From positions 9,325-73,324 of the forward strand of contig JAFLUY010000008.1 of assembly GCA_022508565.1 (NCBI GenBank): a stretch of 64,000 nt of DNA. Reading direction: 5' to 3'. The notes beneath the pieces were generated by a model that saw only the letters and a list, made by a program, of their open reading frames with translations, was not told the DNA's origin and ran no database searches. How positions within the stretch are numbered: position 1 is the stretch's first letter; each line of letters opens with the position of its first letter. The position numbers and the translations under genes were made by a program. Shown here one piece after another: positions 1-64,000 of this stretch. Source of the stretch: Erysipelotrichales bacterium. Its GTDB lineage: Bacteria; Bacillota_I; Bacilli_A; RF39; UBA660.

Positions 1-342
1 ATTGGTACTTCTCTTGGAGGTTTTATGACTTTGAAAATCAACAATCCTAAAGTTTCGAAAATTGTTATCAATCCAGTTTTTGATCCTTTCGAAGATCTTG
101 CTGAAATAGATGCACCTAAAGATATTTATGAATCATATAGAAATAAATCTATATATAATCAAAGCTTTAATGATTCAAATTTAATTGGAATTTTTGGAGA
201 TAAAGATATTCTTGTTAACTATAGAGAAGATTTCAAAACATTTTTTCCTGGAAGAGAAGTTGTTGAAGTTTCAGAAATGGAACATCAGATTAAATCTGAA
301 GAAATAGAAAAGATCTTGGTAAAAATTATCAATAAATTTTGA
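1..342 (+). CDS. YqiA-like alpha/beta-hydrolase esterase, C-terminal part (5' end outside window)
   Basis: Frame 1 is open from nt 1 and reads IGTSLGGFMTLKINNPKVSKIVINPVFDPFEDL. This has the GxSxG nucleophile elbow and resembles E. coli YqiA (GSSLGGYY...VVNPAVRPFELL, recalled from memory). A late His (EMEH) is present. Paralog at 18619..19263. Confidence 0.6.
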   Translation: MGTSLGGFMTLKINNPKVSKIVINPVFDPFEDLAEIDAPKDIYESYRNKSIYNQSFNDSNLIGIFGDKDILVNYREDFKTFFPGREVVEVSEMEHQIKSEEIEKILVKIINKF

Positions 343-403
343 AAATTTTCAGATTTTTTCTATTTTATGTATGTAAAAATAAACAATCAAAAATATCAAA
401 ATC

Positions 404-1285
404 ATGAAAAAGAATAGAATTTCAACAATCATCTCCGAATACCGCAAAAATAATCCCGAAAAGAATCAGTTCGCTATTCTTACGAATGCGCAAATTCACA
501 CAAAAATCTATGGAGAAGATTCATGCTTCCTCGTTTCAAAATGCTATAAAAGCCACGCTTACGATGACTATTGCGATTTCACATACTACTCAAATGTGAC
601 TGGAGAATATTTTACAGACAATTGGAGCACCGCTTATGGCTGCCCAAATTACGACAAATATATCACTTCTAAAAGCTTTTCCGAAGCAGTTGAACTTGGT
701 CTTATTGATATCGACATCTATAATTCTCAATTCAATATCGATATTGATTTCATTAAGACACGGAAATTCAATTATCAATATGTCAAAGGTACTCACCCAA
801 GAGTAAAAGTTATCAAAGGTAGAAAAGTTAAAAAAGGTACCACTGGAATGTTCCTCGGAATTATTCACGAACCTAATTATCTTGCTTGGAAAGGTAACAA
901 TGATGTAGCTATCATTTATACCAATGAAAATAAAATCGAAAAGGTCAATCCATATTACCTCGAATACGATACAGAATTTTCAAATGATCTCTACGAATTC
1001 ACTAAAAATATACTTGATGAAGAGATGAAAGTTACGAATAGACTTCGTAAATTTGACTTCAACAAAATTGTTAAAGAATATTTCGAACTTTCTGAAAATA
1101 TCGAAGCTTACAAAAAAGCTAAAGAAGCTCTCGAAGAATGGAACAAAAACGAAGAAATCCGTAAATATTACCCTTCAGAAAAACTTATCGCATGGGTAAA
1201 AGAAAAATTTCCCGAACTTAATGATGACGAAGTTATCGAAAAAGGCATTTATATCAATAAGAAGAACGGAAACATTAATCGATAG
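404..1285 (+). CDS. hypothetical protein
   Basis: 293-aa ORF with protein-like composition and more C-ending codons than its neighbours. Composite TTCTATTTT-N5-TGTAAAAA motif lies upstream. Confidence 0.65.
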   Translation: MKKNRISTIISEYRKNNPEKNQFAILTNAQIHTKIYGEDSCFLVSKCYKSHAYDDYCDFTYYSNVTGEYFTDNWSTAYGCPNYDKYITSKSFSEAVELGLIDIDIYNSQFNIDIDFIKTRKFNYQYVKGTHPRVKVIKGRKVKKGTTGMFLGIIHEPNYLAWKGNNDVAIIYTNENKIEKVNPYYLEYDTEFSNDLYEFTKNILDEEMKVTNRLRKFDFNKIVKEYFELSENIEAYKKAKEALEEWNKNEEIRKYYPSEKLIAWVKEKFPELNDDEVIEKGIYINKKNGNINR

Positions 1286-1339
1286 TTTGAATTTTTATTT
1301 TAAATTTTAATTAATACAAAACAATAAAAATCAAAAATT

Positions 1340-1900
1340 ATGAGAACTATTAGCAAAACAACTCTTAATGTAACAAACATGAGCCAAGCTTGTCTTTTTG
1401 AAATGGAAGTTTCTGGACAAATATCAGACGGAAAATGGGAAAATGCTAGACCTTATAATCATTGGGAATGGGTATGCAATACTGAAATGGTTATTTCTGA
1501 TGAGAATTCATATTCAGGAGTTTTTCGTACTAAAAAATATAATATTAAAAATCTTTTTAATGAATTTATGAAACTTGTTGAAGATGATGAATTTCCTTGG
1601 CCTATGCGAATGTATCACTATGCTAAATTCGGTACCATTCTTGACAAGAAATATATTAATGATCTTAATAATATGAGAAGTTTCATTGAAGAAATTGGTT
1701 ATCATGAAGAAATAAATACTTTGGAAGACCTTAAAACAAATCTTCCTGAATATCTTAAAGGATATTGGAAAAATGAATATGATGAAATTTTCTCAACTGA
1801 AAATATTCAGAAATTTAGAAATTCAGAGTATTCTATTAAAGATATGAAGAAAGATCTAAAAGCGCTCCATCAATCTGTTAATGAATATATAGCTGCATAA
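1340..1900 (+). CDS. hypothetical protein
   Basis: 186-aa ORF, co-oriented and tightly spaced with its neighbours. Confidence 0.6.
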   Translation: MRTISKTTLNVTNMSQACLFEMEVSGQISDGKWENARPYNHWEWVCNTEMVISDENSYSGVFRTKKYNIKNLFNEFMKLVEDDEFPWPMRMYHYAKFGTILDKKYINDLNNMRSFIEEIGYHEEINTLEDLKTNLPEYLKGYWKNEYDEIFSTENIQKFRNSEYSIKDMKKDLKALHQSVNEYIAA

Positions 1901-1904
1901 AAAT

Positions 1905-2324
1905 ATGGAAACATATATCAAAACAATAATTGAATATCGGGAGATTAAAAATGAGCTTGAAAAGATAGTAAATCAATGGGCTAAAGTTGAAAACAAAGTA
2001 GGTTTAGATAATTGGAATGATCTAAAAGTCACAGATATATCTTATAATGATTGTGAATTTATTGCTACCGTACTTGAAACTAATAATGAATATGGTTATT
2101 TCACTTATTATGTTCCAAAAGATATATTGTATGATAATAAAGCAATAAAAAAATGGATTAAAGATAAAGTTTATCAAAAAATAATTGGAGATAATAGATT
2201 TAATATTGAACTAATTGATGATAAAGAAATCGAGATAGAAAATCTTAAGAAAGAAATTGAAGAGCTTAAAAAATCTCATATAGATATTGACAATGTAAAT
2301 TGGGAAGAAGTTTTTGATTTTTAA
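1905..2324 (+). CDS. hypothetical protein (C-terminal coiled-coil-like)
   Basis: 139-aa ORF starting 4 nt after the preceding stop and followed by a terminator. Confidence 0.6.
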   Translation: METYIKTIIEYREIKNELEKIVNQWAKVENKVGLDNWNDLKVTDISYNDCEFIATVLETNNEYGYFTYYVPKDILYDNKAIKKWIKDKVYQKIIGDNRFNIELIDDKEIEIENLKKEIEELKKSHIDIDNVNWEEVFDF

Positions 2325-2337
2325 TTGTTTTTGCTTG

Positions 2338-2372
2338 AAAAGATTCTCTAGAGATAGGGAATCTTTTTTGTT
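2338..2372 (+). terminator. rho-independent terminator
   Basis: 9-bp stem aaaagattc (2338-2346) / gaatctttt (2359-2367), 12-nt loop, then a T-run. Confidence 0.6.
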
Positions 2373-2441
2373 CAAAAAAAGTTGAAATATAAAATCTATT
2401 TTTATATATAAATAAAAACACGTTTAACAATCTTTAAAGAT

Positions 2442-2690
2442 ATGAAAACTTTAGCAGATTTTGTAAATGAAAAACAAAATGAGGTTGATGAAGAAATAGT
2501 AATCAATATAACAAACGAAATAACTGATATTATTGATGATATTGCTAAACGTCATTCACCTGAAACTATACAGCAAATAATTGAAGATGTTTTGGCGAGA
2601 TATATAACTGCTGATCCTGGTGTTTCTAATGATACATCTATTGCTGTAGGAGATGCAGTATTAAATATATATGATGAATATTTAAAATGA
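2442..2690 (+). CDS. small acidic protein with CTS-like N-terminus (MKTLADFVNE)
   Basis: 82-aa ORF. The N-terminal decapeptide fits M-K-[ST]-L-x-x-F-[IV]-x-E. Confidence 0.6.
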   Translation: MKTLADFVNEKQNEVDEEIVINITNEITDIIDDIAKRHSPETIQQIIEDVLARYITADPGVSNDTSIAVGDAVLNIYDEYLK

Positions 2691-3337
2691 AAACCTTAAT
2701 GGAATTTATTCATGAATCATTAGAACACCAGCAGTTCATTACTGAACATTTTGTAAATGTTTTCAAAAAAGAAGATATGAAGAAATATGGTGATGAAGTT
2801 TGGAAGATGCTTCAAGATGCATATAAATATTGCGGTGGTGTTGCTGGAGCAAAATCTATTGATGATATTATCGATGACACAGATATGTGGAAAATGGTTC
2901 GCCGCAATGGTAAATTAACAGCATTTAAAGCATATAAGCTAGTCAATGGCGGTCGAAAAGCTAATTGTGCTGCAACCGATAGAACAGATCAAGGCATTGC
3001 TGATATGAAGAAGATTTATCAAGAAGATGGACTTCTTAAAGATCGTAAAGCTTATGCAGAAGTTTCAGGTAAAGCTTTATCAACTTGTCTTAACCAAGGA
3101 AATATTCCCGTTCCTGCTATAGTTGCTAAAGAAATTCTTCAGAAAGATCTTACTCCATGTGAAGATGGCTGGTTCTATACTAGAAAACTTGGAGATGGAA
3201 ATATGCATCATAAGCTTCTTGTTGGCAATCCTCCCGGAGTAGATAAGCAAGAAGAACCTTCACCTGAACTTGTCAAGCAACTTAAAGATCTAGCAAGAAA
3301 ATATCATGAAGAAGATGAGAAAAATAAAAAGAAATAA
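2687..3337 (+). CDS. hypothetical protein with CTS-like N-terminus (MKTLMEFIHE)
   Basis: 216-aa ORF with an ATGA start/stop overlap with the upstream gene. The C-terminus is lysine-rich. Confidence 0.65.
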   Translation: MKTLMEFIHESLEHQQFITEHFVNVFKKEDMKKYGDEVWKMLQDAYKYCGGVAGAKSIDDIIDDTDMWKMVRRNGKLTAFKAYKLVNGGRKANCAATDRTDQGIADMKKIYQEDGLLKDRKAYAEVSGKALSTCLNQGNIPVPAIVAKEILQKDLTPCEDGWFYTRKLGDGNMHHKLLVGNPPGVDKQEEPSPELVKQLKDLARKYHEEDEKNKKK

Positions 3338-3352
3338 TTTTTATAATATATT

Positions 3353-3817
3353 ATGAAAAGTTTAGTTGAATATATAAAAGAATCAATGTCATGCCCGATT
3401 TGTGATTTTGTTAAAAAATACCAAAAGACAATTTATGCCAAACGCGATACTTGGGGCAGAGTTGTTTCTAAAAATGATTTTGATAATCTTTGGGAATTGA
3501 AAGACGATGGATCTTTCTGGAGAGAAGTTGGAGGCAAGAAAATAGATAAATCTGGAGCAAAACTTAATGGCCCATGGGTAAAATTCTATTTAGAAGATGA
3601 TGAAGATCCAACAATCGAAATCTATCTCGATTTAGAATTTGATGCCGAAGATTGGGATTCTAATGGCGTTCAAATTAGTTTTGTTGATGGTGATAAAAAC
3701 GGAACCGTTGGTCCTATCTTTGTAAAATCAAACGAAAAAGAATTATATGGATCTGAAATAGCATATGAAATTTCTAAAGATTATGCTCAAGAAATTTACG
3801 ACAATATTGTAAAATAA
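3353..3817 (+). CDS. hypothetical protein with CTS-like N-terminus (MKSLVEYIKE)
   Basis: 154-aa ORF. Confidence 0.65.
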   Translation: MKSLVEYIKESMSCPICDFVKKYQKTIYAKRDTWGRVVSKNDFDNLWELKDDGSFWREVGGKKIDKSGAKLNGPWVKFYLEDDEDPTIEIYLDLEFDAEDWDSNGVQISFVDGDKNGTVGPIFVKSNEKELYGSEIAYEISKDYAQEIYDNIVK

Positions 3818-3823
3818 ATTATT

Positions 3824-4213
3824 ATGGAACGTTATTCTCATAATACGATGTCGTATCTCAAACCTAGAAAGTGGTGGATGCGATTGATAAAAATTATGAG
3901 TAAATGTCAAAAGAATTCTATTGAAGAACAATATAAAAATGGAATAAGACAATTTGATCTTAGAATCGCATTTATTTTAAATAAAGATAAAATTCATGAG
4001 CCTATTTTTTGTCACGGAATAATAGAATTTAGAGATTCTAATATAGAAAATATATTAAAGTTTCTTAGCTCTAAAAATGATGCATATTGTAGAATTATTT
4101 TAGAAAAAGGAGATGATACTTCTAAATATTTTTTTGAACTATATGTCACTCAGTGGTTGAAAGAATTTCCTACTCTTAAAATTATTCAAATAATATCTAA
4201 AAAAGAAAAATAA
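3824..4213 (+). CDS. short PLC-like phosphodiesterase (PI-PLC X-domain-like) fragment or mini-protein
   Basis: SHNTMSY near the N-terminus and GIRQFDLRI...CHG resemble the catalytic-His and G[IV]RxxD[IL]R motifs of PI-PLC/GDPD TIM-barrel enzymes. At 129 aa it is too short for a full barrel. Confidence 0.35.
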   Translation: MERYSHNTMSYLKPRKWWMRLIKIMSKCQKNSIEEQYKNGIRQFDLRIAFILNKDKIHEPIFCHGIIEFRDSNIENILKFLSSKNDAYCRIILEKGDDTSKYFFELYVTQWLKEFPTLKIIQIISKKEK

Positions 4214-4228
4214 CTATAATATAATAAA

Positions 4229-4582
4229 ATGAAAAGTTTAATTGAATTTATTCGTGAGCATAATCTTAATGAATCTAAACGTACTGAAATACGTATAGAA
4301 GTTAATGATATAAAAGGCTCTGAAGATTTTTTAAGTAAATTGAAATCTTCTTTAGATTCAAAAGATATCTATAATGAAAAAATCGATAGTGGATTAAAAT
4401 TTGCTATCCAAGGAGACAATAAAGAAAAGTATCAAGATGCTTTAGATATTCTTAAAGGATGGGAAGAAGGTAAAGAAAAACTCGAAGGTCCTATTACTGA
4501 ACTTGAAGCCTGGATTACTGAGGAACCAGAAGAAAATGAAGAAGATTTAGGAGAAGATGAACCTGATGATGAAGATGAATAA
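4229..4582 (+). CDS. acidic protein with CTS-like N-terminus (MKSLIEFIRE)
   Basis: 117-aa ORF with a poly-acidic C-terminus (EEPEENEEDLGEDEPDDEDE). Confidence 0.65.
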   Translation: MKSLIEFIREHNLNESKRTEIRIEVNDIKGSEDFLSKLKSSLDSKDIYNEKIDSGLKFAIQGDNKEKYQDALDILKGWEEGKEKLEGPITELEAWITEEPEENEEDLGEDEPDDEDE

Positions 4583-4615
4583 TTTTTAATTTTATTATTT
4601 TATAATTCATGTGAT

Positions 4616-4652
4616 GGATAACTTAAAAAAATAAGTTGTCCATTTCTATTTT
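4616..4652 (+). terminator. rho-independent terminator (weak T-tract)
   Basis: Stem ggataactt (4616-4624) / aagttgtcc (4633-4641) with one G-U pair, followed by atttctatttt. Confidence 0.45.
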
Positions 4653-4670
4653 ATAAAAAATATAATAAAT

Positions 4671-5699
4671 ATGAATAATTCTTTTGGAAATATTTATAGG
4701 CTTACAACATTTGGAGAAAGTCATGGCCCTGCTATAGGAGGAATTATTGATGGGATTCCTTCTAATTTAGATATAAATATCGAAAAAATTCAATTAGCAT
4801 TAAATAAAAGAAAGCCAGGACAATCTTCACTATCAACTCCACGTAAAGAAAATGATATCGTAGAAATCCTTTCCGGTATTTACAAAAATAAAACATTAGG
4901 TTCCCCAATTGGATTTATCATTCGTAATCATGATATTAAGTCGAATGATTATGATGAAAACATATATCGTCCGTCTCATGGAGATTTTACTTATGAAGCA
5001 AAATATAAAATAAGAGATTATCGAGGAGGAGGTAGAGCGAGTGCCAGAGAAACCGCTTGTCGGATTGTTGCAGGAGAGATCGCAAAACAAATATTAAATC
5101 AAATAGCAAAAATAAATGTTTATACTTGTATTTCTCAAATCGGAAATATTAAAATAAATGAAAATTCTGATAATGAAATATTTAAAAAAGAAATAGAAGA
5201 CGAAATATTAAAGGTTAAAAAAACAGGAGATAGTATTGGAGGTAAAATTTCATGTATTATTGATTGTCCTGTTGGTCTTGGCGAACCAGTATATAATAAA
5301 TTACAAAGTGAATTATCTTCAGCAATGTTTTCTATTCCTGGAGTCAAAGGTTTTGAATATGGGTTAGGATTCGATTTTTGTAATAAAAAGGGATCTGAAG
5401 TAAATGATGAATTTTATTCAGATGGAATTAATATATTTACTAAATCAAATAATTCAGGAGGAATACAAGGAGGTATAAGTAATGGGCAACCGATATATTT
5501 TAATGTGGCATTTAAACCTACTCCTTCGATTTCTATAGAACAATCAACAATTGATAAAGATTTAAATAATATACATACTAAAATTAAAGGAAGACATGAT
5601 CCTTGTATCGTACCTAGAGCTCTTTATGTAGTAGAAGCAATGACCTATATAGTTATGCTCGACCAAATTATGATGAATCGATCAAAATCATTTTATTAA
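4671..5699 (+). CDS. aroC: chorismate synthase
   Basis: FGESHG, RPSHGD, GGGRASARETACR and GGISNG motifs. 342 aa is typical for AroC. Confidence 0.9.
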   Translation: MNNSFGNIYRLTTFGESHGPAIGGIIDGIPSNLDINIEKIQLALNKRKPGQSSLSTPRKENDIVEILSGIYKNKTLGSPIGFIIRNHDIKSNDYDENIYRPSHGDFTYEAKYKIRDYRGGGRASARETACRIVAGEIAKQILNQIAKINVYTCISQIGNIKINENSDNEIFKKEIEDEILKVKKTGDSIGGKISCIIDCPVGLGEPVYNKLQSELSSAMFSIPGVKGFEYGLGFDFCNKKGSEVNDEFYSDGINIFTKSNNSGGIQGGISNGQPIYFNVAFKPTPSISIEQSTIDKDLNNIHTKIKGRHDPCIVPRALYVVEAMTYIVMLDQIMMNRSKSFY

Positions 5700-5727
5700 A
5701 AAGAAATTAATTAAAATACAAAATAAT

Positions 5728-6138
5728 ATGAGAAAGAAAACATACTTAGACACTCGTTTGGTACATGTTTACCAAAATGATAAAATAACAGTTGCTAAAT
5801 GTCACTGCTATATTAATCTCGATCAACTACCTGTAGATAGAGTATCTCTACAAGGAGTTATTTTAAAATATTTTCCAATGATTGATTTTAATGGAGAATT
5901 TGATGTAGTAGGAAAATCACGGCGTAATGCCGAAGACGAATTTGATACTAATATTGGTTTATATCTAGCAGAATCTAAAGCTCAACAAAAAGCTTATGAT
6001 ATTGCAAATAAATTCTACGCTAAGATTAAAACAATTATTTTAGATAGTTTAAATGAAGTAGAACTTTTAGAACGAAATACAAAATCTTGTAAAGAACATT
6101 GTAGAGAACATATTGTTGAATTGGGAAAAATTAATTAA
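5728..6138 (+). CDS. hypothetical protein
   Basis: 136-aa ORF, last gene of the plus-strand block. Confidence 0.55.
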   Translation: MRKKTYLDTRLVHVYQNDKITVAKCHCYINLDQLPVDRVSLQGVILKYFPMIDFNGEFDVVGKSRRNAEDEFDTNIGLYLAESKAQQKAYDIANKFYAKIKTIILDSLNEVELLERNTKSCKEHCREHIVELGKIN

Positions 6139-6250
6139 AAATATCAAATACGTGACCCCTAAGAGCGATTATTTTTTGTGTAATATATTTTATTATTTTA
6201 ATAATTAATCTCTAATAGGGGCTATCTATGTAATTGTGGGAAGTACCTAA

Positions 6251-6290
6251 AATAAAAAGAGTAGATGATTATCATCTACTCTTTCAGTTA
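6251..6290. terminator. bidirectional terminator between convergent genes
   Basis: Perfect 13-bp stem aaagagtagatga (6256-6268) / tcatctactcttt (6272-6284) with a 3-nt loop. An A-run lies 5' and a T-run 3'. Confidence 0.7.
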
Positions 6291-6309
6291 TTATAAAAAT
6301 TATAAAATA

Positions 6310-7581
6310 TTAATCTTCTAATAAAGAAAGCTCTTTTGCAATACCATTGAGCATTGCGATTTTTACAGGATCATTTTTATATTCTTCTGCAAGCATAGCA
6401 ATTTTCTCACGACGAGAAGCTATTTTTGCTTTTTTAGAAACTTCTAATTGCTCTTTAATAGATTCGTAAGAATTAGGATCTACTCTTTTTGCGTCTTCGT
6501 TAATTCGATTTTCATAGATCGAAGAAAGATTAAGATTAGTAACTTTCTTGATATTTGCTAAAGCTTCATTCATATATTCAAAATTAGTTGAAGAAGTTCC
6601 ACATTGAGCAGATTTATACACAGTAACATTTACATTATCTTTTGCTTCAATAATAGAAAGAACATCACCAGTAGAAGTTTCGAGAACTTTAGCAGTATCG
6701 ATTTCACAAATATTTTCCATAGCTTCGTAAACTTCACCAATAGAATTTACAGTATTAAGGAAAATAGTTTTTTCATTACCAATAAGAGTTCTAGCAAAAA
6801 CATCTGCATATTCTTTGAATCCTGCTACTGATTCGAAAGTTTGTTTGAAATTACCTGTTTCAAAAGTAATAAGATTTTCAGAAATAGTAAAATGCATGGC
6901 TTTACCATATATTCCATGATTATAAGTATATTCAAGATTTTCTTCTACTTTCTTGAAATTAGGAAGAAGTGAATTGATTCGATTGAATTTCATATCATCA
7001 CAAACTGCTTCTTCTACAACATCATTAGCAAATTTAAAGGTCTTACCTAAGATTGAGAAATAAGTATTTCCTTCATCAATATGTAAATAAGTTACAGGAT
7101 TAGTAAGGGAATAATTTGGAGCATAAGTTTCTTCTACAACATTCGTACGATAAACTTCTTTACAGATTGATCTGAATTCAGGAATATATTGAAGATTTTT
7201 AAGGGCTCCAGCTTTAATATATTGAACAACTTCATTTTCTTTCATTTCTAAAAGTTTTTCAACTTGTCCAACTCCCATCTTAGCAATATAATTATATTGT
7301 GCATTGTTAGAATTAATAGATTCACAAGCACTAGAAAGTTTCCAAGAAATACGATTTTCATTTACATACGTCAATACAGATTCTAAAATAGACATAATAC
7401 CTGTATCGAAAGTGAATTTATTCGCTTCTCTTATGAAACCATTTACTAAACTATAAGATACATCATTTCCAAAAACGTATGCTTTATAGTTCTTTAAAAA
7501 ATTCTTACCTGATTCTGTTACGGCTTCTTGAGAGTTTAATTTTTCACCGAAATTCAGGTTACTAATCAACTTTAGGTTCAT
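6310..7581 (-). CDS. hypothetical protein (possibly abundant; function unrecognised)
   Basis: 423-aa ORF with a helical, charged C-terminus. It is preceded by a 2.4-copy tandem promoter/hairpin-like repeat. Confidence 0.7.
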   Translation of the reverse strand: MNLKLISNLNFGEKLNSQEAVTESGKNFLKNYKAYVFGNDVSYSLVNGFIREANKFTFDTGIMSILESVLTYVNENRISWKLSSACESINSNNAQYNYIAKMGVGQVEKLLEMKENEVVQYIKAGALKNLQYIPEFRSICKEVYRTNVVEETYAPNYSLTNPVTYLHIDEGNTYFSILGKTFKFANDVVEEAVCDDMKFNRINSLLPNFKKVEENLEYTYNHGIYGKAMHFTISENLITFETGNFKQTFESVAGFKEYADVFARTLIGNEKTIFLNTVNSIGEVYEAMENICEIDTAKVLETSTGDVLSIIEAKDNVNVTVYKSAQCGTSSTNFEYMNEALANIKKVTNLNLSSIYENRINEDAKRVDPNSYESIKEQLEVSKKAKIASRREKIAMLAEEYKNDPVKIAMLNGIAKELSLLED

Positions 7582-7583
7582 AA

Positions 7584-7730
7584 TATATTTGGTATGTATT
7601 TATTTATCTTTTTAAATATACCAAAACTCGAAATCTTTGATTTCTCTATATTTGGTATGTATTTATTTATTCTTTTTTAAGTATACCAAAATTTGAAAAC
7701 TCTGTTTTCATTTGGTATGTATTTATTCTT
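7584..7730 (-). repeat. tandem 60-63-bp intergenic repeat (about 2.4 copies) carrying two hairpins per unit
   Basis: Units start at 7584, 7647 and about 7707. Each has TTTGGTAT-N22-ATACCAAA plus a second hairpin, gaaatc/gatttc in unit 1 and gaaaac/gttttc in unit 2 (a compensatory change). Confidence 0.8.
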
Positions 7731-7770
7731 TTTATTTATTCTAATTAATAATAATATCTACTTTATATAA

Positions 7771-8073
7771 TTATTCTTTATCTATTAATGCTTTAGCTTC
7801 TTCTGTAGCCATTCTAGCAAATTCTGTCCAATTATCAAAAATATCATCTTCTGTTATACCGTCAGTTTCATCACCGACAATTACACTCATAAGAAAATCT
7901 AAAAGTTCCGCATCTTCTCCTTTCTTTATTAAATCATTAAAGGCTTTATCTCTTTCAGCGTCATTATCAAAACCATCATTATAAATAATTTCTAATTGTA
8001 CAGGAATTGATTGTGCTAAACGACTTCCTAAATCATTTTTGAATTCTTTAATAAATGTTATTAAACTTTTCAT
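7771..8073 (-). CDS. small acidic protein with CTS-like N-terminus (MKSLITFIKE)
   Basis: 100-aa ORF. Confidence 0.6.
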   Translation of the reverse strand: MKSLITFIKEFKNDLGSRLAQSIPVQLEIIYNDGFDNDAERDKAFNDLIKKGEDAELLDFLMSVIVGDETDGITEDDIFDNWTEFARMATEEAKALIDKE

Positions 8074-8083
8074 CTTTATAAAA

Positions 8084-8368
8084 TTAAATTTTATTTATAA
8101 TTCGATAAAAATCTTCAGTTATCTTTTCTGAAAATTCTTTTATATCTTCGGGAGTCAATCGATGAATATCAGACTTTATTTCAACAGATGTCAATTTTCC
8201 TCTTTGAAATGATAATCCATCTCCATAGATTTCCCCAATAATATTTATAATAATATCTCCTAAACAATTAGTATATTTAAATGGAGATTCTGTAATTAAT
8301 CCCATTTCAGCAGAATATACGCATTCTTCTAAAATTGAATTATATATATCTTTCAATATTGGATTCAT
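8084..8368 (-). CDS. hypothetical protein
   Basis: 94-aa ORF co-oriented with its neighbours. Confidence 0.55.
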   Translation of the reverse strand: MNPILKDIYNSILEECVYSAEMGLITESPFKYTNCLGDIIINIIGEIYGDGLSFQRGKLTSVEIKSDIHRLTPEDIKEFSEKITEDFYRIINKI

Positions 8369-8387
8369 ATCTTATAAATCGTATTTA

Positions 8388-8528
8388 TTATGATCTAATT
8401 AAATTATTTGTTTTCTTTTTCTTTTTTGAATCTTCCGTGATCATGCCTTCATCAACATAAATCCCATCCGCTTCCGCTATGTTATCTTCTATTTGATTTA
8501 TAAATATATTAGTATCTGTAATAATCAT
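8388..8528 (-). CDS. possible small ORF (46 aa), not in the ORF track
   Basis: Hand translation gives MIITDTNIFINQIEDNIAEADGIYVDEGMITEDSKKKKKTNNLIRS*. It fills an otherwise empty gap in a co-oriented gene run. Confidence 0.3.
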   Translation of the reverse strand: MIITDTNIFINQIEDNIAEADGIYVDEGMITEDSKKKKKTNNLIRS

Positions 8529-8540
8529 AAGATTGTTTTA

Positions 8541-8771
8541 TTATTTTATATTTGGATTATTATAATCTTCAGAGGGTGGATAATGCGGCCAAACCTCTGT
8601 ACTTGGAAATTGATAATCTTCTGGAATATTTTGATTCTGTACTCCATCGCTTCCAATAAAAGTACCGTCTTCAATAATTTCTCCGCAATTGATTTCATTT
8701 TGGTTTTCGGAACCATATTCTAAATATATTCCTAATCCTGTACCGTCACAAAAATCTTTATATTCTTCCAT
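8541..8771 (-). CDS. hypothetical acidic protein
   Basis: The 76-aa minus-strand ORF looks protein-like. The overlapping plus-strand ORF 8493..8723 is hydrophobic, low-complexity antisense. Confidence 0.5.
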   Translation of the reverse strand: MEEYKDFCDGTGLGIYLEYGSENQNEINCGEIIEDGTFIGSDGVQNQNIPEDYQFPSTEVWPHYPPSEDYNNPNIK

Positions 8772-8791
8772 AATTATTTATTCTTCCACAA

Positions 8792-9022
8792 TTATTTATT
8801 CTCTTCAATCCATTTACTGATTCCTTCTTTAAGATATTCATGATCTTGTTTAAAAGATTTCATATAAATCCAGTCAAGTAAATCGTATATAGATTTTGAG
8901 ACCACTTCACTATCATCAATGAATTTTAATTTATTAATAAACTTTTCGGCCATTTCTTCCCAAAAATCTTGACTAATCTCCTTATGTCGAGTTTCAGATA
9001 TAATTTGATTTAATGTTTTCAT
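8792..9022 (-). CDS. small protein with CTS-like N-terminus (MKTLNQIISE)
   Basis: 76-aa ORF. Confidence 0.55.
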   Translation of the reverse strand: MKTLNQIISETRHKEISQDFWEEMAEKFINKLKFIDDSEVVSKSIYDLLDWIYMKSFKQDHEYLKEGISKWIEENK

Positions 9023-9057
9023 TATAATAATTTATAATAATTTTTTAATAATTTTAA

Positions 9058-9345
9058 TCATTGTCTCCAACCAATTTCCGTAGCTAAAGCTCCAAGAACA
9101 AGACGAGAAGTCAATAAACTACCAAATGAACCTTTAGGATCCACTCCAAGTATTTTACATAGAGTTTTCATAATAGCAGGACCAAAAGTTACACCTGTAA
9201 TACCTCCGAGAATAGCTGAAAACAATCCTTCATCTATAGGAATATTATTTTCTTTAGCTTCTTGTAATTTTTGGATCATATCATCATACATTTGATCTTC
9301 TGTGATGATATTGTCTTCATTTATATAATCTTTAATTGCTTTCAT
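9058..9345 (-). CDS. small membrane protein with CTS-like N-terminus (MKAIKDYINE)
   Basis: 95 aa with two glycine-rich hydrophobic segments (GLFSAILGGITGVTFGPAIM and FGSLLTSRLVLGALATEIGW). Confidence 0.55.
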   Translation of the reverse strand: MKAIKDYINEDNIITEDQMYDDMIQKLQEAKENNIPIDEGLFSAILGGITGVTFGPAIMKTLCKILGVDPKGSFGSLLTSRLVLGALATEIGWRQ

Positions 9346-9354
9346 ATTTTCTAT

Positions 9355-11004
9355 TTAGAATTTTTTTCCACCCCTTCTACTTAAATTAGCCATCTGCTCG
9401 GATATCATAAATTTTACATCATCAACACTTAACTCATTTTCAGGATCTTCTCCTAATTGGAAGATTCTTGCACAAGTAGCAAAAGACCTAATGGAAATTT
9501 CCATATCTGCTCCTTTATCTGCTAATTCTGTGAGATATTCATAAGCCTGTATTTTTGATTTTGCTGATAACTTTCCAGGATCAATTGCAGGCATTATTTT
9601 TTTAATTCTATCTAATAGTTGTTGTGTTGTGAAATCCAACGATTGTGTAAATACGCGATTTCTTAAAGCTGTATCAAGTTGTCCAACTGAATAATTTGTA
9701 ATGACAATTACTGAACCAGCATAAGACATGGTTTTCGGTACAGGAACTCCTTCATCATCTTTAAGATCTCCCGTAACTCTATATGATACTAAACGTCCTC
9801 CTTCATCATCTGTACTAGAATCTAATGCTCCTTTAAGAATATTGATGACGTCTTCCGGTGCACGCGGACCAACTAAAGCATCAGCATCATCTATGACTAT
9901 CATTTCTCCTTTATCTTTATGAGTATACATAGATAAATATAATTGTCTAGGTGTACATTTACCTTTAATTATATCAAGATTTTGTCCATTAATATATCCT
10001 TTAGATTTCAATTGAGTCAATACTGTATATGTCTTACCAATTCCAGGAGCTCCGCACAATATTACACCGGGCTGCAGACCTTTAACAACAGAATTTACAT
10101 AAGCATACATATGTTTAAAAGCTGTTTCTGGATCCTGTGTTTCTTTTTTAAATTCTTTAGATATTTTTTCTAAAGACTCATCTTCATTACTTATTTTAAC
10201 ATTTTTCTTAATGGATATGTTTAAATCTTCTAAAGAAGTTGCTCCACCTTTAATAGCATTCAATATAGTTCTATATTCTTTATAAAATTTACTAGCAGCT
10301 TCACGATCTCCCGCATCATAAGCTTCACGATGTTTTCTATATACTTCTTTTTTACGATCTTCTAATTCTCCTTCAAAAATAAAATTATATCCATTTCTGC
10401 TAGCAATAGTAGATTTTACTTCAAATATTTCCGAGATCCTATCATTCGAAATATTTTCATAGATTTTATAATTTAAAGCGCCGATATAAAAATTATGATA
10501 ATGCTCTTTCATAGTTTTATCATAAACTTTACCAGCTAATTCTTTAATTTTAGTTTCCGATAAAGAATAGTCTTTTGAATTTATTACATGATATATTACA
10601 GGAAGATAATATACGATACTAGCTCCCATAAAATTTAAATCTAAATTTCCTTTAACTGGATTATCTTTATCTTCTGACCAAAGTAATTTTTCTAAATTTG
10701 CTTCTGAATAAAAAGTTACCGAATACGGATCAAAAGTTTTAGAATTATTTTTAAAGTTGATAGAAAGAGCTCTAACATCTTTTGTTCCAAAATATATAAA
10801 ATATGATTGACATTCGTCTCCATTTACATTTAAACTATATGGAGCATTGTCTATATATACTTTATCATTTATATTCTTTCTTAAAAGTTTTAAAATTAGA
10901 TCCATTACTTTTTTAAAATCTTCATTTTTAAAACCCTCAAAAAGTCTTTTCGTATTTTCGTAGTTTTCGTTCTTTTTATTTATAAAATCTAAAAAACTAG
11001 CCAT
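9355..11004 (-). CDS. AAA+ ATPase with a large N-terminal domain of unknown function
   Basis: Walker A CGAPGIGKTY, Walker B MIVIDDAD and a sensor-like VIVITN. The N-terminus MASFLDFINK is a degenerate CTS-like sequence. Confidence 0.75.
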   Translation of the reverse strand: MASFLDFINKKNENYENTKRLFEGFKNEDFKKVMDLILKLLRKNINDKVYIDNAPYSLNVNGDECQSYFIYFGTKDVRALSINFKNNSKTFDPYSVTFYSEANLEKLLWSEDKDNPVKGNLDLNFMGASIVYYLPVIYHVINSKDYSLSETKIKELAGKVYDKTMKEHYHNFYIGALNYKIYENISNDRISEIFEVKSTIASRNGYNFIFEGELEDRKKEVYRKHREAYDAGDREAASKFYKEYRTILNAIKGGATSLEDLNISIKKNVKISNEDESLEKISKEFKKETQDPETAFKHMYAYVNSVVKGLQPGVILCGAPGIGKTYTVLTQLKSKGYINGQNLDIIKGKCTPRQLYLSMYTHKDKGEMIVIDDADALVGPRAPEDVINILKGALDSSTDDEGGRLVSYRVTGDLKDDEGVPVPKTMSYAGSVIVITNYSVGQLDTALRNRVFTQSLDFTTQQLLDRIKKIMPAIDPGKLSAKSKIQAYEYLTELADKGADMEISIRSFATCARIFQLGEDPENELSVDDVKFMISEQMANLSRRGGKKF

Positions 11005-11069
11005 ATATTATGTTTCTTTTATTTTTCTTATATATAAAAATTGTCAATTTAATAATATCAGATGTATTA

Positions 11070-12767
11070 TTAAATCCATATTATTTGAATAGTTTCGGCA
11101 GTTAAATTATCATCAGTATTCATCTTTTGTTTATCTGGATTAAATCCTTTATTATAGTAATAAGTAATCGGCCCATGTAATACTGGAACTTTTAATTTAG
11201 ATGTTATTGAGATGTTCCCGAATAAATCTAATCCAACTGGTTTATCTAAATCATAAATCTTTTTTATTTCTTGATATTGATATGTGCCATTGACAAATTT
11301 TAATTCATAATCATAATAAATTCCATTTTTATATGCCTTTTCATTTTCTTCCGAAATTATTTCTAAATCGAATGATTGAATATCTGGTATTTCATCAATA
11401 ACTTTTTTAATCAAATCAGATTTAGCAATAAAATATACATTATAAGACAACTCCATAAAATAAGTTGCCAAGACATTACGGATTTGAGTAGAAATACTAT
11501 CTTTTTGATAATCCGAAGGAATTTTTACATAACAAATAATAGCATATTTAGAAATTATTGGATCTTGAAATTTCATACTCATTCCACCAAAAATCTTATT
11601 AGAATTATTTAAAGTATGAAGTACCATTTCTTTTTGATTGTCAGTAAGCAACAATTCTGAAGGTTCTAATTCTAAATATTCTTCAGGAGAAGTCAATTTC
11701 GATTTTTTATTAGATAGGGATGATACCGTAACGGCTAATGAATTTTTTTCAGTCCAAATATTTGTCTGGCCGATGAATGAGAATCTTTTTAGAAAAAGTT
11801 TAAAATTATCTTCAGTAGCTAATACTAAATTTCTAGATTGGTAACCTATCATAGTTTGAATTTCTTCCATTGTATCAGCGTCAGTACCTCCAGAAATATA
11901 GTTACTCATTTTTATACGTAAATATTTATTGCCATCAACTTTATTTCCGTAAGCATCAACAACACCACTTGCTATAAAAAATCCCGTAGCAGAAGATTTA
12001 TCGATGTTTCCTAAATCTCCATTGTGAGCGATATATCTTACAGAGATGTTTTGCCCATCTAATAATTGTTTTCCATGAACTCCATTACCAAACATCACAG
12101 AAAACCCTTTTTCAAATCCAATAGTAAGAACAAATTCCTTACTATTTTCGGTCATATCATATAAACAAGCAGCTTGAGTATATTTTTCTCCGTCTACAGT
12201 AACTTCGATATATTCTTTATCATATAAAGATGGGACAGCTATTTCGAATGATTCTAGAGGATTTCCTTTAGCAGTATATGAATGATTTTTCCATGTTCCT
12301 TGTACCACTTTTATTTCGTGAGTTACTAAAGGTTTAGCTAAATCGAATATATAAAAATCTAATGGTAATAAAGCGATATAATCTAATCCTGTAGTGGCAT
12401 TCTTAATGATGGCTCCATTTTTTAAATATATTTTAGAATTACTATGTTCTAACCCATTAGTAACAAAATTAGAAATTACGAATGTTCCAGATGCCGCTGA
12501 TCCATAAAAAGCTTCATATCCCGACAATCTAGCTAAACCAAATATTGATTTTTTACGAGTTGCTGTATAGACGTTTTGTTCTGTAAAAGCGTCTTCTATG
12601 TAGAACATCATATTTTGAAGGACTCCCTTTATTCCTTCAAAAACTAAACCAAAAATATTTGATTTAGAATATTGGTATCCGGCATCTGATAATGTTTTTG
12701 ATAGATAGGCTCGTATACTATTATCAAAATTGTGATAAGAAGTTTCAATTACTTTAAATAGTTTCAT
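11070..12767 (-). CDS. baseplate wedge protein (baseplate-J / T4 gp6-like), assigned mainly by position
   Basis: 565-aa ORF immediately downstream of the gp25-like gene, as in the myovirus W-J gene order. No diagnostic motif was recognised by eye. Confidence 0.4.
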   Translation of the reverse strand: MKLFKVIETSYHNFDNSIRAYLSKTLSDAGYQYSKSNIFGLVFEGIKGVLQNMMFYIEDAFTEQNVYTATRKKSIFGLARLSGYEAFYGSAASGTFVISNFVTNGLEHSNSKIYLKNGAIIKNATTGLDYIALLPLDFYIFDLAKPLVTHEIKVVQGTWKNHSYTAKGNPLESFEIAVPSLYDKEYIEVTVDGEKYTQAACLYDMTENSKEFVLTIGFEKGFSVMFGNGVHGKQLLDGQNISVRYIAHNGDLGNIDKSSATGFFIASGVVDAYGNKVDGNKYLRIKMSNYISGGTDADTMEEIQTMIGYQSRNLVLATEDNFKLFLKRFSFIGQTNIWTEKNSLAVTVSSLSNKKSKLTSPEEYLELEPSELLLTDNQKEMVLHTLNNSNKIFGGMSMKFQDPIISKYAIICYVKIPSDYQKDSISTQIRNVLATYFMELSYNVYFIAKSDLIKKVIDEIPDIQSFDLEIISEENEKAYKNGIYYDYELKFVNGTYQYQEIKKIYDLDKPVGLDLFGNISITSKLKVPVLHGPITYYYNKGFNPDKQKMNTDDNLTAETIQIIWI

Positions 12768-12770
12768 AAA

Positions 12771-13124
12771 TCATTTAAACATCCAATTTTTTAATGGCTT
12801 TAAGTTTCCATTGTTTCCCATAATAGAAATCTTCACAACATAGATATCACGTAAGGTTCCTTGCATAACTTCAGTATTTACATGAACATCTAAAAGATTA
12901 CAAAAATATGTTTGAGCATGGATTTTCATGAGGAGATATTGATCTACATCACTAGGAGAAGGGCTCATAGTCCATAAAAATTGTTCAAAATTTACTCCAT
13001 AGCTATAATCTCCTAAAAGTTCAGTTTCTTCAGTACCGAACATCACATCTAATTCTTGAATAGCCGCGTCTAGAATATCATCAACTATCAATCCTTGAAA
13101 AAGTTTGAAATCATATTGTGCCAT
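12771..13124 (-). CDS. baseplate wedge protein, GPW/gp25-like
   Basis: 117 aa. AIQELDVMFGTEETELLGDYSYGVNFEQFLW fits the gp25 pattern I..L...T..GE......FG..L..LLF. Size and position also fit. Confidence 0.55.
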   Translation of the reverse strand: MAQYDFKLFQGLIVDDILDAAIQELDVMFGTEETELLGDYSYGVNFEQFLWTMSPSPSDVDQYLLMKIHAQTYFCNLLDVHVNTEVMQGTLRDIYVVKISIMGNNGNLKPLKNWMFK

Positions 13125-13127
13125 AAA

Positions 13128-13517
13128 TTATATTCCTGTAATTTCATAATCTCCTGAAGAAATATATTCGCCAGTATTATCTAAAATATGATATTGTCCA
13201 CCTGCTGCTTTTAATAAAGTTGTATCTATTCTAAAGATCACATAAACTTCATTTCTAGCAAATTCAGAAATTTGATTTCCTTCTATTGACAATCTAAAAG
13301 ATTCAATCTTATTCATATAGTCTGCTAGATTTATTCCTACATTTTGTATCAATCCCTGCTTCATATAGATTTTTTGTAAATCATATGCACGATAAAATAT
13401 AGGTTTATATATAACCCTAGGACTTGATTTAGTATTTACTAAAGAATTGTCATTAGTGATCTTTTTTTCAACTATACAATTTATCTTATCAATATTATAA
13501 TATATTCCTTTTAACAT
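13128..13517 (-). CDS. hypothetical protein (baseplate-module neighbour)
   Basis: 129-aa ORF with a 3-nt gap to the gp25-like gene. Confidence 0.55.
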   Translation of the reverse strand: MLKGIYYNIDKINCIVEKKITNDNSLVNTKSSPRVIYKPIFYRAYDLQKIYMKQGLIQNVGINLADYMNKIESFRLSIEGNQISEFARNEVYVIFRIDTTLLKAAGGQYHILDNTGEYISSGDYEITGI

Positions 13518-13558
13518 TTAGATTACTTTTTTAAATCTGTTTCTTTAATTAAAAATTA

Positions 13559-16500
13559 TTATTTTCTTATATTTGTCTTAGCTTCTAAAACAGTTGAATT
13601 TGTTAATATAAATTCTCCTTGTCCATCTCCATCAAATACATAAGCTGTACCTATATTCGCTTTCCATTTAATATTAATGCCATAATCAAAATAAATTATT
13701 TGCGGAAAATCATAAACTTCTCCATTTATTTCATAATTTATTATTCCATTTCCGAAAACTAATTCTAATTTGATTTGTTTAAGTTTAGCAACCGGAGCAA
13801 TTTGATATGCCTGATTTATATTATCAATTTTTAAAGTACCGAAATTATTTTCGATATTATAATTAGGGAGAGGTAAAGCGGACCAATTTATCTTTTCATT
13901 ATAATATGAATCATATAATGAGTTTTCCGTGAAAGAAACATCATTTATAAATATAGATTCTACTCCTTCATTCAATATTATTTCTACAGATATGCCGATT
14001 TCTTCACTGCTGATATTTATAGATATTTCATTATTTATGCCAATCAATGATAATGCCTGATTTTTTAAACAAGTCAATTGATATCCTGACTTTTCGAAAA
14101 CTTCCCACGACAATACATCTCCGTATTTAAAAGTTAATGTTTGTGAGCTGTAATATTTATTGTTATTCAATATTACATAATCAATTCCTTCATCAAGATT
14201 TAATCTTATGATAAATGTTTGTCTTTCTGGAATAGGAGAAATTATTACTTCTTTCGGATTATCAACTAAAATAGTCTTTTCATAATTATCCATATAATAT
14301 CCTTCCATAGTAAAGATTCTATATCTTAAAGTTGTACCATAAATTACATTTTCCTTTAAATATCCAGTAAATACTATAGTTTCTAATAGTTCATCATTAT
14401 CATAAATAAGAATCTTATCAATTCCATTTTTAACAATAACTTTAATAGGTACTTCTATTTTATTAGTTTCTAAATATAAGTCTGTTACTGATTTCGTTAT
14501 TTTAAATTGGTAATTTTGATTTATATCAGATAATTCATATCCTTCTTCAAGAAATATTTGCATATTGACATAATCTCCATACTTAAATGAGAAAGTTGTT
14601 GCATTAGTATCGATTTTTTGTCCATTACATATAATATATTCTATTCCAGAATCCCAATGAATAAATAAAAGACAACTAATTACATCGGTTTCAGGAGAAA
14701 TATTAGTATCTTCTGTTAAAAGAAATTCTCCTGAAAGATCACTTATATTACGATATCCTTCAGATAGTTTTGCCGTCCATTTTATTGGAGTATCATAATC
14801 ATATTTTAAATATTTTGTAGTATAATAATTTTTAATTTCATTACCATCTTCTACACTTATTTCTGAAATACTTTTATCTATAATTATTCCTAAAGTTTTC
14901 TTTTTAATATTTATTATTGGTTTGATTTCAAAAGAATCTATATTGATAACTTCAATTATTCCAGATTTTTCTTTACATTCATATTTATCTTCATTTTCTA
15001 ATACAATTTCCCATAATATATTATTTCCATAAATACAAGTATCTTCATATATTGGTTGGTCTACTACGAAATTTCCAGAATTCATACTAATCTTTATAGA
15101 ATATATTCCTGGTTCTGTATAGACTTTATATGGAATCAATATTAATTCGGTCATTATTGATATCTCCGTTTTAGGTTCAATAAGTCTAACATATCCATCT
15201 AAAGCATTTGTATATCCATCACTTATATATAATCGATAGTTTTTAAGTAAAATTACTTTCCACGAAATAAAAGTACCATAATCATATTCTCTTTCGAAAT
15301 TATCTAATATTTGTATTTCTTCTCCATTAATGATTAATTTATCAAATCCATTTCGGTATTGTATTTTAAATAATACTTTTTTGATTTCTGGTATCGGAGA
15401 TATAATCAATTCTTCAACAATCTTCTCGATATATCCTTTATTGATTTCACATTTATAAGATTCTATACATTCGACTGTCCATGATATAGAGTCTCCATAA
15501 TCTACATAAATCAAATCATTTTTAAAATATTCTTTTTTATTGACTATAATTTTTGATATTCCATAATTGAATCTTATTCTTATAGGTATTTGAATTCTTT
15601 CTGTATCTATTTCAATATTCTTATTATCAGTAATTACGAAATCATCTGATTTTTTAGAATAATCAATAAATTTATATCCTTCATTAGGAATTCCTTTCCA
15701 AGATACATGATCTCCATAAGATATTTCAAAAGTTTCCGTTATTTTTTCTGAATCGGCTTCTAAAATAATGGGTTTTGTTTCGTTAATTGAAATTTCTACT
15801 TTACAATTTTGTAATCCAAAACTTAAAGTTCTTGGCTCTCCTTTAGCCATGGGACTTATTGTAAGATCTTCAGTTATTATATTTTCATACTCTTCATTTT
15901 CTTTGATTTCATCATTTATCAAATAGAATTTATCCGATAGTACTACTTTCCATTTTATAATTTCTCCATAATCAAAAGATAATACAGCATTTTCTTTATA
16001 TTTCAATCTATTCAATTCAATATAAGAAATTCCTTTATTGATTACGATATCTACAATAAATTTTGTTGGATAAGAAATTACATCGATAACATGTCCTTCT
16101 GGATTATTTAAAATAATTGTTCCGAAAGAATCCGATTCAAATTCAAAACCGTCTCGTAGGTTTGCTTTCCAAGAAATCTCAGATCCATAATCAAAATATA
16201 AAGATATTTCATTATTCTTTATAATATATTCTTCTTCATTTATATATAATGAATATATTCCTTTATCACAATTGAAAGTTACTTTTATTTTATCTGGAAC
16301 AATTGTTGGATTCAATTTAGTATTTTCTTTTATAATAAACTCTTTATTTTCATCAATACAAAGATATCCTTTTATTATTTCAACATCCCAGTTAACTTTA
16401 TCTCCATAATCAAATTCAATTTTTTCTTTTAATTCTTTTTGTTCGTATACACAAATCATTTCCATAGACTTTATTATTGGAGCAGGACCTGATGATGTTT

Positions 16501-17120
16501 TCGTTATAAGAAACCTTTTATTTCCTTCTGGTTTATTAGAAATCCATTTTTTATTTTTATAATTTCCTGTAGAAAATACAATATTATTGTCTTCTAAATT
16601 ATCTCCTTCAAATAAGATTTCTTTAATAGTATATCTTGTTTTAGCAGAAATTGTAATAGAGTTATCTTTATCAAAATAAAGTCCCCAACCATTATCTACA
16701 TCATCCTCTTCATAATATAATTTAGGATTATTGTCAGATTCATTAGATTCTCCTATTATAGTGATTAAAGAATTCTTTATAGGATTATCTGTTAAAATTA
16801 TCTCATTTGTATTATTTGTTTCAATTCCAAAATCTTCTAAATTATTAAAATCTATCTTTAAATTTGTTTCAATATATCTTTCATTAGAATTAAAATAATC
16901 TATATCATTTACTGTATATTTTATTATGTAATCATTATATATAAGTTTTAAAAATTTCTGAATCTTATTAGTATTTATAGAAATTATATAGTCATCTTCA
17001 AACAAATCTTGATCTCCTTGTAATATATCATCAGTCTCATAACCTTCTTTCAATATAGCTTTCCATTCTATATGAAATCCATAAGGACATTCTATCTCTT
17101 GTGAATCAAAATATAATTGG
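13559..17120 (-). repeat. protein-level tandem array of ~85-aa beta-rich modules (Listeria-Bacteroides/InlB B-repeat-like)
   Basis: The YGD.I.W....EGY signature recurs at least 14 times. The boundaries are approximate. Confidence 0.6.
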
Positions 17121-18532
17121 TTATTTATAATTATTTTTTCTACTCCTTCATCGATATCAATTTTATATTTTAACGGCTTAGATATAAGAAGTACTCTACT
17201 TTCTAGAGTATCATTAATCATATATTTGAAAATTTCTTTAGTTATCATCACCATATTGCTTTCAATAACGTTTCCAAGATATCGATCAATAAATCTAGCT
17301 CTACAAACTAATACTTCAGGATATTGTGTCCATCTTTCAAATATATTGTTTAATTGAAATGAAAAATCATCAAAATCTAAATCCCAATTGATTTTTTCGT
17401 ATACGACATTATTAAAATTAACATCTGTAGAAATCTCTATTTGATATCCACACATGTGCATTTCTTCGCCTGGCACGTCTCCATACATTTCTGCTTCATA
17501 TTCGTCATCATTCTCGTCAGGATCATATATGATTCCTCTGTATTCATTTATGCTAACATCATTATAATATTCATAAGCTTGTTTGAAATTATCATATAAT
17601 GAATTTTCTGGAAGTTCAAATCTACATGCTAATATAGGTAATTCACTTAATTCAAATTTAGCAGTAAGTTTAAAATCTACATTATTAGTAAATGTACAAG
17701 AATTAGGCAATAGATCTTCTTCTAACATATACTTTTTAGTATTAGGATCAATCCCAGAATAAGGAAATAAAGTAACTTTTATTAAATTTGTAAATAACGA
17801 ACTGTCCCCAGTTTTATAATCATCTCCAAGATATTCTTTCATAAAATCTCCTTTTAAACTACCAATCTTATATAAAGATTTAAATAATTTCATTGGGACA
17901 AAAGAAGTATCTTCATATCCATCTATAATATTTAAAGAATCATCATAAAAAGTATTTCTAAATAATTCTTCAATATTAGGTATGGCAAATTCTACATATT
18001 CACTATAATAATTGTTTGAATGAATAAATTCGTTTTCTGATTTAGTACGCAAATTTGAATTAGGAGAACAATACAAATGAAAATGGATAGAATTTATATA
18101 AGAATCAACATATATAAGATATTTTTGGTCTACTTTATTATGCGGATGATAAATTCTAATTAGATCACAATTAATTTTAGCCAATATTTTATTTCCTTCC
18201 TCATCAATATTTCTATAAATATACCCTAAATCATTTAAATTATATCTAAAAGAATCATTATAGTCTTGGATATTTTCAGAGAAATTTGTTGTTTGATCAT
18301 AATTAGCAAAAGAATAAGTATTTGGATATGCTAATTTCCATTTATTTTCTCTAGACATTTCCCAAATATCTTTATCGATGACATACACATCAGTATCAAA
18401 AGTTAAATTGTCAACAAATTCAAATTTTCTTAAAATAACAAATTCATTTGAAGTTTTTATAATCGAATCATTTGGTATATATCGATCAATTATATAAATA
18501 TTTTCTCCTAAAATTATCTTATCTCTTTGCAT
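13559..18532 (-). CDS. large repeat-domain tail fibre / receptor-binding-type structural protein
   Basis: 1657 aa. After roughly 470 N-terminal residues there are at least 14 tandem ~85-aa modules, each ending in [FY]xYG[DS]xIxW...EGY (for example FDYGDKVNWDVEIIKGY, FDYGSEISWKANLRDGF, VDYGDSISWTVECIESY). Confidence 0.7.
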   Translation of the reverse strand: MQRDKIILGENIYIIDRYIPNDSIIKTSNEFVILRKFEFVDNLTFDTDVYVIDKDIWEMSRENKWKLAYPNTYSFANYDQTTNFSENIQDYNDSFRYNLNDLGYIYRNIDEEGNKILAKINCDLIRIYHPHNKVDQKYLIYVDSYINSIHFHLYCSPNSNLRTKSENEFIHSNNYYSEYVEFAIPNIEELFRNTFYDDSLNIIDGYEDTSFVPMKLFKSLYKIGSLKGDFMKEYLGDDYKTGDSSLFTNLIKVTLFPYSGIDPNTKKYMLEEDLLPNSCTFTNNVDFKLTAKFELSELPILACRFELPENSLYDNFKQAYEYYNDVSINEYRGIIYDPDENDDEYEAEMYGDVPGEEMHMCGYQIEISTDVNFNNVVYEKINWDLDFDDFSFQLNNIFERWTQYPEVLVCRARFIDRYLGNVIESNMVMITKEIFKYMINDTLESRVLLISKPLKYKIDIDEGVEKIIINNQLYFDSQEIECPYGFHIEWKAILKEGYETDDILQGDQDLFEDDYIISINTNKIQKFLKLIYNDYIIKYTVNDIDYFNSNERYIETNLKIDFNNLEDFGIETNNTNEIILTDNPIKNSLITIIGESNESDNNPKLYYEEDDVDNGWGLYFDKDNSITISAKTRYTIKEILFEGDNLEDNNIVFSTGNYKNKKWISNKPEGNKRFLITKTSSGPAPIIKSMEMICVYEQKELKEKIEFDYGDKVNWDVEIIKGYLCIDENKEFIIKENTKLNPTIVPDKIKVTFNCDKGIYSLYINEEEYIIKNNEISLYFDYGSEISWKANLRDGFEFESDSFGTIILNNPEGHVIDVISYPTKFIVDIVINKGISYIELNRLKYKENAVLSFDYGEIIKWKVVLSDKFYLINDEIKENEEYENIITEDLTISPMAKGEPRTLSFGLQNCKVEISINETKPIILEADSEKITETFEISYGDHVSWKGIPNEGYKFIDYSKKSDDFVITDNKNIEIDTERIQIPIRIRFNYGISKIIVNKKEYFKNDLIYVDYGDSISWTVECIESYKCEINKGYIEKIVEELIISPIPEIKKVLFKIQYRNGFDKLIINGEEIQILDNFEREYDYGTFISWKVILLKNYRLYISDGYTNALDGYVRLIEPKTEISIMTELILIPYKVYTEPGIYSIKISMNSGNFVVDQPIYEDTCIYGNNILWEIVLENEDKYECKEKSGIIEVINIDSFEIKPIINIKKKTLGIIIDKSISEISVEDGNEIKNYYTTKYLKYDYDTPIKWTAKLSEGYRNISDLSGEFLLTEDTNISPETDVISCLLFIHWDSGIEYIICNGQKIDTNATTFSFKYGDYVNMQIFLEEGYELSDINQNYQFKITKSVTDLYLETNKIEVPIKVIVKNGIDKILIYDNDELLETIVFTGYLKENVIYGTTLRYRIFTMEGYYMDNYEKTILVDNPKEVIISPIPERQTFIIRLNLDEGIDYVILNNNKYYSSQTLTFKYGDVLSWEVFEKSGYQLTCLKNQALSLIGINNEISINISSEEIGISVEIILNEGVESIFINDVSFTENSLYDSYYNEKINWSALPLPNYNIENNFGTLKIDNINQAYQIAPVAKLKQIKLELVFGNGIINYEINGEVYDFPQIIYFDYGINIKWKANIGTAYVFDGDGQGEFILTNSTVLEAKTNIRK

Positions 18533-18618
18533 ATTAAAATATATAAAACTATTATATACAAAAATAAAATTTAAATTAAGAAAAAACTATTTTTGAATAA
18601 CTAAACTATTCTTTATTT

Positions 18619-19263
18619 ATGAGACCGATTCAAGTATTATATATCCACGATTTTAATGGATCAGCATATGAAGAGACTTATAAAAATATTGAAGAATCTT
18701 TAAAAAAATATCCTAAAATAATACTACATACAATATCATGGGATTTAAAAGATTCTAGTATTTCAGTAGAAAGACTAAATATAATAAATTATATAAACGA
18801 AAATAAAATTGATATATTAATCGGAAATTCTGTTGGAGGATATATTATATCGTCAATAAATAAGCCAAAAATATTAATGAATTCTCCTTTAGATAAGATG
18901 CAATTAGGAATAGTAGGGTTATATCCTGATTTTTATGAATCTTATAATAAAGAATTATGGGAAAATTATGGGCCAAACAATACTGAAGATATTTGGATTT
19001 GTTCCTCATCTAAAGATAATTTATTTGGGACAAAATCTTATTCTTTAGTTAAAAATCTTTTTACAAATTCAAATATAATCCGAAATATTTTTGAAGACGA
19101 ACATGTATTGAAATTTGAAAATATTGAAAAAGTTATTGATGGAATGTTCAATATGATAAAATCTAATGACAAATTATTAAATCGTTTAGAAAATATTACA
19201 GAAGAAGACGTGCACAAATATATGAAAAATGTGCAAAATGATTCTATTATTGATATATATTGA
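18619..19263 (+). CDS. YqiA-like alpha/beta-hydrolase esterase
   Basis: VLYIHDFNGS (compare YqiA LYLHGFNSS), GNSVGGY nucleophile elbow, MNSPLD, and a late His (EDEH). Confidence 0.65.
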   Translation: MRPIQVLYIHDFNGSAYEETYKNIEESLKKYPKIILHTISWDLKDSSISVERLNIINYINENKIDILIGNSVGGYIISSINKPKILMNSPLDKMQLGIVGLYPDFYESYNKELWENYGPNNTEDIWICSSSKDNLFGTKSYSLVKNLFTNSNIIRNIFEDEHVLKFENIEKVIDGMFNMIKSNDKLLNRLENITEEDVHKYMKNVQNDSIIDIY

Positions 19264-19278
19264 AAATTATATATTAAG

Positions 19279-19566
19279 ATGGAAAATCATATATTAGAAT
19301 ATAAAAATACTCTTCAAAGTATTTTAGAGAAATATAATCAAAGAACAGAAGTAAAAATAAATGTTTGTGAATATGAACAGACAGATGAAATAATGAAAGA
19401 TCGTTATTTAGAATTTGATTTTAATATTAAAGATTTTACAGATGAATTAGCAGATGAGATTTTAGATTTTACTTTTGATTGTTTGATAAATGATGGAATT
19501 GAGATAATTCCATCAGATAAAATGGTTGAGATATTAATTGAAAATCAATATGAAATAATTTTTTAA
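19279..19566 (+). CDS. hypothetical acidic protein
   Basis: 95-aa ORF followed by a terminator. Confidence 0.55.
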   Translation: MENHILEYKNTLQSILEKYNQRTEVKINVCEYEQTDEIMKDRYLEFDFNIKDFTDELADEILDFTFDCLINDGIEIIPSDKMVEILIENQYEIIF

Positions 19567-19591
19567 AAAATAATTAATATTTTTTAATTCT

Positions 19592-19620
19592 AAGAACTAA
19601 ATTAATTAGTTCTTTTTTAT
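19592..19620 (+). terminator. rho-independent terminator
   Basis: Perfect 9-bp stem aagaactaa (19592-19600) / ttagttctt (19606-19614), then ttttat. Confidence 0.65.
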
Positions 19621-19643
19621 TTTTAATAAAAAACTAAAAGATA

Positions 19644-20726
19644 ATGACAGATCAGGAACTAATAAAAAATATTCAAAAACATAAGAAAATACTTTGGGAA
19701 AAACATTTAACAAAAGAAGAATTAATCTATTTAGAAAATAGATTTGAAAAATTTAACTCATATGCAGAGTCTTATTATAGAATATTATATAAAATAGAAG
19801 AAATGCCAAAATGTCCAGTATGTAAAAAAACATTAAAATTTATTTCATTAGGCAGAGGCTATGTAAATTTCTGTTCTCATAAATGCGCAGCAAAACATAA
19901 TCAAGAGCATTATAGAGAAATTTGTTTAAAAAGATATGGAATTGATCATCCATTTAAAAGTAAAGAACTACAAGAAAAAATTCATTCGAAAGAAATGTCT
20001 GAATATCATAAAAAGAAGTCATTGGAAAAATGGGGTACTGAACATCCGATGCAATCTGAAAAATATAAAAAATATTTTAAAAAATGTATTGAGAAAAAAT
20101 ACGGAAATGGAGTAACTAATGTTTGGCAGGCTGAAGAAGTTAAAAAGAAATTAAAAAATACATGGTTAGAAAAATATGGGACATCCGTCCCTAGTAAATC
20201 AGAAGAAATAAAAGAAAAAATTAAACAAACAAATTTAGAAAGATACGGAGTAAGTTGCACATTGCAAATTCCTGAAATTAAAAGTCATACTAATACTCCA
20301 GAAGCTCAAAGAAAAATTCATGAATCTAAGAAAAGGAATGGTAGCTATGGATATTCTAAAAATGAGCTTGAAATTTTTAATAAATTAAAAGAAAAATTTC
20401 CAAAAATTATTTTTCAATATTTAGATATTAATAGATATCCATTTAAATGTGATTTTTATATTCCTGAATTAGATTTATTTATTGAATACCAAGGATATTG
20501 GACGCATGGACCTAAACCATATAATGATAATGATGAAGATTGCCTCAAATTTGTACAAAAATTAAATAATAAATATTTAGAAACTAATAAAAAATGTTAT
20601 TTAGATGCTGTTGAATCATATACTATAGGTGACGTAAATAAAAGAAAAGTAGCCCAAGAAAATAACTTGAACTACTTAGAATTTTTTAATATGAATGATT
20701 TTTATTATTGGTACAACAATCTTTAA
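19644..20726 (+). mobile_element. free-standing homing-endonuclease-like gene (Zn-finger + 5 x KYG repeats + Vsr/DUF559-like PD-(D/E)xK C-terminal domain)
   Basis: CPVCKK...FCSHKCA zinc-finger-like motif. Five tandem [KR][YW]G...QSxE...K repeats. The C-terminus SKNELEIFNKL...CDFYIPELDLFIEYQGYWTHG has a D...E-x-Q/K nuclease-like core. Its stop codon overlaps the stop of the convergent rimK-like gene. Confidence 0.45.
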
Positions 20727-22228
20727 AACATCTCTCCTTTAAGCATATCTTTTCTAGTAGGATTTATAATATATCCCATTTTAGACATCAAGTCACGATT
20801 TATAAGTACTGGAGTAGATTTCTTTCTGTTATCTACTAATGCAAATTCTGCATTTTTAAAACGTCTTGTACCAATTTTAATTTCATCAATCAATACAGTA
20901 TGGCGTTCTTCGCGTACTTGGCCAACCATTGGATTAGAAGATCCATGGCGTTTAAAAATATATTTTTCTCCATTAATTGTAGCCTCAATTTTATCTCCTT
21001 TTAATTCTACTTTATCACAACCAAGTGTACTTGATTTTGAGCCATTGCCGGTATCAAATTTAGCTTCTAAATCAAATTGTTTGTCTTCTATAAAGAATGT
21101 CATTTCTTCTCGGTATCCAATAGATTTAGGTTGCAATACTAATTCAGAAATATCATTAATCGCTTCTAAAAGAATTCCCATAAAATTTTCTCCGATGACT
21201 TCTGAAATACCATCTGTGCCAGGACTAGAATTCCATTCAAGCACTACATTGTCTCCTATTTCTGGATTTGAACCTTTTTTAAGAGGCATAATATCGACGG
21301 CACACCAAGGCATATTTGAAATTCTAGCAACTTTTAGTGCGATTTCTTCCTGTTCTTTTGTAAGTTCTACTTTTTCTGCGGAAGCTCCTAATGAAACATT
21401 TGATCTAAAATCTCCAGAAAGCTTCACCCTTTTCATACAAGCCAATATTTTTTGTTCGGTTCGATTAGTCAATACATGTACACGGATGTCTCCTCCATCT
21501 GCTTCTTCCTTCTTTTGCAAAAGTAATTCTAATTCCTCGTTGACTGCAAACATCGCTTGAAGCATCGCAAGAATGTTTTTATTGTTACACATAAATACTC
21601 CGGTACCTCCGTGTCCATCTAAAAGCTTTACAACATATTCTTGTTCTTTATTGTCTTCAGACCAATTATCATATATCATTTTTAATTTTTCTGATAAAGA
21701 TTCCATTCCTTTTTCAATATCGTCTTTTCCAAGAAGAGTAAATCTAGGTTGAGGAATTTCATATCGTTGCATCAATACAGCTGATTGATATTTGTTAGAA
21801 GCTCTTTTAGCAGATTGAATAGGATTAATCACAAATAATCCCCATTCTTGTAATTCTTTAATACATTCACAACACATTTCAGAATCTTGTGCTCCTAATC
21901 TAGCAATAACAATCGTATCTACATTAGATTCATCTTTAATCTTAATAGATTCTTTCTTATCCCAAATTTTAATCTCATTATTATTTGCTTCGTATGTAAC
22001 TTCTTCTGCCACAAATACTTTTAAAGCAACATGAGTATCTTTCAATATTTCTTTAAGATTTTCTAAAGTTTTATTTTTTTTGGGATCTCTTTCATTTGTA
22101 AAAAATAAGATTGTCGAAAAGAAATATTTATCATGAGAGTCTTTTGATCTATTTTTCATTTCTTGTTTTTCGAAAAGAACTTTAGACATCTCAGTTTGGT
22201 CTATTAAAAAATCACTAAAACGTTTCAT
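20723..22228 (-). CDS. rimK: RimK-type ATP-grasp (alpha-L-glutamate) ligase fused to a C-terminal RimB/PF05618-like retropepsin-type protease domain
   Basis: VVKLLDGHGGTGVF, GGDIRVHV, GDFRSNVSLGA and WNSSPG match E. coli RimK blocks (from memory). The C-terminal EAKFDTGNGSKSSTL...ALVDNRKKSTPVLINRDLM...IINP matches the AK-DTGA..SS...DR....L-GR pattern of the 'ATP-dependent zinc protease' domain. Confidence 0.75.
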   Translation of the reverse strand: MKRFSDFLIDQTEMSKVLFEKQEMKNRSKDSHDKYFFSTILFFTNERDPKKNKTLENLKEILKDTHVALKVFVAEEVTYEANNNEIKIWDKKESIKIKDESNVDTIVIARLGAQDSEMCCECIKELQEWGLFVINPIQSAKRASNKYQSAVLMQRYEIPQPRFTLLGKDDIEKGMESLSEKLKMIYDNWSEDNKEQEYVVKLLDGHGGTGVFMCNNKNILAMLQAMFAVNEELELLLQKKEEADGGDIRVHVLTNRTEQKILACMKRVKLSGDFRSNVSLGASAEKVELTKEQEEIALKVARISNMPWCAVDIMPLKKGSNPEIGDNVVLEWNSSPGTDGISEVIGENFMGILLEAINDISELVLQPKSIGYREEMTFFIEDKQFDLEAKFDTGNGSKSSTLGCDKVELKGDKIEATINGEKYIFKRHGSSNPMVGQVREERHTVLIDEIKIGTRRFKNAEFALVDNRKKSTPVLINRDLMSKMGYIINPTRKDMLKGEMF

Positions 22229-22324
22229 AAAAAATAATTAAAATTATATATAAAAATATGATTAGAACTTTGAAAAAATTTTAAAAAGTCCTATCATTAT
22301 AATGTAACACAAAATAAACGAATT

Positions 22325-22480
22325 ATGAAAGTTTTCAAAATCTCTACTCCATCTAATGAAATGATCTCTTATGGTTCTTTCTCTACTTCTCAAGCAAAGA
22401 AGAAAGCTAAAGAATTGTCTAAGATATTCGGAAAAGTTACATTATATAATGTAACTGAAAATAGAATTATGAATTATTAA
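22325..22480 (+). CDS. possible small ORF (51 aa), not in the ORF track
   Basis: Hand translation gives MKVFKISTPSNEMISYGSFSTSQAKKKAKELSKIFGKVTLYNVTENRIMNY*. It would be the first gene of a plus-strand block. Confidence 0.35.
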   Translation: MKVFKISTPSNEMISYGSFSTSQAKKKAKELSKIFGKVTLYNVTENRIMNY

Positions 22481-22574
22481 AAGTAAAATAAATAGTATTA
22501 TATTAAAAAGATAGTTAAAGGGATAATTAAATTTAGTTATCTCTTTTCTATTTTAATATTAAAGAAAATTTAAT

Positions 22575-23216
22575 ATGGATAAAGATAGAACATTTAAAAT
22601 TACCGAAATAGTAGACTTAGATAAAACTTCTTTTTATTCTTTAGTCAATTTGGATTTAAAAGAAGTTGGAGCAGTAATCATTAAAGATGGAGAAATCAAA
22701 ATGAATTTAAATAATGGAGAAAATACTTCCTTTAATGACGATTATGAATCTTTGTTAAGATATGTAAAACGAAATGGTTTATGTTTTGTAAAATTAGATG
22801 AAGAGTCTAGATGGGAAGAATTCAATCCAAATCCGCTTGGTAAAAAGGTTGATGATTGTTCAATTAGATCATATTGTGCTGCTAAAGGGATAGAATGGGA
22901 TACGGCTTTTGATTATGCTTGCGAAATAGCAGAAAAGGAAAAAGATATTATAAATTCAGGAACGGTTTGTCATAAAGTAGTTACAGAGAAACTTGGAATG
23001 AAACTTAATAAAGAGTCTAAAAAAGTAAAACCTAAAGACCGAATAACCGTTATGGAGTGGGCTTGTCTGCATAATTCAGGAACTTATATACTTGATTGTG
23101 GAAAACATTATTGTACAGTTTCTGAAGGCAAATATTATGATTCATGGAATTCAGGAAAACAAAAAGTAAAAGCTTTTTATGAATTTCCGGATGAATCTTA
23201 TGTACCGGAAGAATAA
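22575..23216 (+). CDS. hypothetical protein; the C-terminal half may be a papain-like Cys peptidase fold
   Basis: 213 aa. DDCSIRSYCAA (Cys95), GKHYCTV (His178) and YYDSWN (Asp189) are spaced like a Cys-His-Asp triad. Weak call. Confidence 0.55.
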   Translation: MDKDRTFKITEIVDLDKTSFYSLVNLDLKEVGAVIIKDGEIKMNLNNGENTSFNDDYESLLRYVKRNGLCFVKLDEESRWEEFNPNPLGKKVDDCSIRSYCAAKGIEWDTAFDYACEIAEKEKDIINSGTVCHKVVTEKLGMKLNKESKKVKPKDRITVMEWACLHNSGTYILDCGKHYCTVSEGKYYDSWNSGKQKVKAFYEFPDESYVPEE

Positions 23217-23229
23217 TTTTTAAAATCTT

Positions 23230-23553
23230 ATGTGGTGGATATTCAAAAAACTTAAAGAAATCAAAAATCTCGATTTTAAAGAATATCGAGAATTTAAAAT
23301 TACAAATGCTTCTAAAGAATATAAGAAGAAATATCGTAATAACAAAAATATCAAATATATAGCAAATGACATTGCTTTTGGATATGACGGTAGTGATGTA
23401 AGAAGAGAAGATAGAGTTTTATTGTATGATAAGAAAACTAATATGATGAGAATTGCAAAAGTAATGACAACTCCATTCGGAACATTACCTCCGGTATTTG
23501 ACGGAAATGAGACATTAGTAGACTACATTATAATAGCTAAAGAAATAAAATAA
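23230..23553 (+). CDS. hypothetical basic protein
   Basis: 107-aa ORF. Confidence 0.55.
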   Translation: MWWIFKKLKEIKNLDFKEYREFKITNASKEYKKKYRNNKNIKYIANDIAFGYDGSDVRREDRVLLYDKKTNMMRIAKVMTTPFGTLPPVFDGNETLVDYIIIAKEIK

Positions 23554-23601
23554 TTAATAAAGATTTCTATATTCAAACTATAAATTAATTTTATTATATA
23601 A

Positions 23602-24738
23602 ATGGAAAAAATAAATGTTTTTGATAAAACAAAAAATTTTTATAAAGTAGGTTGCAATTTTGATTTGGAATTAATTGATAAAATTGCGGAATTGAATGAA
23701 AAATACAAAGATAAAGCTAGGGTAGTTGAATTTTTTGGAAGTGATGCTACACATGAAGAGTTGACGGCAAGACCTGGTTGGAGACTTCCTGATATTTCAA
23801 AAGAGTATTTTGAAGAATATATTAAAAAAGCTAAAGAAAAGGGAATATTATTTAATTATACAATGAATTCTATTCAACCTTATGGTAGTAAGAATGAATT
23901 GTTGGCACATAAAAAAGAAGTACAAGAATTTGTTAAATGGCTAGAAAATATTGGAGTATACAGGATTACTATTGCTAATCCTATAATGGCTTTAATAATT
24001 AGAGAAGTATCAAATATCGAATTAGAAATGTCGTGTATTGGACATGTCGATACTGTTACCCAACTTAGATTCTATCATGAAGAATTAGGAATAAATAAAT
24101 TTTGTGTTTCGATTCTTAAAAATAGAAATAAGAAATGGCTAAAGAATGCCGCAAAATATGCTAATGAAAATAATATTATATTAGAACTTTTAGCAAATGA
24201 ATTTTGTTCAGTTGCCGGAATAGGTAAAAATGGCAGTCCATACGCAACCCATTGTGCTTTTAGAGATTCTTGTTATCTTTGTCATGCGATGAATCGTACA
24301 AAAGAAGATTCGATGTCATATAATAATTATCCGATGAATTATTGTATGTCAGCTAGAAATTCAACTCCTGAAGCTTGGCTTAGAACTCGTTGGATTCGTC
24401 CAGAAGATTTACATTATTATAATGAAATTGGAATAAATTATTTTAAAGTTAGTGGTAGAACCGGCACAACAGAATATCTAATAAGAATTATTGAAGCTTA
24501 TATGTCTGAAAATTTTGATGCTAATCTACTTGAACTTTGGAAACCTCTTGAAACTATATATAACGGAGTAAAAGAATCTTCTCATAAACATACAGTGAAT
24601 ATTCCAAATAAAAAACTCGATAAATTTTTGGATAAATGGTTTATAGGAGAAGGATGGGAATGTGCTGATGAACTTTGCGGAACTACTTGTACATATTGTG
24701 AAGAATTTGCAAAGTCTCATAATCTCTACGAGAATTGA
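23602..24738 (+). CDS. peptidase-U32-family-like protein (family of the O2-independent, prephenate-dependent hydroxylases RlhA/TrhP/UbiU-UbiV)
   Basis: The block order resembles a U32 TIM barrel: ARPGWRLPDISKEYFEEYIKKAKEKGILFNYTMNS, ENIGVYRITIANPIMALIIRE, IELEMSCIGHV, ELGINKFCVSILKNR, ILELLANEFCS...THCAFRDSCYLCH (4 Cys). A second Cys cluster, CADELCGTTCTYC, lies at the C-terminus. The PROSITE U32 signature is only partly matched. Confidence 0.5.
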   Translation: MEKINVFDKTKNFYKVGCNFDLELIDKIAELNEKYKDKARVVEFFGSDATHEELTARPGWRLPDISKEYFEEYIKKAKEKGILFNYTMNSIQPYGSKNELLAHKKEVQEFVKWLENIGVYRITIANPIMALIIREVSNIELEMSCIGHVDTVTQLRFYHEELGINKFCVSILKNRNKKWLKNAAKYANENNIILELLANEFCSVAGIGKNGSPYATHCAFRDSCYLCHAMNRTKEDSMSYNNYPMNYCMSARNSTPEAWLRTRWIRPEDLHYYNEIGINYFKVSGRTGTTEYLIRIIEAYMSENFDANLLELWKPLETIYNGVKESSHKHTVNIPNKKLDKFLDKWFIGEGWECADELCGTTCTYCEEFAKSHNLYEN

Positions 24739-24740
24739 TA

Positions 24741-24782
24741 TATTGCGAAGAATTTGCTAAAACCAATTTATTATATGAATGA
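24741..24782 (+). pseudogene. orphan duplicate of the 3' end of the U32-like gene (ghost C-terminus)
   Basis: tat tgc gaa gaa ttt gct aaa acc aat tta tta tat gaa tga encodes YCEEFAKTNLLYE*. The real gene ends YCEEFAKSHNLYEN*. Differences are mostly synonymous, and the copy is out of frame 2 nt after the real stop. Confidence 0.6.
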
Positions 24783-24802
24783 AAAATAAAAAATATTTTT
24801 AA

Positions 24803-24982
24803 ATGAAAGTAAAAGAAATTATTGAAAAATTATCTGAATTTGACGAAAATCAAGAAGTAAGAGTATTCGCTCAATGTAAGAATAAATCTTTGGGAATAAA
24901 TTATGTCTTACAATATAATACTGATGTAATGATATATTTAGATAAAGAAGACGAAAAAAATTTATTTAATATTAATCCTTAA
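24803..24982 (+). CDS. possible small ORF (59 aa), just under the ORF-track cutoff
   Basis: [59 protein letters not shown]. It ends 2 nt before infA. Confidence 0.45.
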
Positions 24983-24984
24983 TT

Positions 24985-25206
24985 ATGGCAAAACAAGAAG
25001 CGATTACAGTTGATGGTGAGGTAATTGAAGCTCTTTCGAATTCAATGTTTAGAGTCGAAATTGATAATGGACATGAATTATTGTGCCATATATCTGGGAA
25101 AATCCGAATGAATAATATTCGTATCATGCCAGGAGATAGAGTTAAAGTAGAAATGAGTCCTTATGATTTATCAAAAGGAAGAATATCATATCGATATAAA
25201 CAATGA
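24985..25206 (+). CDS. infA: translation initiation factor IF-1
   Basis: Alignable over its full length with E. coli IF-1 (MFRVE..NGH....HISGK.R.N.IRI..GD.V.VE..PYDL.KGRI..R). 73 aa. Confidence 0.92.
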
Positions 25207-25227
25207 AATTAAATTTAATTATATAAA

Positions 25228-25794
25228 ATGGAAATTATACAAAATGATTTTTTCGAAGGAGTAATTGTTTTAGAGCCCGAAATACATGAAGATGAGAGAG
25301 GATATTTTTATGAAACTTGGCACAATTACCAATACAATACATATTTAGATCATCTTTATGGTAATTTTATACAAGATAATGAATCTTGCTCTAAAAAAGG
25401 AGTTTTTAGAGGTTTGCATTGGCAATTGCCTCCATTTGATCAAGCAAAATTAGTAAGGTGTGTTAAAGGGCATATTATTTCTTTTGTCGTTGATATGAGA
25501 TTGAATTCTGAAAGATGCGGACAGTATAAATATTTTGATTTAAGCGAAAAAAATAAACGTCAACTTTTTATACCAAGAGGTTTTGCTCATGGTTATTTAT
25601 CATTAGAAGATGATACCATAGTAAATTGTAAAGTTGATAATTATTATAATGATTATTGTGAAAGGTCTTTTAATGTAGCCGATTTACATTTAGAAAATCT
25701 TTTAAATAAATTTAATTTTAATATGGTTTTATCAGAAAAAGATGCCGAGGCTCCGATGATTAAAGATTTAGAAGAAACAGACTTTTTCTATTAA
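25228..25794 (+). CDS. rfbC: dTDP-4-dehydrorhamnose 3,5-epimerase-like cupin
   Basis: HEDERGYFYE, FRGLHWQ..P..QAKLVRCVKG.I...VVDMR and LFIPRGFAHGY motifs. Confidence 0.85.
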   Translation: MEIIQNDFFEGVIVLEPEIHEDERGYFYETWHNYQYNTYLDHLYGNFIQDNESCSKKGVFRGLHWQLPPFDQAKLVRCVKGHIISFVVDMRLNSERCGQYKYFDLSEKNKRQLFIPRGFAHGYLSLEDDTIVNCKVDNYYNDYCERSFNVADLHLENLLNKFNFNMVLSEKDAEAPMIKDLEETDFFY

Positions 25795-25920
25795 ATGAAA
25801 AATCTTGTAAAAATTATTATAGGAAATATTTTAACAATTTTTAGTTTATTCTTATTTATATCATTTTTAGTATCTTATGAAATTTATTATCAAATTTCTA
25901 AATTTTTAAAAAAGTTTTGA
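25795..25920 (+). CDS. possible 41-aa single-pass membrane peptide
   Basis: MKNLVKIIIGNILTIFSLFLFISFLVSYEIYYQISKFLKKF*. The ATG directly abuts the rfbC stop. Confidence 0.35.
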   Translation: MKNLVKIIIGNILTIFSLFLFISFLVSYEIYYQISKFLKKF

Positions 25921-25959
25921 AAAATAATATGAAAAGTTGATAATATTTCCATTTATCAA

Positions 25960-26706
25960 ATGAAAAAATTAATTATATTTCCTGACATCCATGGAAGAAA
26001 GTTCTGGAAAGAACCTTTTGAAACTTTTAAGAATAATGAAGATTATGGGTTCATTTTCTTAGGAGATTATATAGATGCGTACAAATTTGAAAATATTTCT
26101 GAAAATGATGCAATAGATAATTTTAAAGAAATATTAGATAATTGTATAAATCATCCAAGAACTACAATGTTAGTCGGTAATCATGATATTCATTATCTGC
26201 CACCATTGGATGAAGAATATGGATGTCGAAGATATGATAAATATAAAAAAGAAATTCAGAAGCTTTTCTTAAATAATATAGATAAATTTCGGGTTTGTCA
26301 TATTGAAAAGATTGGCGATACTAGATATGTTTTTTCTCATGCCGGATTTCTAAAATCTTGGATAGAACAAGCTAGTTACGGATTAAAGAATCTATCTATA
26401 ACATTAGATAATGTAAACGATTTATTGTATTCAGAAGATGGCCTGTTCGCGTTGTCGATGTATGGATATGAAAGAGGCGCAAGATCAAGATTCGCAGTTG
26501 GATCTTGTGTTTGGGCAGACATACAAGAGCACCTCGGAATATATGATAGATTCGAAAAAAATATTTATCAAATTTTTGCGCATAATCAAGCGTTTCCGTA
26601 CTTTGATGATTTCACACAATATTATATTTGTGAAGATTTCGCAATGTTAGATGCACAAAAACCATTTGTATTAGATTTAGAAAATGGAAAACTTAGTGAA
26701 TTATGA
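25960..26706 (+). CDS. calcineurin-like metallophosphoesterase
   Basis: The ordered motifs DIHG, GDYID, GNHD and SHAG are present. Confidence 0.8.
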   Translation: MKKLIIFPDIHGRKFWKEPFETFKNNEDYGFIFLGDYIDAYKFENISENDAIDNFKEILDNCINHPRTTMLVGNHDIHYLPPLDEEYGCRRYDKYKKEIQKLFLNNIDKFRVCHIEKIGDTRYVFSHAGFLKSWIEQASYGLKNLSITLDNVNDLLYSEDGLFALSMYGYERGARSRFAVGSCVWADIQEHLGIYDRFEKNIYQIFAHNQAFPYFDDFTQYYICEDFAMLDAQKPFVLDLENGKLSEL

Positions 26707-26737
26707 AATCTCACTAATTTAATACTATTATAATATC

Positions 26738-26908
26738 ATGAAAACTAATATTAAAATTGGAGTTTATTCTTATTCCGAAAGAGAATTGGCTCAAATAATT
26801 AGGAGAAAGATGGTTTCTAAAGACCATGGAAATAAACGTAAATATAATAGAAATTCAGAAAAGAGGAATTTTAAAAGAGATTCCTCTTATTTTTTATATG
26901 TAGCATAA
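26738..26908 (+). CDS. possible small basic ORF (56 aa)
   Basis: MKTNIKIGVYSYSERELAQIIRRKMVSKDHGNKRKYNRNSEKRNFKRDSSYFLYVA*. Confidence 0.3.
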   Translation: MKTNIKIGVYSYSERELAQIIRRKMVSKDHGNKRKYNRNSEKRNFKRDSSYFLYVA

Positions 26909-26921
26909 ATATTTTATATCA

Positions 26922-27206
26922 ATGGAAGAAATTAATATTTTAAGGAATAAGATCGATATATGTGATAAAAAAATTGTTGACTTAATATTCGACCGTCTAG
27001 AATTGTGTAAACAAATCGGGAAAATTAAAAAAGAAAACAATTTAAATGTTATTGATAATAATCGTTGGCAAAATATTATTGATAAAATAATAAAATTAGC
27101 AAAAAATAAAAGTAATAAAGAAACAGAGGAAGATTATGTCTATCTTATAATTAATATTTATAATTTGATACACGAAACAAGCTGTAATCTACAAAAGAAT
27201 GAATAA
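26922..27206 (+). CDS. chorismate mutase (AroQ class, CM_2-type)
   Basis: LRNKIDICDKKIVDLIFDRLELCKQIGKIKKEN...VIDNNRW matches the LR..ID..D..I..L...R......IG..K......D..R pattern. 94 aa, stand-alone. Confidence 0.8.
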   Translation: MEEINILRNKIDICDKKIVDLIFDRLELCKQIGKIKKENNLNVIDNNRWQNIIDKIIKLAKNKSNKETEEDYVYLIINIYNLIHETSCNLQKNE

Positions 27207-27777
27207 TAAATTAATTGTTATTGATGGTCAAGATCGGACAGGTAAAGACACTTTATTGAATGATATTATTAAGAATCATCCAGAAAATTATATAATATAT
27301 TATCAAACTACCTGTGATGATGCAAAAGTTGATTATCGAGATAAAGTAGCATTTACAAAACATCAGAAAAAACTTATTGAAAAAGTTTTTAACGATATTA
27401 AAAAATTAAAAGAAGAAAATCCAAATAAAAATATTGTGTGTATGAGACTTTGGATTTCTGATGAAGTTTATAGTGATATGTTTGATAGAGAGCATGTCAC
27501 CATTCAATATAAAGAGGAATTTGAAAAAATTTTTGGAAAAGAAAATATTTTATATTTTGTATTTCTTTGGAAATCTTTTAATGATTTTGTTTCCCGAATG
27601 CAAAATATAAAGGATAATCATGGACTAAATGAATATTCTGAAGAGGAATTCCAAAAAGTAAAAAAATTATTTGTGAAATATTCTGAAAAATATAGTACTA
27701 AAATTTACTATATTGAAAATGAAACTAGTCAAAGACAATTGTTTAATTATATAAATACTTATTTACATGATGAATAA
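27199..27777 (+). CDS. P-loop (d)NMP kinase-like protein (T4 gp1 / thymidylate-kinase-like)
   Basis: The P-loop IVIDGQDRTGKDTLLNDI resembles T4 gp1 FLSGVKRSGKDTTADFI (from memory) and Tmk EG.DG.GK.T. It overlaps the chorismate mutase gene by 8 nt. Confidence 0.5.
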   Translation: MNNKLIVIDGQDRTGKDTLLNDIIKNHPENYIIYYQTTCDDAKVDYRDKVAFTKHQKKLIEKVFNDIKKLKEENPNKNIVCMRLWISDEVYSDMFDREHVTIQYKEEFEKIFGKENILYFVFLWKSFNDFVSRMQNIKDNHGLNEYSEEEFQKVKKLFVKYSEKYSTKIYYIENETSQRQLFNYINTYLHDE

Positions 27778-28930
27778 TAAAATTAAATATGGTAGTGAAG
27801 AAGATTTTTATAATATGATTAAGAATAAAAAGATTCTTTATATACCTATTGTTTCTTCAATAAATAGAGAAACAGGAGAATATAATCTCGATAGTGATGG
27901 AAATATCAATCGATTGGTTACAGCATTTAGTATAAATGATTCTTTTGAATGTTTGGATCTTGTATTGCCTAAAAAACATAGTAAAGAAACTAAAATCTTA
28001 GATGCATTTAAAGAAAATAATGAAAATATTAATTTCATATTTTCAGATTTTTTTGGAATACATGCAGGAGAGCAACGTTCAAATATGTTTATCATTACAA
28101 ATTTAGTTAATGAATTAGAAAGAAATAAGAGTTTTGATTCGTACGATTATGTGATTTTAGATTCTCAATATCTTTTGATTTATTTAAATAAATACAATTA
28201 TGTTGATCGAAATAAATTGATATTTTGGAATTATCTTTGTTCAACAAAAAAATATCAAAGATCTTTTACTGCTCCATTTGTAGATATTACTAAAGATGCA
28301 ATCAATATTGCAAAATATGTAATTGTGACATCTCCAGATATTTTAGAATTCACTGCCGATGAAAAGATGGATAGGGCAGATGATTCTTTATTTTATATTC
28401 CTAAATTTGTAGATCGAAAATTAGACATATTTTCTAAATACGAGGAAGATCAGGAAGTCTATGATATATTAGATTCATATATAGAAAGCAAGACTATCCC
28501 TTTTTATCTTCCTTTCAGATTAACTGATGAAGCTTATAAAATGGATTTAGTTATTTCTGATTTTATTTTGCCATATCAAAGCATAGCGGAAATTAACGGA
28601 TATGATATTTCGTTAATTTATTCAGATCCAAATAATTCAGGTGAAATGGAAAATTTTATTGAAAAATATCCCGAATTAGATAAAGATAATATTATTTTGC
28701 AAAAAGTATCACCAGCAAGAGATACTTTCTATACAATTATTGATCATCCTATTGGAGTAAATATCCCTTATTTTGAAGACATCGATTTTGCTAACCATGC
28801 CGCTATATGGGAATTTAAAGATTCTAATGCAAATATTTGGGTATTACCTAAATATGATGGAATGTTGATGCCGTATTATGAAAAAACAGACACATCTATA
28901 TTTAAATCTTATGAAATTTTAAAAAACTAA
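27767..28930 (+). CDS. hypothetical protein (two Rossmann-like halves; a GT-B-type glycosyltransferase is possible but unproven)
   Basis: 387 aa, overlapping the kinase-like gene by 11 nt. Alternating beta-strand-like hydrophobic runs (ILYIPIV, YVILDS, YVIVTSPD, ISLIYSDP) are visible, but no diagnostic motif. Confidence 0.6.
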   Translation: MMNNKIKYGSEEDFYNMIKNKKILYIPIVSSINRETGEYNLDSDGNINRLVTAFSINDSFECLDLVLPKKHSKETKILDAFKENNENINFIFSDFFGIHAGEQRSNMFIITNLVNELERNKSFDSYDYVILDSQYLLIYLNKYNYVDRNKLIFWNYLCSTKKYQRSFTAPFVDITKDAINIAKYVIVTSPDILEFTADEKMDRADDSLFYIPKFVDRKLDIFSKYEEDQEVYDILDSYIESKTIPFYLPFRLTDEAYKMDLVISDFILPYQSIAEINGYDISLIYSDPNNSGEMENFIEKYPELDKDNIILQKVSPARDTFYTIIDHPIGVNIPYFEDIDFANHAAIWEFKDSNANIWVLPKYDGMLMPYYEKTDTSIFKSYEILKN

Positions 28931-29020
28931 TATCTATATTATAAAAATATAAATTTTAACTTATGTTTTTAATTTTATTTTTTAATTTATAAATTTAATT
29001 TAATTTTTTAAACAAGACAC

Positions 29021-30178
29021 ATGAAAAAGTTTTTTACACTTGTAGTTGCCATGATTATGGCAGTAGGTGCAACATTTGCACAGACAACTCATGATTGCGA
29101 ACAGTCAAATTATGCAGGTCATGCAAGATTTTTTGACAATTGGACAATTGGTCTTGAAGGTGGTGTACAGACAAATCTTTATGATTGGAACACTCCTGAA
29201 GGTGCAGTCATTGGACTTAATTTGAACAAGTATATTGTTCCTCAGTTTAGAGTAAGTCTTCAGGGCTATATGGGATTCAATAATACTGGTATGTGGAATA
29301 CTCCCGCAGGACATGTTCATAATGGTACTGGAGTAGATAATGTTCAGGTTTATTTGACCGGCGGTTGGAATCTTATGAATACTTTTAGTAAATATACTGG
29401 AAAACCTAAAGTATTTGAAATTGAGACAGAAATTGGTGTTGGTTATGGACATTTCTTTTATAATCCTTCAACATGGAATTATGGAGTAGTACTCGGTAAG
29501 ACTGGGCTTGATTTCCGTTTCAATCTTGGCAAGGCTAGAGCATGGGCAATCGATATTCGTCCAACATTTATTTGGGATTTCACAAACGCGCTTGCTTATG
29601 AGCAAATAGCATCTAATCGTACAGCAGTATTCCAGGTTACCGCTGGTGTAGAATATCGATTCAATACTTCCAATGGTACTCATAATATGAAGCCTGCAGA
29701 TCTTTATGACTGTGTTGAAGTAAATGCTCTTAATATGCGTATTAATGAACTTCTCGCATGTAATGATGAACTTAAGAAAGCTCTCGAAGAATGTCTGAAT
29801 CGTCCTAAGGAAGTAGAAGTTGTTGAAGAAACAACAGTTGTTACAAATACTAATGTAGTAACTAAGCCGGTATTCGCAACAATTGGTTTTGAACGCAATT
29901 CATCAAAGATTCTCGGAGTTTATGATCTTAATGTTCGTACAATTGCTGATTTCATGAAAGCTTCTGATCAGCATTTCACAGTAGTTGGTTTTGCATCTGA
30001 AGAAGGTAATGTAGATTATAATGAAGCTCTTTCACTTCGTAGAGCTCAGGCTGTAGCAGATGCGCTTGAAGCTTATGGTGTAGATCCGGCTAAGATTCAT
30101 GTAGAAGGTAAAGGCGCTACTACAGAATTTGGTAATGCTCTTGATTTGAATCGTACTGTGCAGATTGTAGCAGAATAA
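29021..30178 (+). CDS. OmpA-family outer-membrane protein (N-terminal beta-barrel-like region, coiled-coil linker, C-terminal OmpA peptidoglycan-binding domain)
   Basis: Signal peptide MKKFFTLVVAMIMAVGATFAQ. The C-terminus reads FERNSSKI...VVGFASEEGNVDYNEALSLRRAQAVADAL...VEGKG. G+C and codon usage are visibly richer than in neighbouring genes. Confidence 0.85.
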   Translation: MKKFFTLVVAMIMAVGATFAQTTHDCEQSNYAGHARFFDNWTIGLEGGVQTNLYDWNTPEGAVIGLNLNKYIVPQFRVSLQGYMGFNNTGMWNTPAGHVHNGTGVDNVQVYLTGGWNLMNTFSKYTGKPKVFEIETEIGVGYGHFFYNPSTWNYGVVLGKTGLDFRFNLGKARAWAIDIRPTFIWDFTNALAYEQIASNRTAVFQVTAGVEYRFNTSNGTHNMKPADLYDCVEVNALNMRINELLACNDELKKALEECLNRPKEVEVVEETTVVTNTNVVTKPVFATIGFERNSSKILGVYDLNVRTIADFMKASDQHFTVVGFASEEGNVDYNEALSLRRAQAVADALEAYGVDPAKIHVEGKGATTEFGNALDLNRTVQIVAE

Positions 30179-30204
30179 TTTTTTAATCCAATTTAATTTT
30201 TTAT

Positions 30205-30250
30205 AAGGGCCGATGGAGATAAGAACTATCGGTCCTTGACTATTTTTATT
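30205..30250 (+). terminator. rho-independent terminator
   Basis: Stem aagggccgat (30205-30214) / atcggtcctt (30228-30237) with one G-U pair. A T-rich tract follows. Confidence 0.6.
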
Positions 30251-30320
30251 TCAGAACATTTGAAATATTTCAGAAAGTTTCTATTTATAAATTGTAAAAC
30301 AATTAAAATATAAAAAGATC

Positions 30321-30791
30321 ATGGGAACAAATTTTTATCTTCGTAGAAAGATTTCAGAAAAAGATAAACAAAATGTTATTGAACAGATTTACAAAGATAA
30401 TTGGATTGAAGCAAGAGATTTAGTTTACAAACTAACTGAAAGAGTTCATATTGGAAAACGTTCTAGCGGCTGGCAATTTCTTTGGAATGCTAATAGATTT
30501 GAATATTTTTCGCCAAACATAGAATCTCTTCAAAATTGGCTTAAGTCAGGAATTATCGAAGATGAATATGGAAGAGAATTCACATTTGAAGAATTCTGGA
30601 ATGATGAGATAAAAGATTTCCTATATGAAGGATGGAATCTCGAAAAATATTATTCCGAGTCAGGAAATACATGGTTCGGCAGAGATATTCCATATTATTT
30701 CCAAGATAAATTGGATAAATTTGATATCGATAAATATGGAGAGTTTGTTATTGATGGACTTAGATTTACTATTACGGAAGAATTTAGTTAA
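30321..30791 (+). CDS. hypothetical protein
   Basis: 156-aa ORF with the TTCTATTTA-N5-TGTAAAAC motif 21 nt upstream. Confidence 0.6.
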   Translation: MGTNFYLRRKISEKDKQNVIEQIYKDNWIEARDLVYKLTERVHIGKRSSGWQFLWNANRFEYFSPNIESLQNWLKSGIIEDEYGREFTFEEFWNDEIKDFLYEGWNLEKYYSESGNTWFGRDIPYYFQDKLDKFDIDKYGEFVIDGLRFTITEEFS

Positions 30792-30797
30792 AAACTT

Positions 30798-31121
30798 ATG
30801 AAGACTTCAACAAATACAGAGCAGATAAAAAATTTATATGAATTAGGGTTTAGTGATTCTAATTGTAAATATATTAAGAATGATATATTTGGTCCTGCTG
30901 CATTTACTATATCTGATTTTTTAGAAATATTACCTAAAGAGATAAAAATTGACGATAAAATATATCAACAAATTATTCTATGGAGTGGCCAATCATATTT
31001 TAGCGGATATAGAATCCATGATACTGATGAATGGCTTTACCAATCTACAATGAAAGATGAAATGTTAGATAGCTTATATGAGGTTGTCATTTGGTACTAT
31101 GGAAAATTTTTGAAGAAATAA
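30798..31121 (+). CDS. hypothetical protein
   Basis: 107-aa ORF. Confidence 0.55.
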   Translation: MKTSTNTEQIKNLYELGFSDSNCKYIKNDIFGPAAFTISDFLEILPKEIKIDDKIYQQIILWSGQSYFSGYRIHDTDEWLYQSTMKDEMLDSLYEVVIWYYGKFLKK

Positions 31122-31150
31122 CTATTTTGGAATTATAAAATAAAATTATT

Positions 31151-31924
31151 ATGAATTTAAAGAAATACACATTAACTAAAGGTTTTTATAGTGAGAAAAA
31201 AGATGTTGATTTTTATCTCCCTGAAGGGCTAGCATTTGCAAGAACTTATCCGAGTAGTATGCATTACGATGACCAGATAGATATGTTATCTATTTTGGAA
31301 TGCTCAGAGGAAGATGAAGAACTTATTTATGATAAAAATCATCACATATCTACATATCGTTTGGGAAAATACATTATTATAACTATAAATTCAGTTAATG
31401 ATTCTAAAGACATTCCGGAATGCTCTCTTGAAGAACTTAATAATAAATATGATTTGACAGAATATTTTATTCTTGAGTTTGATAATGAATATAATTTATT
31501 GTATATTGCTAAGGTTAAAGGCCTTATAAATTCTAAAAATATTTTTGTAGATAATATCGATGTAAAAGCGATATTCTTTAATGAATATTTGCGAAATATC
31601 AATATCAATACAAGTATGTCTATTGATAGATTATACTCAAATACATTTTCAGACCATCGAAAAATGAAAATTCTAAATTCTAATAAAGCAAAAATAATAT
31701 TCTACACACTTATTTCAAGATATCTTAAAGAAACGGGAATAGAATGGAGAAATGAATTTGTTGATGATAATTTAGATATAGATTATATTAAGAAAACTTA
31801 TGATAAATTTGAAACCATAAAAATCGGTGAACTCATTGATAAAGATGATATTAATAATATTGTTGAAGTAATTGAAAAGGATATACGAGTTTTCGATGAT
31901 ATAAATAAATGGTTGAATGAGTGA
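31151..31924 (+). CDS. hypothetical protein
   Basis: 257-aa ORF. Confidence 0.6.
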   Translation: MNLKKYTLTKGFYSEKKDVDFYLPEGLAFARTYPSSMHYDDQIDMLSILECSEEDEELIYDKNHHISTYRLGKYIIITINSVNDSKDIPECSLEELNNKYDLTEYFILEFDNEYNLLYIAKVKGLINSKNIFVDNIDVKAIFFNEYLRNININTSMSIDRLYSNTFSDHRKMKILNSNKAKIIFYTLISRYLKETGIEWRNEFVDDNLDIDYIKKTYDKFETIKIGELIDKDDINNIVEVIEKDIRVFDDINKWLNE

Positions 31925-31948
31925 AAAGTTTACAAAAAGTTTTAGAAT

Positions 31949-32311
31949 ATGAAAAAGAAAGTAATTAGTTTAATTTTGGCAAGTTTTTGCTTTTTCTGCG
32001 CAAATGCAGATATATCTTATATCGAGCAAACTCCTTCTTGGATTAAGGTATATAGTGAAAATGGAAGTGTACAGAATTTAGTATCTACTTCAAACGGAAG
32101 ATTGGTAGGATATAGCTCTAAAATATTTATTTTAGAAAGTAATTCTTGGTATTATGTATATAATGATAGAGGAAATAAGATTTCTATACTTAGTAAATCT
32201 TCAGTTGGTAAAATAGTAAATGTCGTTGGAGATACTTTTATTTCAGAAAGTAATTCATGGGTATATGTTTATAATAGTAAAGGACGAAGAATTTCAACAA
32301 GATCAAAGTAA
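31949..32311 (+). CDS. secreted small protein with three W-x-[YK]-VY-x(2,3)-G repeats
   Basis: Signal peptide MKKKVISLILASFCFFCANA. Repeats: SWIKVYSENGS, SNSWYYVYNDRGNKIS, SNSWVYVYNSKGRRIS. Confidence 0.6.
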   Translation: MKKKVISLILASFCFFCANADISYIEQTPSWIKVYSENGSVQNLVSTSNGRLVGYSSKIFILESNSWYYVYNDRGNKISILSKSSVGKIVNVVGDTFISESNSWVYVYNSKGRRISTRSK

Positions 32312-32433
32312 AGTTTTGAATATTTAGTAAAAGTTTCTATGAAAAATTTTAATGAAATTTTTAACTGAGATTTGAAATAAAATTTCAAATTTATATATTA
32401 TATTTGTAAAACATAATTAAAATATTTATAATT

Positions 32434-32688
32434 ATGGAAATCTCAATAAGCAAACTAACAAAAACATTTCCTGGATATATTTGGTGGGAAAATGGGGCGG
32501 AATTATGCGGAATAAACTTCGATACAAAGCAACAAATCACCATAGAAGATGGAATGTGCATTTCTGAAGATGGTACTTGGGTAGTTTTTGGATATAATCT
32601 TAAGGAGATTCCAGAATATTGGAGAAAACTAAAATATGAATCTTCTGATGATAAATTTATGGAAGATAGAATTAAATTAGTTTGGTGA
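32434..32688 (+). CDS. hypothetical protein
   Basis: 84-aa ORF with TGTAAAAC 22 nt upstream. Preferred over the antisense ORF 32391..32786. Confidence 0.5.
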   Translation: MEISISKLTKTFPGYIWWENGAELCGINFDTKQQITIEDGMCISEDGTWVVFGYNLKEIPEYWRKLKYESSDDKFMEDRIKLVW

Positions 32689-32921
32689 AAATGAAAAGAG
32701 AAGATTATAAACCATTTGTCTGGTACGAAATTACAGATGAAAATTATTGGGTAGAAGATTATCCTGAAGAATTTCCTAATTGTCATACCGTAGTATTTAA
32801 GAAAGAAGCAGGATTCTTTTTTAGAAATACTGAATATTTATCTTGGGGAACGATGGCAAAATATAATTATCGATTTAATGATGGATGGAAATTTATGATC
32901 ATTGAAGAACCGAATGAGTGA
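32682..32921 (+). CDS. hypothetical protein
   Basis: 79-aa ORF overlapping the upstream gene by 7 nt. Confidence 0.5.
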   Translation: MVKMKREDYKPFVWYEITDENYWVEDYPEEFPNCHTVVFKKEAGFFFRNTEYLSWGTMAKYNYRFNDGWKFMIIEEPNE

Positions 32922-33096
32922 GCAATTTATATTAAATCAAGAAGAAATTGTTGCTGTTAAAGACGCTATAATTGAATATATCTTTAAACATCAATGGTTT
33001 GGGAATCCTGAAACAACTAACATTCAGGGTAATTTAGAAATTTTGGATAAATTAGACAAACGAATAGATGAATTTTTATGCGAAAATATGGATTAA
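32902..33096 (+). CDS. hypothetical protein
   Basis: 64-aa ORF that overlaps both neighbours. Confidence 0.45.
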   Translation: MKNRMSEQFILNQEEIVAVKDAIIEYIFKHQWFGNPETTNIQGNLEILDKLDKRIDEFLCENMD

Positions 33097-33800
33097 TTGG
33101 ATATCCTCTTAGACATTCATGGTCGAGAGGATATTTCACAAATAAATTTAAAGAAAATAATATTGATGCTTTCTATGATAATTTAGAAATTGAAAATTTA
33201 GAAGGAATAAAAGATTTATTAGTTTCAAATAATTATAAAGGTTTTAATGTGACAATTCCATATAAAGAAAAAATTTTGGGATATGTAGATGGAATAGATG
33301 ATAAAGTAAATACAATTAAAGCATGTAATTGTATAAAAATTATAGATGGAATCTTTATAGGTACTAATACAGACATTATTGGATTTAAAGAATCATATAA
33401 AGATATATTAAATCCAAATAAAAAGGCATTAATATTAGGTACCGGAGGAGCAAGCAAATCTGTTGCTTTTGTTTTAGACGAATTAGGAATTAAATATAAA
33501 TACGTCTCTCGTTCATATAAGGACAGGGCATTAGAGTATAAAGATTTAAATAAAGAAATCATTAACTCTCATAAAATAATTATTAATACGACTCCTTTAG
33601 GAACTTTTCCAAATATCAATCAGTTTCCGGATATTCCTTATGATTTCATAACACCTGAGCATGTTTGTATAGATCTGATTTATAATCCTGAGAAAACATT
33701 ATTTTTGCAAAAATGCGAAAAACAAGGAGCTACTATAAGAAATGGATATGATATGCTAATTAAGCAAGCTGAAGCTTCTTGGGATTTTTGGAATTCTTAA
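33078..33800 (+). CDS. aroE: shikimate 5-dehydrogenase
   Basis: YGLIGYPLRHSWS, GFNVTIPYKE, NTDIIGF and GTGGASKSV (Rossmann) motifs. 240 aa. Confidence 0.88.
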   Translation: MRKYGLIGYPLRHSWSRGYFTNKFKENNIDAFYDNLEIENLEGIKDLLVSNNYKGFNVTIPYKEKILGYVDGIDDKVNTIKACNCIKIIDGIFIGTNTDIIGFKESYKDILNPNKKALILGTGGASKSVAFVLDELGIKYKYVSRSYKDRALEYKDLNKEIINSHKIIINTTPLGTFPNINQFPDIPYDFITPEHVCIDLIYNPEKTLFLQKCEKQGATIRNGYDMLIKQAEASWDFWNS

Positions 33801-33855
33801 TATTTATTATTTTTAATAAACCGTAAAATATATTATAAATTTATTTTTTTTTAAT

Positions 33856-34239
33856 ATGAAAAGTTTAGTAGAATTTATTGCAGAATCTTTTAAAGGAGAT
33901 TTTGAGAAAAAAATGGAATTTCAAGAATTTTTCAATTTTTGGGCATCTAAAAAAGGATATAAAATGTGGACTGATAAAAAGAATCCTGATGATATTCAAA
34001 TCGATGATGATAAGTTTTGGAAAGATTTTGAAAAATGCGAGCCAAAGACTATTAATGATGATGAATTAAGCGCTAAAGATTTAGAAAACTTATATTTGAA
34101 TATTTATCCCGATAGAGAAATGATTATTCATGTTACTGAATTAAATAAAAATGATTGGGATTATCGAATTGAAGATACTAAAAAACCTAAAAGCGATTAT
34201 AATTTGCAATTCACATATAAAGAAAATATTTTTAAATAA
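33856..34239 (+). CDS. hypothetical protein with CTS-like N-terminus (MKSLVEFIAE)
   Basis: 127-aa ORF. Confidence 0.6.
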   Translation: MKSLVEFIAESFKGDFEKKMEFQEFFNFWASKKGYKMWTDKKNPDDIQIDDDKFWKDFEKCEPKTINDDELSAKDLENLYLNIYPDREMIIHVTELNKNDWDYRIEDTKKPKSDYNLQFTYKENIFK

Positions 34240-34254
34240 GATATTTAAATATCA

Positions 34255-34296
34255 AAAAAAACTTCCCAGAATTTTTGAAATTCTGGGAAGTTTTTC
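34255..34296 (+). terminator. rho-independent terminator
   Basis: Perfect 13-bp stem acttcccagaatt (34261-34273) / aattctgggaagt (34279-34291), followed by ttttt. Confidence 0.8.
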
Positions 34297-34333
34297 TATA
34301 TTAGTTTTATAACAATCAAAAAATCATTTAGTT

Positions 34334-35083
34334 ATGAAATCAGCAACTCAGAAAATTGGATTCACTAACAAATACTACACACTTTGGTTTCTCATGGAGA
34401 AGACAGAGTTCGGAGAAAAATGGGGTTACCGAAAAAATGTATCGATGGATATTGATAAAGTTAAAGAACTCTATCCAGATCTCGAAATCGATACCGAACT
34501 CAAAGGTCATAAACCGATTTTCTTCGATACTTCCGAAAAGATTAATGATTACAATAAGTTTAGATTCGGACAGTACAAAGGTCAGCTGATTTCAGAATGC
34601 GCCAACTATAGTTATTTGAAATGGTACTATCATGAATGTGCTTGGGAATCCCGTCCTTATATTCAGGAAGTTCTTGAAGAAGCTGGTTATCAAATTCTCA
34701 GTTCATTCTATTACCTTGATGAAGATGGAGAAAAAGAGTGTAGAAGACTCACAGACAATATTTATTCTCCAGAAGAATGGGAAAATTATCTCAAAAAAGA
34801 TCGAGAAGAACTCGAAACAATTAAATCTCTCCGAAAAGCATCATCTTTTGAATTTATCCCCGAAAGTAATCTTGATGACGCCGGCGGTTATTATGACGAA
34901 GAATCTGGCACAACTTATTTCTTTCCTGAAGTTAAAGAATGTTATTATTCCGGATATCGTTATTATATCCCCGTGATAAATGGTAAAGGCAAAAGAATCA
35001 AAAATAAGAAAATAGTGGTCACCGAATTTGAAACTAATCCCATAAATAGAACAGTGAAAATCAAGTCATTTAAAGTGGCCTGA
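34334..35083 (+). CDS. hypothetical protein with a DUF3820-like FGxYKG...YLxW motif
   Basis: FRFGQYKGQLISECANYSYLKWYY resembles the 'FGKYKG..L.....YL.W' motif. 249 aa. Confidence 0.55.
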   Translation: MKSATQKIGFTNKYYTLWFLMEKTEFGEKWGYRKNVSMDIDKVKELYPDLEIDTELKGHKPIFFDTSEKINDYNKFRFGQYKGQLISECANYSYLKWYYHECAWESRPYIQEVLEEAGYQILSSFYYLDEDGEKECRRLTDNIYSPEEWENYLKKDREELETIKSLRKASSFEFIPESNLDDAGGYYDEESGTTYFFPEVKECYYSGYRYYIPVINGKGKRIKNKKIVVTEFETNPINRTVKIKSFKVA

Positions 35084-35136
35084 TTTTCACTTAAAATTCA
35101 ATTTTTATATACATTAAAAATATCTTTTTCTTGCCT

Positions 35137-35523
35137 ATGAAAGTAGCCGTAGTTGGTAGTCGTACAATAAATGACAAAGAATTAGTATGGAGATTTATGG
35201 AAGAATGCCATACATTTAATTCTGAAGAAGATAAAATTATTTCAGGAGGCGCAAGAGGTGTAGATTCTTTTGCAGAAGAATATGCAAAAAAACATAAAAT
35301 TAGAACTTGTATTTTAGAACCTAATTGGGAAAAATATGGTAAAAGGGCCGGTTTTATACGTAATGCTGATATTATTGGTAAATGTGACGAATGCATTTGT
35401 ATTTGGGACGGAGAATCCAAAGGTACATTACATGATATTGAATTATGTGAAGAAATGGGAAAACCATGTTATATTTATAATTTAAAAGAAAATACTAAAG
35501 AAATTCTAAATGATAATGATTGA
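35137..35523 (+). CDS. SLOG-superfamily protein (DUF2493-like)
   Basis: MKVAVVGSR...IISGGARGVDSFAEEYA...PNWEKYGKRAGFIRNADII...CIWDGESKGT. The ATG at 35137 is preferred over the ORF-track TTG at 35131. Confidence 0.6.
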   Translation: MKVAVVGSRTINDKELVWRFMEECHTFNSEEDKIISGGARGVDSFAEEYAKKHKIRTCILEPNWEKYGKRAGFIRNADIIGKCDECICIWDGESKGTLHDIELCEEMGKPCYIYNLKENTKEILNDND

Positions 35524-35544
35524 TTTTTGATTGTTTTAAAGTGA

Positions 35545-35577
35545 AAATGGCAGAGTATATACTCTGCCATTTTTATT
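35545..35577. terminator. bidirectional terminator between convergent genes
   Basis: 24-nt perfect palindrome atggcagagtat/atactctgccat (35547-35570), flanked by an A-run and a T-run. Confidence 0.75.
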
Positions 35578-35851
35578 ATCTTTTTGGTCCAAATGGTTTT
35601 CGTCCATTAGAATTATTCGGTCTTGGAGGAGATGGAGTAGGCTTAGGACGTGCCGGAACAGGTTTATAGATATGTTTTGGAGGAGGCGGAACTGGGTGAT
35701 AACAAGGATGTCCTGAAGGATAATAAAATCTACTTGAACCAACTACATATACATGACTTGACGATGTATAATATGGTTGCTCATCGTATATAATTGGACC
35801 ACATCCAGTAAATACTATTAAAATTATAAAAAGGAATAATAGTTTTTTCAT
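35576..35851 (-). CDS. proline-rich lipoprotein (o-spanin-like features)
   Basis: Signal peptide plus lipobox: MKKLLFLFIILIVFTGC. The mature part is rich in Pro (HPVPPPPKHIYKPVPARPKPTPSPPRP). Confidence 0.6.
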   Translation of the reverse strand: MKKLLFLFIILIVFTGCGPIIYDEQPYYTSSSHVYVVGSSRFYYPSGHPCYHPVPPPPKHIYKPVPARPKPTPSPPRPNNSNGRKPFGPKR

Positions 35852-35854
35852 AAA

Positions 35855-36604
35855 TTAAAAATCCATTTTTAAAACTGTTATAGTTTTTTTATTTTTATCT
35901 TTATCAACTTCTTCGTCTGATTTATCTTTATCTTTTTGTTCTTCGTCTGGATCGTTTTTTATTTCTGTTGTTTCGAATCTTTTACCTTGGAATTGATATA
36001 TACTATATTTACCTGGAGTCTTCGTATAAATTGTTAATCCTTTTGCTGAAGATGCTACACTCTTTTTTAAATCTGTAACAAAAGCTTCAAAAATTTTATT
36101 TATTATTTCTTTATTTTCAATCATTGTTGATGTTTCAAAAGATTGAATATTAAAATATCCTTCAATTAAATCTAATCTTTTTTGTGGATAAATAGCTACT
36201 CCACAAGGATAATTTTCTCCACTATAATTTATTTCAGGAGTATATACATACATTTGGACAACAACTTTTTCCCAATCACTTTTATCAATAGTTTCTGGTC
36301 TAAATGTTCCTAATATATTATTGATAAAATTTGATGTTGCAGGATAACATTTTTTATATAATTTTGCTGGAGACCATATCTTCTTAAGTTCGTTAATATC
36401 TAATTTAATATCATTTTTATTAGATTGGATTACTCCCTTTGAAGTATCAACTTTATATTTAGTTCCTCCCTTTTTCATCCATACATCTAAAAAATTAGAT
36501 GTCTTATTAATAAAATTAGTAAACCATTCGACAACATTAGCTTCTGTAATTCTACCAAAATATTCAAAAATTTTATTATTGACTATTTGTCCAAAAGTTC
36601 TCAT
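35855..36604 (-). CDS. hypothetical protein (acidic/lysine-rich C-terminus)
   Basis: 249-aa ORF. The N-terminus MRTFGQIVNN is only loosely CTS-like. Confidence 0.6.
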   Translation of the reverse strand: MRTFGQIVNNKIFEYFGRITEANVVEWFTNFINKTSNFLDVWMKKGGTKYKVDTSKGVIQSNKNDIKLDINELKKIWSPAKLYKKCYPATSNFINNILGTFRPETIDKSDWEKVVVQMYVYTPEINYSGENYPCGVAIYPQKRLDLIEGYFNIQSFETSTMIENKEIINKIFEAFVTDLKKSVASSAKGLTIYTKTPGKYSIYQFQGKRFETTEIKNDPDEEQKDKDKSDEEVDKDKNKKTITVLKMDF

Positions 36605-36623
36605 TCTAATATTTTAATTTATA

Positions 36624-36790
36624 TATGTAAAAATAGAAATCATTTTTTACAAAGATGTTAAAAACAGATATGTAAAAATAGAAATCTCTTTTTACAGAGA
36701 CGTTAAAAACGGATATGTAAAAAATATAAAAAAAATAATATTTAATTTTGAAATTTTTTTAAAGAATTCTATTTTGAATATGTAAAAAAC
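36624..36790. promoter_or_regulatory. divergent-promoter region with 3 tandem 44-45-bp units plus a 4th half-site, each containing ATATGTAAAAA
   Basis: Units start at about 36624, 36668 and 36713, with a further copy at 36778. The first two contain the inverted repeat TGTAAAAA-N10/11-TTTTTACA. Confidence 0.6.
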
Positions 36791-36808
36791 AACAAAAATC
36801 ATTTAGTT

Positions 36809-37687
36809 ATGAAAACATCAGAAATTATCAACGATATTAACCGAGTTTATGAATCATATGATAACTCAGTTAAGAAAGAAGTCGCTTTAAAATACGATAT
36901 CGATTCAAAGAAGAAAGACGAGATAATCAATACTCTTTATAAGAAGGTTATTGAAATTCGTCGCCAAGAAAATCGCAAAGAATTTACTCAAGATGATATT
37001 AGAGCATTCAATAGAGTTTATTCATACGGAACATTCAAAAAAGCAACAGAAGCTTTTGAAGGAGAATCTATTGAATTTATGAATTTCATAAGAGCTTATT
37101 ACGAAAATCTTTGGAAAAAATACGGAAATAGTTATGCCGGAAAATCCTATTTTAGAACTATGGAAGTAATCGAAAAAGTTATTTACAATAAGAAAAACGA
37201 AGATTCGATAAAGAAATCTGAAGAAAATATCGATGGAATTTTCAATGTTTTGGTTATGCTTACTCAAGCTTATCGAAATTATCAAAATAAATCACTTCTC
37301 GAAACTGAAGAGAAAAACTTCAATATCATAAAAAAGGAAGATCCAAAAGAACTCAGAGAAAACAAAGATTTCAATAAGCTTAAATTTTATAACTTTGTCT
37401 CATCTCATTCAGATAAATTCGAGAATCTTCAGAAATATCTCGATTTTATCAACGAAGATTTTCAGAAAACTTTCGATCATAATTTGAAAGCGGTTTCTGA
37501 AAGATTAAATAAGCATGGATTAAAATCTGGAGAAAACATGACGATACAAGTAATTGGTGAAGATCCAAAATTTCTCGAACTTATTCTCAATACACATATC
37601 GGAACATTCAATTGCAGATCAATTATTGCAGCTCTTAATTCATATTATATGAGAGCCCATCATAGATTCATAATCACTAAAAGATAA
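36809..37687 (+). CDS. hypothetical protein
   Basis: 292-aa ORF. Confidence 0.65.
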   Translation: MKTSEIINDINRVYESYDNSVKKEVALKYDIDSKKKDEIINTLYKKVIEIRRQENRKEFTQDDIRAFNRVYSYGTFKKATEAFEGESIEFMNFIRAYYENLWKKYGNSYAGKSYFRTMEVIEKVIYNKKNEDSIKKSEENIDGIFNVLVMLTQAYRNYQNKSLLETEEKNFNIIKKEDPKELRENKDFNKLKFYNFVSSHSDKFENLQKYLDFINEDFQKTFDHNLKAVSERLNKHGLKSGENMTIQVIGEDPKFLELILNTHIGTFNCRSIIAALNSYYMRAHHRFIITKR

Positions 37688-37691
37688 ATAT

Positions 37692-38006
37692 ATGAAATTA
37701 GAAATTAAAAGCTACGGAAGAATGGGAGATGCAGTATTCAATATCGAATACAAAGCAGAAACCGTTGGAGAATTGATTGAAGAAATAGTCAATGATATTA
37801 AAGATACCCATGGAGAAGTTTTTGTTAAGCATTGGGATGATAAATTCTTTTATTGGACAAATCAGAAGCTAATTTCTTATGGGAGCCAAAGTTGGACCGA
37901 GACTAATTTCTTAACAGAAAATATTAAGAAAGAGAAAATCAAGAAAGTACAGATCTTACGAGGATCTATATATGATGATCAGAGAGATTTTGTGATTGAA
38001 ATTTAA
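37692..38006 (+). CDS. hypothetical protein
   Basis: 104-aa ORF. Confidence 0.55.
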   Translation: MKLEIKSYGRMGDAVFNIEYKAETVGELIEEIVNDIKDTHGEVFVKHWDDKFFYWTNQKLISYGSQSWTETNFLTENIKKEKIKKVQILRGSIYDDQRDFVIEI

Positions 38007-38313
38007 CTTAAAAAATATAAGTATGAAAATAAGCTTTAATGATTTTAAAGAAAAAATCAAGAATTGTAATCGAATTCAACTTCCTAATGAAGAGAATCGA
38101 AATACATTAAATTATTCATTGTCTCCATACTCTGATTTTAGAAAAGATTTTTATTATTTGTCGGCGAATGAATATGGGATTGTTCCTAAAGAAATTGTAA
38201 AGCATAATTGTGTATTCAAACAAGTTAGAATCACTGGTACTAATGAGACCAAAACTTTTTATCTTATAAATAGATGGATAGTTAAACCATATCTTTCAAA
38301 AAGATGTGTATGA
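37996..38313 (+). CDS. hypothetical protein
   Basis: 105-aa ORF with an 11-nt overlap with the upstream gene. Confidence 0.5.
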   Translation: MKFNLKNISMKISFNDFKEKIKNCNRIQLPNEENRNTLNYSLSPYSDFRKDFYYLSANEYGIVPKEIVKHNCVFKQVRITGTNETKTFYLINRWIVKPYLSKRCV

Positions 38314-38346
38314 TTTTCTAAATATAGTTTTTGATTGTTTTATTTT

Positions 38347-38376
38347 AGTCTTATGAATTTTTCATAGGACTTTTTC
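38347..38376 (+). terminator. rho-independent terminator
   Basis: Stem agtcttatgaa (38347-38357) / ttcataggact (38361-38371) with one G-U pair, then ttttc. Confidence 0.6.
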
Positions 38377-38421
38377 TATTTTAATATATAGAGAAAAATT
38401 TACATTCTTTACATTCATGTT

Positions 38422-38784
38422 ATGGAAAATTTAAAAAATAAAAATTGGTTTAAGAAAAATTGGAAATTAATCTTGATAATATTTTTAGCGATTTTTAGTT
38501 TATCTAAATGTACACAATCTTGTAATAGACAGTCGAAAATAAATAAACAAATTAAAGAAATTTCCCATTTAGATTCGGTAGTAAAAATACAAGAAAATAA
38601 TATACAATTATTAAGTAAAGATACCGCTGATTATTTAAATCAAATCAGGATGTATAAAGGGTTTGATAAGACACGTTCGTATACAGATTCTCTTAATGCA
38701 GAAAATCTTAAAAAACAACGCGAACAAACCCAAGCCATCATAAATCAAAATAATAGATTAATTAAAGAGTCTAAAAAGAAATAA
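38422..38784 (+). CDS. N-terminally membrane-anchored coiled-coil protein (i-spanin-like architecture)
   Basis: The TM segment LILIIFLAIFSLS is followed by about 85 aa of heptad-like, charged sequence. Confidence 0.55.
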   Translation: MENLKNKNWFKKNWKLILIIFLAIFSLSKCTQSCNRQSKINKQIKEISHLDSVVKIQENNIQLLSKDTADYLNQIRMYKGFDKTRSYTDSLNAENLKKQREQTQAIINQNNRLIKESKKK

Positions 38785-38804
38785 CTAAATAAATTATAAA
38801 TTAT

Positions 38805-39398
38805 ATGAATATGAAATTAGAAGATTTATACAAAACATTTTTAGATGCTTTTGAAAACATTGAAACAAGAGAAAGTGAAGAAGAAAGAGAAGAAATTGAT
38901 TTATCTACAAAAGAAGGTTTTGATAAGATCAATAAAATGATGGATGAGCTTGAAGATAATCCGATTGCTACAGCATTTTTATCGATGACAGATTTAGATT
39001 TAAATCATTTACGTGAAGCGGTCAAAAAGTATTATGAAAATACTAAAGACGTAAAATGTGAATGTAATGACTATTGCAAATGTGATGACTATTGCAAATG
39101 TGATGACTATTGCAAATGTGATGACTATTGCGATTGTAATAAATGTTGTGAATATGATGACTCTTGTCATTGTGAATTTGTTAATGATGAAGATGACGAG
39201 GAATCTATTGAATTTACAGATTGTCCCTTGAGATACATTCATCAAATTGATCAAAAGCACTATAATAATATTGATACTTTAGTCGATGAATTTATGGGTG
39301 AAATGGAAGTTGAGTATGAAGAAGAATTATCTGAATCTAATTATCATAAATTAGAAAACATCCTTAAGAATTTTGCTGCTTTTATACTTTTAAAATAA
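38805..39398 (+). CDS. acidic protein with a central Cys-rich (CxCDDY)n repeat
   Basis: CECNDYCKCDDYCKCDDYCKCDDYCDCNKCCEYDDSCHCEF sits within an acidic 197-aa ORF. Confidence 0.6.
   Translation: MNMKLEDLYKTFLDAFENIETRESEEEREEIDLSTKEGFDKINKMMDELEDNPIATAFLSMTDLDLNHLREAVKKYYENTKDVKCECNDYCKCDDYCKCDDYCKCDDYCDCNKCCEYDDSCHCEFVNDEDDEESIEFTDCPLRYIHQIDQKHYNNIDTLVDEFMGEMEVEYEEELSESNYHKLENILKNFAAFILLK
39057..39146 (+). repeat. 18-bp in-frame tandem repeat: three perfect copies flanked by two degenerate ones
   Basis: tgcaaatgtgatgactat at 39075-39092, 39093-39110 and 39111-39128. Degenerate copies at 39057-39074 and 39129-39146. Confidence 0.9.
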
Positions 39399-39420
39399 TT
39401 TTTATAAAATAAATTTTATT

Positions 39421-39753
39421 ATGTTAAATAAACAACTTTTAACTGATAAGATTCGAGAGAGTTTAGAGGAAATTTTATGTCCGACTTTTGAAACTGCTTT
39501 ATTAGAATTTATTCCTACTAAATCAAAAGATGGAGATGAAAAATGCGCTAAATTTAAAGAATGTTTAAAAGAAAATCTTTGTGGGCCATTAGCAACAGCA
39601 TTAGCTAGTGCTATAGACATGTACATTAAACAAATAAGTATACATGGCATAATTCTTACTCAAGGTAGCCCATTTACACAAACCGCAGTGATAAATAGCG
39701 GAAATATTCCTATGATAAATGGAATTATGCCGAATACTTTAGGGATAAGATAA
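39421..39753 (+). CDS. hypothetical protein
   Basis: 110-aa ORF. The overlapping antisense ORF 39402..39650 is rejected. Confidence 0.5.
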   Translation: MLNKQLLTDKIRESLEEILCPTFETALLEFIPTKSKDGDEKCAKFKECLKENLCGPLATALASAIDMYIKQISIHGIILTQGSPFTQTAVINSGNIPMINGIMPNTLGIR

Positions 39754-39857
39754 ATGATTTTACAAAATACTTTGAAAAGTAATAAGATTTTTTACTATAT
39801 TATAATTACAATAAACAAATAAATAACAAATAAATTAACAAATTAAATTTTAACATT

Positions 39858-40916
39858 ATGATGGAAGATGTATTGGGATTTGATCCCTCACAATTGTCAG
39901 TTTTTAACGAAGAACAGCCCAAATCACAAGGCAATCCTTTGATTTATCGTACACGTCCGGCAGATTCTAAATCTGAAGATGGGGTATACAGATCTACTAT
40001 TAAAGTAATCCTTAATCCTCACAACCTTAAAGAGTCTGTTCTTGAACAAACTTCTTATGGACTCCAGGATGAAAATGGTTGGTTTACTATTGTGTCATCA
40101 TTGACAAATAACGATACCAATTGTCCTGTATTTAAAGCATGGAAAACTTGTCGTTATAGCAAAGATCCTAATTTGAATGCTCAGTCAACTACTAAGGATA
40201 AAGGAGGTCGCGGCCTTTTTGATAAGAGATTTGCACGCTATGTCACAGTACAGGTAATCGAAGATAATAATCAGCCGGATCTCGTTGGTAAATATATGTT
40301 CATGAAGCTTCCTAAAGCTATTTGGGAAATGATTACAAATAAGATGAATCCTTCTCCTGAATCTAAGAAAGCAGCTATTCCGGTTATGGATTTCTTGTTT
40401 GGTCGCGCGATTGAACTTGAAGTTAAACCCGGTCCCGATGATCCTAATGCTCCTGAACGTAAGACTCGCGAAACTTCATATGCAGGTTCTGAACTTAGTG
40501 AAGATATTGTTTCATGTATCAATCCTGATGGAACTGCTATTCTTGACGATTCACAGCAAGCAATTCTTGATGAGTATGTCAATCAAATGACTAAGCTTGT
40601 ATGGAAAGAAAAAGATCCTGAAAAACGTACCGCAAATCTTGCAACAATTAATGCTTCAGAAAATACTGTAAAGCTTCGCGAAATTTATAAGGAAGTTATG
40701 GAACAAATCAAGTCGGTATGTCCGAATCTTACAGAAGAACTTGGATATAAGCCTTGGACTCCTGAAGTGACTGAAAGAGTTAATCGTTGGATCGCTACAG
40801 TAGTAGCCGGAGGTGATCCTGCTTCTATGGGAGCTCCTGCAGTAGTTAAAGAAGTTGCTGAACAAGTAGTTGAAGAAGTAACAGATAGTTCAGAAGACGA
40901 AGAACTACCTTTCTAA
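39858..40916 (+). CDS. T4 gp32-like single-stranded DNA-binding protein
   Basis: Blocks are colinear with T4 gp32 (from memory): YVTVQVIEDNNQPDLVGKYMFMKLPKAIWEMI versus [33 protein letters not shown], and FLFGRAIELEVKPG versus PWEGANFVLKVK. The acidic C-terminal tail ends EDEELPF. Confidence 0.7.
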   Translation: MMEDVLGFDPSQLSVFNEEQPKSQGNPLIYRTRPADSKSEDGVYRSTIKVILNPHNLKESVLEQTSYGLQDENGWFTIVSSLTNNDTNCPVFKAWKTCRYSKDPNLNAQSTTKDKGGRGLFDKRFARYVTVQVIEDNNQPDLVGKYMFMKLPKAIWEMITNKMNPSPESKKAAIPVMDFLFGRAIELEVKPGPDDPNAPERKTRETSYAGSELSEDIVSCINPDGTAILDDSQQAILDEYVNQMTKLVWKEKDPEKRTANLATINASENTVKLREIYKEVMEQIKSVCPNLTEELGYKPWTPEVTERVNRWIATVVAGGDPASMGAPAVVKEVAEQVVEEVTDSSEDEELPF

Positions 40917-40943
40917 AAAATATAATAAATAACATTATATATG

Positions 40944-40980
40944 AAAGTGGCAATTTTTTATAATTGTCACTTTATTTTTT
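40944..40980 (+). terminator. rho-independent terminator
   Basis: 12-bp stem aaagtggcaatt (40944-40955) / aattgtcacttt (40962-40973) with one G-U pair, then atttttt. Confidence 0.7.
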
Positions 40981-41035
40981 ATGAAAATTTCTGAAAGAAA
41001 TACTATATTATGATTGAACTTAAAAAGATAAAATT

Positions 41036-41206
41036 ATGGCATTTCTTGGTCTTCTCTTAATTATTATTATAATTATTGGCTTTAAAACTTTTGCATCACT
41101 CTCAGTCGGTTTACTTGGTTGCATAATCAAAGGAATAGGTATTCTTGCTGGTATCGCGTTTTTCTTTTGGTTAATTGGATATTTGATTTTTAATGTAATT
41201 TTTTAA
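41036..41206 (+). CDS. possible 56-aa two-TM membrane protein, not in the ORF track
   Basis: MAFLGLLLIIIIIIGFKTFASLSVGLLGCIIKGIGILAGIAFFFWLIGYLIFNVIF*. Confidence 0.4.
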   Translation: MAFLGLLLIIIIIIGFKTFASLSVGLLGCIIKGIGILAGIAFFFWLIGYLIFNVIF

Positions 41207-41211
41207 TTTTT

Positions 41212-41595
41212 ATGATTGACAATTCTAAAGAATATTCATCTAACGATGAAATGGAATATTCATCTAGCGATGAAATAAATAATTCATCTAACGATGAACT
41301 TTCTTTTTTACGAAATAAAAAAGAATATATTTTGTGTGCTGCTTTAAGACGCAAAGAACCTAAAAAAGAAGTTTTAGGACTTCCAAATGATCTACCGTAT
41401 ATTGAAATCGGTCTTCGTCATTTCGATATTCGTGATAGATTTCCTGGAGAAGTTTCTATGAAGATAGATGATCAGGGGTTTCTAACTTCACATGGTAGAT
41501 TTGTCTCTAGGAAAGAAGCAGAAAAAATTGCAAAAGAATGTGGCCAAGTCACAGATATGATTGGAGGAATTTTAACATCTGAAGATTTATATTGA
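41212..41595 (+). CDS. hypothetical protein
   Basis: 127-aa ORF with a short N-terminal S[ND]DE-containing repeat (EYSSNDEMEYSSSDEINNSSNDE). Confidence 0.55.
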   Translation: MIDNSKEYSSNDEMEYSSSDEINNSSNDELSFLRNKKEYILCAALRRKEPKKEVLGLPNDLPYIEIGLRHFDIRDRFPGEVSMKIDDQGFLTSHGRFVSRKEAEKIAKECGQVTDMIGGILTSEDLY

Positions 41596-41662
41596 TTGTT
41601 AAAATCTATTTTTAATTAATTCGAAAAATCTTATTTTAATTAAGAAATATTTCTTAAATAAT

Positions 41663-42571
41663 ATGAAATCTTTAGTACAATTTATTGAACATAGTTCAAA
41701 TTCTTTATCTTTAAATGAATGTATTAAACGGTCGATGTCGATAAATGAAGGAGGACATTCTGTTAAAGACGCAGGTCCTATACCAGGGGATATCGCAGGA
41801 AAAGTAGGTAAAGATATTCTTAAAGATATTAAAAATAAATTTGCTTATGATGGTATACTATTAGGTTCGACTGGTAAAAAAGGTAAAGATCAAATGTCAG
41901 GAGATATTGATGTCGCTATTCAAGCTCCATGGGAAGATTATGAAAAAATAAAAAAATATGTAGAATCATTAGATAAGTTTACTGATTTTGGTAATATAAA
42001 TAAACAACTCCATGTCATAAATTTCGGATACGAATGGGAAACCGATAAAGTTGTACAAATAGATATAATGTTTGTTGAAGATTTAGATTTTGCTGATTTT
42101 GTATATCATTCTCCTGACTTTACAAAAAACGAATCAAAATATAAAGGTATGTATGCTTCAGCATTATTTATGGCAGTAGCTTCGTGTATACCAGTAAATA
42201 ATATAAATAAAGAAAAAGATGGTGAATGGGAAGAATATTTCTTTAGTCAAGCCGAAGGTTTAAAAATTGTAACAAAAACAAATATTGGTAAAAATACTAA
42301 ATTAAAAAATCCTAAAAAAGTATCTTCAAAAACAATTTCCAAAAATATTAATGATATTGTCAAAACAATTTTAGGAAATAAAGCAACTAAAGAAGATTGT
42401 TATTCATTTGAAAAACTTACTGAATATCTATCATCTAATAACTTTAAATATAAAGATAAATTACCTGATATACTCGAAAAATTTTCTAACGATTGGCAAA
42501 TTAAAATGAAGACATCTTCTGAACTTATGGAAGAACTTAAAAAATATTTAGAAGAAAAATTTAATCTATGA
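41663..42571 (+). CDS. Pol-beta-superfamily nucleotidyltransferase-like protein, paralog 1, with CTS-like N-terminus (MKSLVQFIEH)
   Basis: LGSTGKKGKDQMSGDIDVAI fits the G[SG]-x(9-13)-D-x-D minimal NTase motif. 302 aa. Confidence 0.55.
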   Translation: MKSLVQFIEHSSNSLSLNECIKRSMSINEGGHSVKDAGPIPGDIAGKVGKDILKDIKNKFAYDGILLGSTGKKGKDQMSGDIDVAIQAPWEDYEKIKKYVESLDKFTDFGNINKQLHVINFGYEWETDKVVQIDIMFVEDLDFADFVYHSPDFTKNESKYKGMYASALFMAVASCIPVNNINKEKDGEWEEYFFSQAEGLKIVTKTNIGKNTKLKNPKKVSSKTISKNINDIVKTILGNKATKEDCYSFEKLTEYLSSNNFKYKDKLPDILEKFSNDWQIKMKTSSELMEELKKYLEEKFNL

Positions 42572-43494
42572 GATCTCTAATAGAATTTTGTAAAGGTTCA
42601 TCTTTATCAATAAAAGAATATATAAATGAACAATTAAATATATATGAAGGAGGTAATGCAGTTACCGCTAATCCGATTCCTGCATTTATAACTCCATTAA
42701 TATATCAAGATATAGAAGAATCAATAAAAAAATATAATAATAAAATTAAAATTGTTCCTTTAGGTTCTATCGGTAAGAAAAAAGATGATGATTTTAATGG
42801 TGATTTAGATGTCGCTATAGATATAACAGATAGAGATCAACTTGTTTCGATGTTAGAAGAGATCTGGCCCGATAATGAAATAAATAAGTTTGTTACTCCA
42901 TCGATAGTTTCGATGTCATATCCTTATAATAAAGAAGGTAAGTCTGGTAATGCTCAAGTTGATTTTATGATGACTAAAAATATCGATTGGGCAAAATTTA
43001 GATATTCATCACCTGACCTTAAAAATGGAGAATCTAAATATAAAGCTGCTGCAAAAGTATTATTAATGAGATGTATAATTGCGGCTATACCTGTTAAAGA
43101 TGCTAAAGATGAATATTTTGAAGATGGAACAACAGTTAAAAAGAAATGGAAATATACATTCAATACCGAAGGAGTCTTTAAACAATTATTAGATTATACT
43201 GGTAAAAAGGGCCCATTAAAAAATCCAAAACGTCCTAAAGAATTCCAAGAATTAGTCACAAACGACCCAGAAAATGTTATGAAGTTTGCATTCGGAGATA
43301 AAGCCGATATTAAAGATTTCAATTCGGTAGAAGCATTATGGAAAGCGTTACATACAAAATGGCAATATAGTAAAGAAGCTTTAGGTAATGCCGAAAAATC
43401 TTTCTATGAAGATTATATATTTGATAAGAATCCTGAAGTAAAAATGGATCCTAAAGATTTTCCTTGTGAAATATATAAACCTGAAGAAATTTAA
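42568..43494 (+). CDS. Pol-beta-superfamily nucleotidyltransferase-like protein, paralog 2, with CTS-like N-terminus (MRSLIEFCKG)
   Basis: LGSIGKKKDDDFNGDLDVAID. It shares further blocks with paralog 1 (NEGG..V....IP, SPD..K.ESKYK, LKNPK). ATGA overlap with paralog 1. Confidence 0.55.
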   Translation: MRSLIEFCKGSSLSIKEYINEQLNIYEGGNAVTANPIPAFITPLIYQDIEESIKKYNNKIKIVPLGSIGKKKDDDFNGDLDVAIDITDRDQLVSMLEEIWPDNEINKFVTPSIVSMSYPYNKEGKSGNAQVDFMMTKNIDWAKFRYSSPDLKNGESKYKAAAKVLLMRCIIAAIPVKDAKDEYFEDGTTVKKKWKYTFNTEGVFKQLLDYTGKKGPLKNPKRPKEFQELVTNDPENVMKFAFGDKADIKDFNSVEALWKALHTKWQYSKEALGNAEKSFYEDYIFDKNPEVKMDPKDFPCEIYKPEEI

Positions 43495-43499
43495 AAATT

Positions 43500-45989
43500 A
43501 TGGAACATATTCAAGATATATATCAGAAAAAACCAGAATATATTAAAGACTTATTATTGCTTGATGATATTAAAATAAATCTTAAAGTAGATGGTAAACC
43601 GTTTCAAGTAGTATATAATGATACTACTGACGAAATTGAATTTCATGGGCGTTCTGGAAATGAAACAAAAGTGGGACCTCTTATAACTGATTATGATAGA
43701 TATTTTTCTAAAGCAATAAATGATGCAATAAAACATATCGAATCCAGAATTGATATTTTCAAAAAATATAAATTTCTAACTTTTGAAGTAATTGATAATA
43801 CTCTTCTATTAACGGCTGTAATTAAAAAGAATGGAGATTTTGTTAATTCGGCATCAGAAATCAAAAAGATATCCAACGAATTAGAAACTGATGTAATGCC
43901 TACTCTTTGGGAAGGTAAACTTAATCAAAAACAAAAATATTCATTATTGAATATAATAGAAGAAAATGTTCCAACTAAAAAAGATTTTATCGATTTTATA
44001 AAGAAATTATTCGATTCTTATGAAAATTTCCCTAAAAAACTTATATCAGCCTCTGATGAGTTTATTGAAGGAATCGTATTTTTCTTTAATGTAGACGGTA
44101 AAATCGTTGAATATAAATTAGTAGATCCTTCTTATCGACAATCGATGAAAGATAGAGATAACAACAATAAATTAGAAAGAGAAAAAAATGCAGATAAATA
44201 CGAAGAGATTTATAATATATTCTTAGATTATGTTGAAAATAATGCAGAAAAATTATCTGATAATAGAATTCATTCAATTGAATTAAATTACTTGAATATG
44301 ATGAAAGATTCTAAGATATATAATAAACTTATAAACCTTGGAGCTAATATTAAAATAAATAATAATGAACGATATACAGTTCAACTTGATCGAACTACTC
44401 CAGAATTAGCTAAAGCGATCAATAAGCACGGCAAAGTTTATACAACTCTTTATGAATTATTCTACAAATTGTTTAGTAAACCAAAGAAAAGAGGTTTTGT
44501 GATATCTAAAGAATTTCAAAATAAAGTAAATGATGCTACTGAATTGTTTGAAGGTTTTATACGTTATGAAAACGATTTAATATTTGAAAATAATGATGAA
44601 ATATTAAAACTTAAACAATTAATTAGATCACAAATAAAGAAAGTAAATTTAGATAAAAATTTAGAATTCGTATTATCTGCTACTAATTCACACAAATTAG
44701 AATTATTTAGATTTGATTTTGAAACATCTGATATCGATGAATTAAAAACTAAAATTAAAAAATATCTAAATTTAAATGACAAAAATGAATTCATTGTCGG
44801 TAATAAAAAATATATAGTAGATATTGAAAGTGGAGAATACGGAATTCATGGAGAAGCTTCAAAACAATATAATTCATTACCAATATATTTTAATGATATA
44901 GAATTTTTTATAACTAATAAACGAGGAAATAAATCAAATTATACTAGAGGAGCATTTGAACCTAATAAATTTGATATTTGTGATGATCATAAAAATTGGA
45001 ATTTAGATAAATTATATAATTATCTTATAAAATTCTTAGAAGGAGAAGAAGGAATAAAACGCTTCGGAGCTATTACAAATATATTAATAGCTTTAATTAA
45101 TAAAATATATAATTCTCCTATTATTAAAACTAATGACCAAAAATTTGTATTAGATTTTGAAATAGGGGAATATAATGATAGTACTTTAAATCAAATTTCT
45201 GCAGAATTTGGGGAAGTGCTTACGGCTATATATTATATGAAAAAATATCCAGGTTCTTTAGTTAGATTTCCTAAAGATGTAAATAATCCATTTTGTGATT
45301 TTTATTCAATCGAAGGTAAAAATGAATACCCAATATCTATAAAATCTGGAAGTACTATTGGGCATTCAATGGAGATATCGAATATATTAATGGGATATAG
45401 CATAGATGATCCAATAATAAAATCGGATAAAAATTTAACTGAATTTTATAAAGCCTCAATAAAATCTCCTAATAAATTATATAAACGTGAAGAAATATTA
45501 TGGAATGCGGCCAAAATATTTTTACCATTGGCGGTTGGCAAAAATGAAAAATATAAAGAAATTTGGGATTTTTTAACAAAAAATTTAGATGAATTAAATT
45601 TTAATGGAGTTATAAAATTATATAAAAAATATTTATCTAAAAATCCTCCTGAAGATTTGCCAATTTTTGTATATAATAAACCTGAAAAAAGTCCATTAAC
45701 TAATAAAGTAGACGATAAAAATTTATATTCTTATGTAATGCATGTTTTACAATTAGGAGTAATCGCTGTTTTAAATCAATTTAAAGATACACAAGATAAT
45801 TTTACAAAACTGGTTCAAAGATTATTTTTAGATGGTAAACAATCATACTGTAAAATAACAAAAAAATATATTAATATAACCACAAAAAGTTTAGACAAAT
45901 TAGATAAATCTGTTGAATTTACCGCGATTGGTTCAACATTTAATCAATATAAAGAACATGGTTTATTAATGTTTAAAATTAAAAAATAA
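43500..45989 (+). CDS. ATP-dependent (RNA/DNA) ligase-like N-terminal domain fused to a large C-terminal region with a possible PD-(D/E)xK-like nuclease motif
   Basis: Motif I NLKVDGKPF (KxDG). FLTFEV is motif III-like, EGIVFFF motif IV-like and EYKLVD motif V-like. The C-terminal region has CDFYSIEGKNEYPISIKSG (D...[ES]xK-like). 829 aa. Confidence 0.5.
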   Translation: MEHIQDIYQKKPEYIKDLLLLDDIKINLKVDGKPFQVVYNDTTDEIEFHGRSGNETKVGPLITDYDRYFSKAINDAIKHIESRIDIFKKYKFLTFEVIDNTLLLTAVIKKNGDFVNSASEIKKISNELETDVMPTLWEGKLNQKQKYSLLNIIEENVPTKKDFIDFIKKLFDSYENFPKKLISASDEFIEGIVFFFNVDGKIVEYKLVDPSYRQSMKDRDNNNKLEREKNADKYEEIYNIFLDYVENNAEKLSDNRIHSIELNYLNMMKDSKIYNKLINLGANIKINNNERYTVQLDRTTPELAKAINKHGKVYTTLYELFYKLFSKPKKRGFVISKEFQNKVNDATELFEGFIRYENDLIFENNDEILKLKQLIRSQIKKVNLDKNLEFVLSATNSHKLELFRFDFETSDIDELKTKIKKYLNLNDKNEFIVGNKKYIVDIESGEYGIHGEASKQYNSLPIYFNDIEFFITNKRGNKSNYTRGAFEPNKFDICDDHKNWNLDKLYNYLIKFLEGEEGIKRFGAITNILIALINKIYNSPIIKTNDQKFVLDFEIGEYNDSTLNQISAEFGEVLTAIYYMKKYPGSLVRFPKDVNNPFCDFYSIEGKNEYPISIKSGSTIGHSMEISNILMGYSIDDPIIKSDKNLTEFYKASIKSPNKLYKREEILWNAAKIFLPLAVGKNEKYKEIWDFLTKNLDELNFNGVIKLYKKYLSKNPPEDLPIFVYNKPEKSPLTNKVDDKNLYSYVMHVLQLGVIAVLNQFKDTQDNFTKLVQRLFLDGKQSYCKITKKYINITTKSLDKLDKSVEFTAIGSTFNQYKEHGLLMFKIKK

Positions 45990-45997
45990 TTAAAATT

Positions 45998-46570
45998 ATG
46001 CAAGACGTAACGATTTTTCCTGGTCGCTTTCAACCATTTCATTCAGGACATTTAAAGTGTTGTGAAGATATATATAAAAAGAATGGCAATCCTGTAGTTA
46101 TTTTATATATAACAAATAAAAAGTTCGATAAGAAAAAACCTTTTGATGATGAACTAACTAAAGAAGAATTAGAGATCGTCAAAAAGAATAATGATTTCAT
46201 TGCTGATATTTTTTGGATCCGTAATCCTCTAGCTGGTCCAATGATTGCTTTATGTAATGAACATGGATATAATCCTACTGTATGGATTGCTGGAGAAGAC
46301 CGATTAGAAAGTTATCAAAAAATGTTAGATGGATTAAGAAATCCCGATATCCATAAACCAGAACTCATTGAGACAAATAGATATTGTTCGGCAACAGAAG
46401 TTAGAGACGCTATATTAAAAGGAGATAAGAAAACTTTCGAAAAGCTTATGCCAAAAGGAACAGTAAAACTCTGGGAAAAATATAAAAAACAAATTGATAA
46501 AGTTTATAATACTAATGAAACTTATATTGGATTAGCTGATTATATCGCTGAGCAATTAAGAAGTAATTGA
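45998..46570 (+). CDS. nicotinamide/nicotinate-mononucleotide adenylyltransferase-like cytidylyltransferase-family protein
   Basis: The N-terminal FPGRFQPFHSGHL matches the archaeal/NadR-type NMNAT signature GRFQPFHxGH. ISATEVR lies near the C-terminus. Confidence 0.7.
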   Translation: MQDVTIFPGRFQPFHSGHLKCCEDIYKKNGNPVVILYITNKKFDKKKPFDDELTKEELEIVKKNNDFIADIFWIRNPLAGPMIALCNEHGYNPTVWIAGEDRLESYQKMLDGLRNPDIHKPELIETNRYCSATEVRDAILKGDKKTFEKLMPKGTVKLWEKYKKQIDKVYNTNETYIGLADYIAEQLRSN

Positions 46571-46612
46571 TTTTAATTATTTTTATTTAAATTAATTTTT
46601 ATAAAATCTAAA

Positions 46613-46888
46613 ATGAAAAGTTTAGTTGAATTCATTACAGAATCAAGGATAAATCCTAAAGATGTTATTGAAGCAATTGTTGGTGCTTATCAACAATGGG
46701 AATCAGATCTTGAAGATGAACCTGCACAATGGTCAGATATAGAAGATATGTATACTGCAGATGAACCAAGCGACGATGTTATTAAAGATATATGTGTTAG
46801 TCTTGGAGTAAAGGAAGAAGAACTTAAAAAATTCTTCTCTACTCCTCAAGGTAAAACAGCATGGAAAAATGCACAAAAAGAATTCTAA
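46613..46888 (+). CDS. small acidic protein with CTS-like N-terminus (MKSLVEFITE)
   Basis: 91-aa ORF. Confidence 0.6.
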   Translation: MKSLVEFITESRINPKDVIEAIVGAYQQWESDLEDEPAQWSDIEDMYTADEPSDDVIKDICVSLGVKEEELKKFFSTPQGKTAWKNAQKEF

Positions 46889-46921
46889 AAAGTAGTTTCA
46901 TAATTTTATATTAAATAATTA

Positions 46922-46953
46922 AAGCCGGCTAGAAATAGTCGGCTTCATTTTTC
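46922..46953 (+). terminator. rho-independent terminator
   Basis: Stem aagccggct (46922-46930) / agtcggctt (46937-46945) with one G-U pair, then cattttt. Confidence 0.65.
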
Positions 46954-47022
46954 CTATTTTATAATAAATATATAATATTTTAAATCAGAAAATATAAAAT
47001 AAAAATATATAATAGAAATCCT

Positions 47023-48498
47023 ATGAAAGTGATCAAACGAGATGGTACTATCCAGGAATTTGACATCAAGAAACCTATTGAGGCTTTCAAGAAGCCTTTT
47101 ATAAATGGTTTGCAGAGAGAAGTTCCGGAAGGCTTACTTGAAAAATTTGAAATTGAACTCGAGAAGTTCATAAACAAACAAAAAGAAGAAGTTAATATTG
47201 AAGAAATTCAAGACTTCATTAGAGATTTCTTAATTAAGAAAAATCAATATGAAGCCGCTGAAAACTTTATTCTTTATCGTGAAAAACGAAATGAATATCG
47301 CGAAAAGAATACCAAGCTTCATAAGAATATTATTACAAAACTTTATGCAAAGAATATTGAAAATTCTAATGCAAATATGGATGAAGCCTCATTTGGCGGT
47401 AGAGTAGGTTCAGCAGCTTCAGAAGTTTGTAAAGATGAAGCATTAAAATTAATGTCAAGAAAGTTTAGAAAAAATCACGAAAATAATGAAATCTATGTTC
47501 ATGATTTAGATGCATTTTGCGACGGGCGCCATAACTGTTTGTCATATCCGATAGATAAATCCCTTAATGAAGGATTTTCTACTAGACAAACTGATGTTCG
47601 TGAAGCTAACTCTATATTGACTGCTTTGCAATTAGTTGCCGTACAATTTCAGTGTCAATCACTAGAGCAATTCGGCGGGGTTGCGGCAACACATATAGAT
47701 TGGTCAATGGTTCCATTTGTCAGAAAAAGCTTTATGAAACATTTTAAAGATGGGTTAGAATGGATTGGCTTATTCAATTGGAAAAAAGAAAAAATAGATA
47801 AATATATTAATGAAATTATTCCAGGAATAGAAAATAAGGATTCGGAAAATCCAATTCGTAGAACTTTAGCTATAGAAAAGAGTAAATATATTTTAAAGCA
47901 ACCCTGGTATAAATTATTTAAGAAATATAGATTACATAGAGCATATAAATATGCATTAAAGAAAACTAAAAGAGATACTTATCAAGGAGTAGAAGGACTT
48001 TACCATAATTTAAATACACTTCAATCAAGATCAGGATCGATGCTCCCGTTTAGTTCGATAAATTATGGTACATGTACTTTACCGGAAGGCCAAATGGTTA
48101 CTGATGCTATTCTTGATGTGACTATAAAAGGTCTTGGAGAACATGGTGTAACATCAATATTCCCTTGTGGAATTTTTCAATATAAAAAGGGCGTTAATGA
48201 TAAACCTAGAACACCTAATTATCATCTTTTTAGAAAAGCTCTTAAATCAACAGCTAAGAGGATTTATCCAAATTATGCAAACTGTGACTGGAGTAATCAG
48301 AAATCTTGGAAAGAATATGATTTGAAAATTCGTACAGAAGTTCTTAATGAATTGAATGAAGATGATACCGAAAAACTTATTAGTAAAGTCAAGCAAGATC
48401 CAGAATTTGCATTAGATCATTTTAGATTAATATATGATTATTATGGATTACATGTTATTGAAGAAGAACTCCCGATCGAGTTATTTTCAACCATGGGT
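47023..48498 (+). CDS. nrdD: anaerobic ribonucleoside-triphosphate reductase, exon 1 (ATP-cone + N-terminal catalytic part)
   Basis: ATP-cone start MKVIKRDGTIQEFDIKK. The class III RNR body follows. The exon ends ...ELFSTMG at a U (48498). Confidence 0.8.
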
Positions 48499-48768
48499 AA
48501 GCGAAATACTACAGCCCATGTAAAATTCCGTGAACCAAGCTTATTGGGTGTGGCTTAATAAAGCTGCTAACGGTTAGGTCCTAATAGGTGATGCTAAGGA
48601 TGAGACCGTGCTAAGATTTAAAGATTCATTCTTGAATAAAGTGTATCGACTATCCCTGATGAATGTAAGGGAGTAGGATTGGAGATAAGCACCAATTCCA
48701 AGCGCGGAACATTTATTTAATATAAATGAAGATATAGTCAGTACAAATAGTAATATTTGATTAATATG
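48499..48768 (+). ncRNA. group I self-splicing intron, ORF-less (about 270 nt)
   Basis: The 5' splice site follows U48498 and the intron ends with G48768. P1 pairs exon CAUGGGU (48492-48498) with internal guide GCCCAUG (48514-48520), placing a U-G wobble at the splice site. A long-range 7-bp helix joins 48526-48532 and 48703-48709. Hairpins occur at 48653-48672 and 48710-48728. The segment is visibly G+C-richer than its flanks. Splicing restores TMG|CRTANGG. Confidence 0.7.
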
Positions 48769-49827
48769 TGTAGAACAGCGAATGGTGGAGATATTTGGTT
48801 TAAAAATTCATTTGAAAAGAATTTAAAAGCTTGGATAAATGATGAGACTCTTTATGACGATATTATATCAGGTTGTCAAAAGGATGGTCGTGGAAATATT
48901 TGTCCAGTAACAATCATTCTTCCGACATTAGCAATGGAAGCTAAAGAATATATTGAGAAGAAAACCGAAAACCCAACTAAAGAAGAATATAAGAAAGCTT
49001 TTATTGATTTATTGACAAAGAAAATTCATGAAGCTAAAGATATGCTTATCGAAAGATTCGAACATATAGCTTCCCAATCTGCCGCATCGGCTAAATTTAT
49101 GTATGGAAATAAAACAATGTCAGGTTATGTTCCAGAAGAAGGAATACAATCAGCACTTCGTCATGGTACTATAGTTATCGGTAAAATCGGATTAGCGGAA
49201 GCATTAATTATTCTTATTGGAAAGGACCATTCAATTAAAGAAGGGATGGAATTTGCTAAAGAAATTGAAACTCTTTATAGAGATCTCTGTGCAAAATTTA
49301 AAGAAGAATACAAATTTAATTTTGGAAATTATAATACTCCAGCAGAATCACTTTGTCATACTTCATTAAAGAAATTTAGAGATAAATATGGTATCATTCC
49401 AAATGTTTCCGATAAAGAATATTTCACTAATTCTATTCATATTCCTGTACATAATAATAATATAAATATCTTTGAAAAAATCAATAAAGAAGCAGAACTT
49501 ACCGGATATTCTAGTGCTGGTTGCATAACTTATGTCGAGATGGATAGTTCAGCGGTAAATAATATTGATGCTATGGAAAAAATAGTTACATACGCAATGG
49601 ATAAAGATATCCCATATTTTGCTTTAAATTTCGATTTAAACAGATGTGCAAAATGTAATTATCAAGGAGGAGACATTAATGATGTTTGTCCTAAATGTGG
49701 AAGTCAGGATATTTTAGAACTCAAACGAGTAACAGGCTATTTGAGTACAACTAAAAAACATTTTAATCCTGGTAAAATTGATGAAGTAGATCATCGCTGT
49801 AAACATGAATCTAAAACAATTTTATAA
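48769..49827 (+). CDS. nrdD: anaerobic ribonucleoside-triphosphate reductase, exon 2 (C-terminal Zn-ribbon and glycyl-radical domain)
   Basis: CAKCNY...CPKCGS Zn ribbon and the glycyl radical motif KRVTGYLST. The ORF-track TTG start at 48757 is an artefact of the intron. Confidence 0.8.
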   Translation, partial: CRTANGGDIWFKNSFEKNLKAWINDETLYDDIISGCQKDGRGNICPVTIILPTLAMEAKEYIEKKTENPTKEEYKKAFIDLLTKKIHEAKDMLIERFEHIASQSAASAKFMYGNKTMSGYVPEEGIQSALRHGTIVIGKIGLAEALIILIGKDHSIKEGMEFAKEIETLYRDLCAKFKEEYKFNFGNYNTPAESLCHTSLKKFRDKYGIIPNVSDKEYFTNSIHIPVHNNNINIFEKINKEAELTGYSSAGCITYVEMDSSAVNNIDAMEKIVTYAMDKDIPYFALNFDLNRCAKCNYQGGDINDVCPKCGSQDILELKRVTGYLSTTKKHFNPGKIDEVDHRCKHESKTIL

Positions 49828-49863
49828 ATATTTATTTTTAATTACAAATATATTTTCAATAAT

Positions 49864-50364
49864 ATGAAGAGTTTAATCGATATAATAAATGAAGCTAAAT
49901 TTAAAACAATTTCCTCAATAAAAGCCGGAGATACAATTTATGCTATTGTGAGTGATTATGATAATAAATATTCTTATAATCGTTTAAAAAGAGATATGAA
50001 GCCATATAAATTTACTATTACTGAAGTAAGAAAAGCAAGAGATGGTAAAGGTTTATATGCGAAAGTAGAGCAAAATAAATTTAATATTGATAGAATTTAT
50101 TTTACTGATGATGAAATAAGAGATTTTGCATGTAATGGCACAGGTATAATGGATATGGAATATGATGAAGTTTATACGATGTTCTGTGCAAAATCAATAG
50201 ATGAATTACAAGAACTTATGGATAGTGAAGTTGGCGAAGAAATTGGTAATAAATTAAATAAAATATCTAAACTTGAAAATGATAAACAACAAATAGATAA
50301 GAAAATTGAACAAATAAAAGCAGAAATTGATGAACTTAAATCTTCAGCACAATTAGAAAAATAG
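49864..50364 (+). CDS. hypothetical protein with CTS-like N-terminus (MKSLIDIINE) and C-terminal coiled coil
   Basis: 166-aa ORF. Confidence 0.6.
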   Translation: MKSLIDIINEAKFKTISSIKAGDTIYAIVSDYDNKYSYNRLKRDMKPYKFTITEVRKARDGKGLYAKVEQNKFNIDRIYFTDDEIRDFACNGTGIMDMEYDEVYTMFCAKSIDELQELMDSEVGEEIGNKLNKISKLENDKQQIDKKIEQIKAEIDELKSSAQLEK

Positions 50365-50391
50365 AAATATTATTTATATATATTTTACTGA

Positions 50392-50423
50392 AATGCTAGA
50401 TAAAATATATCTAGCATTTTTGT
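50392..50423 (+). terminator. rho-independent terminator
   Basis: Perfect 11-bp stem aatgctagata (50392-50402) / tatctagcatt (50408-50418), then tttg. Confidence 0.7.
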
Positions 50424-50476
50424 TATTTTTAGATATGAAACACGTTATAAAATATTCTATATTTTAATTAGTTTTA

Positions 50477-51019
50477 ATGTTAGAAAATATGAAAATTGCT
50501 AGTATAACTACTTGTGATATAAATAATGGTCCAGGGATTCGAATGACTATTTGGATTTCTGGATGTTCTCATAATTGTCCTGGATGTCATAATCCAGAAC
50601 TCCAAGATTATGACTTCGGTAAATATAAACTATTGTCTCCTGAAGTTTTTGAAAAAATTGAAAATGAATTAAATAAATCTTATATAGACGGAATAACATT
50701 TTCCGGAGGAGATCCTTTAGACCAAAATAATCGTTCATTAAGAGAATTAAAAACTTTTTTATATTATCTTAAAAAACATTGGCCGAATAAAAAAATATGG
50801 GTTTATACTGGCGGAACTTATGAAATTTTAAATAAAATTGCAATTATAAATCAAGTTTTAGATTATGTTGATGTTTTAGTAGATGGATTATTTATACCAG
50901 AAAAAAGAGACATAACATTACCATTTCGTGGTAGCACCAATCAAAGGATTATTGATATCCAAGAAAGTAAAAAACAAAACAAAACAATTATATTAGAAGA
51001 TAAACTTTTTAGAACTTAA
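50477..51019 (+). CDS. nrdG: anaerobic ribonucleotide reductase activating protein (radical SAM)
   Basis: DINNGPGIR...ISGCSHNCPGCHN matches NrdG's C-x3-C-x2-C cluster context. GGDPL motif. 180 aa. Confidence 0.85.
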   Translation: MLENMKIASITTCDINNGPGIRMTIWISGCSHNCPGCHNPELQDYDFGKYKLLSPEVFEKIENELNKSYIDGITFSGGDPLDQNNRSLRELKTFLYYLKKHWPNKKIWVYTGGTYEILNKIAIINQVLDYVDVLVDGLFIPEKRDITLPFRGSTNQRIIDIQESKKQNKTIILEDKLFRT

Positions 51020-51040
51020 TAAATAAATTTTATATATAAA

Positions 51041-51319
51041 ATGACTACAGAACAAGCATTAGATTTCGCGTACGAAAATCCATATACTTGTATAACCACT
51101 GAAGATATATATGAATATGGAGAACAATATTTTTATTATGATAATAAAGGAAATCTTAAAAATGAAAATAGTGAGATAATTGATGAAGAATATATTTACA
51201 ACAATGTAGAAAATTCTTCTAAAGAAGATTTTAATGATTGGATTGAAATAGATAAAGAAGTCTCCGAAGCTGATGAAAATTCAAATTATGATTATGGAGA
51301 CTATGATTATGATGAATAA
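51041..51319 (+). CDS. small acidic protein
   Basis: 92-aa ORF rich in D, E and Y. Confidence 0.5.
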   Translation: MTTEQALDFAYENPYTCITTEDIYEYGEQYFYYDNKGNLKNENSEIIDEEYIYNNVENSSKEDFNDWIEIDKEVSEADENSNYDYGDYDYDE

Positions 51320-51539
51320 TAAAATCTATCAAATACAATGTAGATATGAATATTGGAGTATCGAACATGGGAAGATCTGGACTAAATGGTTTAATGTATA
51401 TGGCGAAGTATATCATAACAAAGATCTTATTGAATCTAGATTGGAAGATATAAAAAATAAAGTAACTTCAATAGATAAAATTACTAAACTTAAACACGAA
51501 TATCAAATAGTAGAAAATATAAAAGAAAATGAAAATTGA
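51312..51539 (+). CDS. hypothetical protein (start moved to the internal ATG)
   Basis: [15 protein letters not shown].... The ATG at 51312 overlaps the upstream stop (ATGAATAA). The ORF-track start at 51273 would overlap by 47 nt. Confidence 0.45.
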
Positions 51540-52599
51540 TAATTCAAAAGATTATTATAAAATTTTAGGGATATCAGAAGATGCTTCTGAACAAGAAATT
51601 AAAAAGGCTTACAGAAAACTATCATTAAAATATCATCCAGATAAACAAATCGACAAATCTGAAGAAGAGAAAAAAGAAGCTCATGAAAAATTTACAGAAA
51701 TAAATGAAGCTAATGATATTTTAGGAGATACAAATAAAAGATATCAATATGATCAATTAAGAAAGTTCGGAGGATTCGGTGGATTTGGAGGATTTGGAGG
51801 ATTCAATCCTTTTGGAGATTTCTTTACAAACGTCAATAAAAAAAGAAAACCAACATATCCCATAGGACAACAAATTAATCTTAGAATTAGATTAACTATT
51901 GAAGATTTATATAATTATGATAAACCAAAAATTGTAACTTATAATCGTCCTGTAAGATGTACTGAGTGTAATGGAGTTGGAGGAACTGGGCAGGAAACTT
52001 GTGGTCATTGTCATGGTACTGGAATGATTACAGAAATCCGTCAACAAGGTATAATGACTATACAAAATTCTCGTCCATGCCAATATTGTAATGGTACTGG
52101 ATTTATAATAAAAGAATCTTGTAAAAGTTGTTCCGGAAATGGTTTAAAAAATGAGGTTGCCGAATTTGATGTAAATACAGCTGTACCTAGACAATATCTT
52201 TTCCAAAATGATTCTGTAATAAATATTTCCGAACTAGGAGGAGAATCGAGAAGTCCAGAGGTACCTAATGGAGATATCTTATTATATATTTCTCATGATT
52301 TCGATACTGATGAATATGAAATAGATGAATTCGGAAATATTTATCAAAAACTTTCGGTTCCATATTATGAATGCATATTAGGAAATGATAATTATACATT
52401 TGTTGCATGTGATAGAGGATATCATATAATTAAATTACCAAAGTACTCAAGAACGGGATATAAAATTGAATGCCAAGAAATGCATGGTGCTATAGAAGGA
52501 TCTAAATATTATATCTATATAAATGTTGATATGCCAAAAGAAATTAATAAGGATGAAGAAAAATATTTAGAAGAGATTAAAAAATTGCATCAAAAATAA
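51529..52599 (+). CDS. dnaJ: DnaJ (Hsp40) co-chaperone, type I
   Basis: J domain DYYKILG...[14 protein letters not shown] region (GGF)x5. Four CxxCxGxG zinc motifs ([32 protein letters not shown]). Confidence 0.9.
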
Positions 52600-52607
52600 T
52601 TCTTAAG

Positions 52608-52636
52608 TGCTTGGTAAAAATACCAAGCATTTTTTA
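52608..52636 (+). terminator. rho-independent terminator
   Basis: Stem tgcttggta (52608-52616) / taccaagca (52621-52629), then ttttttat. Confidence 0.7.
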
Positions 52637-52699
52637 TACTCGAATTTTGAAATTTCATCTCAAATTTCTATGTTATTTATATAATTTAATCAACTTAAA

Positions 52700-53488
52700 A
52701 TGAAGGATATACAACCAATATTTGATCCTACAAAAGGATATCCGTTTATTATTGCTGGTCCTTGTTCAGCCGAAACAGAAATGCAAGTTATGCAAACGGC
52801 TGAACAATTAAAAGAAAATGGATTCGAATATTTTCGGGCAGGAGTTTGGAAACCTCGAACTAGGCCAGGAGGATTTGAAGGAAACGGTAAAAAGGCTTTA
52901 GAATGGCTTAAAAAAGCGAAAAAAGAATTAGACATAAAAATTTGTACAGAAGTGGCAAATCAAGACCAAACAAAAATGGTACTTGATTATGGAATCGATA
53001 TCATTTGGATTGGTGCTAGGACGACTACTTCACCTTTTGCTGTACAAGAAATTGCCGATACTTTATATAAAGAAGAAAGCAGAATTCCGGTACTTGTGAA
53101 AAATCCTCCTTGTCCAGATTTAGAATTGTGGATAGGAGCAATAGAAAGATTTTACAATGCCGGAATAAGAAAATTGGGAGCTATTCACCGAGGTTTTTTA
53201 GAATGGCCGAAAAGTGTATATCGGAATTCTCCTATTTGGGCAATTCCGACAGAATTTTCAAAGAGAATTCCAGAAATAACTATGATTCATGATCCTTCGC
53301 ATATTAGTGGAGATAAAGAGTTGATTGAATATCTTTCTAAAAAAGCGATTAATGGAAATGTATTTGATGGACTTATGATAGAATCTCATTATAAACCTGA
53401 ATTAGCAATTACAGATGCTAGACAACAAATTACTCCAGAAGAATTATATAAAATAATATCAAATATTAAAGAAAATTATATTTTATAA
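52700..53488 (+). CDS. 3-deoxy-7-phosphoheptulonate (DAHP) synthase, type I-beta-like
   Basis: PFIIAGPCSAE, FRAGVWKPRTRPGGFEG.G..AL.WL and IHDPSHISG motifs. 262 aa. Confidence 0.8.
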   Translation: MKDIQPIFDPTKGYPFIIAGPCSAETEMQVMQTAEQLKENGFEYFRAGVWKPRTRPGGFEGNGKKALEWLKKAKKELDIKICTEVANQDQTKMVLDYGIDIIWIGARTTTSPFAVQEIADTLYKEESRIPVLVKNPPCPDLELWIGAIERFYNAGIRKLGAIHRGFLEWPKSVYRNSPIWAIPTEFSKRIPEITMIHDPSHISGDKELIEYLSKKAINGNVFDGLMIESHYKPELAITDARQQITPEELYKIISNIKENYIL

Positions 53489-53490
53489 AA

Positions 53491-53745
53491 ATGACAACAG
53501 AAAATGGAATGATAAAAGATTCTTTACTAAATAAATCAATTCCTGTATGGATCGCTATTGCAAAGAATGAAGCCATACAGATTTTTACAAAAGAACCAAA
53601 ACGAGGCAAATCCTCATGGAGAGGAGAATATTATATTAACTCAATAATATATGAAAGTATTAAAGAAATGGTTAATAATTCTAGTTTGACTTGGGCTTCC
53701 GAACCGGAATTTTTAGAACTTTCATTCGTTAAAAAAGAAATATAA
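53491..53745 (+). CDS. hypothetical protein
   Basis: 84-aa ORF starting 2 nt after the DAHP synthase stop. Confidence 0.5.
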   Translation: MTTENGMIKDSLLNKSIPVWIAIAKNEAIQIFTKEPKRGKSSWRGEYYINSIIYESIKEMVNNSSLTWASEPEFLELSFVKKEI

Positions 53746-53885
53746 AGAAAATGATAAAAATATTGATTCTGGGACACTTTTACATCTACATAATATAATT
53801 ATATATTTTAGATGATTAAAGTGCCCTGGGAGTCTTCAGAATGATTGAGAAATAATTTAAAATAATATTTTATAAGAGTAAAATA

Positions 53886-54254
53886 ATGATACAAAAACGA
53901 GTTATAGATAATAGTGAAATCAATATGGAAATTAAAAAAATTTATGTTAGTCTTCCAATGAAAGATAAAGAAGATACTATTGAAGATAGAGTGAATTTGG
54001 CAATTGATTATTGTGAAAGATTTCTTCCTGATTATGATTTAGTATTTCCTTGTAATATCGAACAATTTTTTGGAGAAAATAAAACATTCGAAAGAGATCA
54101 TCCTTATGGATGGTATATTGGAGAAGATATAAAAGTTGAATTCGAATGCGATGCAATTTTGATGACTCCTGGATGGGAAGATTCTTTAGGATGTAGAATT
54201 GAATATGCTATAGCTAAAGAAAGAGGAATGGAAATTTTTCATCAAATTTTTTAA
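53886..54254 (+). CDS. DUF4406 / nucleoside 2-deoxyribosyltransferase-like protein
   Basis: KIYVSLPMKDKED...ECDAILMTPGWEDSLGCRIEYAIAKERGMEIF fits the IY.SGPM...CDA..ML.GWE.S.G...E...A pattern. The true start may be the ATG at 53925 (MEIKKIYVS). Confidence 0.55.
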   Translation: MIQKRVIDNSEINMEIKKIYVSLPMKDKEDTIEDRVNLAIDYCERFLPDYDLVFPCNIEQFFGENKTFERDHPYGWYIGEDIKVEFECDAILMTPGWEDSLGCRIEYAIAKERGMEIFHQIF

Positions 54255-54256
54255 AC

Positions 54257-54994
54257 ATGAATAATTTGAATAAATTTAGCGCGATCACTAAAGAAGTTCT
54301 AAAATATTATGTTTATGTTTTAATAGATCCTAGAGACAATTATATCTTTTATGTGGGAGAAGGATATGGAGACAGAGTATTCGATCATGAAAAAGAAGTA
54401 GAAAATAATTATTGTCCAGAAAAAGAAAAACATAGAAGGATTAAAGAAATTCAAGATGCTGGATTAAAAATTATAAAAATGATTGGCCCTTCTAATTTAA
54501 GAGATCAAAAAGAAGCACAAAATGTAGAAACCGGAATCTTATGGATTTTAAAATTACAAGGACATAAATTGACGAATATTCAATCAGGACATCATGAAAA
54601 TTATTTTAAATTTAAGACAGTTGAAGAAATCGAATATCAGTTAGCGACAAATTTCATGGAACAAGATAAAAATGATAAAATTATTTATGTAAATGTATCT
54701 CGTTCATTAGATTTAAATAAAACCTACACAGAAGACGAATATAAAGAGTTATTTTTAGGAGATTGGATAATTGACAAATATAATTTAGAAAAGGCAAATA
54801 AACTATGCGTTTGCTATAATGGAATTATTAGAAAAGTATATTCAATAGATTCATATATTCCAGTTAGCAAAACAGGCGCAGGAGCTACTAAATGGAAAAT
54901 AAAAGGAGAACCTATTGATGATTCTCCTTATTTATATAAACGACATAATTTTAGTTTTCGGTATTGTAGTACTGGAGTCAGATTTTTTGAATGA
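54257..54994 (+). mobile_element. free-standing GIY-YIG homing-endonuclease-like gene
   Basis: YVYVLIDPRDNYIFYVGEGYGDRVFDH is a GIY-x10-YIG core with the downstream Arg. The stop lies 2 nt from the stop of the convergent structural gene. Confidence 0.65.
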
Positions 54995-54996
54995 TT

Positions 54997-57900
54997 TCAT
55001 TCAATGCAAAATCTGGCTTTTGCAAATTGTTGATGCTGTACATCTCCATCAAAACTATATCTAACATCAATATCATAATATCCTCTAACATATTTTTGGT
55101 TATCTGATCCAATCGAGAATATACAAGTATTTGCTGTTGATGTAGATTGGCACTTTTCTTTATTTATTCCAAGTGACATAGGAGTGATATTCCATTTTGC
55201 TCCTTGATCAATAATGAAGGGGTATTTGACATTATTTACGGTAGCTACCGCTAAACTATTATTCGGAAATATATTTCTACCATTAGAACTTTCAAAATAC
55301 ATTCGATTTATTAAAAAATTATTTCCAGAACGGTAATGTTTAAATGTAAATTCGTATCCTTCAGGAGAAATATATTCTAATTCTTTTACCGGATCTAAAT
55401 CTGAATTGTTACCTAAAGAAATAGGCATTTTAGAAATAAAGACAACATACCACCTTTCTTCATCATGCATCAAATAAAAATCATAATCGAAATATGATTC
55501 AGTAGGCCATTTAAAATATTGCTCTCCTTCCTCGTTGAAGAATATTTTATATAAATTATATAGATATTCTTTATATCCATTTTCTTTATTGTAATTTATA
55601 TCCCAATCATCTACTGATAAATGATAATTACCATATTTATCTTTATTATATTTTAATGGTAAATCATAATTATCATTATCAAAAAGATTTTCAATATTAT
55701 CTCCATCTTTTATATTATAAAAAATATCATAAATATGAATACGATTCAAAAATTCATTTTCATTATTAATATTTATTTTTGAAATTCCTTTATTTATCAA
55801 ATTGTTAATTGAAGATTCGATTAAGTCTTTTTGGATAGTATCTAAATCTAAAGGTTTATAATATATATGATCTTCTTCATTATAATCTTTTTTGACTTCT
55901 GGATTATTCTTAATAATAGTTTTGAAACAACATAGATCTTCTCTTCCTGCTTTTACTAACCAACAATCTGTATGAGTACAAGCGTTCCCTCTAGCTAATT
56001 TAAGATATATATTATTAGCAGATTTTTTATATATATTTTTATCATCTACAAACTTAAGTTCCCAAGAAATATTTAAATTTAATGCCGAAATTCCTGTTCT
56101 TAATATACACTTATTGATTATAAATGGAAGTTCTTCATCGATATTATCTGTCTGATATTCTTGTTTTAATGTTTTGTAAGTACCCTTTTCTGTAAATGCA
56201 CTATTCCAATCAGATAATTTAAATTTAATTCCTTCGACGACTCCATAAGGTAAACCTTCATGTTTTAATAATTCATCATTATATATTTTATCTTTTACTA
56301 AATCAATTGTTTTAGAAACGAAAGGTATATCAGATACATAACCTATTTCTATATTTAATTTTAAATTTTCGATTTGGTAATTAGTATCTATAAGTTTTTG
56401 ATTATTGTCTCTACTAAAATCATTAAAATAAAATGTTGGAATAATAGAATCTTTTTCATCATAAAATTTTTCTGGATCGAATTCAATTCCATTATTTGTT
56501 ATATCAGTTATTTTGATATTAGAAACATACTTATTTATAATATCTTTTTTCGTAAGAATTCCAACTTGTTTATTTGAGGGTATATCTGTACTTTGTCCAA
56601 ATTTAGTACCAGTAATATCATAAATTAAATTAGTTACTTTATCATAAAAATTAATATCATTTACTTCAACTAATGAAGGCACATACATAAATGCATTAAA
56701 ATCTACTTCTCCATCTTTTATAGTATTTACTTGTTTATGTAGACAAACTTCTCCAGAAATTTTATATCGATTATCTATTTTTGGGATATCTTCACCGTAT
56801 TGTTCATGATCAAATTCATATCCCCATTTTTCTCGATATTCATCGTTTTTGTCATCTTTTAAATCATATAAAGTAGCCTTATCAGATACATAATATTTAT
56901 AAACTAATCTGCCCAATTCTAATTGTAATTCCGGCACTTTAATATTGAATTTATGATAATGCCATTTATTATTTATACATAAAGCTAAAGTATAGTTGCT
57001 ATCTAACCAATATATTTCTTTACCGTCATTTAATTCCTTATTTATAAATTTAGGAATAACAATTAAAGAATCGTATCTTATTTTATCTGTTTGGAATATT
57101 TGGAAATTACTTTCAAAAACTTTATTATCATCTTTTAATAAAATAAAATTACAATTATAAAAACCATTACCATGTATATTTATAGGAATCCTAACACAAG
57201 GTTCGTTAATATATAATATAATATCATCTATAGTATCTGATATAGATTCATAATATGAAATTATATTATCAGTTCCTTCATTATTAACGATTTTAATAAT
57301 ATTATTGAAGTTAGTATCTGTATGAAATTTTTGATTATAAATATAATAATTTTTTAAGCCATAGAAATCAACATTACCAGATCCTACATCAATTAACGGA
57401 TCTTGTTCATGAATTGAAGGGACATTCAAAAATTTAATATCATTAGCCCAAACTCTATGCGCTATACTAGTACTATGAATATGTAGATGAATAGGTAAAA
57501 AATATTTTTTAAAATAGTAATCTAACATTGCTAATTTAAGGCCTAATTCATCAAAACAATAATCATAATATGATCGATAAAAATCTATATCTCCTTCATT
57601 ATATCTTTTTATAATTGTTTTTGCAAATAAATTTTCAAATTTAGGTTTTCCTTCACCCCAAAAAGTAGCATCTAAATGATAATTTTGTTTATTGATCTCT
57701 TCAATTTCAGAATTTTCCCAAAGTCTTAAATTAATATATGTTGAAGACCTAAAACTCTTATAAGCATGTAATAAATCTGTATTTATAGTAAAATCATCTA
57801 AAAAGAATTGTTCTTGGAATTGGTTATCTGTTTGTAATAATTTTTGTATTTCTATACGATCTCCATATCCAAACCATTTTAATGAATCTAATACTGAATT

Positions 57901-58572
57901 GAAATTACCAATTTGTCCTTTTAAATGCATATAAGATACTAGATATTCTCTAATCTTATTGGCATATAAAGCCTCATCAGGAATTTCATTATAATAAGAG
58001 CTTTGATATATTGCTCCTAAAATTTCTTTAGGAAGAGAAACTCCCATATTTTGTCCATTAATTATTAAAATTTCATTTTCTTCGTAAAAAACTCCTCCGA
58101 CAGATATAGGACAATATCTAACATCTTCAGACTCATATTCGACTCTTATCAATATATTTGTGATTACTGAGCCTTCTATAGGAGATGAAACAATAACATA
58201 AAATGGAATCAAGACTTTATTTTCTAATGGTACTGCTATTAAATCTTGTTCTGTAAGTTCTTGATCGAATGAATTTTCGTTAATTCTAATATAATCATTT
58301 AAACTATCTAATTCATTAACTAATTGGTGGATTTCTTTAGGAGATAATAAGTAATAAAAATCAGAATTTTCAATTGAAATCGTAATACTTTTAATATCTT
58401 TATCAGCTATAAAACGTATTGGACGAATATAATAATTATTTATTGATAATCTATTTGTATATTCATCTTCTAACCAAAATATATAAGGATTTATTTCATA
58501 ATCATATCCAATAGGATTTTCAATATAAGATTTTATTGAAAAAATATGTCCTGTACTATCTATAAATTCCAT
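54997..58572 (-). CDS. large virion structural protein (function unrecognised); start corrected
   Basis: 1191 aa counted from MEFIDSTGHIF. The ORF-track start at 58638 lies inside the upstream gene's terminator hairpin. Confidence 0.65.
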   Translation of the reverse strand: MEFIDSTGHIFSIKSYIENPIGYDYEINPYIFWLEDEYTNRLSINNYYIRPIRFIADKDIKSITISIENSDFYYLLSPKEIHQLVNELDSLNDYIRINENSFDQELTEQDLIAVPLENKVLIPFYVIVSSPIEGSVITNILIRVEYESEDVRYCPISVGGVFYEENEILIINGQNMGVSLPKEILGAIYQSSYYNEIPDEALYANKIREYLVSYMHLKGQIGNFNSVLDSLKWFGYGDRIEIQKLLQTDNQFQEQFFLDDFTINTDLLHAYKSFRSSTYINLRLWENSEIEEINKQNYHLDATFWGEGKPKFENLFAKTIIKRYNEGDIDFYRSYYDYCFDELGLKLAMLDYYFKKYFLPIHLHIHSTSIAHRVWANDIKFLNVPSIHEQDPLIDVGSGNVDFYGLKNYYIYNQKFHTDTNFNNIIKIVNNEGTDNIISYYESISDTIDDIILYINEPCVRIPINIHGNGFYNCNFILLKDDNKVFESNFQIFQTDKIRYDSLIVIPKFINKELNDGKEIYWLDSNYTLALCINNKWHYHKFNIKVPELQLELGRLVYKYYVSDKATLYDLKDDKNDEYREKWGYEFDHEQYGEDIPKIDNRYKISGEVCLHKQVNTIKDGEVDFNAFMYVPSLVEVNDINFYDKVTNLIYDITGTKFGQSTDIPSNKQVGILTKKDIINKYVSNIKITDITNNGIEFDPEKFYDEKDSIIPTFYFNDFSRDNNQKLIDTNYQIENLKLNIEIGYVSDIPFVSKTIDLVKDKIYNDELLKHEGLPYGVVEGIKFKLSDWNSAFTEKGTYKTLKQEYQTDNIDEELPFIINKCILRTGISALNLNISWELKFVDDKNIYKKSANNIYLKLARGNACTHTDCWLVKAGREDLCCFKTIIKNNPEVKKDYNEEDHIYYKPLDLDTIQKDLIESSINNLINKGISKININNENEFLNRIHIYDIFYNIKDGDNIENLFDNDNYDLPLKYNKDKYGNYHLSVDDWDINYNKENGYKEYLYNLYKIFFNEEGEQYFKWPTESYFDYDFYLMHDEERWYVVFISKMPISLGNNSDLDPVKELEYISPEGYEFTFKHYRSGNNFLINRMYFESSNGRNIFPNNSLAVATVNNVKYPFIIDQGAKWNITPMSLGINKEKCQSTSTANTCIFSIGSDNQKYVRGYYDIDVRYSFDGDVQHQQFAKARFCIE

Positions 58573-58597
58573 TAAATTTATATCCGAAATTTTTATA

Positions 58598-58638
58598 TAT
58601 AAAAATAAAAATGGGTACCTTAATATTAAAGCACCCAT
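58598..58638 (-). terminator. rho-independent terminator (minus strand)
   Basis: Minus-strand RNA reads AUGGGUGC-N12-GUACCCAU (58611-58618 / 58631-58638). There is one G-U pair, and it forms only in this orientation. UUUUAUUUUUAU follows. Confidence 0.65.
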
Positions 58639-58660
58639 TAATATTGGTTAGATAAAATAT

Positions 58661-61600
58661 TTATGACGCCGATATATATTTTACATAAGACATATCACTA
58701 TATGTGGTTTTATACCAATCAAGATTTTGTGGATCTACTAGAATTTTGACATTCTCATTAAGTCCTTTAAATCCTGCAAGTGAAGTGCCTGATTTATAAA
58801 GGGAGATTTTTAAACCATTTTTTAAATTTATTATTGTACATTTCGGAAGATTTTCAAAAGAGCTCCATGAAATATCTATTAAAGAAGTACATTTTGATAA
58901 ATCTATTTCTTGTATATTAGGAAGATTACTCATAAAATATTGAGATATTTTAGTTATAGAAGTAAAACGACTAAAATCAAAAGATTCAACTCCTGCATTA
59001 TTTAAGAAATATGCTGGTATTGATAAAATATTAATTTCATTTGGTAATATTATTTTTGTCATATTAGAAGAAGCACAGAAATAAGTACCAATTGATTTTA
59101 TAGATTTAAATACTGATAAATCTATTTCATTAACTTTTGATCCATATAAGAAATAATCTCCAAGATTTATATCTTTATTTTTCGGGTTATCAAAAATTAT
59201 TTTATTAAGTTGATAATTATTAGATGAGTTTGAAGCAAAACAATTATAGGCATATTTTCTTTTCGGTTTTAAATTTATAAAATTATCATCATATTGATCT
59301 TCTGCTTTACCTTCTGATTCGGAAGATATTTTATCATATATCTCTATTGCATCCATATTTCCTAAAATCGATAAAGATAGATTTTTTAAATTTAAACACC
59401 CATTAAAATCTTCGGTGCCGATACCATATCTAGATGTTTTTATTTCACTATTTAAACTTGTACCTATAATATTAATCGATTCAATTTTTTCACAATTCAT
59501 ACATATACCAGTACCTAAAACAATACTGTTTGCTCCTGAAGTAGAAGTATCTAATGATTGTAAGTTATTACATTCACTTAAAAAATAATCTCCAATAATA
59601 ATATTTAAACCTTCCCAATTATCGAAATCAACACTTTCTAAATTTTGCCACCCACTCAAAAATCCTGTACCATAATTAGTAATATTATTTCCAAATTTAC
59701 TAATTGAAATATCTGATATTCCTGAAGTATAAGCCATAAAATAATCTGGAAGAGTATCATTTATAGCATTAGATAAATTAGTAATTATATTTAATATTTC
59801 ATCACTATTTTTAGATAATCCAATATTTTGTATATTGTTTTTAGCCATAAAATATTCTCCAATTTTTCCAATATTTTGTAGACTCTCTATAGAAGAAATT
59901 GATTTTACATCAATTAAGAATTGATTTCCTACGTTAATATTATTTCCTTTTAAAATTTCTGATAAATCTACATCATATTTTACACATTGAGATAAGAATT
60001 GATTTCCTATTTTAGTTATATTATTGAATTCGTCCCATCCAGAAATATTTGTCAACAATCGACAACTACTTAAGAAAGAATCTGGTATTTGTTTTAAATA
60101 AGATATAGGAGCAATATTCAATGATGATATAGAAGTACTAGATAAGAAATTCTTTCCTATAGAAGGTTGAATCTGACCAATTCTATTTAAGAAATCTGTA
60201 TTAATTTCACTTAAATCACATCCAAATAAAAATCCATTTCCTATTTTATTAAGATTTTCTCCTAGTGGAGTCAAATCTATATTTTTAAGTTTTGAAGAAT
60301 TATATAAGAAGAAGTTTGGTATCTCGACCAAATAGTTTAGATGTTCTAAATTTAAATTATCTATTAAAGAATTTCCTAAGAAGTAGTCTCCAAAAATTAC
60401 ATTATTTTTCTCGAATCCTTTAAATAATTCATTAAGATTAATTTCTCCTTTTATTGGACAATTATACATGAAATGAGAACCTATAGTTTTCAATTTTGAT
60501 TCATTTCCTAAATAAGACATCGATTCTAATAATGGATTAGTTAAAATATATGACATTTTAATTTCTCCAATACCATATAAATTAGTTCTTCCTCCTAAGA
60601 AATATTTACCAATAGATTCTACATTATATAATGACGATAAATCAAAATTCTCGCTATTAATTAATTTTTTACAACAATGTAAGAAATAATCTTTAATTAA
60701 AGACAATTTACTAAATCCATTTTCAGGAGTTGATACTTTATTTAAATCAAAATTATATGATAAAAAATAATTTCCAATACTATTTAATTGATTACAAACC
60801 GATAAATCAATAGAATTTATTGAAGTATAAGAAATGAAATAATCTCCTACTGATATTAAAGTTGATGATAATTTAATATCGATATTAGATAAATCATTTT
60901 GCATCGTTATTGTAGTTGGACTATAACCGTTACTTATTATTTCTTTATATGAATCTGTATCATCAGAGCTTATCTTCTTATATCCTGATAAGAAATGATC
61001 TCCGATATATTGTACATTATTGATAAAATTATTAAAGTGTTCGATCGAATTTAAATTTTCACAACGATGTAAGAAATAATTCGGGATATTTGTTATTGAA
61101 CTATTTTCATTAAATATTATAGATTTTATTGAACTATAAGATAAGAACCAATCTCCTACATCATTTAAATTTGTTTCAGAGAAATCGATTGATTGGATTG
61201 AAGTATTAGCAAAACAGAATCCTTTACCGATTGATGATAATTTATTGCATCCTGTTAAATTTATATTTGTTAGATATATACAATTCATACCGAATAAATT
61301 ACCAATACTCTCTAAAGCGCTACATCCTGATAAATTTATTGATCTAATTCTACTTGACGAAGTTGCTCCATTATAACTACTAATAAATACACTTTCTTTA
61401 GATTCTGTACGGTCTATTTTATCTTTAGTTGTACAATTTATCGAGGTTAAATTACGACAATTTGAAAAATTTAGATTAACTCCCTGTCCATTACTATAAG
61501 AGGTTGATTTTCCAATATAGATAAACATTGTAGGAGTGATTTCTCTTAATGCTTGATTATTTGATAAATCGATGCTATTTAATTTTGAACAAGAATTAAT

Positions 61601-64000
61601 AAAATTAGTAGTTGAAATATTTCCGGACTGGATATTAGATAAAGTTAAATTAGTTAAATCATCACAATTATTTATAAAATTATCTCCAATAGATAAATTA
61701 ATAGAATTAGTAATAGATATTGTTGTTATTTTAGTAGAATTTACAAAATCAGAACCTATTGATGTCAGATTTCCTGAATTAATTTCGATTGTACCATTTA
61801 ATTTTTCACATTTATATAAGAAATTATTTCCTATATTTTTAAGTTTTGTATTATTACAAGTGATTGTTCCAGATAATTGACTACAATTATTTAAGAAATT
61901 ATTTCCGATACTTTCACTATTCTTTAAAAGATTATTAATCCATCCATATCCTGGACTAGTAACTTCTGAACAATTATTTAAAATATTATTAGGTATACTA
62001 TTATTCGATCCTAAATTTAAAGAATTTAAAATAAGATCAGCTGTTTTTAATTTTGTACATCCATTAAATAAATTATTTTTTAATACTAAATGGCTATTAA
62101 GGCCTTCTGATGATTCAACATCTTGATTAACCGATGTTAAATTAGTACATCCGCTACAGAAATCATTTGGTAATTCTGAAAACTGTTTTCCTATATGATT
62201 AATTTTTAAAAGCGTTTGATCATCTTTAAATGAAGGTAATATATTAATATTATCATTAAATTCGGCAATACAATATTTGGCATTATTATTGTATGAATTT
62301 TGTTTAGTTCCTTCAATAGATATAGGAGTATTTGAATCAGTAGTATACCAAATTTCATTGGCTTTAGGAGTTCTTATTGTTTCTTCAGTTTCAACATTTG
62401 ATCCTATTGTTATATCTCCTATGATTTTACTTATTGATCCATAAGAAGAACCGTTCGTTATCATATAACCAGGATTAGGATTAACTATCCATTCAAGAGA
62501 ATCAAAATGATAAATATCTATTTGAGTATCTCCTTTAGCATTGACTGTACCTTTATTATTTCCTTTCGCTCCTGATATATTATAACTAATTGAATAAGTT
62601 TCGTTATTGTCTATTACAACAGTTAAAATATATTTATTTAAATCTGATTCAAAATTGACTACTTGATCTTCTATAAAAGAATTAAAAGAAATCAATTTAG
62701 TTGCTGAAGAATCTGTTCCATCAATATGATAACCCGTTTTGCAATATCCTTCAATTGTTATTTTAGATCCGTATGTAATAGAGATCTTTTCAGTTTTTTC
62801 TGATTTAAAATTGTTAACTGAATCATATCTTCTTGTAGAAGTTCCGGATGTAACATTAACATAATCTATTCCTTCATCAATAGTAATTGTTAAAGAGAGC
62901 TCATTTAAATCAGCTGTGAAATCAATTATTTCATTTTTAGTGATCTTTTCAATTACAATTGTATTATTTCCATTTACTGTATATCCTACTTTCTCTATAG
63001 CAGAAATCTCAATTGAAGCTCCATAAGGAATATCTTCTTTAATATATTGATTATTTGTGAAATCTTTAGCTAATATTCTAACATTTTCTTTTTTGTTTAT
63101 TTGATCAGAATTTATTTTAATATTGACTTCGTCGATTCCTTCATTAATATTTATAGTTAATTGATATTTATTTAATATTGCCTCAATATAAATTTCTTCA
63201 TCTTTTGTAATATTCACAAATTTAAATTCATTATTCTCAAGATGATATCCTTCCTTTAATTTTGGGATTATTGTTACATCAGATCCGTATAAAATACTTT
63301 CAATCTCGATAAAGCCTCTATTAAAATTATCTCGATAAATAAGTGAAGAATCATTAGAATTATTTACTGTGATATACTCTATTCCTTCATTTATATTTAC
63401 TTTTATTTTATATAGAGATAATTCAGGCCGTAAATTAATAGTATATTCTCTATCATCAGGAGAAATTTCTACATTATTTAATCCTGTAATATTCCCATCA
63501 ATACAATAACCTTCTTTAGTTTCCCAATTATATATAAGATTCCAAGGCTTTCCTTCAAGTTCATTATATTTTACTTTAATTTTTTCTGAATTATTAAAAT
63601 TTTGAAGGTTTTCATTTTTATAAATGGTATTATCTTTTGGATCCTTGGCCTCAATAATTAATTTCTTAATTCCTTCGGTAATATCAAAATTTAAAGTAAA
63701 ATATTGATTTGCTGTTATGTAGATAACTTGGTTATCGGATGTGATATATCTTGGAAGGTATTCATCTTCATCTATATAATAACCTTCTTTACAATATACT
63801 TTAAATTTTAATAATTTATTATGTTTTATATTAATCTCAAAATTTTCATAATAAGATATTCCATTTACATCGATATGATCAATATCATTTACATTATTAT
63901 TAAATTGGAATTCTACAGTATATTCCCTAATTAATAAATTAATTTTTATATCTTTATCCTTATCAACTATAAAAGATAAGATACTTTGTAAATTTTGTGT
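58661..64000 (-). CDS. giant receptor-binding-type protein: N-terminal B-repeat-like modules + long BspA-type leucine-rich-repeat (LRR_5-like) region; 5' end outside window
   Basis: Hand translation shows the frame stays open from 63218 to 64000 with no stop, and the same module type continues there (EGIEYITVN..., YGSDVTIIPKLKEGYH). The ORF-track GTG start at 63217 is therefore an edge artefact. The LRR region shows many IGNNFLNNCSQL / IPNYFLHRCENLNSI / IGDYFLSEC units. Confidence 0.75.
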   Translation of the reverse strand, partial: TQNLQSILSFIVDKDKDIKINLLIREYTVEFQFNNNVNDIDHIDVNGISYYENFEINIKHNKLLKFKVYCKEGYYIDEDEYLPRYITSDNQVIYITANQYFTLNFDITEGIKKLIIEAKDPKDNTIYKNENLQNFNNSEKIKVKYNELEGKPWNLIYNWETKEGYCIDGNITGLNNVEISPDDREYTINLRPELSLYKIKVNINEGIEYITVNNSNDSSLIYRDNFNRGFIEIESILYGSDVTIIPKLKEGYHLENNEFKFVNITKDEEIYIEAILNKYQLTININEGIDEVNIKINSDQINKKENVRILAKDFTNNQYIKEDIPYGASIEISAIEKVGYTVNGNNTIVIEKITKNEIIDFTADLNELSLTITIDEGIDYVNVTSGTSTRRYDSVNNFKSEKTEKISITYGSKITIEGYCKTGYHIDGTDSSATKLISFNSFIEDQVVNFESDLNKYILTVVIDNNETYSISYNISGAKGNNKGTVNAKGDTQIDIYHFDSLEWIVNPNPGYMITNGSSYGSISKIIGDITIGSNVETEETIRTPKANEIWYTTDSNTPISIEGTKQNSYNNNAKYCIAEFNDNINILPSFKDDQTLLKINHIGKQFSELPNDFCSGCTNLTSVNQDVESSEGLNSHLVLKNNLFNGCTKLKTADLILNSLNLGSNNSIPNNILNNCSEVTSPGYGWINNLLKNSESIGNNFLNNCSQLSGTITCNNTKLKNIGNNFLYKCEKLNGTIEINSGNLTSIGSDFVNSTKITTISITNSINLSIGDNFINNCDDLTNLTLSNIQSGNISTTNFINSCSKLNSIDLSNNQALREITPTMFIYIGKSTSYSNGQGVNLNFSNCRNLTSINCTTKDKIDRTESKESVFISSYNGATSSSRIRSINLSGCSALESIGNLFGMNCIYLTNINLTGCNKLSSIGKGFCFANTSIQSIDFSETNLNDVGDWFLSYSSIKSIIFNENSSITNIPNYFLHRCENLNSIEHFNNFINNVQYIGDHFLSGYKKISSDDTDSYKEIISNGYSPTTITMQNDLSNIDIKLSSTLISVGDYFISYTSINSIDLSVCNQLNSIGNYFLSYNFDLNKVSTPENGFSKLSLIKDYFLHCCKKLINSENFDLSSLYNVESIGKYFLGGRTNLYGIGEIKMSYILTNPLLESMSYLGNESKLKTIGSHFMYNCPIKGEINLNELFKGFEKNNVIFGDYFLGNSLIDNLNLEHLNYLVEIPNFFLYNSSKLKNIDLTPLGENLNKIGNGFLFGCDLSEINTDFLNRIGQIQPSIGKNFLSSTSISSLNIAPISYLKQIPDSFLSSCRLLTNISGWDEFNNITKIGNQFLSQCVKYDVDLSEILKGNNINVGNQFLIDVKSISSIESLQNIGKIGEYFMAKNNIQNIGLSKNSDEILNIITNLSNAINDTLPDYFMAYTSGISDISISKFGNNITNYGTGFLSGWQNLESVDFDNWEGLNIIIGDYFLSECNNLQSLDTSTSGANSIVLGTGICMNCEKIESINIIGTSLNSEIKTSRYGIGTEDFNGCLNLKNLSLSILGNMDAIEIYDKISSESEGKAEDQYDDNFINLKPKRKYAYNCFASNSSNNYQLNKIIFDNPKNKDINLGDYFLYGSKVNEIDLSVFKSIKSIGTYFCASSNMTKIILPNEINILSIPAYFLNNAGVESFDFSRFTSITKISQYFMSNLPNIQEIDLSKCTSLIDISWSSFENLPKCTIINLKNGLKISLYKSGTSLAGFKGLNENVKILVDPQNLDWYKTTYSDMSYVKYISAS

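Follow-up and report, generated by a model that had tools for sequence, protein, structure and literature searches.

At least eleven genes in 84 kb of a large phage contig begin with a conserved decapeptide, M-K-[S/T]-L-x-x-[F/Y/I]-[I/V]-x-E, which occurs at N-termini only, is hugely enriched there, is selected at the peptide level, behaves as a module and specifically resembles the capsid targeting sequence (CTS) of phage T4. We consider it fairly likely that the decapeptide is a T4-type CTS, a portable N-terminal leader by which, judging from the T4 system, the proteins carrying it would be packaged and cleaved. The tag set can then be regarded as a new case of the capsid-targeting system known from T4, in greatly expanded form. 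Since a tag nearly identical to the one used by T4 for head loading and injection stands on many small proteins, the phage probably delivers a large, sequence-predictable protein set into its host.

A leader at the starts of small, unrelated proteins

The DNA examined comprised 84 kb of a 377,382-bp contig, including the 64,000-nt stretch referred to here as the window. Fifteen N-termini had been listed in the preliminary description, and all of them (15/15) were found with the same sequence, coordinate and strand, each starting an ORF of 76–549 aa:

2442..2690, + strand: tagged ORF of 82 aa, MKTLADFVNE, 21.0 bits; acidic cargo, mature pI 4.1
2687..3337, + strand: tagged ORF of 216 aa, MKTLMEFIHE, 25.1 bits; GNAT-fold cargo from about residue 20
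3353..3817, + strand: tagged ORF of 154 aa, MKSLVEYIKE, 23.5 bits
4229..4582, + strand: tagged ORF of 117 aa, MKSLIEFIRE, 24.2 bits
7771..8073, − strand: tagged ORF of 100 aa, MKSLITFIKE, 22.1 bits; in a variable locus within the baseplate-gene strand block
8792..9022, − strand: tagged ORF of 76 aa, MKTLNQIISE, 18.2 bits; in the same variable locus as 7771..8073
9058..9345, − strand: tagged ORF of 95 aa, MKAIKDYINE, 16.0 bits
33856..34239, + strand: tagged ORF of 127 aa, MKSLVEFIAE, 25.0 bits; 7/10 residues identical to T4 MKTYQEFIAE
46613..46888, + strand: tagged ORF of 91 aa, MKSLVEFITE, 24.6 bits
49864..50364, + strand: tagged ORF of 166 aa, MKSLIDIINE, 21.4 bits
41663..42571, + strand: near-match of 302 aa, MKSLVQFIEH (His10), 14.5 bits, above threshold; weak NTP_transf_2 match
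42568..43494, + strand: near-match of 308 aa, MRSLIEFCKG, under the matrix threshold
20723..22228, − strand: RimK-like ATP-grasp protein of 501 aa, degenerate MKRFSDFLID; doubtful member
11004, − strand: AAA+ ATPase gene with the tag-like N-terminus MASFLDFINK, adjoining baseplate genes and tagged genes
36604, − strand: degenerate N-terminus MRTFGQIVNN

The ten tagged proteins are small (76–216 aa) and mostly acidic. The sequences downstream of their tags had been described as unrelated to each other, and indeed no pairwise BLASTP match with E < 0.01 was obtained among them. The sole related pair consists of the two near-match ORFs, which are paralogs with 31% identity (BLASTP). The first of these, with His10, is possibly targeted without cleavage; membership of the second is doubtful because of its score under the matrix threshold. 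Orthologs of the RimK-like protein in relatives begin with MKTITEFLKE, which scores above threshold, or MKSITEFLKN. Pfam and PHROG searches with the 154-aa protein gave no match. The sequence TATAAATA lies immediately upstream of the tagged ORF at 7771..8073 (−).

The proposed enrichment of the motif at ORF starts was borne out. The strict expression MK[STA][LI]..[FIY][IV].E was matched at residue 1 by 10 of the 78 non-overlapping genes in the window, against 0.0005 expected from amino-acid composition, and by none of 19,367 positions inside the proteins (0.12 expected). In a six-frame translation of the window all ten matches were ORF starts and none was off-frame. A position matrix gave the ten tags 16–25 bits, whereas the maximum was 12.4 bits among 18,509 internal 10-mers and 0.7 bits among 297 internal Met positions. 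An eleventh perfect tag, MKSLSKYIYE, was found 8.5 kb upstream of the window (L003:1479-1964). Across the eleven, I/V8, E10 and F/Y/I7 are present in every tag and L4 in 10/11, K2 is also among the conserved positions, and positions 5, 6 and 9 vary. It could be proposed instead that the motif arose by chance from base composition, or that starts were mis-called because the genome is AT-rich, as a GC content of 27% enriches codons for K, I, F, N, E and L; however, the figures above refute chance, and an independent gene caller agrees with the start codon for 9/10 tagged genes, so that the probability left to this explanation is negligible.

Selection on the peptide and modularity of the cargo

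The motif had alternatively been read as an mRNA-level element in the 5' coding region, which would boost initiation in a host lacking Shine-Dalgarno sites and leave the peptide incidental. The translation-start context leaves room for such an element: the Shine-Dalgarno core was found in only 2/78 genes, A+T makes up 88% of the 20 nt before the starts, and Lys (AAA) occupies codon 2 in 30/78 genes. All seven Ser tags use AGT at codon 3 (genome usage 16%) and 10/10 tags use TTA at codon 4, both far over genome usage, so that a degree of constraint on the nucleotides, or common descent, must contribute as well. However, codons past the fourth vary while the residue class is kept (TTT/TTC/TAT/TAC/ATT/ATA at position 7, ATT/ATA/GTA at 8, GAA/GAG at 10). 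Four orthologs of the 216-aa cargo begin with MKTLMEFIHE, MKPLSKFIAE, MKSLTKFIKE and MKHLNQFIKE and use ACC, CCA, TCT and CAT, respectively, at codon 3, TTT or TTC at codon 7 and ATT or ATA at codon 8, yet L4, F7, I8 and E10 are retained. Across orthologs, positions 3, 5, 6 and 9 are freely variable and codons are exchanged for synonymous ones; both observations point to selection at the level of the peptide. The DNA upstream of the tagged genes was not conserved. In the same genome, 67 of the 78 genes do without the motif, and the same peptide is a protein-level signal in T4. A generic translation-start element is further argued against by PTm1, a jumbo phage of similar GC with a Bacteroidota host, expected to lack Shine-Dalgarno sites as well, in which tags were found on 0/189 genes. 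The mRNA-level explanation is therefore disfavoured, and we regard it as very improbable.

Data on individual cargo support the view that the tag can be separated, as a module, from the unrelated proteins that carry it. The 216-aa protein has 28 homologs, the majority of them tagged and one untagged (P0028). In several others (P0025-P0027) a UPF0227 domain at the N-terminus replaces the tag; for P0025/26, with this hydrolase domain in the tag's place, the phage genome that encodes them is without tags. In the AF2 model of the 216-aa protein (pLDDT 82) the tag forms a separate low-confidence helix before the folded core, and every top Foldseek match of the model was a GNAT acetyltransferase. 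The ortholog of the 82-aa protein in L145 retains MRSLNDFVNE, the 95-aa protein has an ortholog in IMG/VR relatives (47% identity), and the sole detectable homolog of the 166-aa protein among 1.84 billion representatives (40% identity) begins with MKSLINYINE. The cargoes are small, mostly acidic and fast-evolving. At least one is an enzyme of the GNAT fold, and a role as anti-defence or host-takeover effectors is plausible for them.

In relatives, tags were found on 10/31 genes of a 484-kb genome and on 5/21 and 4/17 genes of two further ones. Within the lineage they recur on differing cargo, and between two conserved genes lies a variable locus whose tagged genes differ among lineages. Diverse cargo with tag-like N-termini was also found in other large viral contigs.

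Comparison with the T4 capsid targeting sequence

The T4 sequence had been given correctly in the preliminary description: IPII and IPIII begin with MKTYQEFIAE in AF158101. This CTS is cleaved by the prohead protease gp21 (Mullaney and Black, 1996; reviewed in PMC9026906, PMC3012670). When a matrix trained on the window tags alone was run on T4 (1,914 ATG-initiated ORFs over 164 kb), gp61.1 (MKTFKEFIKE) ranked first, IPIII second and IPII third, and the fourth-ranked score was far below these. In mutational mapping of the T4 CTS, targeting was traced to residues 4 and 7 and processing to residues 8 and 10 (PMC9026906); the positions conserved here (L4, F/Y/I7, I/V8, E10) coincide with them. 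At the sequence level, the gp21 cleavage motif (L/I)-x-E is represented by [I/V]-x-E closing the leader at residues 8–10, as claimed for the ten perfect copies (10/10) and extended by the eleventh tag (11/11). Both leaders are ten residues long in a register set from Met1, share the consensus M-K-(S/T)-x-x-E-F-I-x-E with a hydrophobic residue at 4, an aromatic one at 7 and [I/V/L]-x-E at 8–10, and stand on small, mutually unrelated proteins in variable loci. Genes of T4 type are also present in the same genome; a gp6-like baseplate wedge protein and a gp32-like SSB are encoded on the contig, which also has Phage_T4_gp13 4 kb beyond the window end. Gene position was likewise counted for the capsid-targeting reading: three tagged genes stand in the baseplate-gene strand block, and in a post-hoc test a T4-late-like TATAA[AT][AT] within 45 nt upstream was found for 8/10 tagged compared with 21/68 untagged genes (p = 0.004).

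There are also differences. The tagged repertoire is larger than that of T4, as had been suggested, with at least 11 tagged genes per 84 kb compared with about 3–4 in the entire T4 genome. Position 4 is Leu here and Tyr in T4, the genome is of 377 kb and belongs to a phage of a Bacteroidota gut host, and in relatives the tagged genes form tandem arrays and the leader is longer (EKLHxSK). CTS activity is known for T4 and predicted here. The cargo is mostly acidic, unlike the basic IPII and IPIII, which was counted against the CTS reading. A GroES-like family shows the same N-terminal pattern for unrelated structural reasons, and this too counts against it.

It may also be that the leader targets the head as in T4 but arose by convergence, or acts without cleavage or with another protease, and is not homologous to the T4 CTS. 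The structural proteins match T4 at the profile level only, beyond BLAST range, which makes a near-identical 10-mer surprising, and its likeness to T4 could reflect convergence on a generic amphipathic N-terminal helix. Moreover, the tag is patchy within the clade, as the cultured closest relatives lack it (PTm1, as above, and MA9V-1, 0/13 genes), and E10 is absent in some orthologs of the 216-aa cargo (P0005, P0010). Against this stand 7–8 of 10 residues identical to the T4 tag in the same register from Met1, E10 in every tag of this genome, and the tag-like N-termini in other large viral contigs, which fit a broad and old distribution. We consider this explanation, in any of these forms, quite unlikely. 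Every computational test that was run gave the result predicted by the capsid-targeting reading, which is thereby supported.

By analogy with T4 IPII/IPIII, we infer a mechanism that would run from core binding to cargo action. The short amphipathic leader, with a hydrophobic face of L4, F7 and I8, would dock the cargo on the scaffolding core or the protease in the nascent head. A prohead protease of the gp21 family (Peptidase_S77) would then cut after Glu10 at [I/V]-x-E and free the mature protein inside the capsid. At the next infection the cargo would exit the capsid together with the DNA and could act in the Bacteroides/Phocaeicola host ahead of any phage gene expression.

A broader and doubtful, although conceivable, extension is that the CTS might be an ancient, near-universal "zip code" of gp21/S77 myoviruses, recognised through the conserved protease or core and not through the scaffold, which evolves fast, and expanded into tandem arrays in the Jug phages discussed below. 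If it is so read, its survival from T4 to Bacteroides jumbo phages with BLAST-undetectable capsid proteins would be explained. There would then be perhaps about 50 tagged genes per genome, provided that the density found here holds, and the injected arsenal of uncultured gut phages (with enzymes such as GNAT transferases, kinases and 2H/Acb1-like phosphoesterases) could be readable directly from sequence.

Phage identity, head genes and other possible uses of the leader

TerL and MCP lie outside the 84 kb examined, and the identity of the phage was judged from other features. Jug (jumbo gut) phages have genomes of 360–402 kb and Bacteroides/Phocaeicola hosts, and their group Beta has a GC content of about 27%; eIF-1a and NrdG are conserved and genes are split by group I introns of about 200 nt (Sci Adv 2026, PMC12880540). 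The contig of 377,382 bp has 26.9% GC, as in group Beta, encodes eIF-1a and NrdG, and contains an nrdD gene split by a small group I intron without an ORF (matching RF00028). Features of a Bacteroidota host are the scarcity of Shine-Dalgarno cores noted above and the presence of BspA-LRR and OmpA genes. The contig is very likely a Jug phage, and it probably infects Bacteroides. The Jug paper mentions neither an N-terminal tag nor internal proteins (PMC12880540).

Protein loading into heads is also known from other systems. In the jumbo myoviruses phiKZ, 201phi2-1 and SPN3US, multiple head-internal ejection or inner-body proteins delivered into the host carry N-terminal propeptides, cleaved after Glu by gp21-like, S77-type proteases at (A/S/G)-x-E (PMC5694885). 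These propeptides are mostly longer than 100 residues, with no shared decapeptide and a small P3 residue (A/S/G). A leader of the phiKZ/SPN3US type was considered and rejected, the leader here having 10 residues, I/V at P3 and the length and sequence of T4. For DarB of phage P1, the first 30 residues serve as an N-terminal packaging signal (PMC9024508), and they likewise suffice for loading an anti-restriction protein into the head of a myovirus, from which it is delivered. That signal is longer, however, and belongs to a single protein of very large size that is loaded stepwise in a Dar-dependent manner; sequence similarity is not expected.

In the 84 of 377 kb examined, genes for a prohead protease, a scaffold or a major capsid protein were not seen, and BLAST of T4 head proteins against the 84 kb gave no match. 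In the relative MA9V-1, gp2, Portal_T4, Peptidase_S77 and Gp23 are consecutive; searches from its protease and portal did not return this contig among the matches. A prohead protease is present in group 2 jumbo phages (PMC7824862) and is listed in the Jug paper, where portal and protease are termed "fragmented and/or highly divergent" (PMC12880540); CLP_protease ranks with the commonest Pfam domains of Jug phages. The protease type is for these reasons only putatively gp21/S77.

The frequency of CLP_protease also favours a recognition tag for a non-capsid purpose, such as a degron or binding site by which an AAA+ protease or chaperone, of phage or host origin, would time the turnover of these small proteins, or an adaptor helix for another assembly, e.g. 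the baseplate or tail. Three tagged genes lie within the baseplate-gene strand block, beside the AAA+ ATPase gene with the tag-like MASFLDFINK, and in the 84 kb, head genes were not found in the vicinity of tagged genes. In the 484-kb relative, conservation often continues beyond E10 (...EKLH[PI]SK[FY]KK), which is not predicted by a leader cut at E10 and counts against the CTS reading. However, a non-capsid tag does not predict the specific likeness to the T4 CTS, with its invariant [I/V]-x-E at 8–10 and cross-detection of IPII/IPIII, and the diversity and quick turnover of the cargo are a better fit to injected effectors than to structural parts. We therefore judge this explanation unlikely.

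[quoted passage not shown] A rule flagging head-loaded, injected proteins would annotate a whole class of candidate first-strike effectors in these abundant uncultured phages. If the capsid-targeting reading is true, the T4 code extends far past T-even phages, which bears on what recognises the tag, and the tag could serve to load cargo into Bacteroides phages, as has already been done with T4. If the tag is convergent or otherwise used, it still defines a large, previously undescribed set of genes in these genomes.

A ten-residue leader and its probable T4 counterpart

All 15 N-termini listed in the preliminary description were found at their coordinate and strand, each starting an ORF of 76-549 aa. 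With the 78 non-overlapping ORFs of the window as the gene set, the strict motif MK[STA][LI]xx[FIY][IV]xE stands at 10 of 78 gene starts, where 0.0005 is expected from amino-acid composition. Internally there are 0 matches against 0.12 expected (19,367 positions), and in six-frame translation 10/10 matches are ORF starts. On a log-odds matrix built from positions 2-10 of this leader (the tag), the tags score 16-25 bits, and the internal maxima are 12.4 (18,509 10-mers) and 0.7 (297 Met positions). When an 11th tag, MKSLSKYIYE, 8.5 kb upstream of the window, is counted, K2, F/Y/I7, I/V8 and E10 are present in 11/11 and L4 in 10/11, position 3 is S, T or A, and positions 5, 6 and 9 are variable.

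The tagged proteins range from 76 to 216 aa. Their median pI of 4.6, against 5.4 for the window's other small proteins, makes them the more acidic group (p = 0.01); Pfam and PHROGs gave no family for any of the ten. BLASTP bore out the earlier statement that the ten mature bodies are mutually unrelated, the near-match ORFs 41663 and 42568 being the sole paralogous pair found. A paralogous family with a common N-terminal domain is ruled out because the bodies are unrelated, and a signal peptide because the tag is charged and has no hydrophobic core. We consider it fairly probable that the tag serves as a leader of the T4 type for capsid targeting and prohead-protease cleavage, carried by a large and fast-turning-over set of head-packaged, injected proteins. 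The mechanism of the T4 capsid targeting sequence (CTS) is textbook knowledge; a greatly expanded form of it in a Bacteroides-infecting jumbo gut phage, as proposed here, did not come up in full-text searches on capsid targeting sequences, and the main text of the paper on the jumbo gut (Jug) phages contains no mention of it (PMC12880540).

The sequence MKTYQEFIAE, given in the preliminary description for T4 IPI-III, is right for IPII and IPIII, while the T4 record gives MKTFKEFTST... as the start of IPI. The tag at 33856 (MKSLVEFIAE) is identical to IPII/IPIII at 7/10 residues. When 1,914 ATG-initiated T4 ORFs of at least 30 aa, over 164 kb, were scored with the matrix trained on this window only, the top three were gp61.1 (MKTFKEFIKE, 15.3), IPIII (13.1) and IPII (13.1), followed by an unannotated ORF at 9.0. 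At the level of sequence, the tag specifically resembles the T4 CTS. For encapsidation, the first 10 residues of IPIII are enough; residues 4 and 7 serve targeting, residues 8 and 10 processing, and Asp10 blocks cleavage with targeting intact (PMC9026906, a review of Black's work). These four mapped positions are exactly those conserved in the tags. In phiKZ-like giant phages, in contrast, the propeptides are much longer. A main reservation is the extreme evolutionary distance from T4, at which the likeness could also have arisen by convergence. As a side observation, gp61.1, a 54-aa hypothetical protein on the minus strand of T4 (AF158101 18966-19130; L137:13966-14130 in our extract) with a tag score above IPII and IPIII, may be a head protein whose CTS has gone unrecognised.

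Two other sets of N-termini are worth noting. At 3-5 kb upstream of the window (flank L003:5235-6824), successive ORFs of only 53-102 aa all start with MKT (MKTSSNLLYY, MKTSSIIYSI, MKTNIKNFLE, MKTKKTQK, MKTIKIDF); they may represent a different small-protein family or leader. Between the gp6-like gene and tagged genes lies the following gene:
9355-11004, minus strand: AAA+ ATPase, clamp-loader-like (phrog_1250)
Its N-terminus, MASFLDFINK (MSFLDFVNKK in relatives), is tag-like without K2 and E10.

Peptide, nucleotide and module

The preliminary description had offered as an alternative an mRNA-level 5' coding element enhancing initiation in a host without Shine-Dalgarno sites; the Shine-Dalgarno core does precede only 2/78 genes. 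There is a codon bias in the tags, Ser3 being AGT in 7/7 (genome usage 16%) and Leu4 TTA in 10/10 (54%), which implies that some start-proximal nucleotide preference or common descent is also present; it points to such a preference or to a 5' end that spread recently within the genome. Codon 7 varies (TTT/TTC/TAT/TAC/ATT/ATA), codon 8 is ATT, ATA or GTA, and codon 10 is GAA or GAG. The alternative is opposed by the orthologs of the 216-aa cargo (2687-3337), which in four phages (61-89% identical overall) begin with MKTLMEFIHE, MKPLSKFIAE, MKSLTKFIKE and MKHLNQFIKE: codon 3 is ACC, CCA, TCT or CAT (the last three in the other phages), and K2, L4, F7, I8 and E10 are all kept. The sole homolog of the 166-aa cargo (49864-50364; 40% identity) has MKSLINYINE vs MKSLIDIINE. 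The comparison is qualitative, as the two ortholog groups available are too few for dN/dS. The orthologs, which keep the residues while codon 3 changes, settle the main point, conservation of the peptide rather than of the nucleotides. A generic start element of hosts lacking Shine-Dalgarno sites was controlled for with Tenacibaculum phage PTm1 (Bacteroidota host, GC 29%), in which 0/189 ORFs over the 141.5 kb scored exceeded the tag-matrix threshold, which also speaks against the mRNA element. In 15 kb of MA9V-1, 0/13 ORFs did so. The DNA upstream of the tagged genes shows no conservation among them.

Three tagged genes lie within a minus-strand block of baseplate genes. In 8/10 tagged vs 21/68 untagged genes, a T4-late-like TATAA[AT][AT] lies in the 45 nt before the gene (p = 0.004), an enrichment that is only suggestive, being post hoc and in an AT-rich genome; in tagged genes it tends to sit close to the start. 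Many untagged genes have the promoter-like motif TTTCTATTTT 30-45 nt upstream, often with a hairpin before it (for example at 404, 4671, 22575, 34334, 36809 and 38422). To judge from these motifs, the two look like promoter classes.

The tag is a module separable from its cargo. The 216-aa cargo has 28 homologs, most with tag variants. One homolog (P0028) begins right at the domain without a tag, and in several (P0025-P0027) a UPF0227 hydrolase domain replaces it; P0026 comes from a 36% GC phage with 0/22 tagged genes. The AF2 model of this cargo, made from the homolog alignment (pLDDT 82), has a compact core after a separate helix of residues 4-13, which is the tag and is of lower confidence than the core. 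With the core as Foldseek query, the top PDB matches were all GNAT acetyltransferases (E about 1e-3, probability 1.0, TM 0.35-0.55), so that a GNAT fold is predicted with moderate confidence.

The phage and the search for a prohead protease

The window (GC 26.9%) is part of ENA contig ERZ27293317:k141_1147735 (377,382 bp), which is a phage. The following features were identified:
in the window: gp6-type T4 baseplate wedge (phrog_219)
in the window: gp32-type SSB (phrog_224)
4 kb past the window end: Phage_T4_gp13
4671-5699: chorismate synthase
26922-27206: chorismate mutase
33078-33800: shikimate dehydrogenase
52700-53488: DAHP synthase
47023-49827: nrdD split into two ORFs by a group I intron (about 48473-48760), with no ORF in the spacer
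58661-64000, running off the window end (flank L005:4432-9978): BspA-type LRR protein, full gene 1,848 aa

Neither megablast of 25 kb nor tblastn of the 1,657-aa protein gave a match in INPHARED. By tblastn of the gp6-like protein, the nearest relatives in GenBank are uncultured huge phages and jumbo phages whose hosts are mostly Bacteroidota, namely Tenacibaculum pT24/PTm1/PTm5 (29%), the LR7565xx huge phages, Sphingomonas PAU, Prevotella Lak and Chryseobacterium MA9V. The nrdD spacer matches Rfam RF00028 end to end (E = 4e-6, 501-nt search), although with 30.8 bits it does not reach the gathering score of 50; nrdD of T4 also has a group I intron. The Jug phages are 360-402 kb in size, infect Bacteroides/Phocaeicola, have a GC of 27% in group Beta and carry many reported introns of ~206 nt (PMC12880540). 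The present phage shares with them a size within that range, the GC of 27%, eIF-1a, NrdG and an nrdD with a small ORF-less group I intron. Further auxiliary genes are IF-1/eIF-1a, NrdD/NrdG, DnaJ, OmpA, RimK and BspA-LRR. Four shikimate/chorismate pathway genes scattered over the window are an unusual auxiliary metabolic set, of which the Jug paper makes no mention in its main text (PMC12880540).

The BspA-LRR gene and the 1,213-aa gene that follows it (54997-58638) lie just downstream of a gp13-like and a possible gp14 gene; both are probably fibre or adhesin genes. At 13128-18532 in the baseplate block, a single 603-aa protein of IMG/VR relatives (L127:7833-9644) is matched by two neighbours, its residues 1-476 by the 1,657-aa protein and its residues 485-602 by the adjacent 129-aa ORF, which implies that a gene has expanded or been split here.

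One main reservation about the CTS reading is that no S77-type (gp21-family) protease was found in the window and flanks. No head gene lies in the region covered, which comprises the window and flanks of 10 kb and 4.6 kb. T4 gp19-24, gp6, gp13 and others gave no tblastn match in this region, because the sequences are too diverged. T4 gp21 matched 2,586 INPHARED records, which is uninformative for this clade, and the annotation of PTm1 is sparse across the three regions examined for the protease. Indirect support for a protease comes from the relative MA9V-1, where gp2, Portal_T4, Peptidase_S77 and Gp23 are consecutive, the peptidase domain, at 25.9 bits slightly short of the cut-off, forming the N-terminus of a 1,347-aa protein. 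The MA9V-1 protease and portal as queries against a set of 5.8 billion proteins gave no match from this contig, and the neighbourhoods of four cargo homologs (P0020, P0003, P0001, P0026) contained no head genes. The Jug phages lend indirect support as well: for them, a portal and a prohead protease are listed and described as fragmented or divergent (PMC12880540).

The tag across relatives

Another main reservation comes from a relative, the 484-kb contig ERZ28613754 scaffold_1. It contains a tandem array of ~13 mostly translationally coupled genes (L138:9780-17505), nearly all starting with MKxLxQ[FY]IxE. Beyond the leader the proteins are for the most part unrelated, with DUF285 repeats and a KTI12/AAA_33 kinase among them, and many run on as EKLH[PI]SK[FY]KK past the predicted cleavage site, a conserved extension that simple cleavage at E10 leaves unexplained. 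Two further relatives have 5/21 and 4/17 genes tagged.

In the window, three tagged genes lie between the conserved AAA+ gene and a conserved 423-aa gene (6310-7581), and the IMG/VR relatives (gp6 47% identical) have an ortholog of just one, 9058-9345. In place of the other two, the relatives carry a different tagged gene at this locus. A tagged gene of 177-180 aa adjoins their conserved AAA+ gene. Variable internal-protein loci are known in T-even phages, and the present locus resembles them. Related lineages co-occur in the sample from which the window comes: another contig there (ERZ27293317:k141_467862; 58.9 kb, 26.7% GC) belongs to a related phage, has a tagged-gene cluster of its own and encodes the GNAT-like cargo at 74% identity.

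On a larger scale, a 12-column tag HMM reaches 19-23 bits only, giving E > 10 at database scale, and an exact-codon pattern scan of IMG/VR returned 0 matches. A wider pattern scan returned at least 120 contigs, and about 85 of 120 belong to the GroES-like co-chaperonin family phrog_13932 (201-208 aa, ~32% GC marine viral contigs), whose start MKSL[YF]DFI[VI]EPxG mimics the tag pattern as part of the GroES-like fold. The raw count is therefore no evidence for spread of the CTS, and no quantitative conclusion is drawn from it. Tag-like N-termini in other viral contigs of the scan, MKRLSDFINE (L089:10883), MKSLKDFINE (L108, minus strand) and MKTLKDFIAE (L021/L011), precede a 2H/Acb1-like phosphoesterase (weak match), a nucleoside diphosphate kinase and DUF6321 proteins, which are candidate packaged enzymes of other phage lineages.

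Follow-up and report, generated by a model that had tools for sequence, protein, structure and literature searches.

Shikimate-pathway genes on a phage contig: a candidate prephenate supply for oxygen-independent hydroxylation of phage DNA

The arabinosyl-5-hydroxycytosine (ara-5hoC) DNA-hypermodification clusters of the Straboviridae phages RB69, DLP3 and HY126 (PMC13326640) are among the closest described relatives of the locus reported here. In clusters of this type a gp50-type protein of the peptidase-U32 family is encoded between a HAD phosphatase and a ThyA-type 5hodCMP synthase (cf. PMC13326640); RB69 gp50 carries the Table 1 guess ‘sugar or heterocycle reductase’, and RB69 gp46:47 is the proposed arabinosyltransferase 1 (PMC13326640). 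The cellular U32 proteins TrhP, RlhA and UbiU-UbiV are associated with prephenate-dependent hydroxylation of pyrimidine C5 or aromatic rings without O2 (PMC6599085, PMC5727448, PMC10990095). TrhP, acting at C5 of tRNA U34, requires prephenate (PMC6599085), as does RlhA, acting at C5 of 23S rRNA C2501 (PMC5727448), and for UbiU/V prephenate is the stoichiometric oxygen donor (PMC10990095). The direct hydroxylase activity of TrhP and RlhA has not yet been reconstituted, and most U32 subfamilies are without known substrates (PMC10990095). Prephenate is also a regulator: the DAH7PS enzymes of Bacteroidota linked to a chorismate mutase (CM), such as PniDAH7PS and PgiDAH7PS, are inhibited when prephenate binds the CM domain (PMC8408635, PMC12202928), and CM activity has been shown experimentally for members of this clade (PMC8408635).

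The window analysed here is a stretch of 64,000 nucleotides from a phage contig of 377,382 bp (JAFLUY010000008.1), of which ∼74 kb were examined. Phage hallmarks are a gp32-like protein, NrdD/NrdG and, just past the window edge, a T4 gp13-like protein. The relevant features are as follows; NrdD/NrdG are included as context only, as a marker of an anoxic lifestyle.

4671..5699, + strand: AroC, chorismate synthase, step 7 of the pathway, 342 aa (PF01264, 419.7 bits)
23602..24738, + strand: peptidase-U32 family protein, RB69 gp50 ortholog, 378 aa (PF01136, 34.6 bits; gathering score 22.4)
25228..25794, + strand: RmlC, dTDP-4-dehydrorhamnose 3,5-epimerase (PF00908, 179.6 bits)
26922..27206, + strand: stand-alone AroQ chorismate mutase, 94 aa (PF01817 CM_2, 68 bits; gathering score 27)
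27199..27777, + strand: thymidylate-kinase-like nucleotide kinase, RB69 gp45 homolog, 192 aa (TIGR00041 dTMP kinase, E 1e-6)
27767..28930, + strand: putative DNA glycosyltransferase, RB69 gp46:47 homolog, 387 aa (family HMM, 8e-38)
33078..33800, + strand: AroE, shikimate dehydrogenase, step 4, 240 aa (PF08501, 72.9 bits)
47023..51019, + strand: NrdD (split) and activase NrdG (PF13597, ATP-cone, Gly_radical; Fer4_12, Radical_SAM)
52700..53488, + strand: DAHP synthase (DAHPS), type I-beta, step 1, 262 aa (PF00793, 124.8 bits)

With the ara-5hoC cluster the window shares homologs of gp50, gp45 and gp46:47, and its jumbo-phage relatives also share the arabinose-5-P isomerase and the AfhE/GlmU-like bifunctional enzyme. 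Unlike that cluster, the window has no ThyA-type 5hodCMP synthase (hydroxylase), dCTPase, arabinose-5-P isomerase or AfhE-like gene, and no arabinose-nucleotide genes; it carries rmlC instead, its module includes a CM (a DAHPS-CM fusion in relatives) and the phage adds AroE and AroC. The host, an anaerobic gut or rumen bacterium, differs as well. NrdD/NrdG and the Bacteroidales descent of the aro genes both indicate an anoxic host, and there an O2-dependent hydroxylase cannot work.

The four shikimate-pathway ORFs named in the first-pass annotation are present at exactly the positions that it gave, and the disruption of catalytic residues, which it had held would count against it, was looked for by alignment: all four proteins keep theirs. 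AroC is above two NCBIfam equivalog cut-offs (415 vs 321 and 408 vs 212), keeps the GESHG, RxSARET, GGxQGG and KGRHDPC motifs with invariant signature columns, and is 58% identical to a Bacteroidaceae AroC whose gene stands in an ordinary bacterial context. AroE reaches 173 bits with TIGR00507, under the equivalog cut-off of 200; alignment to 1NVT (and also to 3DON) shows that the lysine of NVTIPYK, the aspartate of NTD and the NADP-binding glycine motif GxGGA are all retained, and its closest cellular homologs, from Bacteroidota, are 50–57% identical and belong to the same length class. DAHPS matches type I-beta best (NF006421, 164 bits; TIGR01361, 153 bits), with a score under the NCBIfam equivalog cut-off and only 56 bits for KDO8P synthase. 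It is a bare catalytic core without a CM or ACT regulatory domain, in which the GPC cysteine, KPRT, DPSH, IESH and Asp are kept (aligned to Pyrococcus furiosus 1ZCO); the metal and PEP ligands are invariant across phage homologs, and its closest cellular relatives are from Bacteroidales (52–60% identity). The CM retains the equivalents of Escherichia coli R11, R28, K39, D48, R51, S84 and Q88 (aligned to 1ECM); its sole active-site deviation is that W49 stands where the E. coli enzyme has E52. Of 79 sequences from the Bacteroidota DAHPS-CM clade, 56 carry Y and 20 carry W at this site; Y or W is the normal state of the clade, and the window CM shares it. By these identities the aro genes are of Bacteroidota (Bacteroidales) origin.

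Phage DAHPS and CM are 52–60% identical to the CM-linked DAH7PS of Bacteroidota, whose C-terminal CM fusion architecture is retained in phage relatives. Unlike in that fusion, DAHPS and CM in the window are separate genes, 25 kb apart. Since inhibition of the host enzyme acts through the CM domain, the uncoupled phage DAHPS may escape prephenate feedback and is predicted to be insensitive to it.

When all ORFs of 100 aa or longer in the window were scanned with Pfam, no pheA, tyrA or aminotransferase came up, in line with the first-pass annotation, and no match to aroB, aroD/aroQ-DHQase, aroK or aroA. Besides the four genes, no aro, phe or tyr gene was found in the ∼74 kb examined, and within this part of the 377 kb the encoded route does end at prephenate, as had been proposed. 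Cultured phages almost entirely lack genes of the shikimate pathway: tblastn matches were limited to one fecal contig and to ‘phage’ records of doubtful status.

The dispersal of the aro genes had been read as a sign of long residence. The third-position GC content (GC3) of these genes (12–19%, like other phage genes) and their identity of only 50–60% to the nearest Bacteroidota proteins do agree with a long stay in the phage lineage, but the scatter itself is not ancestral. A relative whose U32 is 83% identical (L175) has a compact operon of U32, fused DAHPS-CM, kinase and glycosyltransferase, and the other viral DAHPS matches are DAHPS-CM fusions in 19 of 19 cases; the splitting and relocation of DAHPS are therefore a recent rearrangement in the window lineage.

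The likely consumer of prephenate, overlooked in the first-pass annotation, is the U32-family protein. Its PF01136 match is confined to the N-terminal portion of the domain. The AF2 model (pLDDT 85.6) has as its best PDB fold match 5D88 (E 1e-7), the one U32 structure solved so far. The protein is 52–55% identical over 96–99% of its length to ‘peptidase U32’ proteins in 222 phage genomes, where they are encoded within the ara-5hoC cluster; 11 cysteines are invariant or nearly invariant across homologs, and the window protein has an additional C-terminal CX4CX3CX2C motif. Pfam family, fold and cysteine richness are common to this protein and TrhP, RlhA and UbiU-UbiV. In contrast to these, it is virus-encoded and very divergent (hhalign against single TrhP and UbiU sequences gave nothing significant), and genes for prephenate synthesis are physically linked to its own; we know of no cellular U32 gene in an operon with its own CM or DAHPS. 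We propose that it is a putative prephenate-dependent, O2-independent pyrimidine C5 hydroxylase, whose substrate would be a deoxynucleotide or DNA.

The genes next to it agree with such a role. The CM heads a unit of overlapping CM, kinase and glycosyltransferase genes (the end of the CM frame and the beginning of the kinase frame share 8 nt, and the kinase overlaps the glycosyltransferase downstream), and this link between the CM and genes homologous to the RB69 cluster had also been overlooked. By hhalign the kinase matches the gp45-type family with a probability of 97.4% (E 1.5e-11; gp45-type HMM, 5e-7), and the glycosyltransferase matches the gp46:47-type family with 97.7% (E 2.3e-12, 277 columns) and is 35–39% identical to the same-module gene of jumbo relatives. 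RmlC sits between U32 and CM in the window and in a 91%-identical relative (L176); modules of other relatives have arabinose-5-P isomerase and AfhE-like genes in its place. It is a possible contributor to the sugar donor, and we assign it to the module tentatively.

Adjacency of U32 to CM or DAHPS-CM is conserved among relatives. We surveyed 47 non-identical U32 loci, 31 of them outside the T4-like group. A CM lies within 10 kb at 26 of the 47, and at 22 of these 26 it is no more than ∼400 bp from U32 (longest-ORF boundaries). Outside the T4-like group no ThyA-type hydroxylase was found within 10 kb at any of the 31 loci, and 18 had no CM within that distance; the contig of at least one of these 18 has a DAHPS-CM 137 kb off. 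The order is U32, DAHPS-CM in L007 and L012; U32 then CM, with an 8-nt overlap, in L009 and its relatives; and glycosyltransferase, kinase, arabinose-5-P isomerase, AfhE-like, DAHPS-CM, U32 in L019–L022. The L007 fusion, which adjoins U32, is 49% identical to the window DAHPS in its DAHPS half and 42% identical to the window CM in its CM domain. No U32-bearing IMG/VR contig carries AroC.

In T4-like phages of enterobacteria, U32 and the ThyA homolog are separated by a short ORF that encodes a CM_2 protein (Pfam-significant, 38–50 bits). At least 52 phages, almost all with hosts in Enterobacterales, have a U32-CM pair inserted in their clusters; the 52 records with the CM_2 ORF include Serratia phages LC53 and CHI14. 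RB69/moskry-type phages have no recognisable CM beside U32. In the same cluster of Acinetobacter phage DLP3 nothing separates the HAD gene from the ThyA homolog, and U32 and CM are both absent; DLP3 produces UDP-arabinofuranose and tri-arabinosyl-5hoC (PMC13326640). Homologs of the ThyA-type hydroxylase are found in phages of Acinetobacter (57 records) and Rhizobium (20 records), and U32 homologs are essentially restricted to phages of Enterobacterales.

On balance we favour, with some confidence, the reading that the aro genes supply prephenate not for amino-acid synthesis but as a stoichiometric oxygen donor, with which pyrimidines of phage DNA are hydroxylated at C5 under anaerobic conditions. 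The bare-core DAHPS would open the pathway and AroE and AroC would strengthen two later steps, with aroB, aroD/aroQ, aroK and aroA supplied by the host or by other parts of the phage genome; the 94-aa CM would convert chorismate to prephenate. The putative Fe-S U32 protein would then use prephenate to hydroxylate a pyrimidine at C5 without O2. Its likeliest substrate is dCMP or the cytosine of phage DNA, which would yield 5-hydroxycytosine, presumably the modified base of this phage, with release of phenylpyruvate and CO2. Processing and glycosylation of the hydroxylated base would fall to the gp45-like kinase and gp46:47-like glycosyltransferase, giving hypermodified, restriction-resistant DNA. 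One prephenate would be spent per hydroxylation, and since a 377-kb genome holds ∼1.0e5 cytosines, the demand is plausibly large. RB69 and DLP3 have a ThyA-type 5hodCMP synthase that depends on flavin and O2; the module would be its anaerobic counterpart, and the pair of U32 and ThyA-type enzymes would parallel the pairs TrhO/TrhP and UbiHFI/UbiUV. Phage auxiliary metabolic genes (e.g. of nucleotide or queuosine-precursor pathways) likewise form part of a host pathway in which the host fills the missing steps, with a product used for virion DNA chemistry; unlike there, the proposed end use here is that of an organic oxygen donor. For this viral end use we found no precedent in the literature, nor any paper describing phage aro genes as a prephenate supply for DNA hydroxylation.

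A conventional metabolic boost, in which the phage raises the flux to prephenate and the PheA, TyrA and aminotransferases of the host complete the synthesis of Phe and Tyr needed for virion proteins, appears improbable to us. Four intact aro genes of Bacteroidota host origin would fit it, the downstream enzymes are normally present in hosts, a large virion with large proteins requires amino acids and, even under the oxygen-donor reading, by-product phenylpyruvate would feed Phe. Still, the window itself lacks the finishing enzymes, its CM overlaps a nucleotide kinase and a DNA glycosyltransferase rather than amino-acid genes, CM or DAHPS-CM recurs next to U32 across several architectures and phage groups, and phages of E. 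coli and Klebsiella, hosts rich in Phe and Tyr, hold a CM only inside the DNA-modification cluster. We also think it unlikely that the U32 protein is a TrhP/RlhA-like RNA hydroxylase, reprogramming translation through ho5U34 in tRNA or ho5C in rRNA, even though the known nucleic-acid substrates of U32 proteins are all RNA pyrimidines modified at C5 (PMC6599085, PMC5727448) and translation genes are frequent in jumbo phages. An IF-1 homolog does lie between U32 and CM in the window, but this insertion is seen only in the window lineage; the window has no tRNA genes and no CmoA, CmoB or TrmR-type follow-up enzymes, and U32 genes of T4-like and jumbo phages are embedded among glycosyltransferase, kinase, NDP-sugar and ThyA-type genes of the DNA ara-5hoC type.

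Decidedly unlikely, in our estimate, is that U32 and CM serve a branch of sugar or other small-molecule metabolism, or build from prephenate a moiety for attachment to DNA. The published label of RB69 gp50 (PMC13326640) and the many U32 subfamilies without assigned substrates (PMC10990095) leave room for this, but DLP3 makes its arabinosylated products without U32 or CM (PMC13326640), and all characterised U32 chemistry is hydroxylation. Moreover, U32, the CM, the kinase and the glycosyltransferase are all retained in the window although arabinose-nucleotide genes are missing, and this places U32 on the base and glycosyltransferase side of the module. An artefact (bacterial contamination, a chimeric assembly, or decaying aro passengers without function) is highly implausible. 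The sequence is a metagenomic contig, and AroE and DAHPS fall under their equivalog cut-offs, but the catalytic residues are intact, phage genes lie to either side of the aro genes, whose GC3 is that of phage genes, unlike Bacteroidales with 40–50% GC, the context of AroC is repeated on an independent Logan assembly, and other contigs hold copies that are 78–81% identical.

The first-pass annotation had placed DAHP synthase (DAHPS), shikimate dehydrogenase (AroE), chorismate synthase (AroC) and a stand-alone AroQ chorismate mutase (CM) in the window, with prephenate as the apparent end product. The four genes lie where it put them and belong to the families it named (ORF calls, Pfam and NCBIfam). 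No later enzyme of Phe or Tyr synthesis accompanies them in the window, which agrees with that end point; what had been missed is a candidate consumer of prephenate, a peptidase-U32 family protein (U32). The features concerned are the following.

4671–5699 (+), AroC
23602–24738 (+), U32 protein, 378 aa
26922–27206 (+), CM, start of a gene unit, overlapping the kinase gene by 8 nt
27199–27777 (+), kinase, 192 aa, RB69 gp45-type, overlapping the 387-aa ORF by 11 nt
27767–28930 (+), DNA glycosyltransferase homolog, 387 aa, RB69 gp46:47-type
33078–33800 (+), AroE
52700–53488 (+), DAHPS

AroC scores 419.7 bits in Pfam and exceeds two NCBIfam equivalog cut-offs, and CM matches PF01817 (CM_2) with 68 bits. 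AroE scores 72.9 bits in Pfam and 173 bits with TIGR00507; DAHPS is of type I-beta (164 and 153 bits versus 56 bits for KDO8P synthase). The Pfam gathering scores are exceeded by DAHPS, AroE and AroC alike, and the best NCBIfam match of AroE and DAHPS is the right equivalog, at a score under the equivalog cut-off. In alignments the catalytic residues of all four homologs are intact, with a sole deviation in CM. DAHPS conserves the Cys/His/Glu/Asp ligands and KPRT, AroE the Lys/Asp dyad and the NADP motif, and the signature motifs of AroC are invariant; these three are thus predicted to be intact members of their families. CM keeps the residues equivalent to R11, R28, K39, R51, S84 and Q88 of EcCM and has Trp (W49) in place of E52. 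The best cellular matches of DAHPS come from Bacteroidota, and their CM domains carry Tyr (56 of 79) or Trp (20 of 79) at this position; members of the Bacteroidota DAH7PS-CM clade are experimentally active CMs (PMC8408635). Since 76 of the 79 domains have Trp or Tyr there, we take Trp to be the normal state of the clade and reject W49 as a sign of a disrupted active site.

The Pfam scan of window ORFs of at least 100 aa bears out the claim that prephenate dehydratase, prephenate dehydrogenase and aromatic aminotransferase are missing from the 64 kb; aroB, dehydroquinase, aroK, aroA, pheA, tyrA and aminotransferase genes all gave no match. Genes completing Phe or Tyr synthesis are also missing from the flanks seen beyond the window, and the 4.6 kb to its right are without aro genes; together these negatives cover ∼74 kb of the 377-kb contig. 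Three ORFs considered as divergent versions of missing steps were rejected: 27199–27777 (shikimate kinase) is a homolog of RB69 gp45, 27767–28930 (AroB or AroA) is a homolog of gp46:47, and 6310–7581 (AroB or AroA) has no family signal.

The U32 ORF matches PF01136 with 34.6 bits (gathering score 22.4) in its N-terminal part only. An AlphaFold model built from 17 homologs (pLDDT 85.6, pTM 0.89) has 5D88 as its top PDB match in Foldseek (E 1e-7), to our knowledge the sole solved U32 structure. The ORF thus has a U32 domain and, as modelled, the U32 TIM-barrel fold. Across its family, 11 cysteines are fully or almost fully conserved; E195, C202, C218, C224 and C248 are invariant, C227 is nearly so, and a CX4CX3CX2C motif lies at the C-terminus. 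PDB sequence searches with the protein and with the family profile gave no meaningful match, and hhalign of the profile with the single sequences of Escherichia coli TrhP and UbiU was not significant; the conserved Glu and Cys residues could thus not be placed against TrhP E162/C170/C177 or the ligands of UbiU, where a Glu and four-Cys motif for a 4Fe-4S cluster is expected.

U32 proteins are known prephenate-dependent, O2-independent hydroxylases (PMC6599085, PMC5727448, PMC10990095). Two of them act at pyrimidine C5: TrhP makes ho5U34 in tRNA (PMC6599085) and RlhA makes ho5C2501 in 23S rRNA (PMC5727448). For UbiU/V, 18O labelling identified prephenate as the oxygen donor, consumed stoichiometrically, with phenylpyruvate as the proposed product (PMC10990095). 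A phage pathway that stops at prephenate and a U32 gene adjoining it therefore suggest an obvious candidate purpose for the set. The window U32 has 52–55% identity over 96–99% of its length to ‘peptidase U32’ proteins of 222 phage records, and the ten most frequent host genera of these matches, the smallest having three records, are all Enterobacterales. From homology, synteny and host range we infer the chemistry of the phage U32, including its dependence on prephenate.

The neighbours of U32 point to DNA. In profile–profile comparison the kinase family matches RB69 gp45-type kinases (probability 97.4%, E 1.5e-11) and the family of the 387-aa protein matches gp46:47-type DNA glycosyltransferases (probability 97.7%, E 2.3e-12, 277 columns); the family HMMs detect the window ORFs with E-values of 5e-7 and 8e-38, respectively. 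Homologs of gp50, gp45 and gp46:47 are thus grouped within 23602–28930. The overlaps from CM to the gp45-type gene and from there to the gp46:47-type gene place CM at the head of a predicted DNA-modification unit, and U32 lies 2.2 kb upstream of it.

The RB69 gp45–gp55 cluster makes arabinosylated 5-hydroxycytosine DNA, and its hydroxylase is a ThyA homolog, gp48, a flavin-bound enzyme that uses O2 as its oxygen source (PMC13326640). For gp50, the U32 protein, the same study gives only the label ‘sugar or heterocycle reductase’; it does not discuss the small ORF gp49, and the words U32, prephenate and chorismate are absent (PMC13326640). Escherichia phage moskry has the order DNA polymerase, arabinose-5-phosphate (A5P) isomerase, GlmU-like, HAD-like, U32, small ORF, ThyA homolog, two hypothetical proteins and UvsX; this is the RB69 gp45–gp55 cluster. 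In the window, the family HMM of the ThyA-type (D169N) 5hodCMP synthase found no match at E up to 1, and the UDP-arabinose genes (A5P isomerase, AfhE-like and HAD phosphatase) gave none either; the latter occur in jumbo relatives (loci L016–L025 and L064–L067). RmlC sits inside the window module.

Some further features surround the module. An IF-1 homolog of 73 aa (24985–25206) lies between U32 and RmlC; L176, a 91%-identical relative, shares this arrangement (IF-1 by PF01176), and remoter relatives do not. A hairpin with a 12-bp stem and a T-run (26861–26888) precedes the CM start by 34 nt and resembles a terminator, a kind of site no commoner in the region than in shuffled sequence; the CM, kinase and glycosyltransferase genes may form a transcription unit apart from that of U32 through the metallophosphoesterase gene. 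Upstream and divergent is a RimK-type ATP-grasp ligase (20723–22228, minus strand, 501 aa), and one or two RimK-type genes, one of them fused to NlpC/P60, occupy the same place in all jumbo relatives examined (L007, L009, L175 and L176). An OmpA-domain protein of 385 aa (29021–30178) is kept a few kilobases downstream of the module in relatives, at 35–38% identity.

We compared U32 homologs on large metagenomic contigs and at 47 IMG/VR loci, where a CM gene recurrently accompanies U32.

Gene order around U32 in relatives of the window phage
L176 (91% identical): window order, with U32, small ORF, IF-1, RmlC, CM (94 aa), kinase
L175 (U32 83% identical): U32, fused DAHPS-CM (365 aa), kinase, glycosyltransferase
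L007 and L012: U32 and a DAHPS-CM fusion that overlaps it
L009 and six relatives (190–295-kb contigs): U32 and an overlapping CM of 107 aa, followed by glycosyltransferase, AfhE/GlmU-like, kinase
L019–L022: glycosyltransferase, kinase, A5P isomerase, AfhE-like, DAHPS-CM, U32

CM lies within 10 kb of U32 at 26 of the 47 non-identical loci, and at 22 of these 26 either CM or DAHPS-CM is no more than ∼400 bp away (longest-ORF boundaries). The other 19 DAHPS genes detected in IMG/VR are without exception fused to CM; U32 lies within 10 kb of eight of them, and on one contig it is 137 kb off. The compact modules of these relatives suggest that a compact module is ancestral and that the split of DAHPS from CM and the 25-kb move are recent in the window lineage. 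The aro genes are indeed dispersed in the window, as had been noted; the scatter itself would be recent. One further variant of the module, at L047 (8296–10100 of IMGVR_UViG_3300003432_000026), has a DAHPS-like gene (E 9e-18 to window DAHPS) directly after U32, with CM not detected and DNA polymerase fragments on the flanks. At four jumbo-phage loci (L016, L018, L023 and L054), ∼5.8 kb upstream of U32, the gp45-type kinase and the gp46:47-type glycosyltransferase are matched by one and the same ORF, and such a fusion supports the two acting together.

The small ORF that separates U32 from the ThyA homolog in enterobacterial T4-like phages is a CM as well (38–50 bits for three representatives; CM_2 gathering score 27). 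Tblastn finds this type of CM in 52 phage records, which span phages of Klebsiella, Serratia (LC53 and CHI14), Yersinia, Enterobacter, Edwardsiella, Erwinia, Providencia and Shewanella (Thanatos-1). The annotation ‘chorismate mutase’ beside ‘U32 family peptidase’ is already present in a few GenBank records. In phages of the RB69/moskry type the ORF in the CM slot is unrecognisable as a CM.

The distribution of the ThyA-type hydroxylase and of the candidate U32 hydroxylase appears to follow the oxygen physiology of the hosts. Acinetobacter phage DLP3 has the same cluster with HAD (gp81) directly adjoining the ThyA homolog (gp80), the U32-CM pair missing as a unit. Homologs of the ThyA-type hydroxylase occur in 374 phage records, 57 of them from Acinetobacter and 20 from Rhizobium phages; both genera are absent from the ten that lead the U32 matches. 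At the 31 U32 loci outside the T4-like group (mostly low-GC, many on 100–295-kb contigs), no ThyA-type hydroxylase lies within 10 kb of U32, and the single ThyA seen, at L025, has canonical dTMP-synthase residues. The window phage itself carries NrdD/NrdG and Bacteroidales-derived genes. The resulting pattern mirrors the TrhO/TrhP and UbiHFI/UbiUV pairs.

Candidate hydroxylation genes by type of host
Aerobic hosts: O2-dependent (ThyA-type) enzyme only
Facultative anaerobes: ThyA-type enzyme, U32 and CM
Anaerobes: U32 and CM or DAHPS-CM

The nrdD gene of the window is split into two ORFs (47023–48558 and 48757–49827), and the group I intron model RF00028 aligns at full length with the interruption at 48473–48760 (30.8 bits, E 6e-6, in a local search, under the gathering score of 50). 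T4 nrdD likewise has a group I intron.

Our reading, to which we give about an even chance, is that phages whose hosts are anaerobes or facultative anaerobes produce 5-hydroxypyrimidine DNA by means of a viral U32 enzyme that draws its oxygen from prephenate, and that their own CM, often a DAHPS-CM and here four aro genes, pay the cost. The aro genes could instead boost Phe and Tyr supply, and phenylpyruvate would be a by-product even of a U32 hydroxylase; we consider this improbable, as it leaves the operon structure and the recurrent linkage to U32 unexplained. It is possible that U32 acts on RNA, for which there is precedent in the U32 family and which the IF-1 gene inserted in the module would suit, but the conserved neighbours are DNA-modification genes. 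That U32 and CM serve synthesis of the sugar is unlikely: DLP3 makes and attaches the sugar without either, and the window retains both without the arabinose genes.

Under hydroxylation of DNA by U32, one prephenate would be spent per hydroxylation, and with ∼1.0e5 cytosines per genome copy the demand on the pathway would not be trivial. Host-type DAH7PS-CM is inhibited allosterically by prephenate through its CM domain (PMC8408635), and a phage with a high need for prephenate would gain by having its own DAHPS enzyme. The window DAHPS, a bare 262 aa, resembles unregulated catalytic cores in the PDB, and the phage enzyme may be insensitive to feedback.

Full-text searches, with the study of He et al. 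on HY126 outside their reach, found no literature linking phages, U32, CM or prephenate, and DNA modification, and the Thanatos paper does not mention the U32 and CM genes. The known kinds touched here are phage DNA hypermodification and prephenate-dependent hydroxylation by U32 proteins. If true, our reading would give the U32 hydroxylase family its first DNA (or deoxynucleotide) substrate, extending to DNA or deoxynucleotides a reaction established for ubiquinone in 2024 and inferred for RNA, and would present the first case of a virus taking up the shikimate pathway as the source of an organic oxygen donor, marking that pathway as a target of viral metabolic reprogramming. RB69-type gp50 and gp49 would find their explanation as an anaerobic counterpart to the ThyA-type hydroxylase that needs O2, and U32 and the small CM genes of a widespread hypermodification cluster would have a concrete, testable function. 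It would account for the way in which obligately anaerobic phages of gut and rumen could produce hydroxylated, glycosylated bases, for which the known O2-dependent enzyme is unfit, and it bears on evasion of restriction and CRISPR by gut phages. Cultured carriers of the U32-CM pair exist (Serratia phages LC53 and CHI14 and phages of Klebsiella, Enterobacter and Yersinia), and the enzyme pair could reconstitute U32 activity in vitro, still lacking in the field.

The window (27% GC) sits in a 377,382-bp metagenomic contig (ENA ERZ27293317, k141_1147735), at roughly 160,326–224,325 in reversed orientation. Its phage character is evident from a gp32-like protein, split NrdD with NrdG, DnaJ, a GIY-YIG nuclease, giant structural or LRR proteins and, just beyond the right window end, a T4 gp13-like protein. 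Contamination is excluded by gene composition, phage genes on the flanks and an independent assembly. With 25 kb of the window as query, megablast against INPHARED gave no near relative among 50,697 phage records; the tRNA scan found no tRNA genes, Rfam gave no match at the gathering threshold, and a promoter scan did no better than on shuffled sequence. AroC has 58% identity to a Bacteroidaceae AroC, whose neighbourhood is an ordinary Bacteroidaceae chromosome, and on that context it was rejected as a gene of another phage. DAHPS has 52–60% identity to enzymes of Bacteroidales, many of which come from MAGs of rumen and gut, and AroE 50–57% to those of Bacteroidota. The GC3 of all four genes (12–19%) resembles that of the remaining phage genes, in line with the long residence proposed for them, and by composition they would be old residents of the phage lineage. 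Copies of AroC and AroE with 78–81% identity on short contigs indicate that at least one sister phage has both.

Phage records searched by tblastn with AroC and DAHPS yielded one fecal contig and otherwise only ‘phage’ records that look contaminated. In IMG/VR a single-protein scan found nothing for AroC, and an alignment-based one gave 15 loci, all on contigs without U32; these scans lend no support to AroC travelling with the module in other phages, AroC and AroE being found in the window lineage only. A dozen contigs with AroC at 45–48% identity to the window protein (L077–L087 and L089; ‘GVMAG’ and 59–70-kb contigs, ∼25% GC) are filed in IMG/VR as viral or giant-virus MAGs and are unrelated to the U32 phages.

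Immediately upstream of DAHPS is a full-length DnaJ (51529–52599; J domain, CXXCXGXG zinc domain and C-terminal domain), and directly after DAHPS (53491–54994) come an 84-aa ORF, a DUF4406 protein and a LEM-3-like GIY-YIG nuclease. DUF4406 is a family of nucleoside deoxyribosyltransferase-like fold, and its member here could be linked to the nucleotide pool. A BspA-type LRR ORF (58661–64000 and beyond, minus strand), listed with 1518 aa, runs past the window end, and the called gene has 1848 aa; in L174 it is followed by the T4 gp13-like neck protein.

Follow-up and report, generated by a model that had tools for sequence, protein, structure and literature searches.

What might a phage do with one polypeptide that joins a RimK-type ATP-grasp ligase to a RimB/PF05618-type protease? 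A preliminary description had proposed such a protein in the stretch of DNA analysed here (64,000 nucleotides; hereafter the window), and both profile searches and predicted folds support it. The gene lies on the minus strand at 20723..22228, with its stop codon at 20723-20725 in the ORF listing, and encodes 501 amino acids; its start is the first ATG after the upstream stop, and the reading frame is unbroken. The peptides on which the description was based (VVKLLDGHGGTGVF, GDFRSNVSLGA, SSPG, AKFDTGNGSKSS, DNR and LINRDLM) all occur in the translation. An identical protein is present on a 377,382-bp metagenomic contig, and 1995 homologues were found at E ≤ 0.001. The size of this contig and the presence of baseplate wedge, SSB and NrdD genes within the 64-kb window show that the gene is of phage origin.

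The protein can be divided into five parts, all encoded on the minus strand. Its first 11 residues, MKRFSDFLIDQ (22196..22228), are a degenerate match, in translation, to a tag found on other proteins of the window, and are followed by a linker at residues 12-35 (22124..22195) that is hypervariable among homologues and has low model confidence. Residues 36-357 (21158..22123) form a complete RimK-type ATP-grasp ligase, as judged by Pfam, NCBIfam and Foldseek, within which a pre-ATP-grasp N domain (approximately 36-140) precedes the ATP-grasp (143-357). A second linker (residues 358-370; 21119..21157) is marked by a dip in pLDDT at 367-369 and is bounded by the end of the RimK alignments at 357-358 and the start of the protease alignment at G371. 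The last part, residues 371-490 (20759..21118), is by profile and fold a retropepsin-like aspartic peptidase of the PF05618 (DUF785/RimB/RloA) family, in which translation and alignments place the predicted catalytic Asp-Thr-Gly at D392-T393-G394 (21047..21055), followed by an invariant Asn395. The full-length model had a pLDDT of 78 overall and of 80-93 across most of the RimK part; residues 1-32 fell below 50, and homologues differ greatly there in length and sequence. What had been taken for an extra N-terminal domain of about 130 residues is mostly RimK's own pre-ATP-grasp domain: the TIGR00768 alignment already begins at residue 51, and entire RimK structures can be superposed on the model. 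Only residues 1 to about 35 lie outside RimK.

The resemblance of the ligase to RimK lies far outside what chance would give. PF08443, the model by which we had been advised to check it, matched residues 143-357 over model positions 1-188 of 188 (E = 8.4e-27), at 94.4 bits against a Pfam gathering threshold of 21. The broader TIGR00768 model (rimK_fam) aligned with residues 51-357 over positions 9-276 of 276 (E = 4e-37) and, at 128 bits, missed its subfamily cut-off of 143.4; by these scores the ligase is a divergent member of TIGR00768. PF18030 (Rimk_N) matched weakly at residues 82-136. The second-best NCBIfam match was to MptN (113 bits), and every equivalog threshold was missed by a wide margin, including that of NF007764 (30S ribosomal protein S6--L-glutamate ligase), which scored 66.3 bits, far below its cut-off of 331, so that S6 as the substrate cannot be read from the sequence. 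Pseudomonas RimK (7qyr) matched by sequence at E = 3e-21. When the full-length model was searched with Foldseek, the 22 best matches were all RimK chains, led by 7qys, 4iwx and 7qyr, with TM scores of up to 0.88 relative to the target over approximately 323 aligned columns, which corresponds to the three-domain ATP-grasp fold.

The catalytic residues of an ATP-grasp enzyme, the absence of which would have spoken against a ligase, are present. Using the alignment to 7qyr, we found that K201, R249, R275/S276/N277, D312, E331 and N333 are invariant across 27 homologues. K201, S276/N277 and D312/E331/N333 align with the ATP- and Mg-binding residues of RimK (K141, S212/N213 and the D248/E260/N262 region), and R275 aligns with its catalytic arginine, R211. 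For the Mg triad and the catalytic arginine, we partly rely on roles that we take to be general among ATP-grasp enzymes. Otherwise, residue roles in RimK were taken from PMC10092738, in which R64, R189 and N262 are reported to contact a bound poly-Glu chain; the invariant R110, R249 and N333 of the fusion protein align with these contacts. The same study found that the H215/R216 pair narrows the active-site cleft of E. coli RimK (PMC10092738). The lower substrate loop that contains this pair, SNLHRGG in RimK, reads SNVSLGA in the fusion protein, with S279/L280 in place of H215/R216, and the equivalent positions are S-Q and H-Q in the related proteins of the cultured phages Mosig and YerA41, respectively. 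Because the pair is replaced here and variable in both of these phages, substrate handling may differ from that of RimK.

The C-terminal domain was harder to recognize. In a single-sequence Pfam scan, the window sequence alone did not match PF05618 even at E ≤ 10, and it gave only a weak match to the RloA3 retropepsin (E = 2e-4); the proposal of a retropepsin-like PF05618 domain was borne out when the family profile and the fold were considered. A profile of 13 family sequences matched 2pma (DUF785) in the PDB at E = 2.5e-6 and RloA (9g58) at E = 9e-4, four of the 13 members individually matched PF05618 (best E = 7.4e-8), and a 21-sequence profile found hundreds of proteins at E values of about 1e-30, most of them with a precomputed PF05618 assignment. 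An AlphaFold model of the domain alone (pLDDT 88.9, pTM 0.81) has the retropepsin-like β-barrel fold: its best Foldseek match was 2pma (E = 9e-9), followed by RloA and RloA2 (TM 0.72-0.76) and then by HIV-1 protease (E of about 3e-4). A word-indexed search with the C-terminal domain alone, in which 11 candidates were scored, was uninformative. D392-T-G is invariant in all family alignments, those with Mosig and YerA41 included, and aligns with the DTG of 2pma and RloA; an NRD motif is also invariant, and the motif DTGN was found in 82 of 82 related loci. In RimB, the equivalent of D392, D31, is needed for proteolysis (PMC11957791). By family profile and fold, residues 371-490 are thus a divergent PF05618-type domain.

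The fusion is widespread in phages. At least 463 viral contigs in IMG/VR carry the protease domain, and the phages range from T4-like pelagiphages to gut and rumen jumbo phages of 400 kb. In a search for related loci, which used the tighter alignment, RimK preceded the protease in 77 of 82 loci and followed it in none, and the fused ORF spanned about 45 separate clusters at 50% identity; the architecture is fixed across hundreds of phages. Cellular genomes were searched with a narrow pattern, and the near-absence of the fusion from them therefore holds for close relatives only. The fusion is not annotated as such in these hundreds of phages: it is labelled 'glutathione synthetase' in Mosig, 'structural protein' in YerA41 or, in databases, plain RimK, which leaves the protease half invisible. 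In BFVD we found standalone phage proteins of the protease fold and of the ATP-grasp fold, and no full-length fused match. The order shared by 77 of 82 loci, the viral contigs (at least 463) and the presence of the gene in Mosig and YerA41 suggest selection for the fusion, which we count in favour of the writer-plus-trimmer reading given below. One could instead suppose that a faulty assembly or an erroneous frameshift had joined adjacent rimK and rimB genes, or that the protease is a decayed remnant, and there are cases that might be read in this way, namely a locus in which RimK is a separate upstream ORF (L051), another with a standalone protein (L032) and numerous standalone homologues of about 135 residues. 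However, a continuous ORF in 77 of 82 independent loci, in two cultured-phage genomes and in some 45 clusters, together with invariant DTG and NRD motifs and a protease domain that folds confidently in the model, refutes an artefact or pseudogene.

Taken with these observations, the most probable reading, to which we give a probability of roughly 0.6, is that a jumbo phage of the myovirus type makes, from this gene, a single enzyme with two activities, a 'writer plus trimmer'. Its N-terminal RimK module of about 320 residues would use ATP and Mg2+ to extend an acidic peptide tail at its C-terminal carboxylate with α-linked L-glutamate (or an amino acid like it), or else would make free poly-α-glutamate. 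By analogy with RimB, the C-terminal aspartic endopeptidase of 120 residues would cut poly-Glu tracts and stimulate the ligase, so that one protein would set the length of the tail on its substrate. RimB stimulates RimK, strips glutamate from glutamylated S6 and also cleaves poly-Glu that lies within a chain, and a RimB-RimK hybrid that occurs in nature has proteolytic activity (PMC11957791). Because RimK is a tetramer and retropepsins are homodimers, pairs of protease domains may sit beside the ligase sites at a fixed stoichiometry of 1:1. Host ribosomal protein S6 would be the leading candidate substrate. From the relatives of the two domains we infer that glutamate is the amino acid added and that the protease is specific for poly-Glu, and likewise how the subunits assemble and what the target would be. 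The best PDB matches, by sequence and by fold, are all RimK, which counts for the writer-plus-trimmer reading; the missed NF007764 and TIGR00768 thresholds and the replaced H215/R216 loop count against it, as does the failure of the window sequence to match PF05618.

The surroundings of the gene were considered in the same light. As had been stated, genes for IF-1 (24985-25206) and a J-domain protein (51529-52599) lie in the same window; the former is 2.8 kb from the fusion gene, and a gene for a U32-family protein is 1.4 kb away. We counted these two translation-related neighbours, IF-1 and U32, for the writer-plus-trimmer reading, and counted against it that neither is kept beside the gene in the three relatives examined. 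On the preliminary description's view, the phage would directly manipulate host ribosomes, which we regard as a conjecture from homology to RimK and RimB. In the relatives, the fusion gene is flanked by nucleotide-metabolism genes and a baseplate block, and this conserved baseplate-containing block lies directly downstream, in the same orientation, in the window and in all three relatives. An ORF at 22575-23216, which ends in ...VPEE much like the EE end of S6, was considered as a substrate and set aside, having no homologue in any related locus. By eye we found no shared promoter motif upstream of the fusion gene and the tagged ORFs, where the sequence is uniformly AT-rich; TATAAATA, tried as a shared upstream signal, occurs so often in this genome that it carries no information. 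PADLOC returned no match that would link the gene to a defence system, and no structured RNAs or tRNAs were found near it.

Two other readings accept both domains and differ in the chemistry. The main product could be free poly-α-L-glutamate, with the protease as an activator of the ligase and a regulator of chain length, and the phage would then have in this polyanion a counter-ion, a DNA mimic or a store of glutamate. RimK does make poly-α-glutamate from free glutamate and is strongly stimulated in this by RimB (PMC11957791), loss of the H215/R216 pair could favour longer chains, and no candidate substrate gene is conserved next to the fusion gene. The equivalents of R64, R189 and N262 do not discriminate between a free polymer and a protein acceptor, as they would be conserved either way. 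We found no phage use of poly-α-glutamate in the literature searched, however, and we think it unlikely, at perhaps one chance in a handful, that this is the main product. Somewhat less probable still is a substrate of another class, in which case the S6 analogy would mislead: the ligase might modify a phage protein, or a small molecule or cofactor, like its RimK relatives MptN, CofF and LysX, or might add an amino acid other than glutamate. The rank of MptN among the NCBIfam matches (second, at 113 bits, with all equivalog thresholds missed) and a substrate loop unlike that of RimK would fit such a substrate, as would a tagged ORF in the window, at 4229-4582, that has a very acidic end (...EDEPDDEDE). 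Yet a peptide or protein is the likelier substrate of a ligase obligatorily fused to a peptidase, RimK proper is a better match than LysX or ArgX in both fold and sequence, and the EE-tailed neighbour at 22575-23216 is not conserved beside the fusion gene.

A further question, of timing and delivery, is compatible with the writer-plus-trimmer chemistry. T4 Alt is a packaged enzyme that modifies the host, and the T4 gp21 protease cleaves by the rule (L/I)-x-E. [quoted passage not shown] It had been called a degenerate CTS-like start, a fair description of the sequence; for the fusion protein itself, the likeness is weak. Homologues start with MKTFNQFLES, MKKLTQLLES and MRTFEEFLAN, and in the corresponding ranking of three loci the fusion protein came first (L086), seventh, after six tagged ORFs (L088), or unranked (L087).

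The start thus hints at a T4-like tag and, through it, at packaging and injection. On this account the protein would carry a targeting leader, enter the head with the other tagged proteins and be injected with the DNA, so that, like T4 Alt, it would be at work on S6 or other host proteins within seconds of infection. The family of 13 otherwise unrelated tagged ORFs is consistent with it, as are the rank of the fusion start, the clearer versions of the tag in homologues, where a hypervariable linker follows, the position of the protein right behind the tagged ORFs in L088 and ahead of all others in L086, and the orientation that the gene shares with the downstream baseplate-containing block in the window and three relatives. 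In YerA41, moreover, the homologue YerA41_066 is labelled 'structural protein', which appears to mark detection by LC-MS/MS in purified particles. Several points tell against it: the fusion start has 3 of 10 identities to the tag (z of about 2.2), 'MK' starts are frequent in AT-rich genomes, positions 8-10 are L-I-D and not the cleavage motif I-x-E, and the homologue in L087 has a different, longer N terminus. The YerA41 particle proteome (63 proteins) may be contaminated, as ribonucleotide reductase and polymerases were also found in it, and the row for YerA41_066 itself was not found in its supplement; capsid targeting by the window tag is argued by analogy with T4. We therefore hold delivery from the capsid to be a tentative proposal, with the odds against it. 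Considerably more doubtful is its widest form, a widespread and unrecognized class of phage effector that is loaded into the capsid by means of a T4-like tag, injected and, as a self-contained glutamylation 'writer-eraser', at once rewrites the acidic C-terminal tail of S6 or another host protein to bias translation in favour of phage messages; the phage IF-1 and the U32-type RNA hydroxylase homologue would then act jointly with it on translation.

Glutamylation of S6 under the control of RimK and RimB is one of the few post-translational routes known by which bacteria adjust their ribosomes, and to our knowledge it has so far been studied solely in bacteria. The conservation of a ligase-protease fusion in hundreds of phage genomes suggests that protein glutamylation is used by viruses too, and the fusion offers a compact, single-gene tool for probing this.

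A ligase-protease fusion has a precedent in bacteria. Little et al. (2025, J Biol Chem) purified RimBK, a RimB-RimK hybrid from Desulfotalea psychrophila (DP2392), the RimB part of which cleaves glutamylated S6, and reported such hybrids in bacteria only, mainly in Flavobacteriales and Rhodobacterales (PMC11957791). Like RimBK, the phage protein joins a RimB-type retropepsin-like domain and a RimK ATP-grasp ligase in one polypeptide. By the published description, however, the protease of RimBK is N-terminal (1-163), whereas that of the phage fusion is C-terminal (371-490), and the phage family is found on viral contigs and RimBK in bacteria. The reversed order raises the possibility that ligase and protease were joined independently in phages and bacteria, which, if true, would speak for a functional importance of keeping addition and trimming closely coupled. 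The RimK and RimB of the Pseudomonas rimABK system share both predicted activities with the fusion, which has the RimK fold (TM 0.88), a PF05618 fold with DTG, and conserved ATP/Mg residues and several conserved poly-Glu-contacting residues. They are separate proteins; the phage fusion lacks a RimA (EAL phosphodiesterase) partner, is about 24% identical to RimK, has H215/R216 replaced and carries an additional N-terminal leader of about 35 residues. The closest solved structures to its protease domain, RloA and RloA2 (9G58 and 9G59; PMC12239564) and Lpg0085/DUF785 (2PMA), belong to the Pfam family in which profile and fold place this domain, and they have the DTG and (G/N)RD motifs in common with it, although the residue after DTG is Ala in 2pma and RloA and an invariant Asn in the phage fusion. 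These are standalone proteins, and the RloA proteins have signal peptides that predict secretion, whereas the phage domain lacks a signal peptide and forms part of a ligase polypeptide. Other phage proteins, those of PHROG 2599 ('ribosomal protein S6 glutaminyl transferase'; cyanophage S-RIM32 and Methylophilales phage Melnitz), are also RimK-like ATP-grasp enzymes, but they match the ATP-grasp part only (query residues of about 104-348) and have no annotated protease domain. Finally, otherwise unrelated proteins of the window have a short N-terminal tag in common, as do the T4 internal proteins and Alt; compared with the T4 CTS, that of the fusion protein is degenerate, without I-x-E at positions 8-10, and its packaging is a prediction.

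The RimK-protease fusion gene (20723..22228, minus strand) is a single open frame of 501 codons that runs without interruption in the window's ORF listing, and all of the peptide blocks cited in the preliminary description were found in its translation. The identical protein is present on a metagenomic contig of 377,382 bp. Because of the length of this contig, and because a baseplate-wedge homologue, SSB, NrdD and a clamp-loader-like AAA protein are among the other products of the window, we assign the sequence (approximately 27% G+C) to a myovirus-type jumbo phage; the earlier suggestion of a phage origin was thus right. The NrdD-like ORF (47023-48558, plus strand) covers only the first half of its PHROG profile (positions 4-379 of 718) and a second ORF, of 356 aa and starting with TTG (48757-49827, plus strand), lies approximately 200 nt beyond it. 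Together they could represent an nrdD that has been split or interrupted; a search of the window for Rfam introns found none.

Apart from its first ~35 residues, the N-terminal part of the protein is related to RimK throughout. The whole PF08443 model aligned to residues 143-357 (E=8.4e-27, Pfam), as expected from the ATP-grasp assignment made earlier, and NCBIfam TIGR00768 aligned to residues 51-357 at model positions 9-276 (E=4e-37). The RimK proteins of Pseudomonas and E. coli were the top sequence matches among solved structures. In an AlphaFold model built from an alignment of 27 homologues (pLDDT 78), the first 22 PDB fold matches were all RimK chains, with TM-scores up to 0.88 relative to the target over approximately 323 columns. 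The TIGR00768 span and the model superposition also revealed that what had been described as an extra N-terminal domain of ~130 aa is the pre-ATP-grasp domain that belongs to RimK itself. What lies outside RimK is confined to residues 1 to ~35, which are modelled with low confidence and are hypervariable among homologues. When we transferred the residue roles reported for Pseudomonas RimK (PMC10092738) onto the alignment, K201 and R275/S276/N277 corresponded to the ATP-site lysine K141 and to the catalytic arginine and ATP site R211/S212/N213; R249 and N333 to R189 and N262, which contact the last glutamate of a bound poly-Glu chain; R110 to the chain contact R64; and D312 and E331 to Mg-binding positions. 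Each of these residues is invariant in the 27 homologues. The RimK loop SNLHRGG is replaced by SNVSLGA, so that H215/R216 become S279/L280, positions that vary in distant phage homologues too. The protein missed the NCBIfam rimK_fam subfamily cut-off (128 versus 143 bits) and, widely, that of the S6-ligase equivalog (66 versus 331 bits). Its sequence marks it as a divergent ligase of the RimK family, but does not by itself identify S6 as what it modifies.

The identity of the C-terminal domain as a RimB-type protease held at the level of family profile and fold, but not for PF05618 on the window sequence itself, which gave no match even when the 136-residue domain was scanned separately at E<=10. 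A retropepsin model, RloA3, matched this domain weakly (E=2e-4). A profile of 13 domain sequences retrieved from the PDB 2pma (Legionella Lpg0085, DUF785, equivalent to PF05618; E=2.5e-6) as well as two RloA peptidase structures, 9g58 and 9g59; the DTG motifs coincide in these alignments. Four of the 13 members matched PF05618 individually (best E=7.4e-8). Extending the profile to 21 sequences recovered 779 proteins; the top matches scored E~1e-30, and for most of them PF05618 was precomputed. Modelled alone, the domain adopted a confident fold (pLDDT 88.9, pTM 0.81), whose nearest structures were 2pma (E=9e-9), RloA/RloA2 (TM 0.72-0.76), ahead of dozens of entries for HIV-1 protease. It is the family-level evidence that is decisive for the PF05618 identity. 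D392-T393-G394 and the Asn that follows are invariant across the family alignments and related loci, and the segment LINRD aligns with LLGRD of 2pma. Proteolysis by RimB requires the Asp equivalent to D392 (PMC11957791).

To define how widely the architecture occurs, we examined 82 loci, 80 viral and two from genomes. The one-ORF fusion, RimK then protease, was found in 77 of them; one was split and four contained the protease domain only, three of these being truncated by a contig end. DTGN was present in 82 of 82. Our analysis shows that both catalytic modules are intact and under purifying selection and that the fusion is obligatory. An exhaustive HMMER search for the C-terminal domain yielded 126 clusters at 50% identity, of which ~45 were full-length proteins with RimK ahead of this domain and the remainder standalone or fragments; none had the protease-then-RimK order. 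Relatives were encoded on at least 463 IMG/VR viral contigs. A narrow-pattern scan of 185,579 species-representative genomes returned two loci only, both on ruminant-gut "MAG" contigs: ONIZ01000001.1 (410,106 bp), labelled uncultured Firmicutes RUG343 in GTDB, and JAFRDD010000173.1, labelled Clostridia bacterium RGIG2387 (goat ileum). Both look like mis-binned jumbo phages, the former because it coincides in length and coordinates with an IMG/VR contig, UViG_2799112330_000002. These two loci place the clade in ruminant guts. The same architecture occurs in two cultured phages, Pelagibacter phage Mosig (Mosig_00005, annotated "putative glutathione synthetase") and Yersinia phage YerA41 (YerA41_066, annotated "structural protein"). 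Relatives annotated by metagenome pipelines are called "RimK family alpha-L-glutamate ligase" or "S6--L-glutamate ligase", and the protease half was annotated in none of the relatives' database records examined.

The fusion gene is co-oriented with a conserved downstream block, both in the window (9355-18532, minus strand) and in three related loci, L086 (11693-18697), L087 (11746-19622) and L088 (15091-20515). This block encodes a large protein of 613-1657 aa, another of ~115 aa, a baseplate-wedge homologue of ~560 aa and an AAA protein. Three plus-strand ORFs of the window (18619-20726), including one for a DUF7487 protein, are inserted between it and the fusion gene. On the other side of the fusion gene, within 3 kb, are a Peptidase_U32-family gene (23602-24738, plus strand; 34.6 bits, cut-off 22.4) and, adjoining it, a canonical, bacterial-type IF-1 gene (24985-25206, plus strand). 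Hydroxylases of rRNA and tRNA, RlhA and TrhP, are members of the U32 family, and this gene and that for IF-1 could be a translation-related cluster. This neighbourhood is not kept in the three relatives, in which the fusion gene lies between nucleotide-metabolism genes and the structural block. DnaJ, like IF-1, had been reported from the same genome, and we found a 356-aa protein with a canonical N-terminal J domain (DYYKILGI...KYHPDK) at 51529-52599 (plus strand), whose PHROG match is a family without assigned function. Among the nucleotide-metabolism genes of L088, a jumbo-phage contig, is a TnpB-like gene (4843-6090, plus strand; OrfB_IS605 and Cas12f1-like_TNB). One product of L087 (2395-4167, minus strand) carries a C-terminal sorting domain of the T9SS (Por_Secre_tail), a domain regarded as specific to Bacteroidota. 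Together with the AT-rich leaders of the window genes, in which no Shine-Dalgarno sequences were obvious, it hints at a Bacteroidota host.

Thirteen first-ATG ORFs in the 64-kb window open with MK[ST]L[IV][ED][FY]IxE (for example, MKSLVEFIAES): nine on the plus strand (2442-2690, 2687-3337, 3353-3817, 4229-4582, 33856-34239, 41663-42571, 42568-43494, 46613-46888 and 49864-50364) and four on the minus strand (7771-8073, 8792-9022, 9058-9345 and, with a weaker match, 9355-11004). The terminal I-x-E of this tag resembles T4 prohead-protease sites. MKSLVEFIAE is identical at seven of ten positions to the T4 capsid-targeting sequence, MKTYQEFIAE (PMC8442874). One paralogous pair excepted, the tagged proteins are unrelated beyond the tag, and T4 internal proteins likewise share a common tag on unrelated proteins (PMC3012670). 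The same tag is carried by other ORFs of L088. Within this jumbo-phage clade, the many proteins that bear it may be packaged in the capsid or ejected. The fusion protein opens with MKRFSDFLIDQ and scored 10.5 on the tag profile (background -6.6 +/- 7.7; clearly tagged ORFs 19-37), which makes it the first-ATG ORF immediately below the clearly tagged set. Clearer tags are frequent among its homologues (MKTFNQFLES, MKKLTQLLES, MRTFEEFLAN), where they precede a hypervariable linker; by tag profile the homologue ranks first in L086 and seventh in L088, just below six tagged ORFs, and that of L087 has a different, longer N terminus. The "structural protein" label in YerA41 appears to denote a protein detected in purified particles, whose proteome included replication enzymes as well; we did not find the homologue's own row in the particle-proteome data. 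Taken together, the tag scores, the homologue tags, the co-orientation with the structural block and the YerA41 annotation make packaging and injection of the fusion protein a reasonable hypothesis, albeit a tentative one that we consider somewhat unlikely.

Pseudomonas RimK glutamylates the S6 C terminus and synthesises poly-alpha-glutamate, and RimB, a retropepsin-like endopeptidase, trims Glu tails, cleaves internal poly-Glu and stimulates RimK (PMC11957791, PMC7343187). By analogy, the ligase half would extend an acidic C-terminal tail by alpha-linked Glu or would polymerise free Glu, and the fused aspartic peptidase would trim the product and possibly activate the ligase. Because RimK is a tetramer in crystals (PMC10092738) and retropepsins function as homodimers (PMC11957791), the fusion would bring protease domains into pairs at a fixed 1:1 stoichiometry. 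The preliminary description was right about the domain identities, and the manipulation of host ribosomes that it put forward is a proposal by analogy, with host S6 as the leading candidate target. In YerA41 (locus L002), the fusion homologue is followed ~3.6 kb downstream by a gene annotated as having 'some similarity to LysW' (YerA41_074, 8763-9119). LysW, a carrier protein with an acidic tail, is modified by LysX, a relative of RimK, and YerA41_074 could be a carrier-type substrate. The tagged 117-aa product of window ORF 4229-4582 (plus strand) has an extremely acidic C-terminal tail, ...EEPEENEEDLGEDEPDDEDE; that it is a co-packaged substrate of the ligase and protease is pure speculation.

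A bacterial hybrid and phage RimK-like genes are each on record. The natural hybrid RimBK, in which the RimB domain is N-terminal to RimK, is active as a protease and occurs in ~12% of rim-containing bacterial genomes, mainly in Flavobacteriales and Rhodobacterales (Little et al. 2025, PMC11957791); that report makes no mention of phages. Of the reversed, DTGN-type, phage-wide fusion we found no description in the literature searched. Whereas RimBK is bacterial and places the protease first, the fusion protein is viral and places RimK first.
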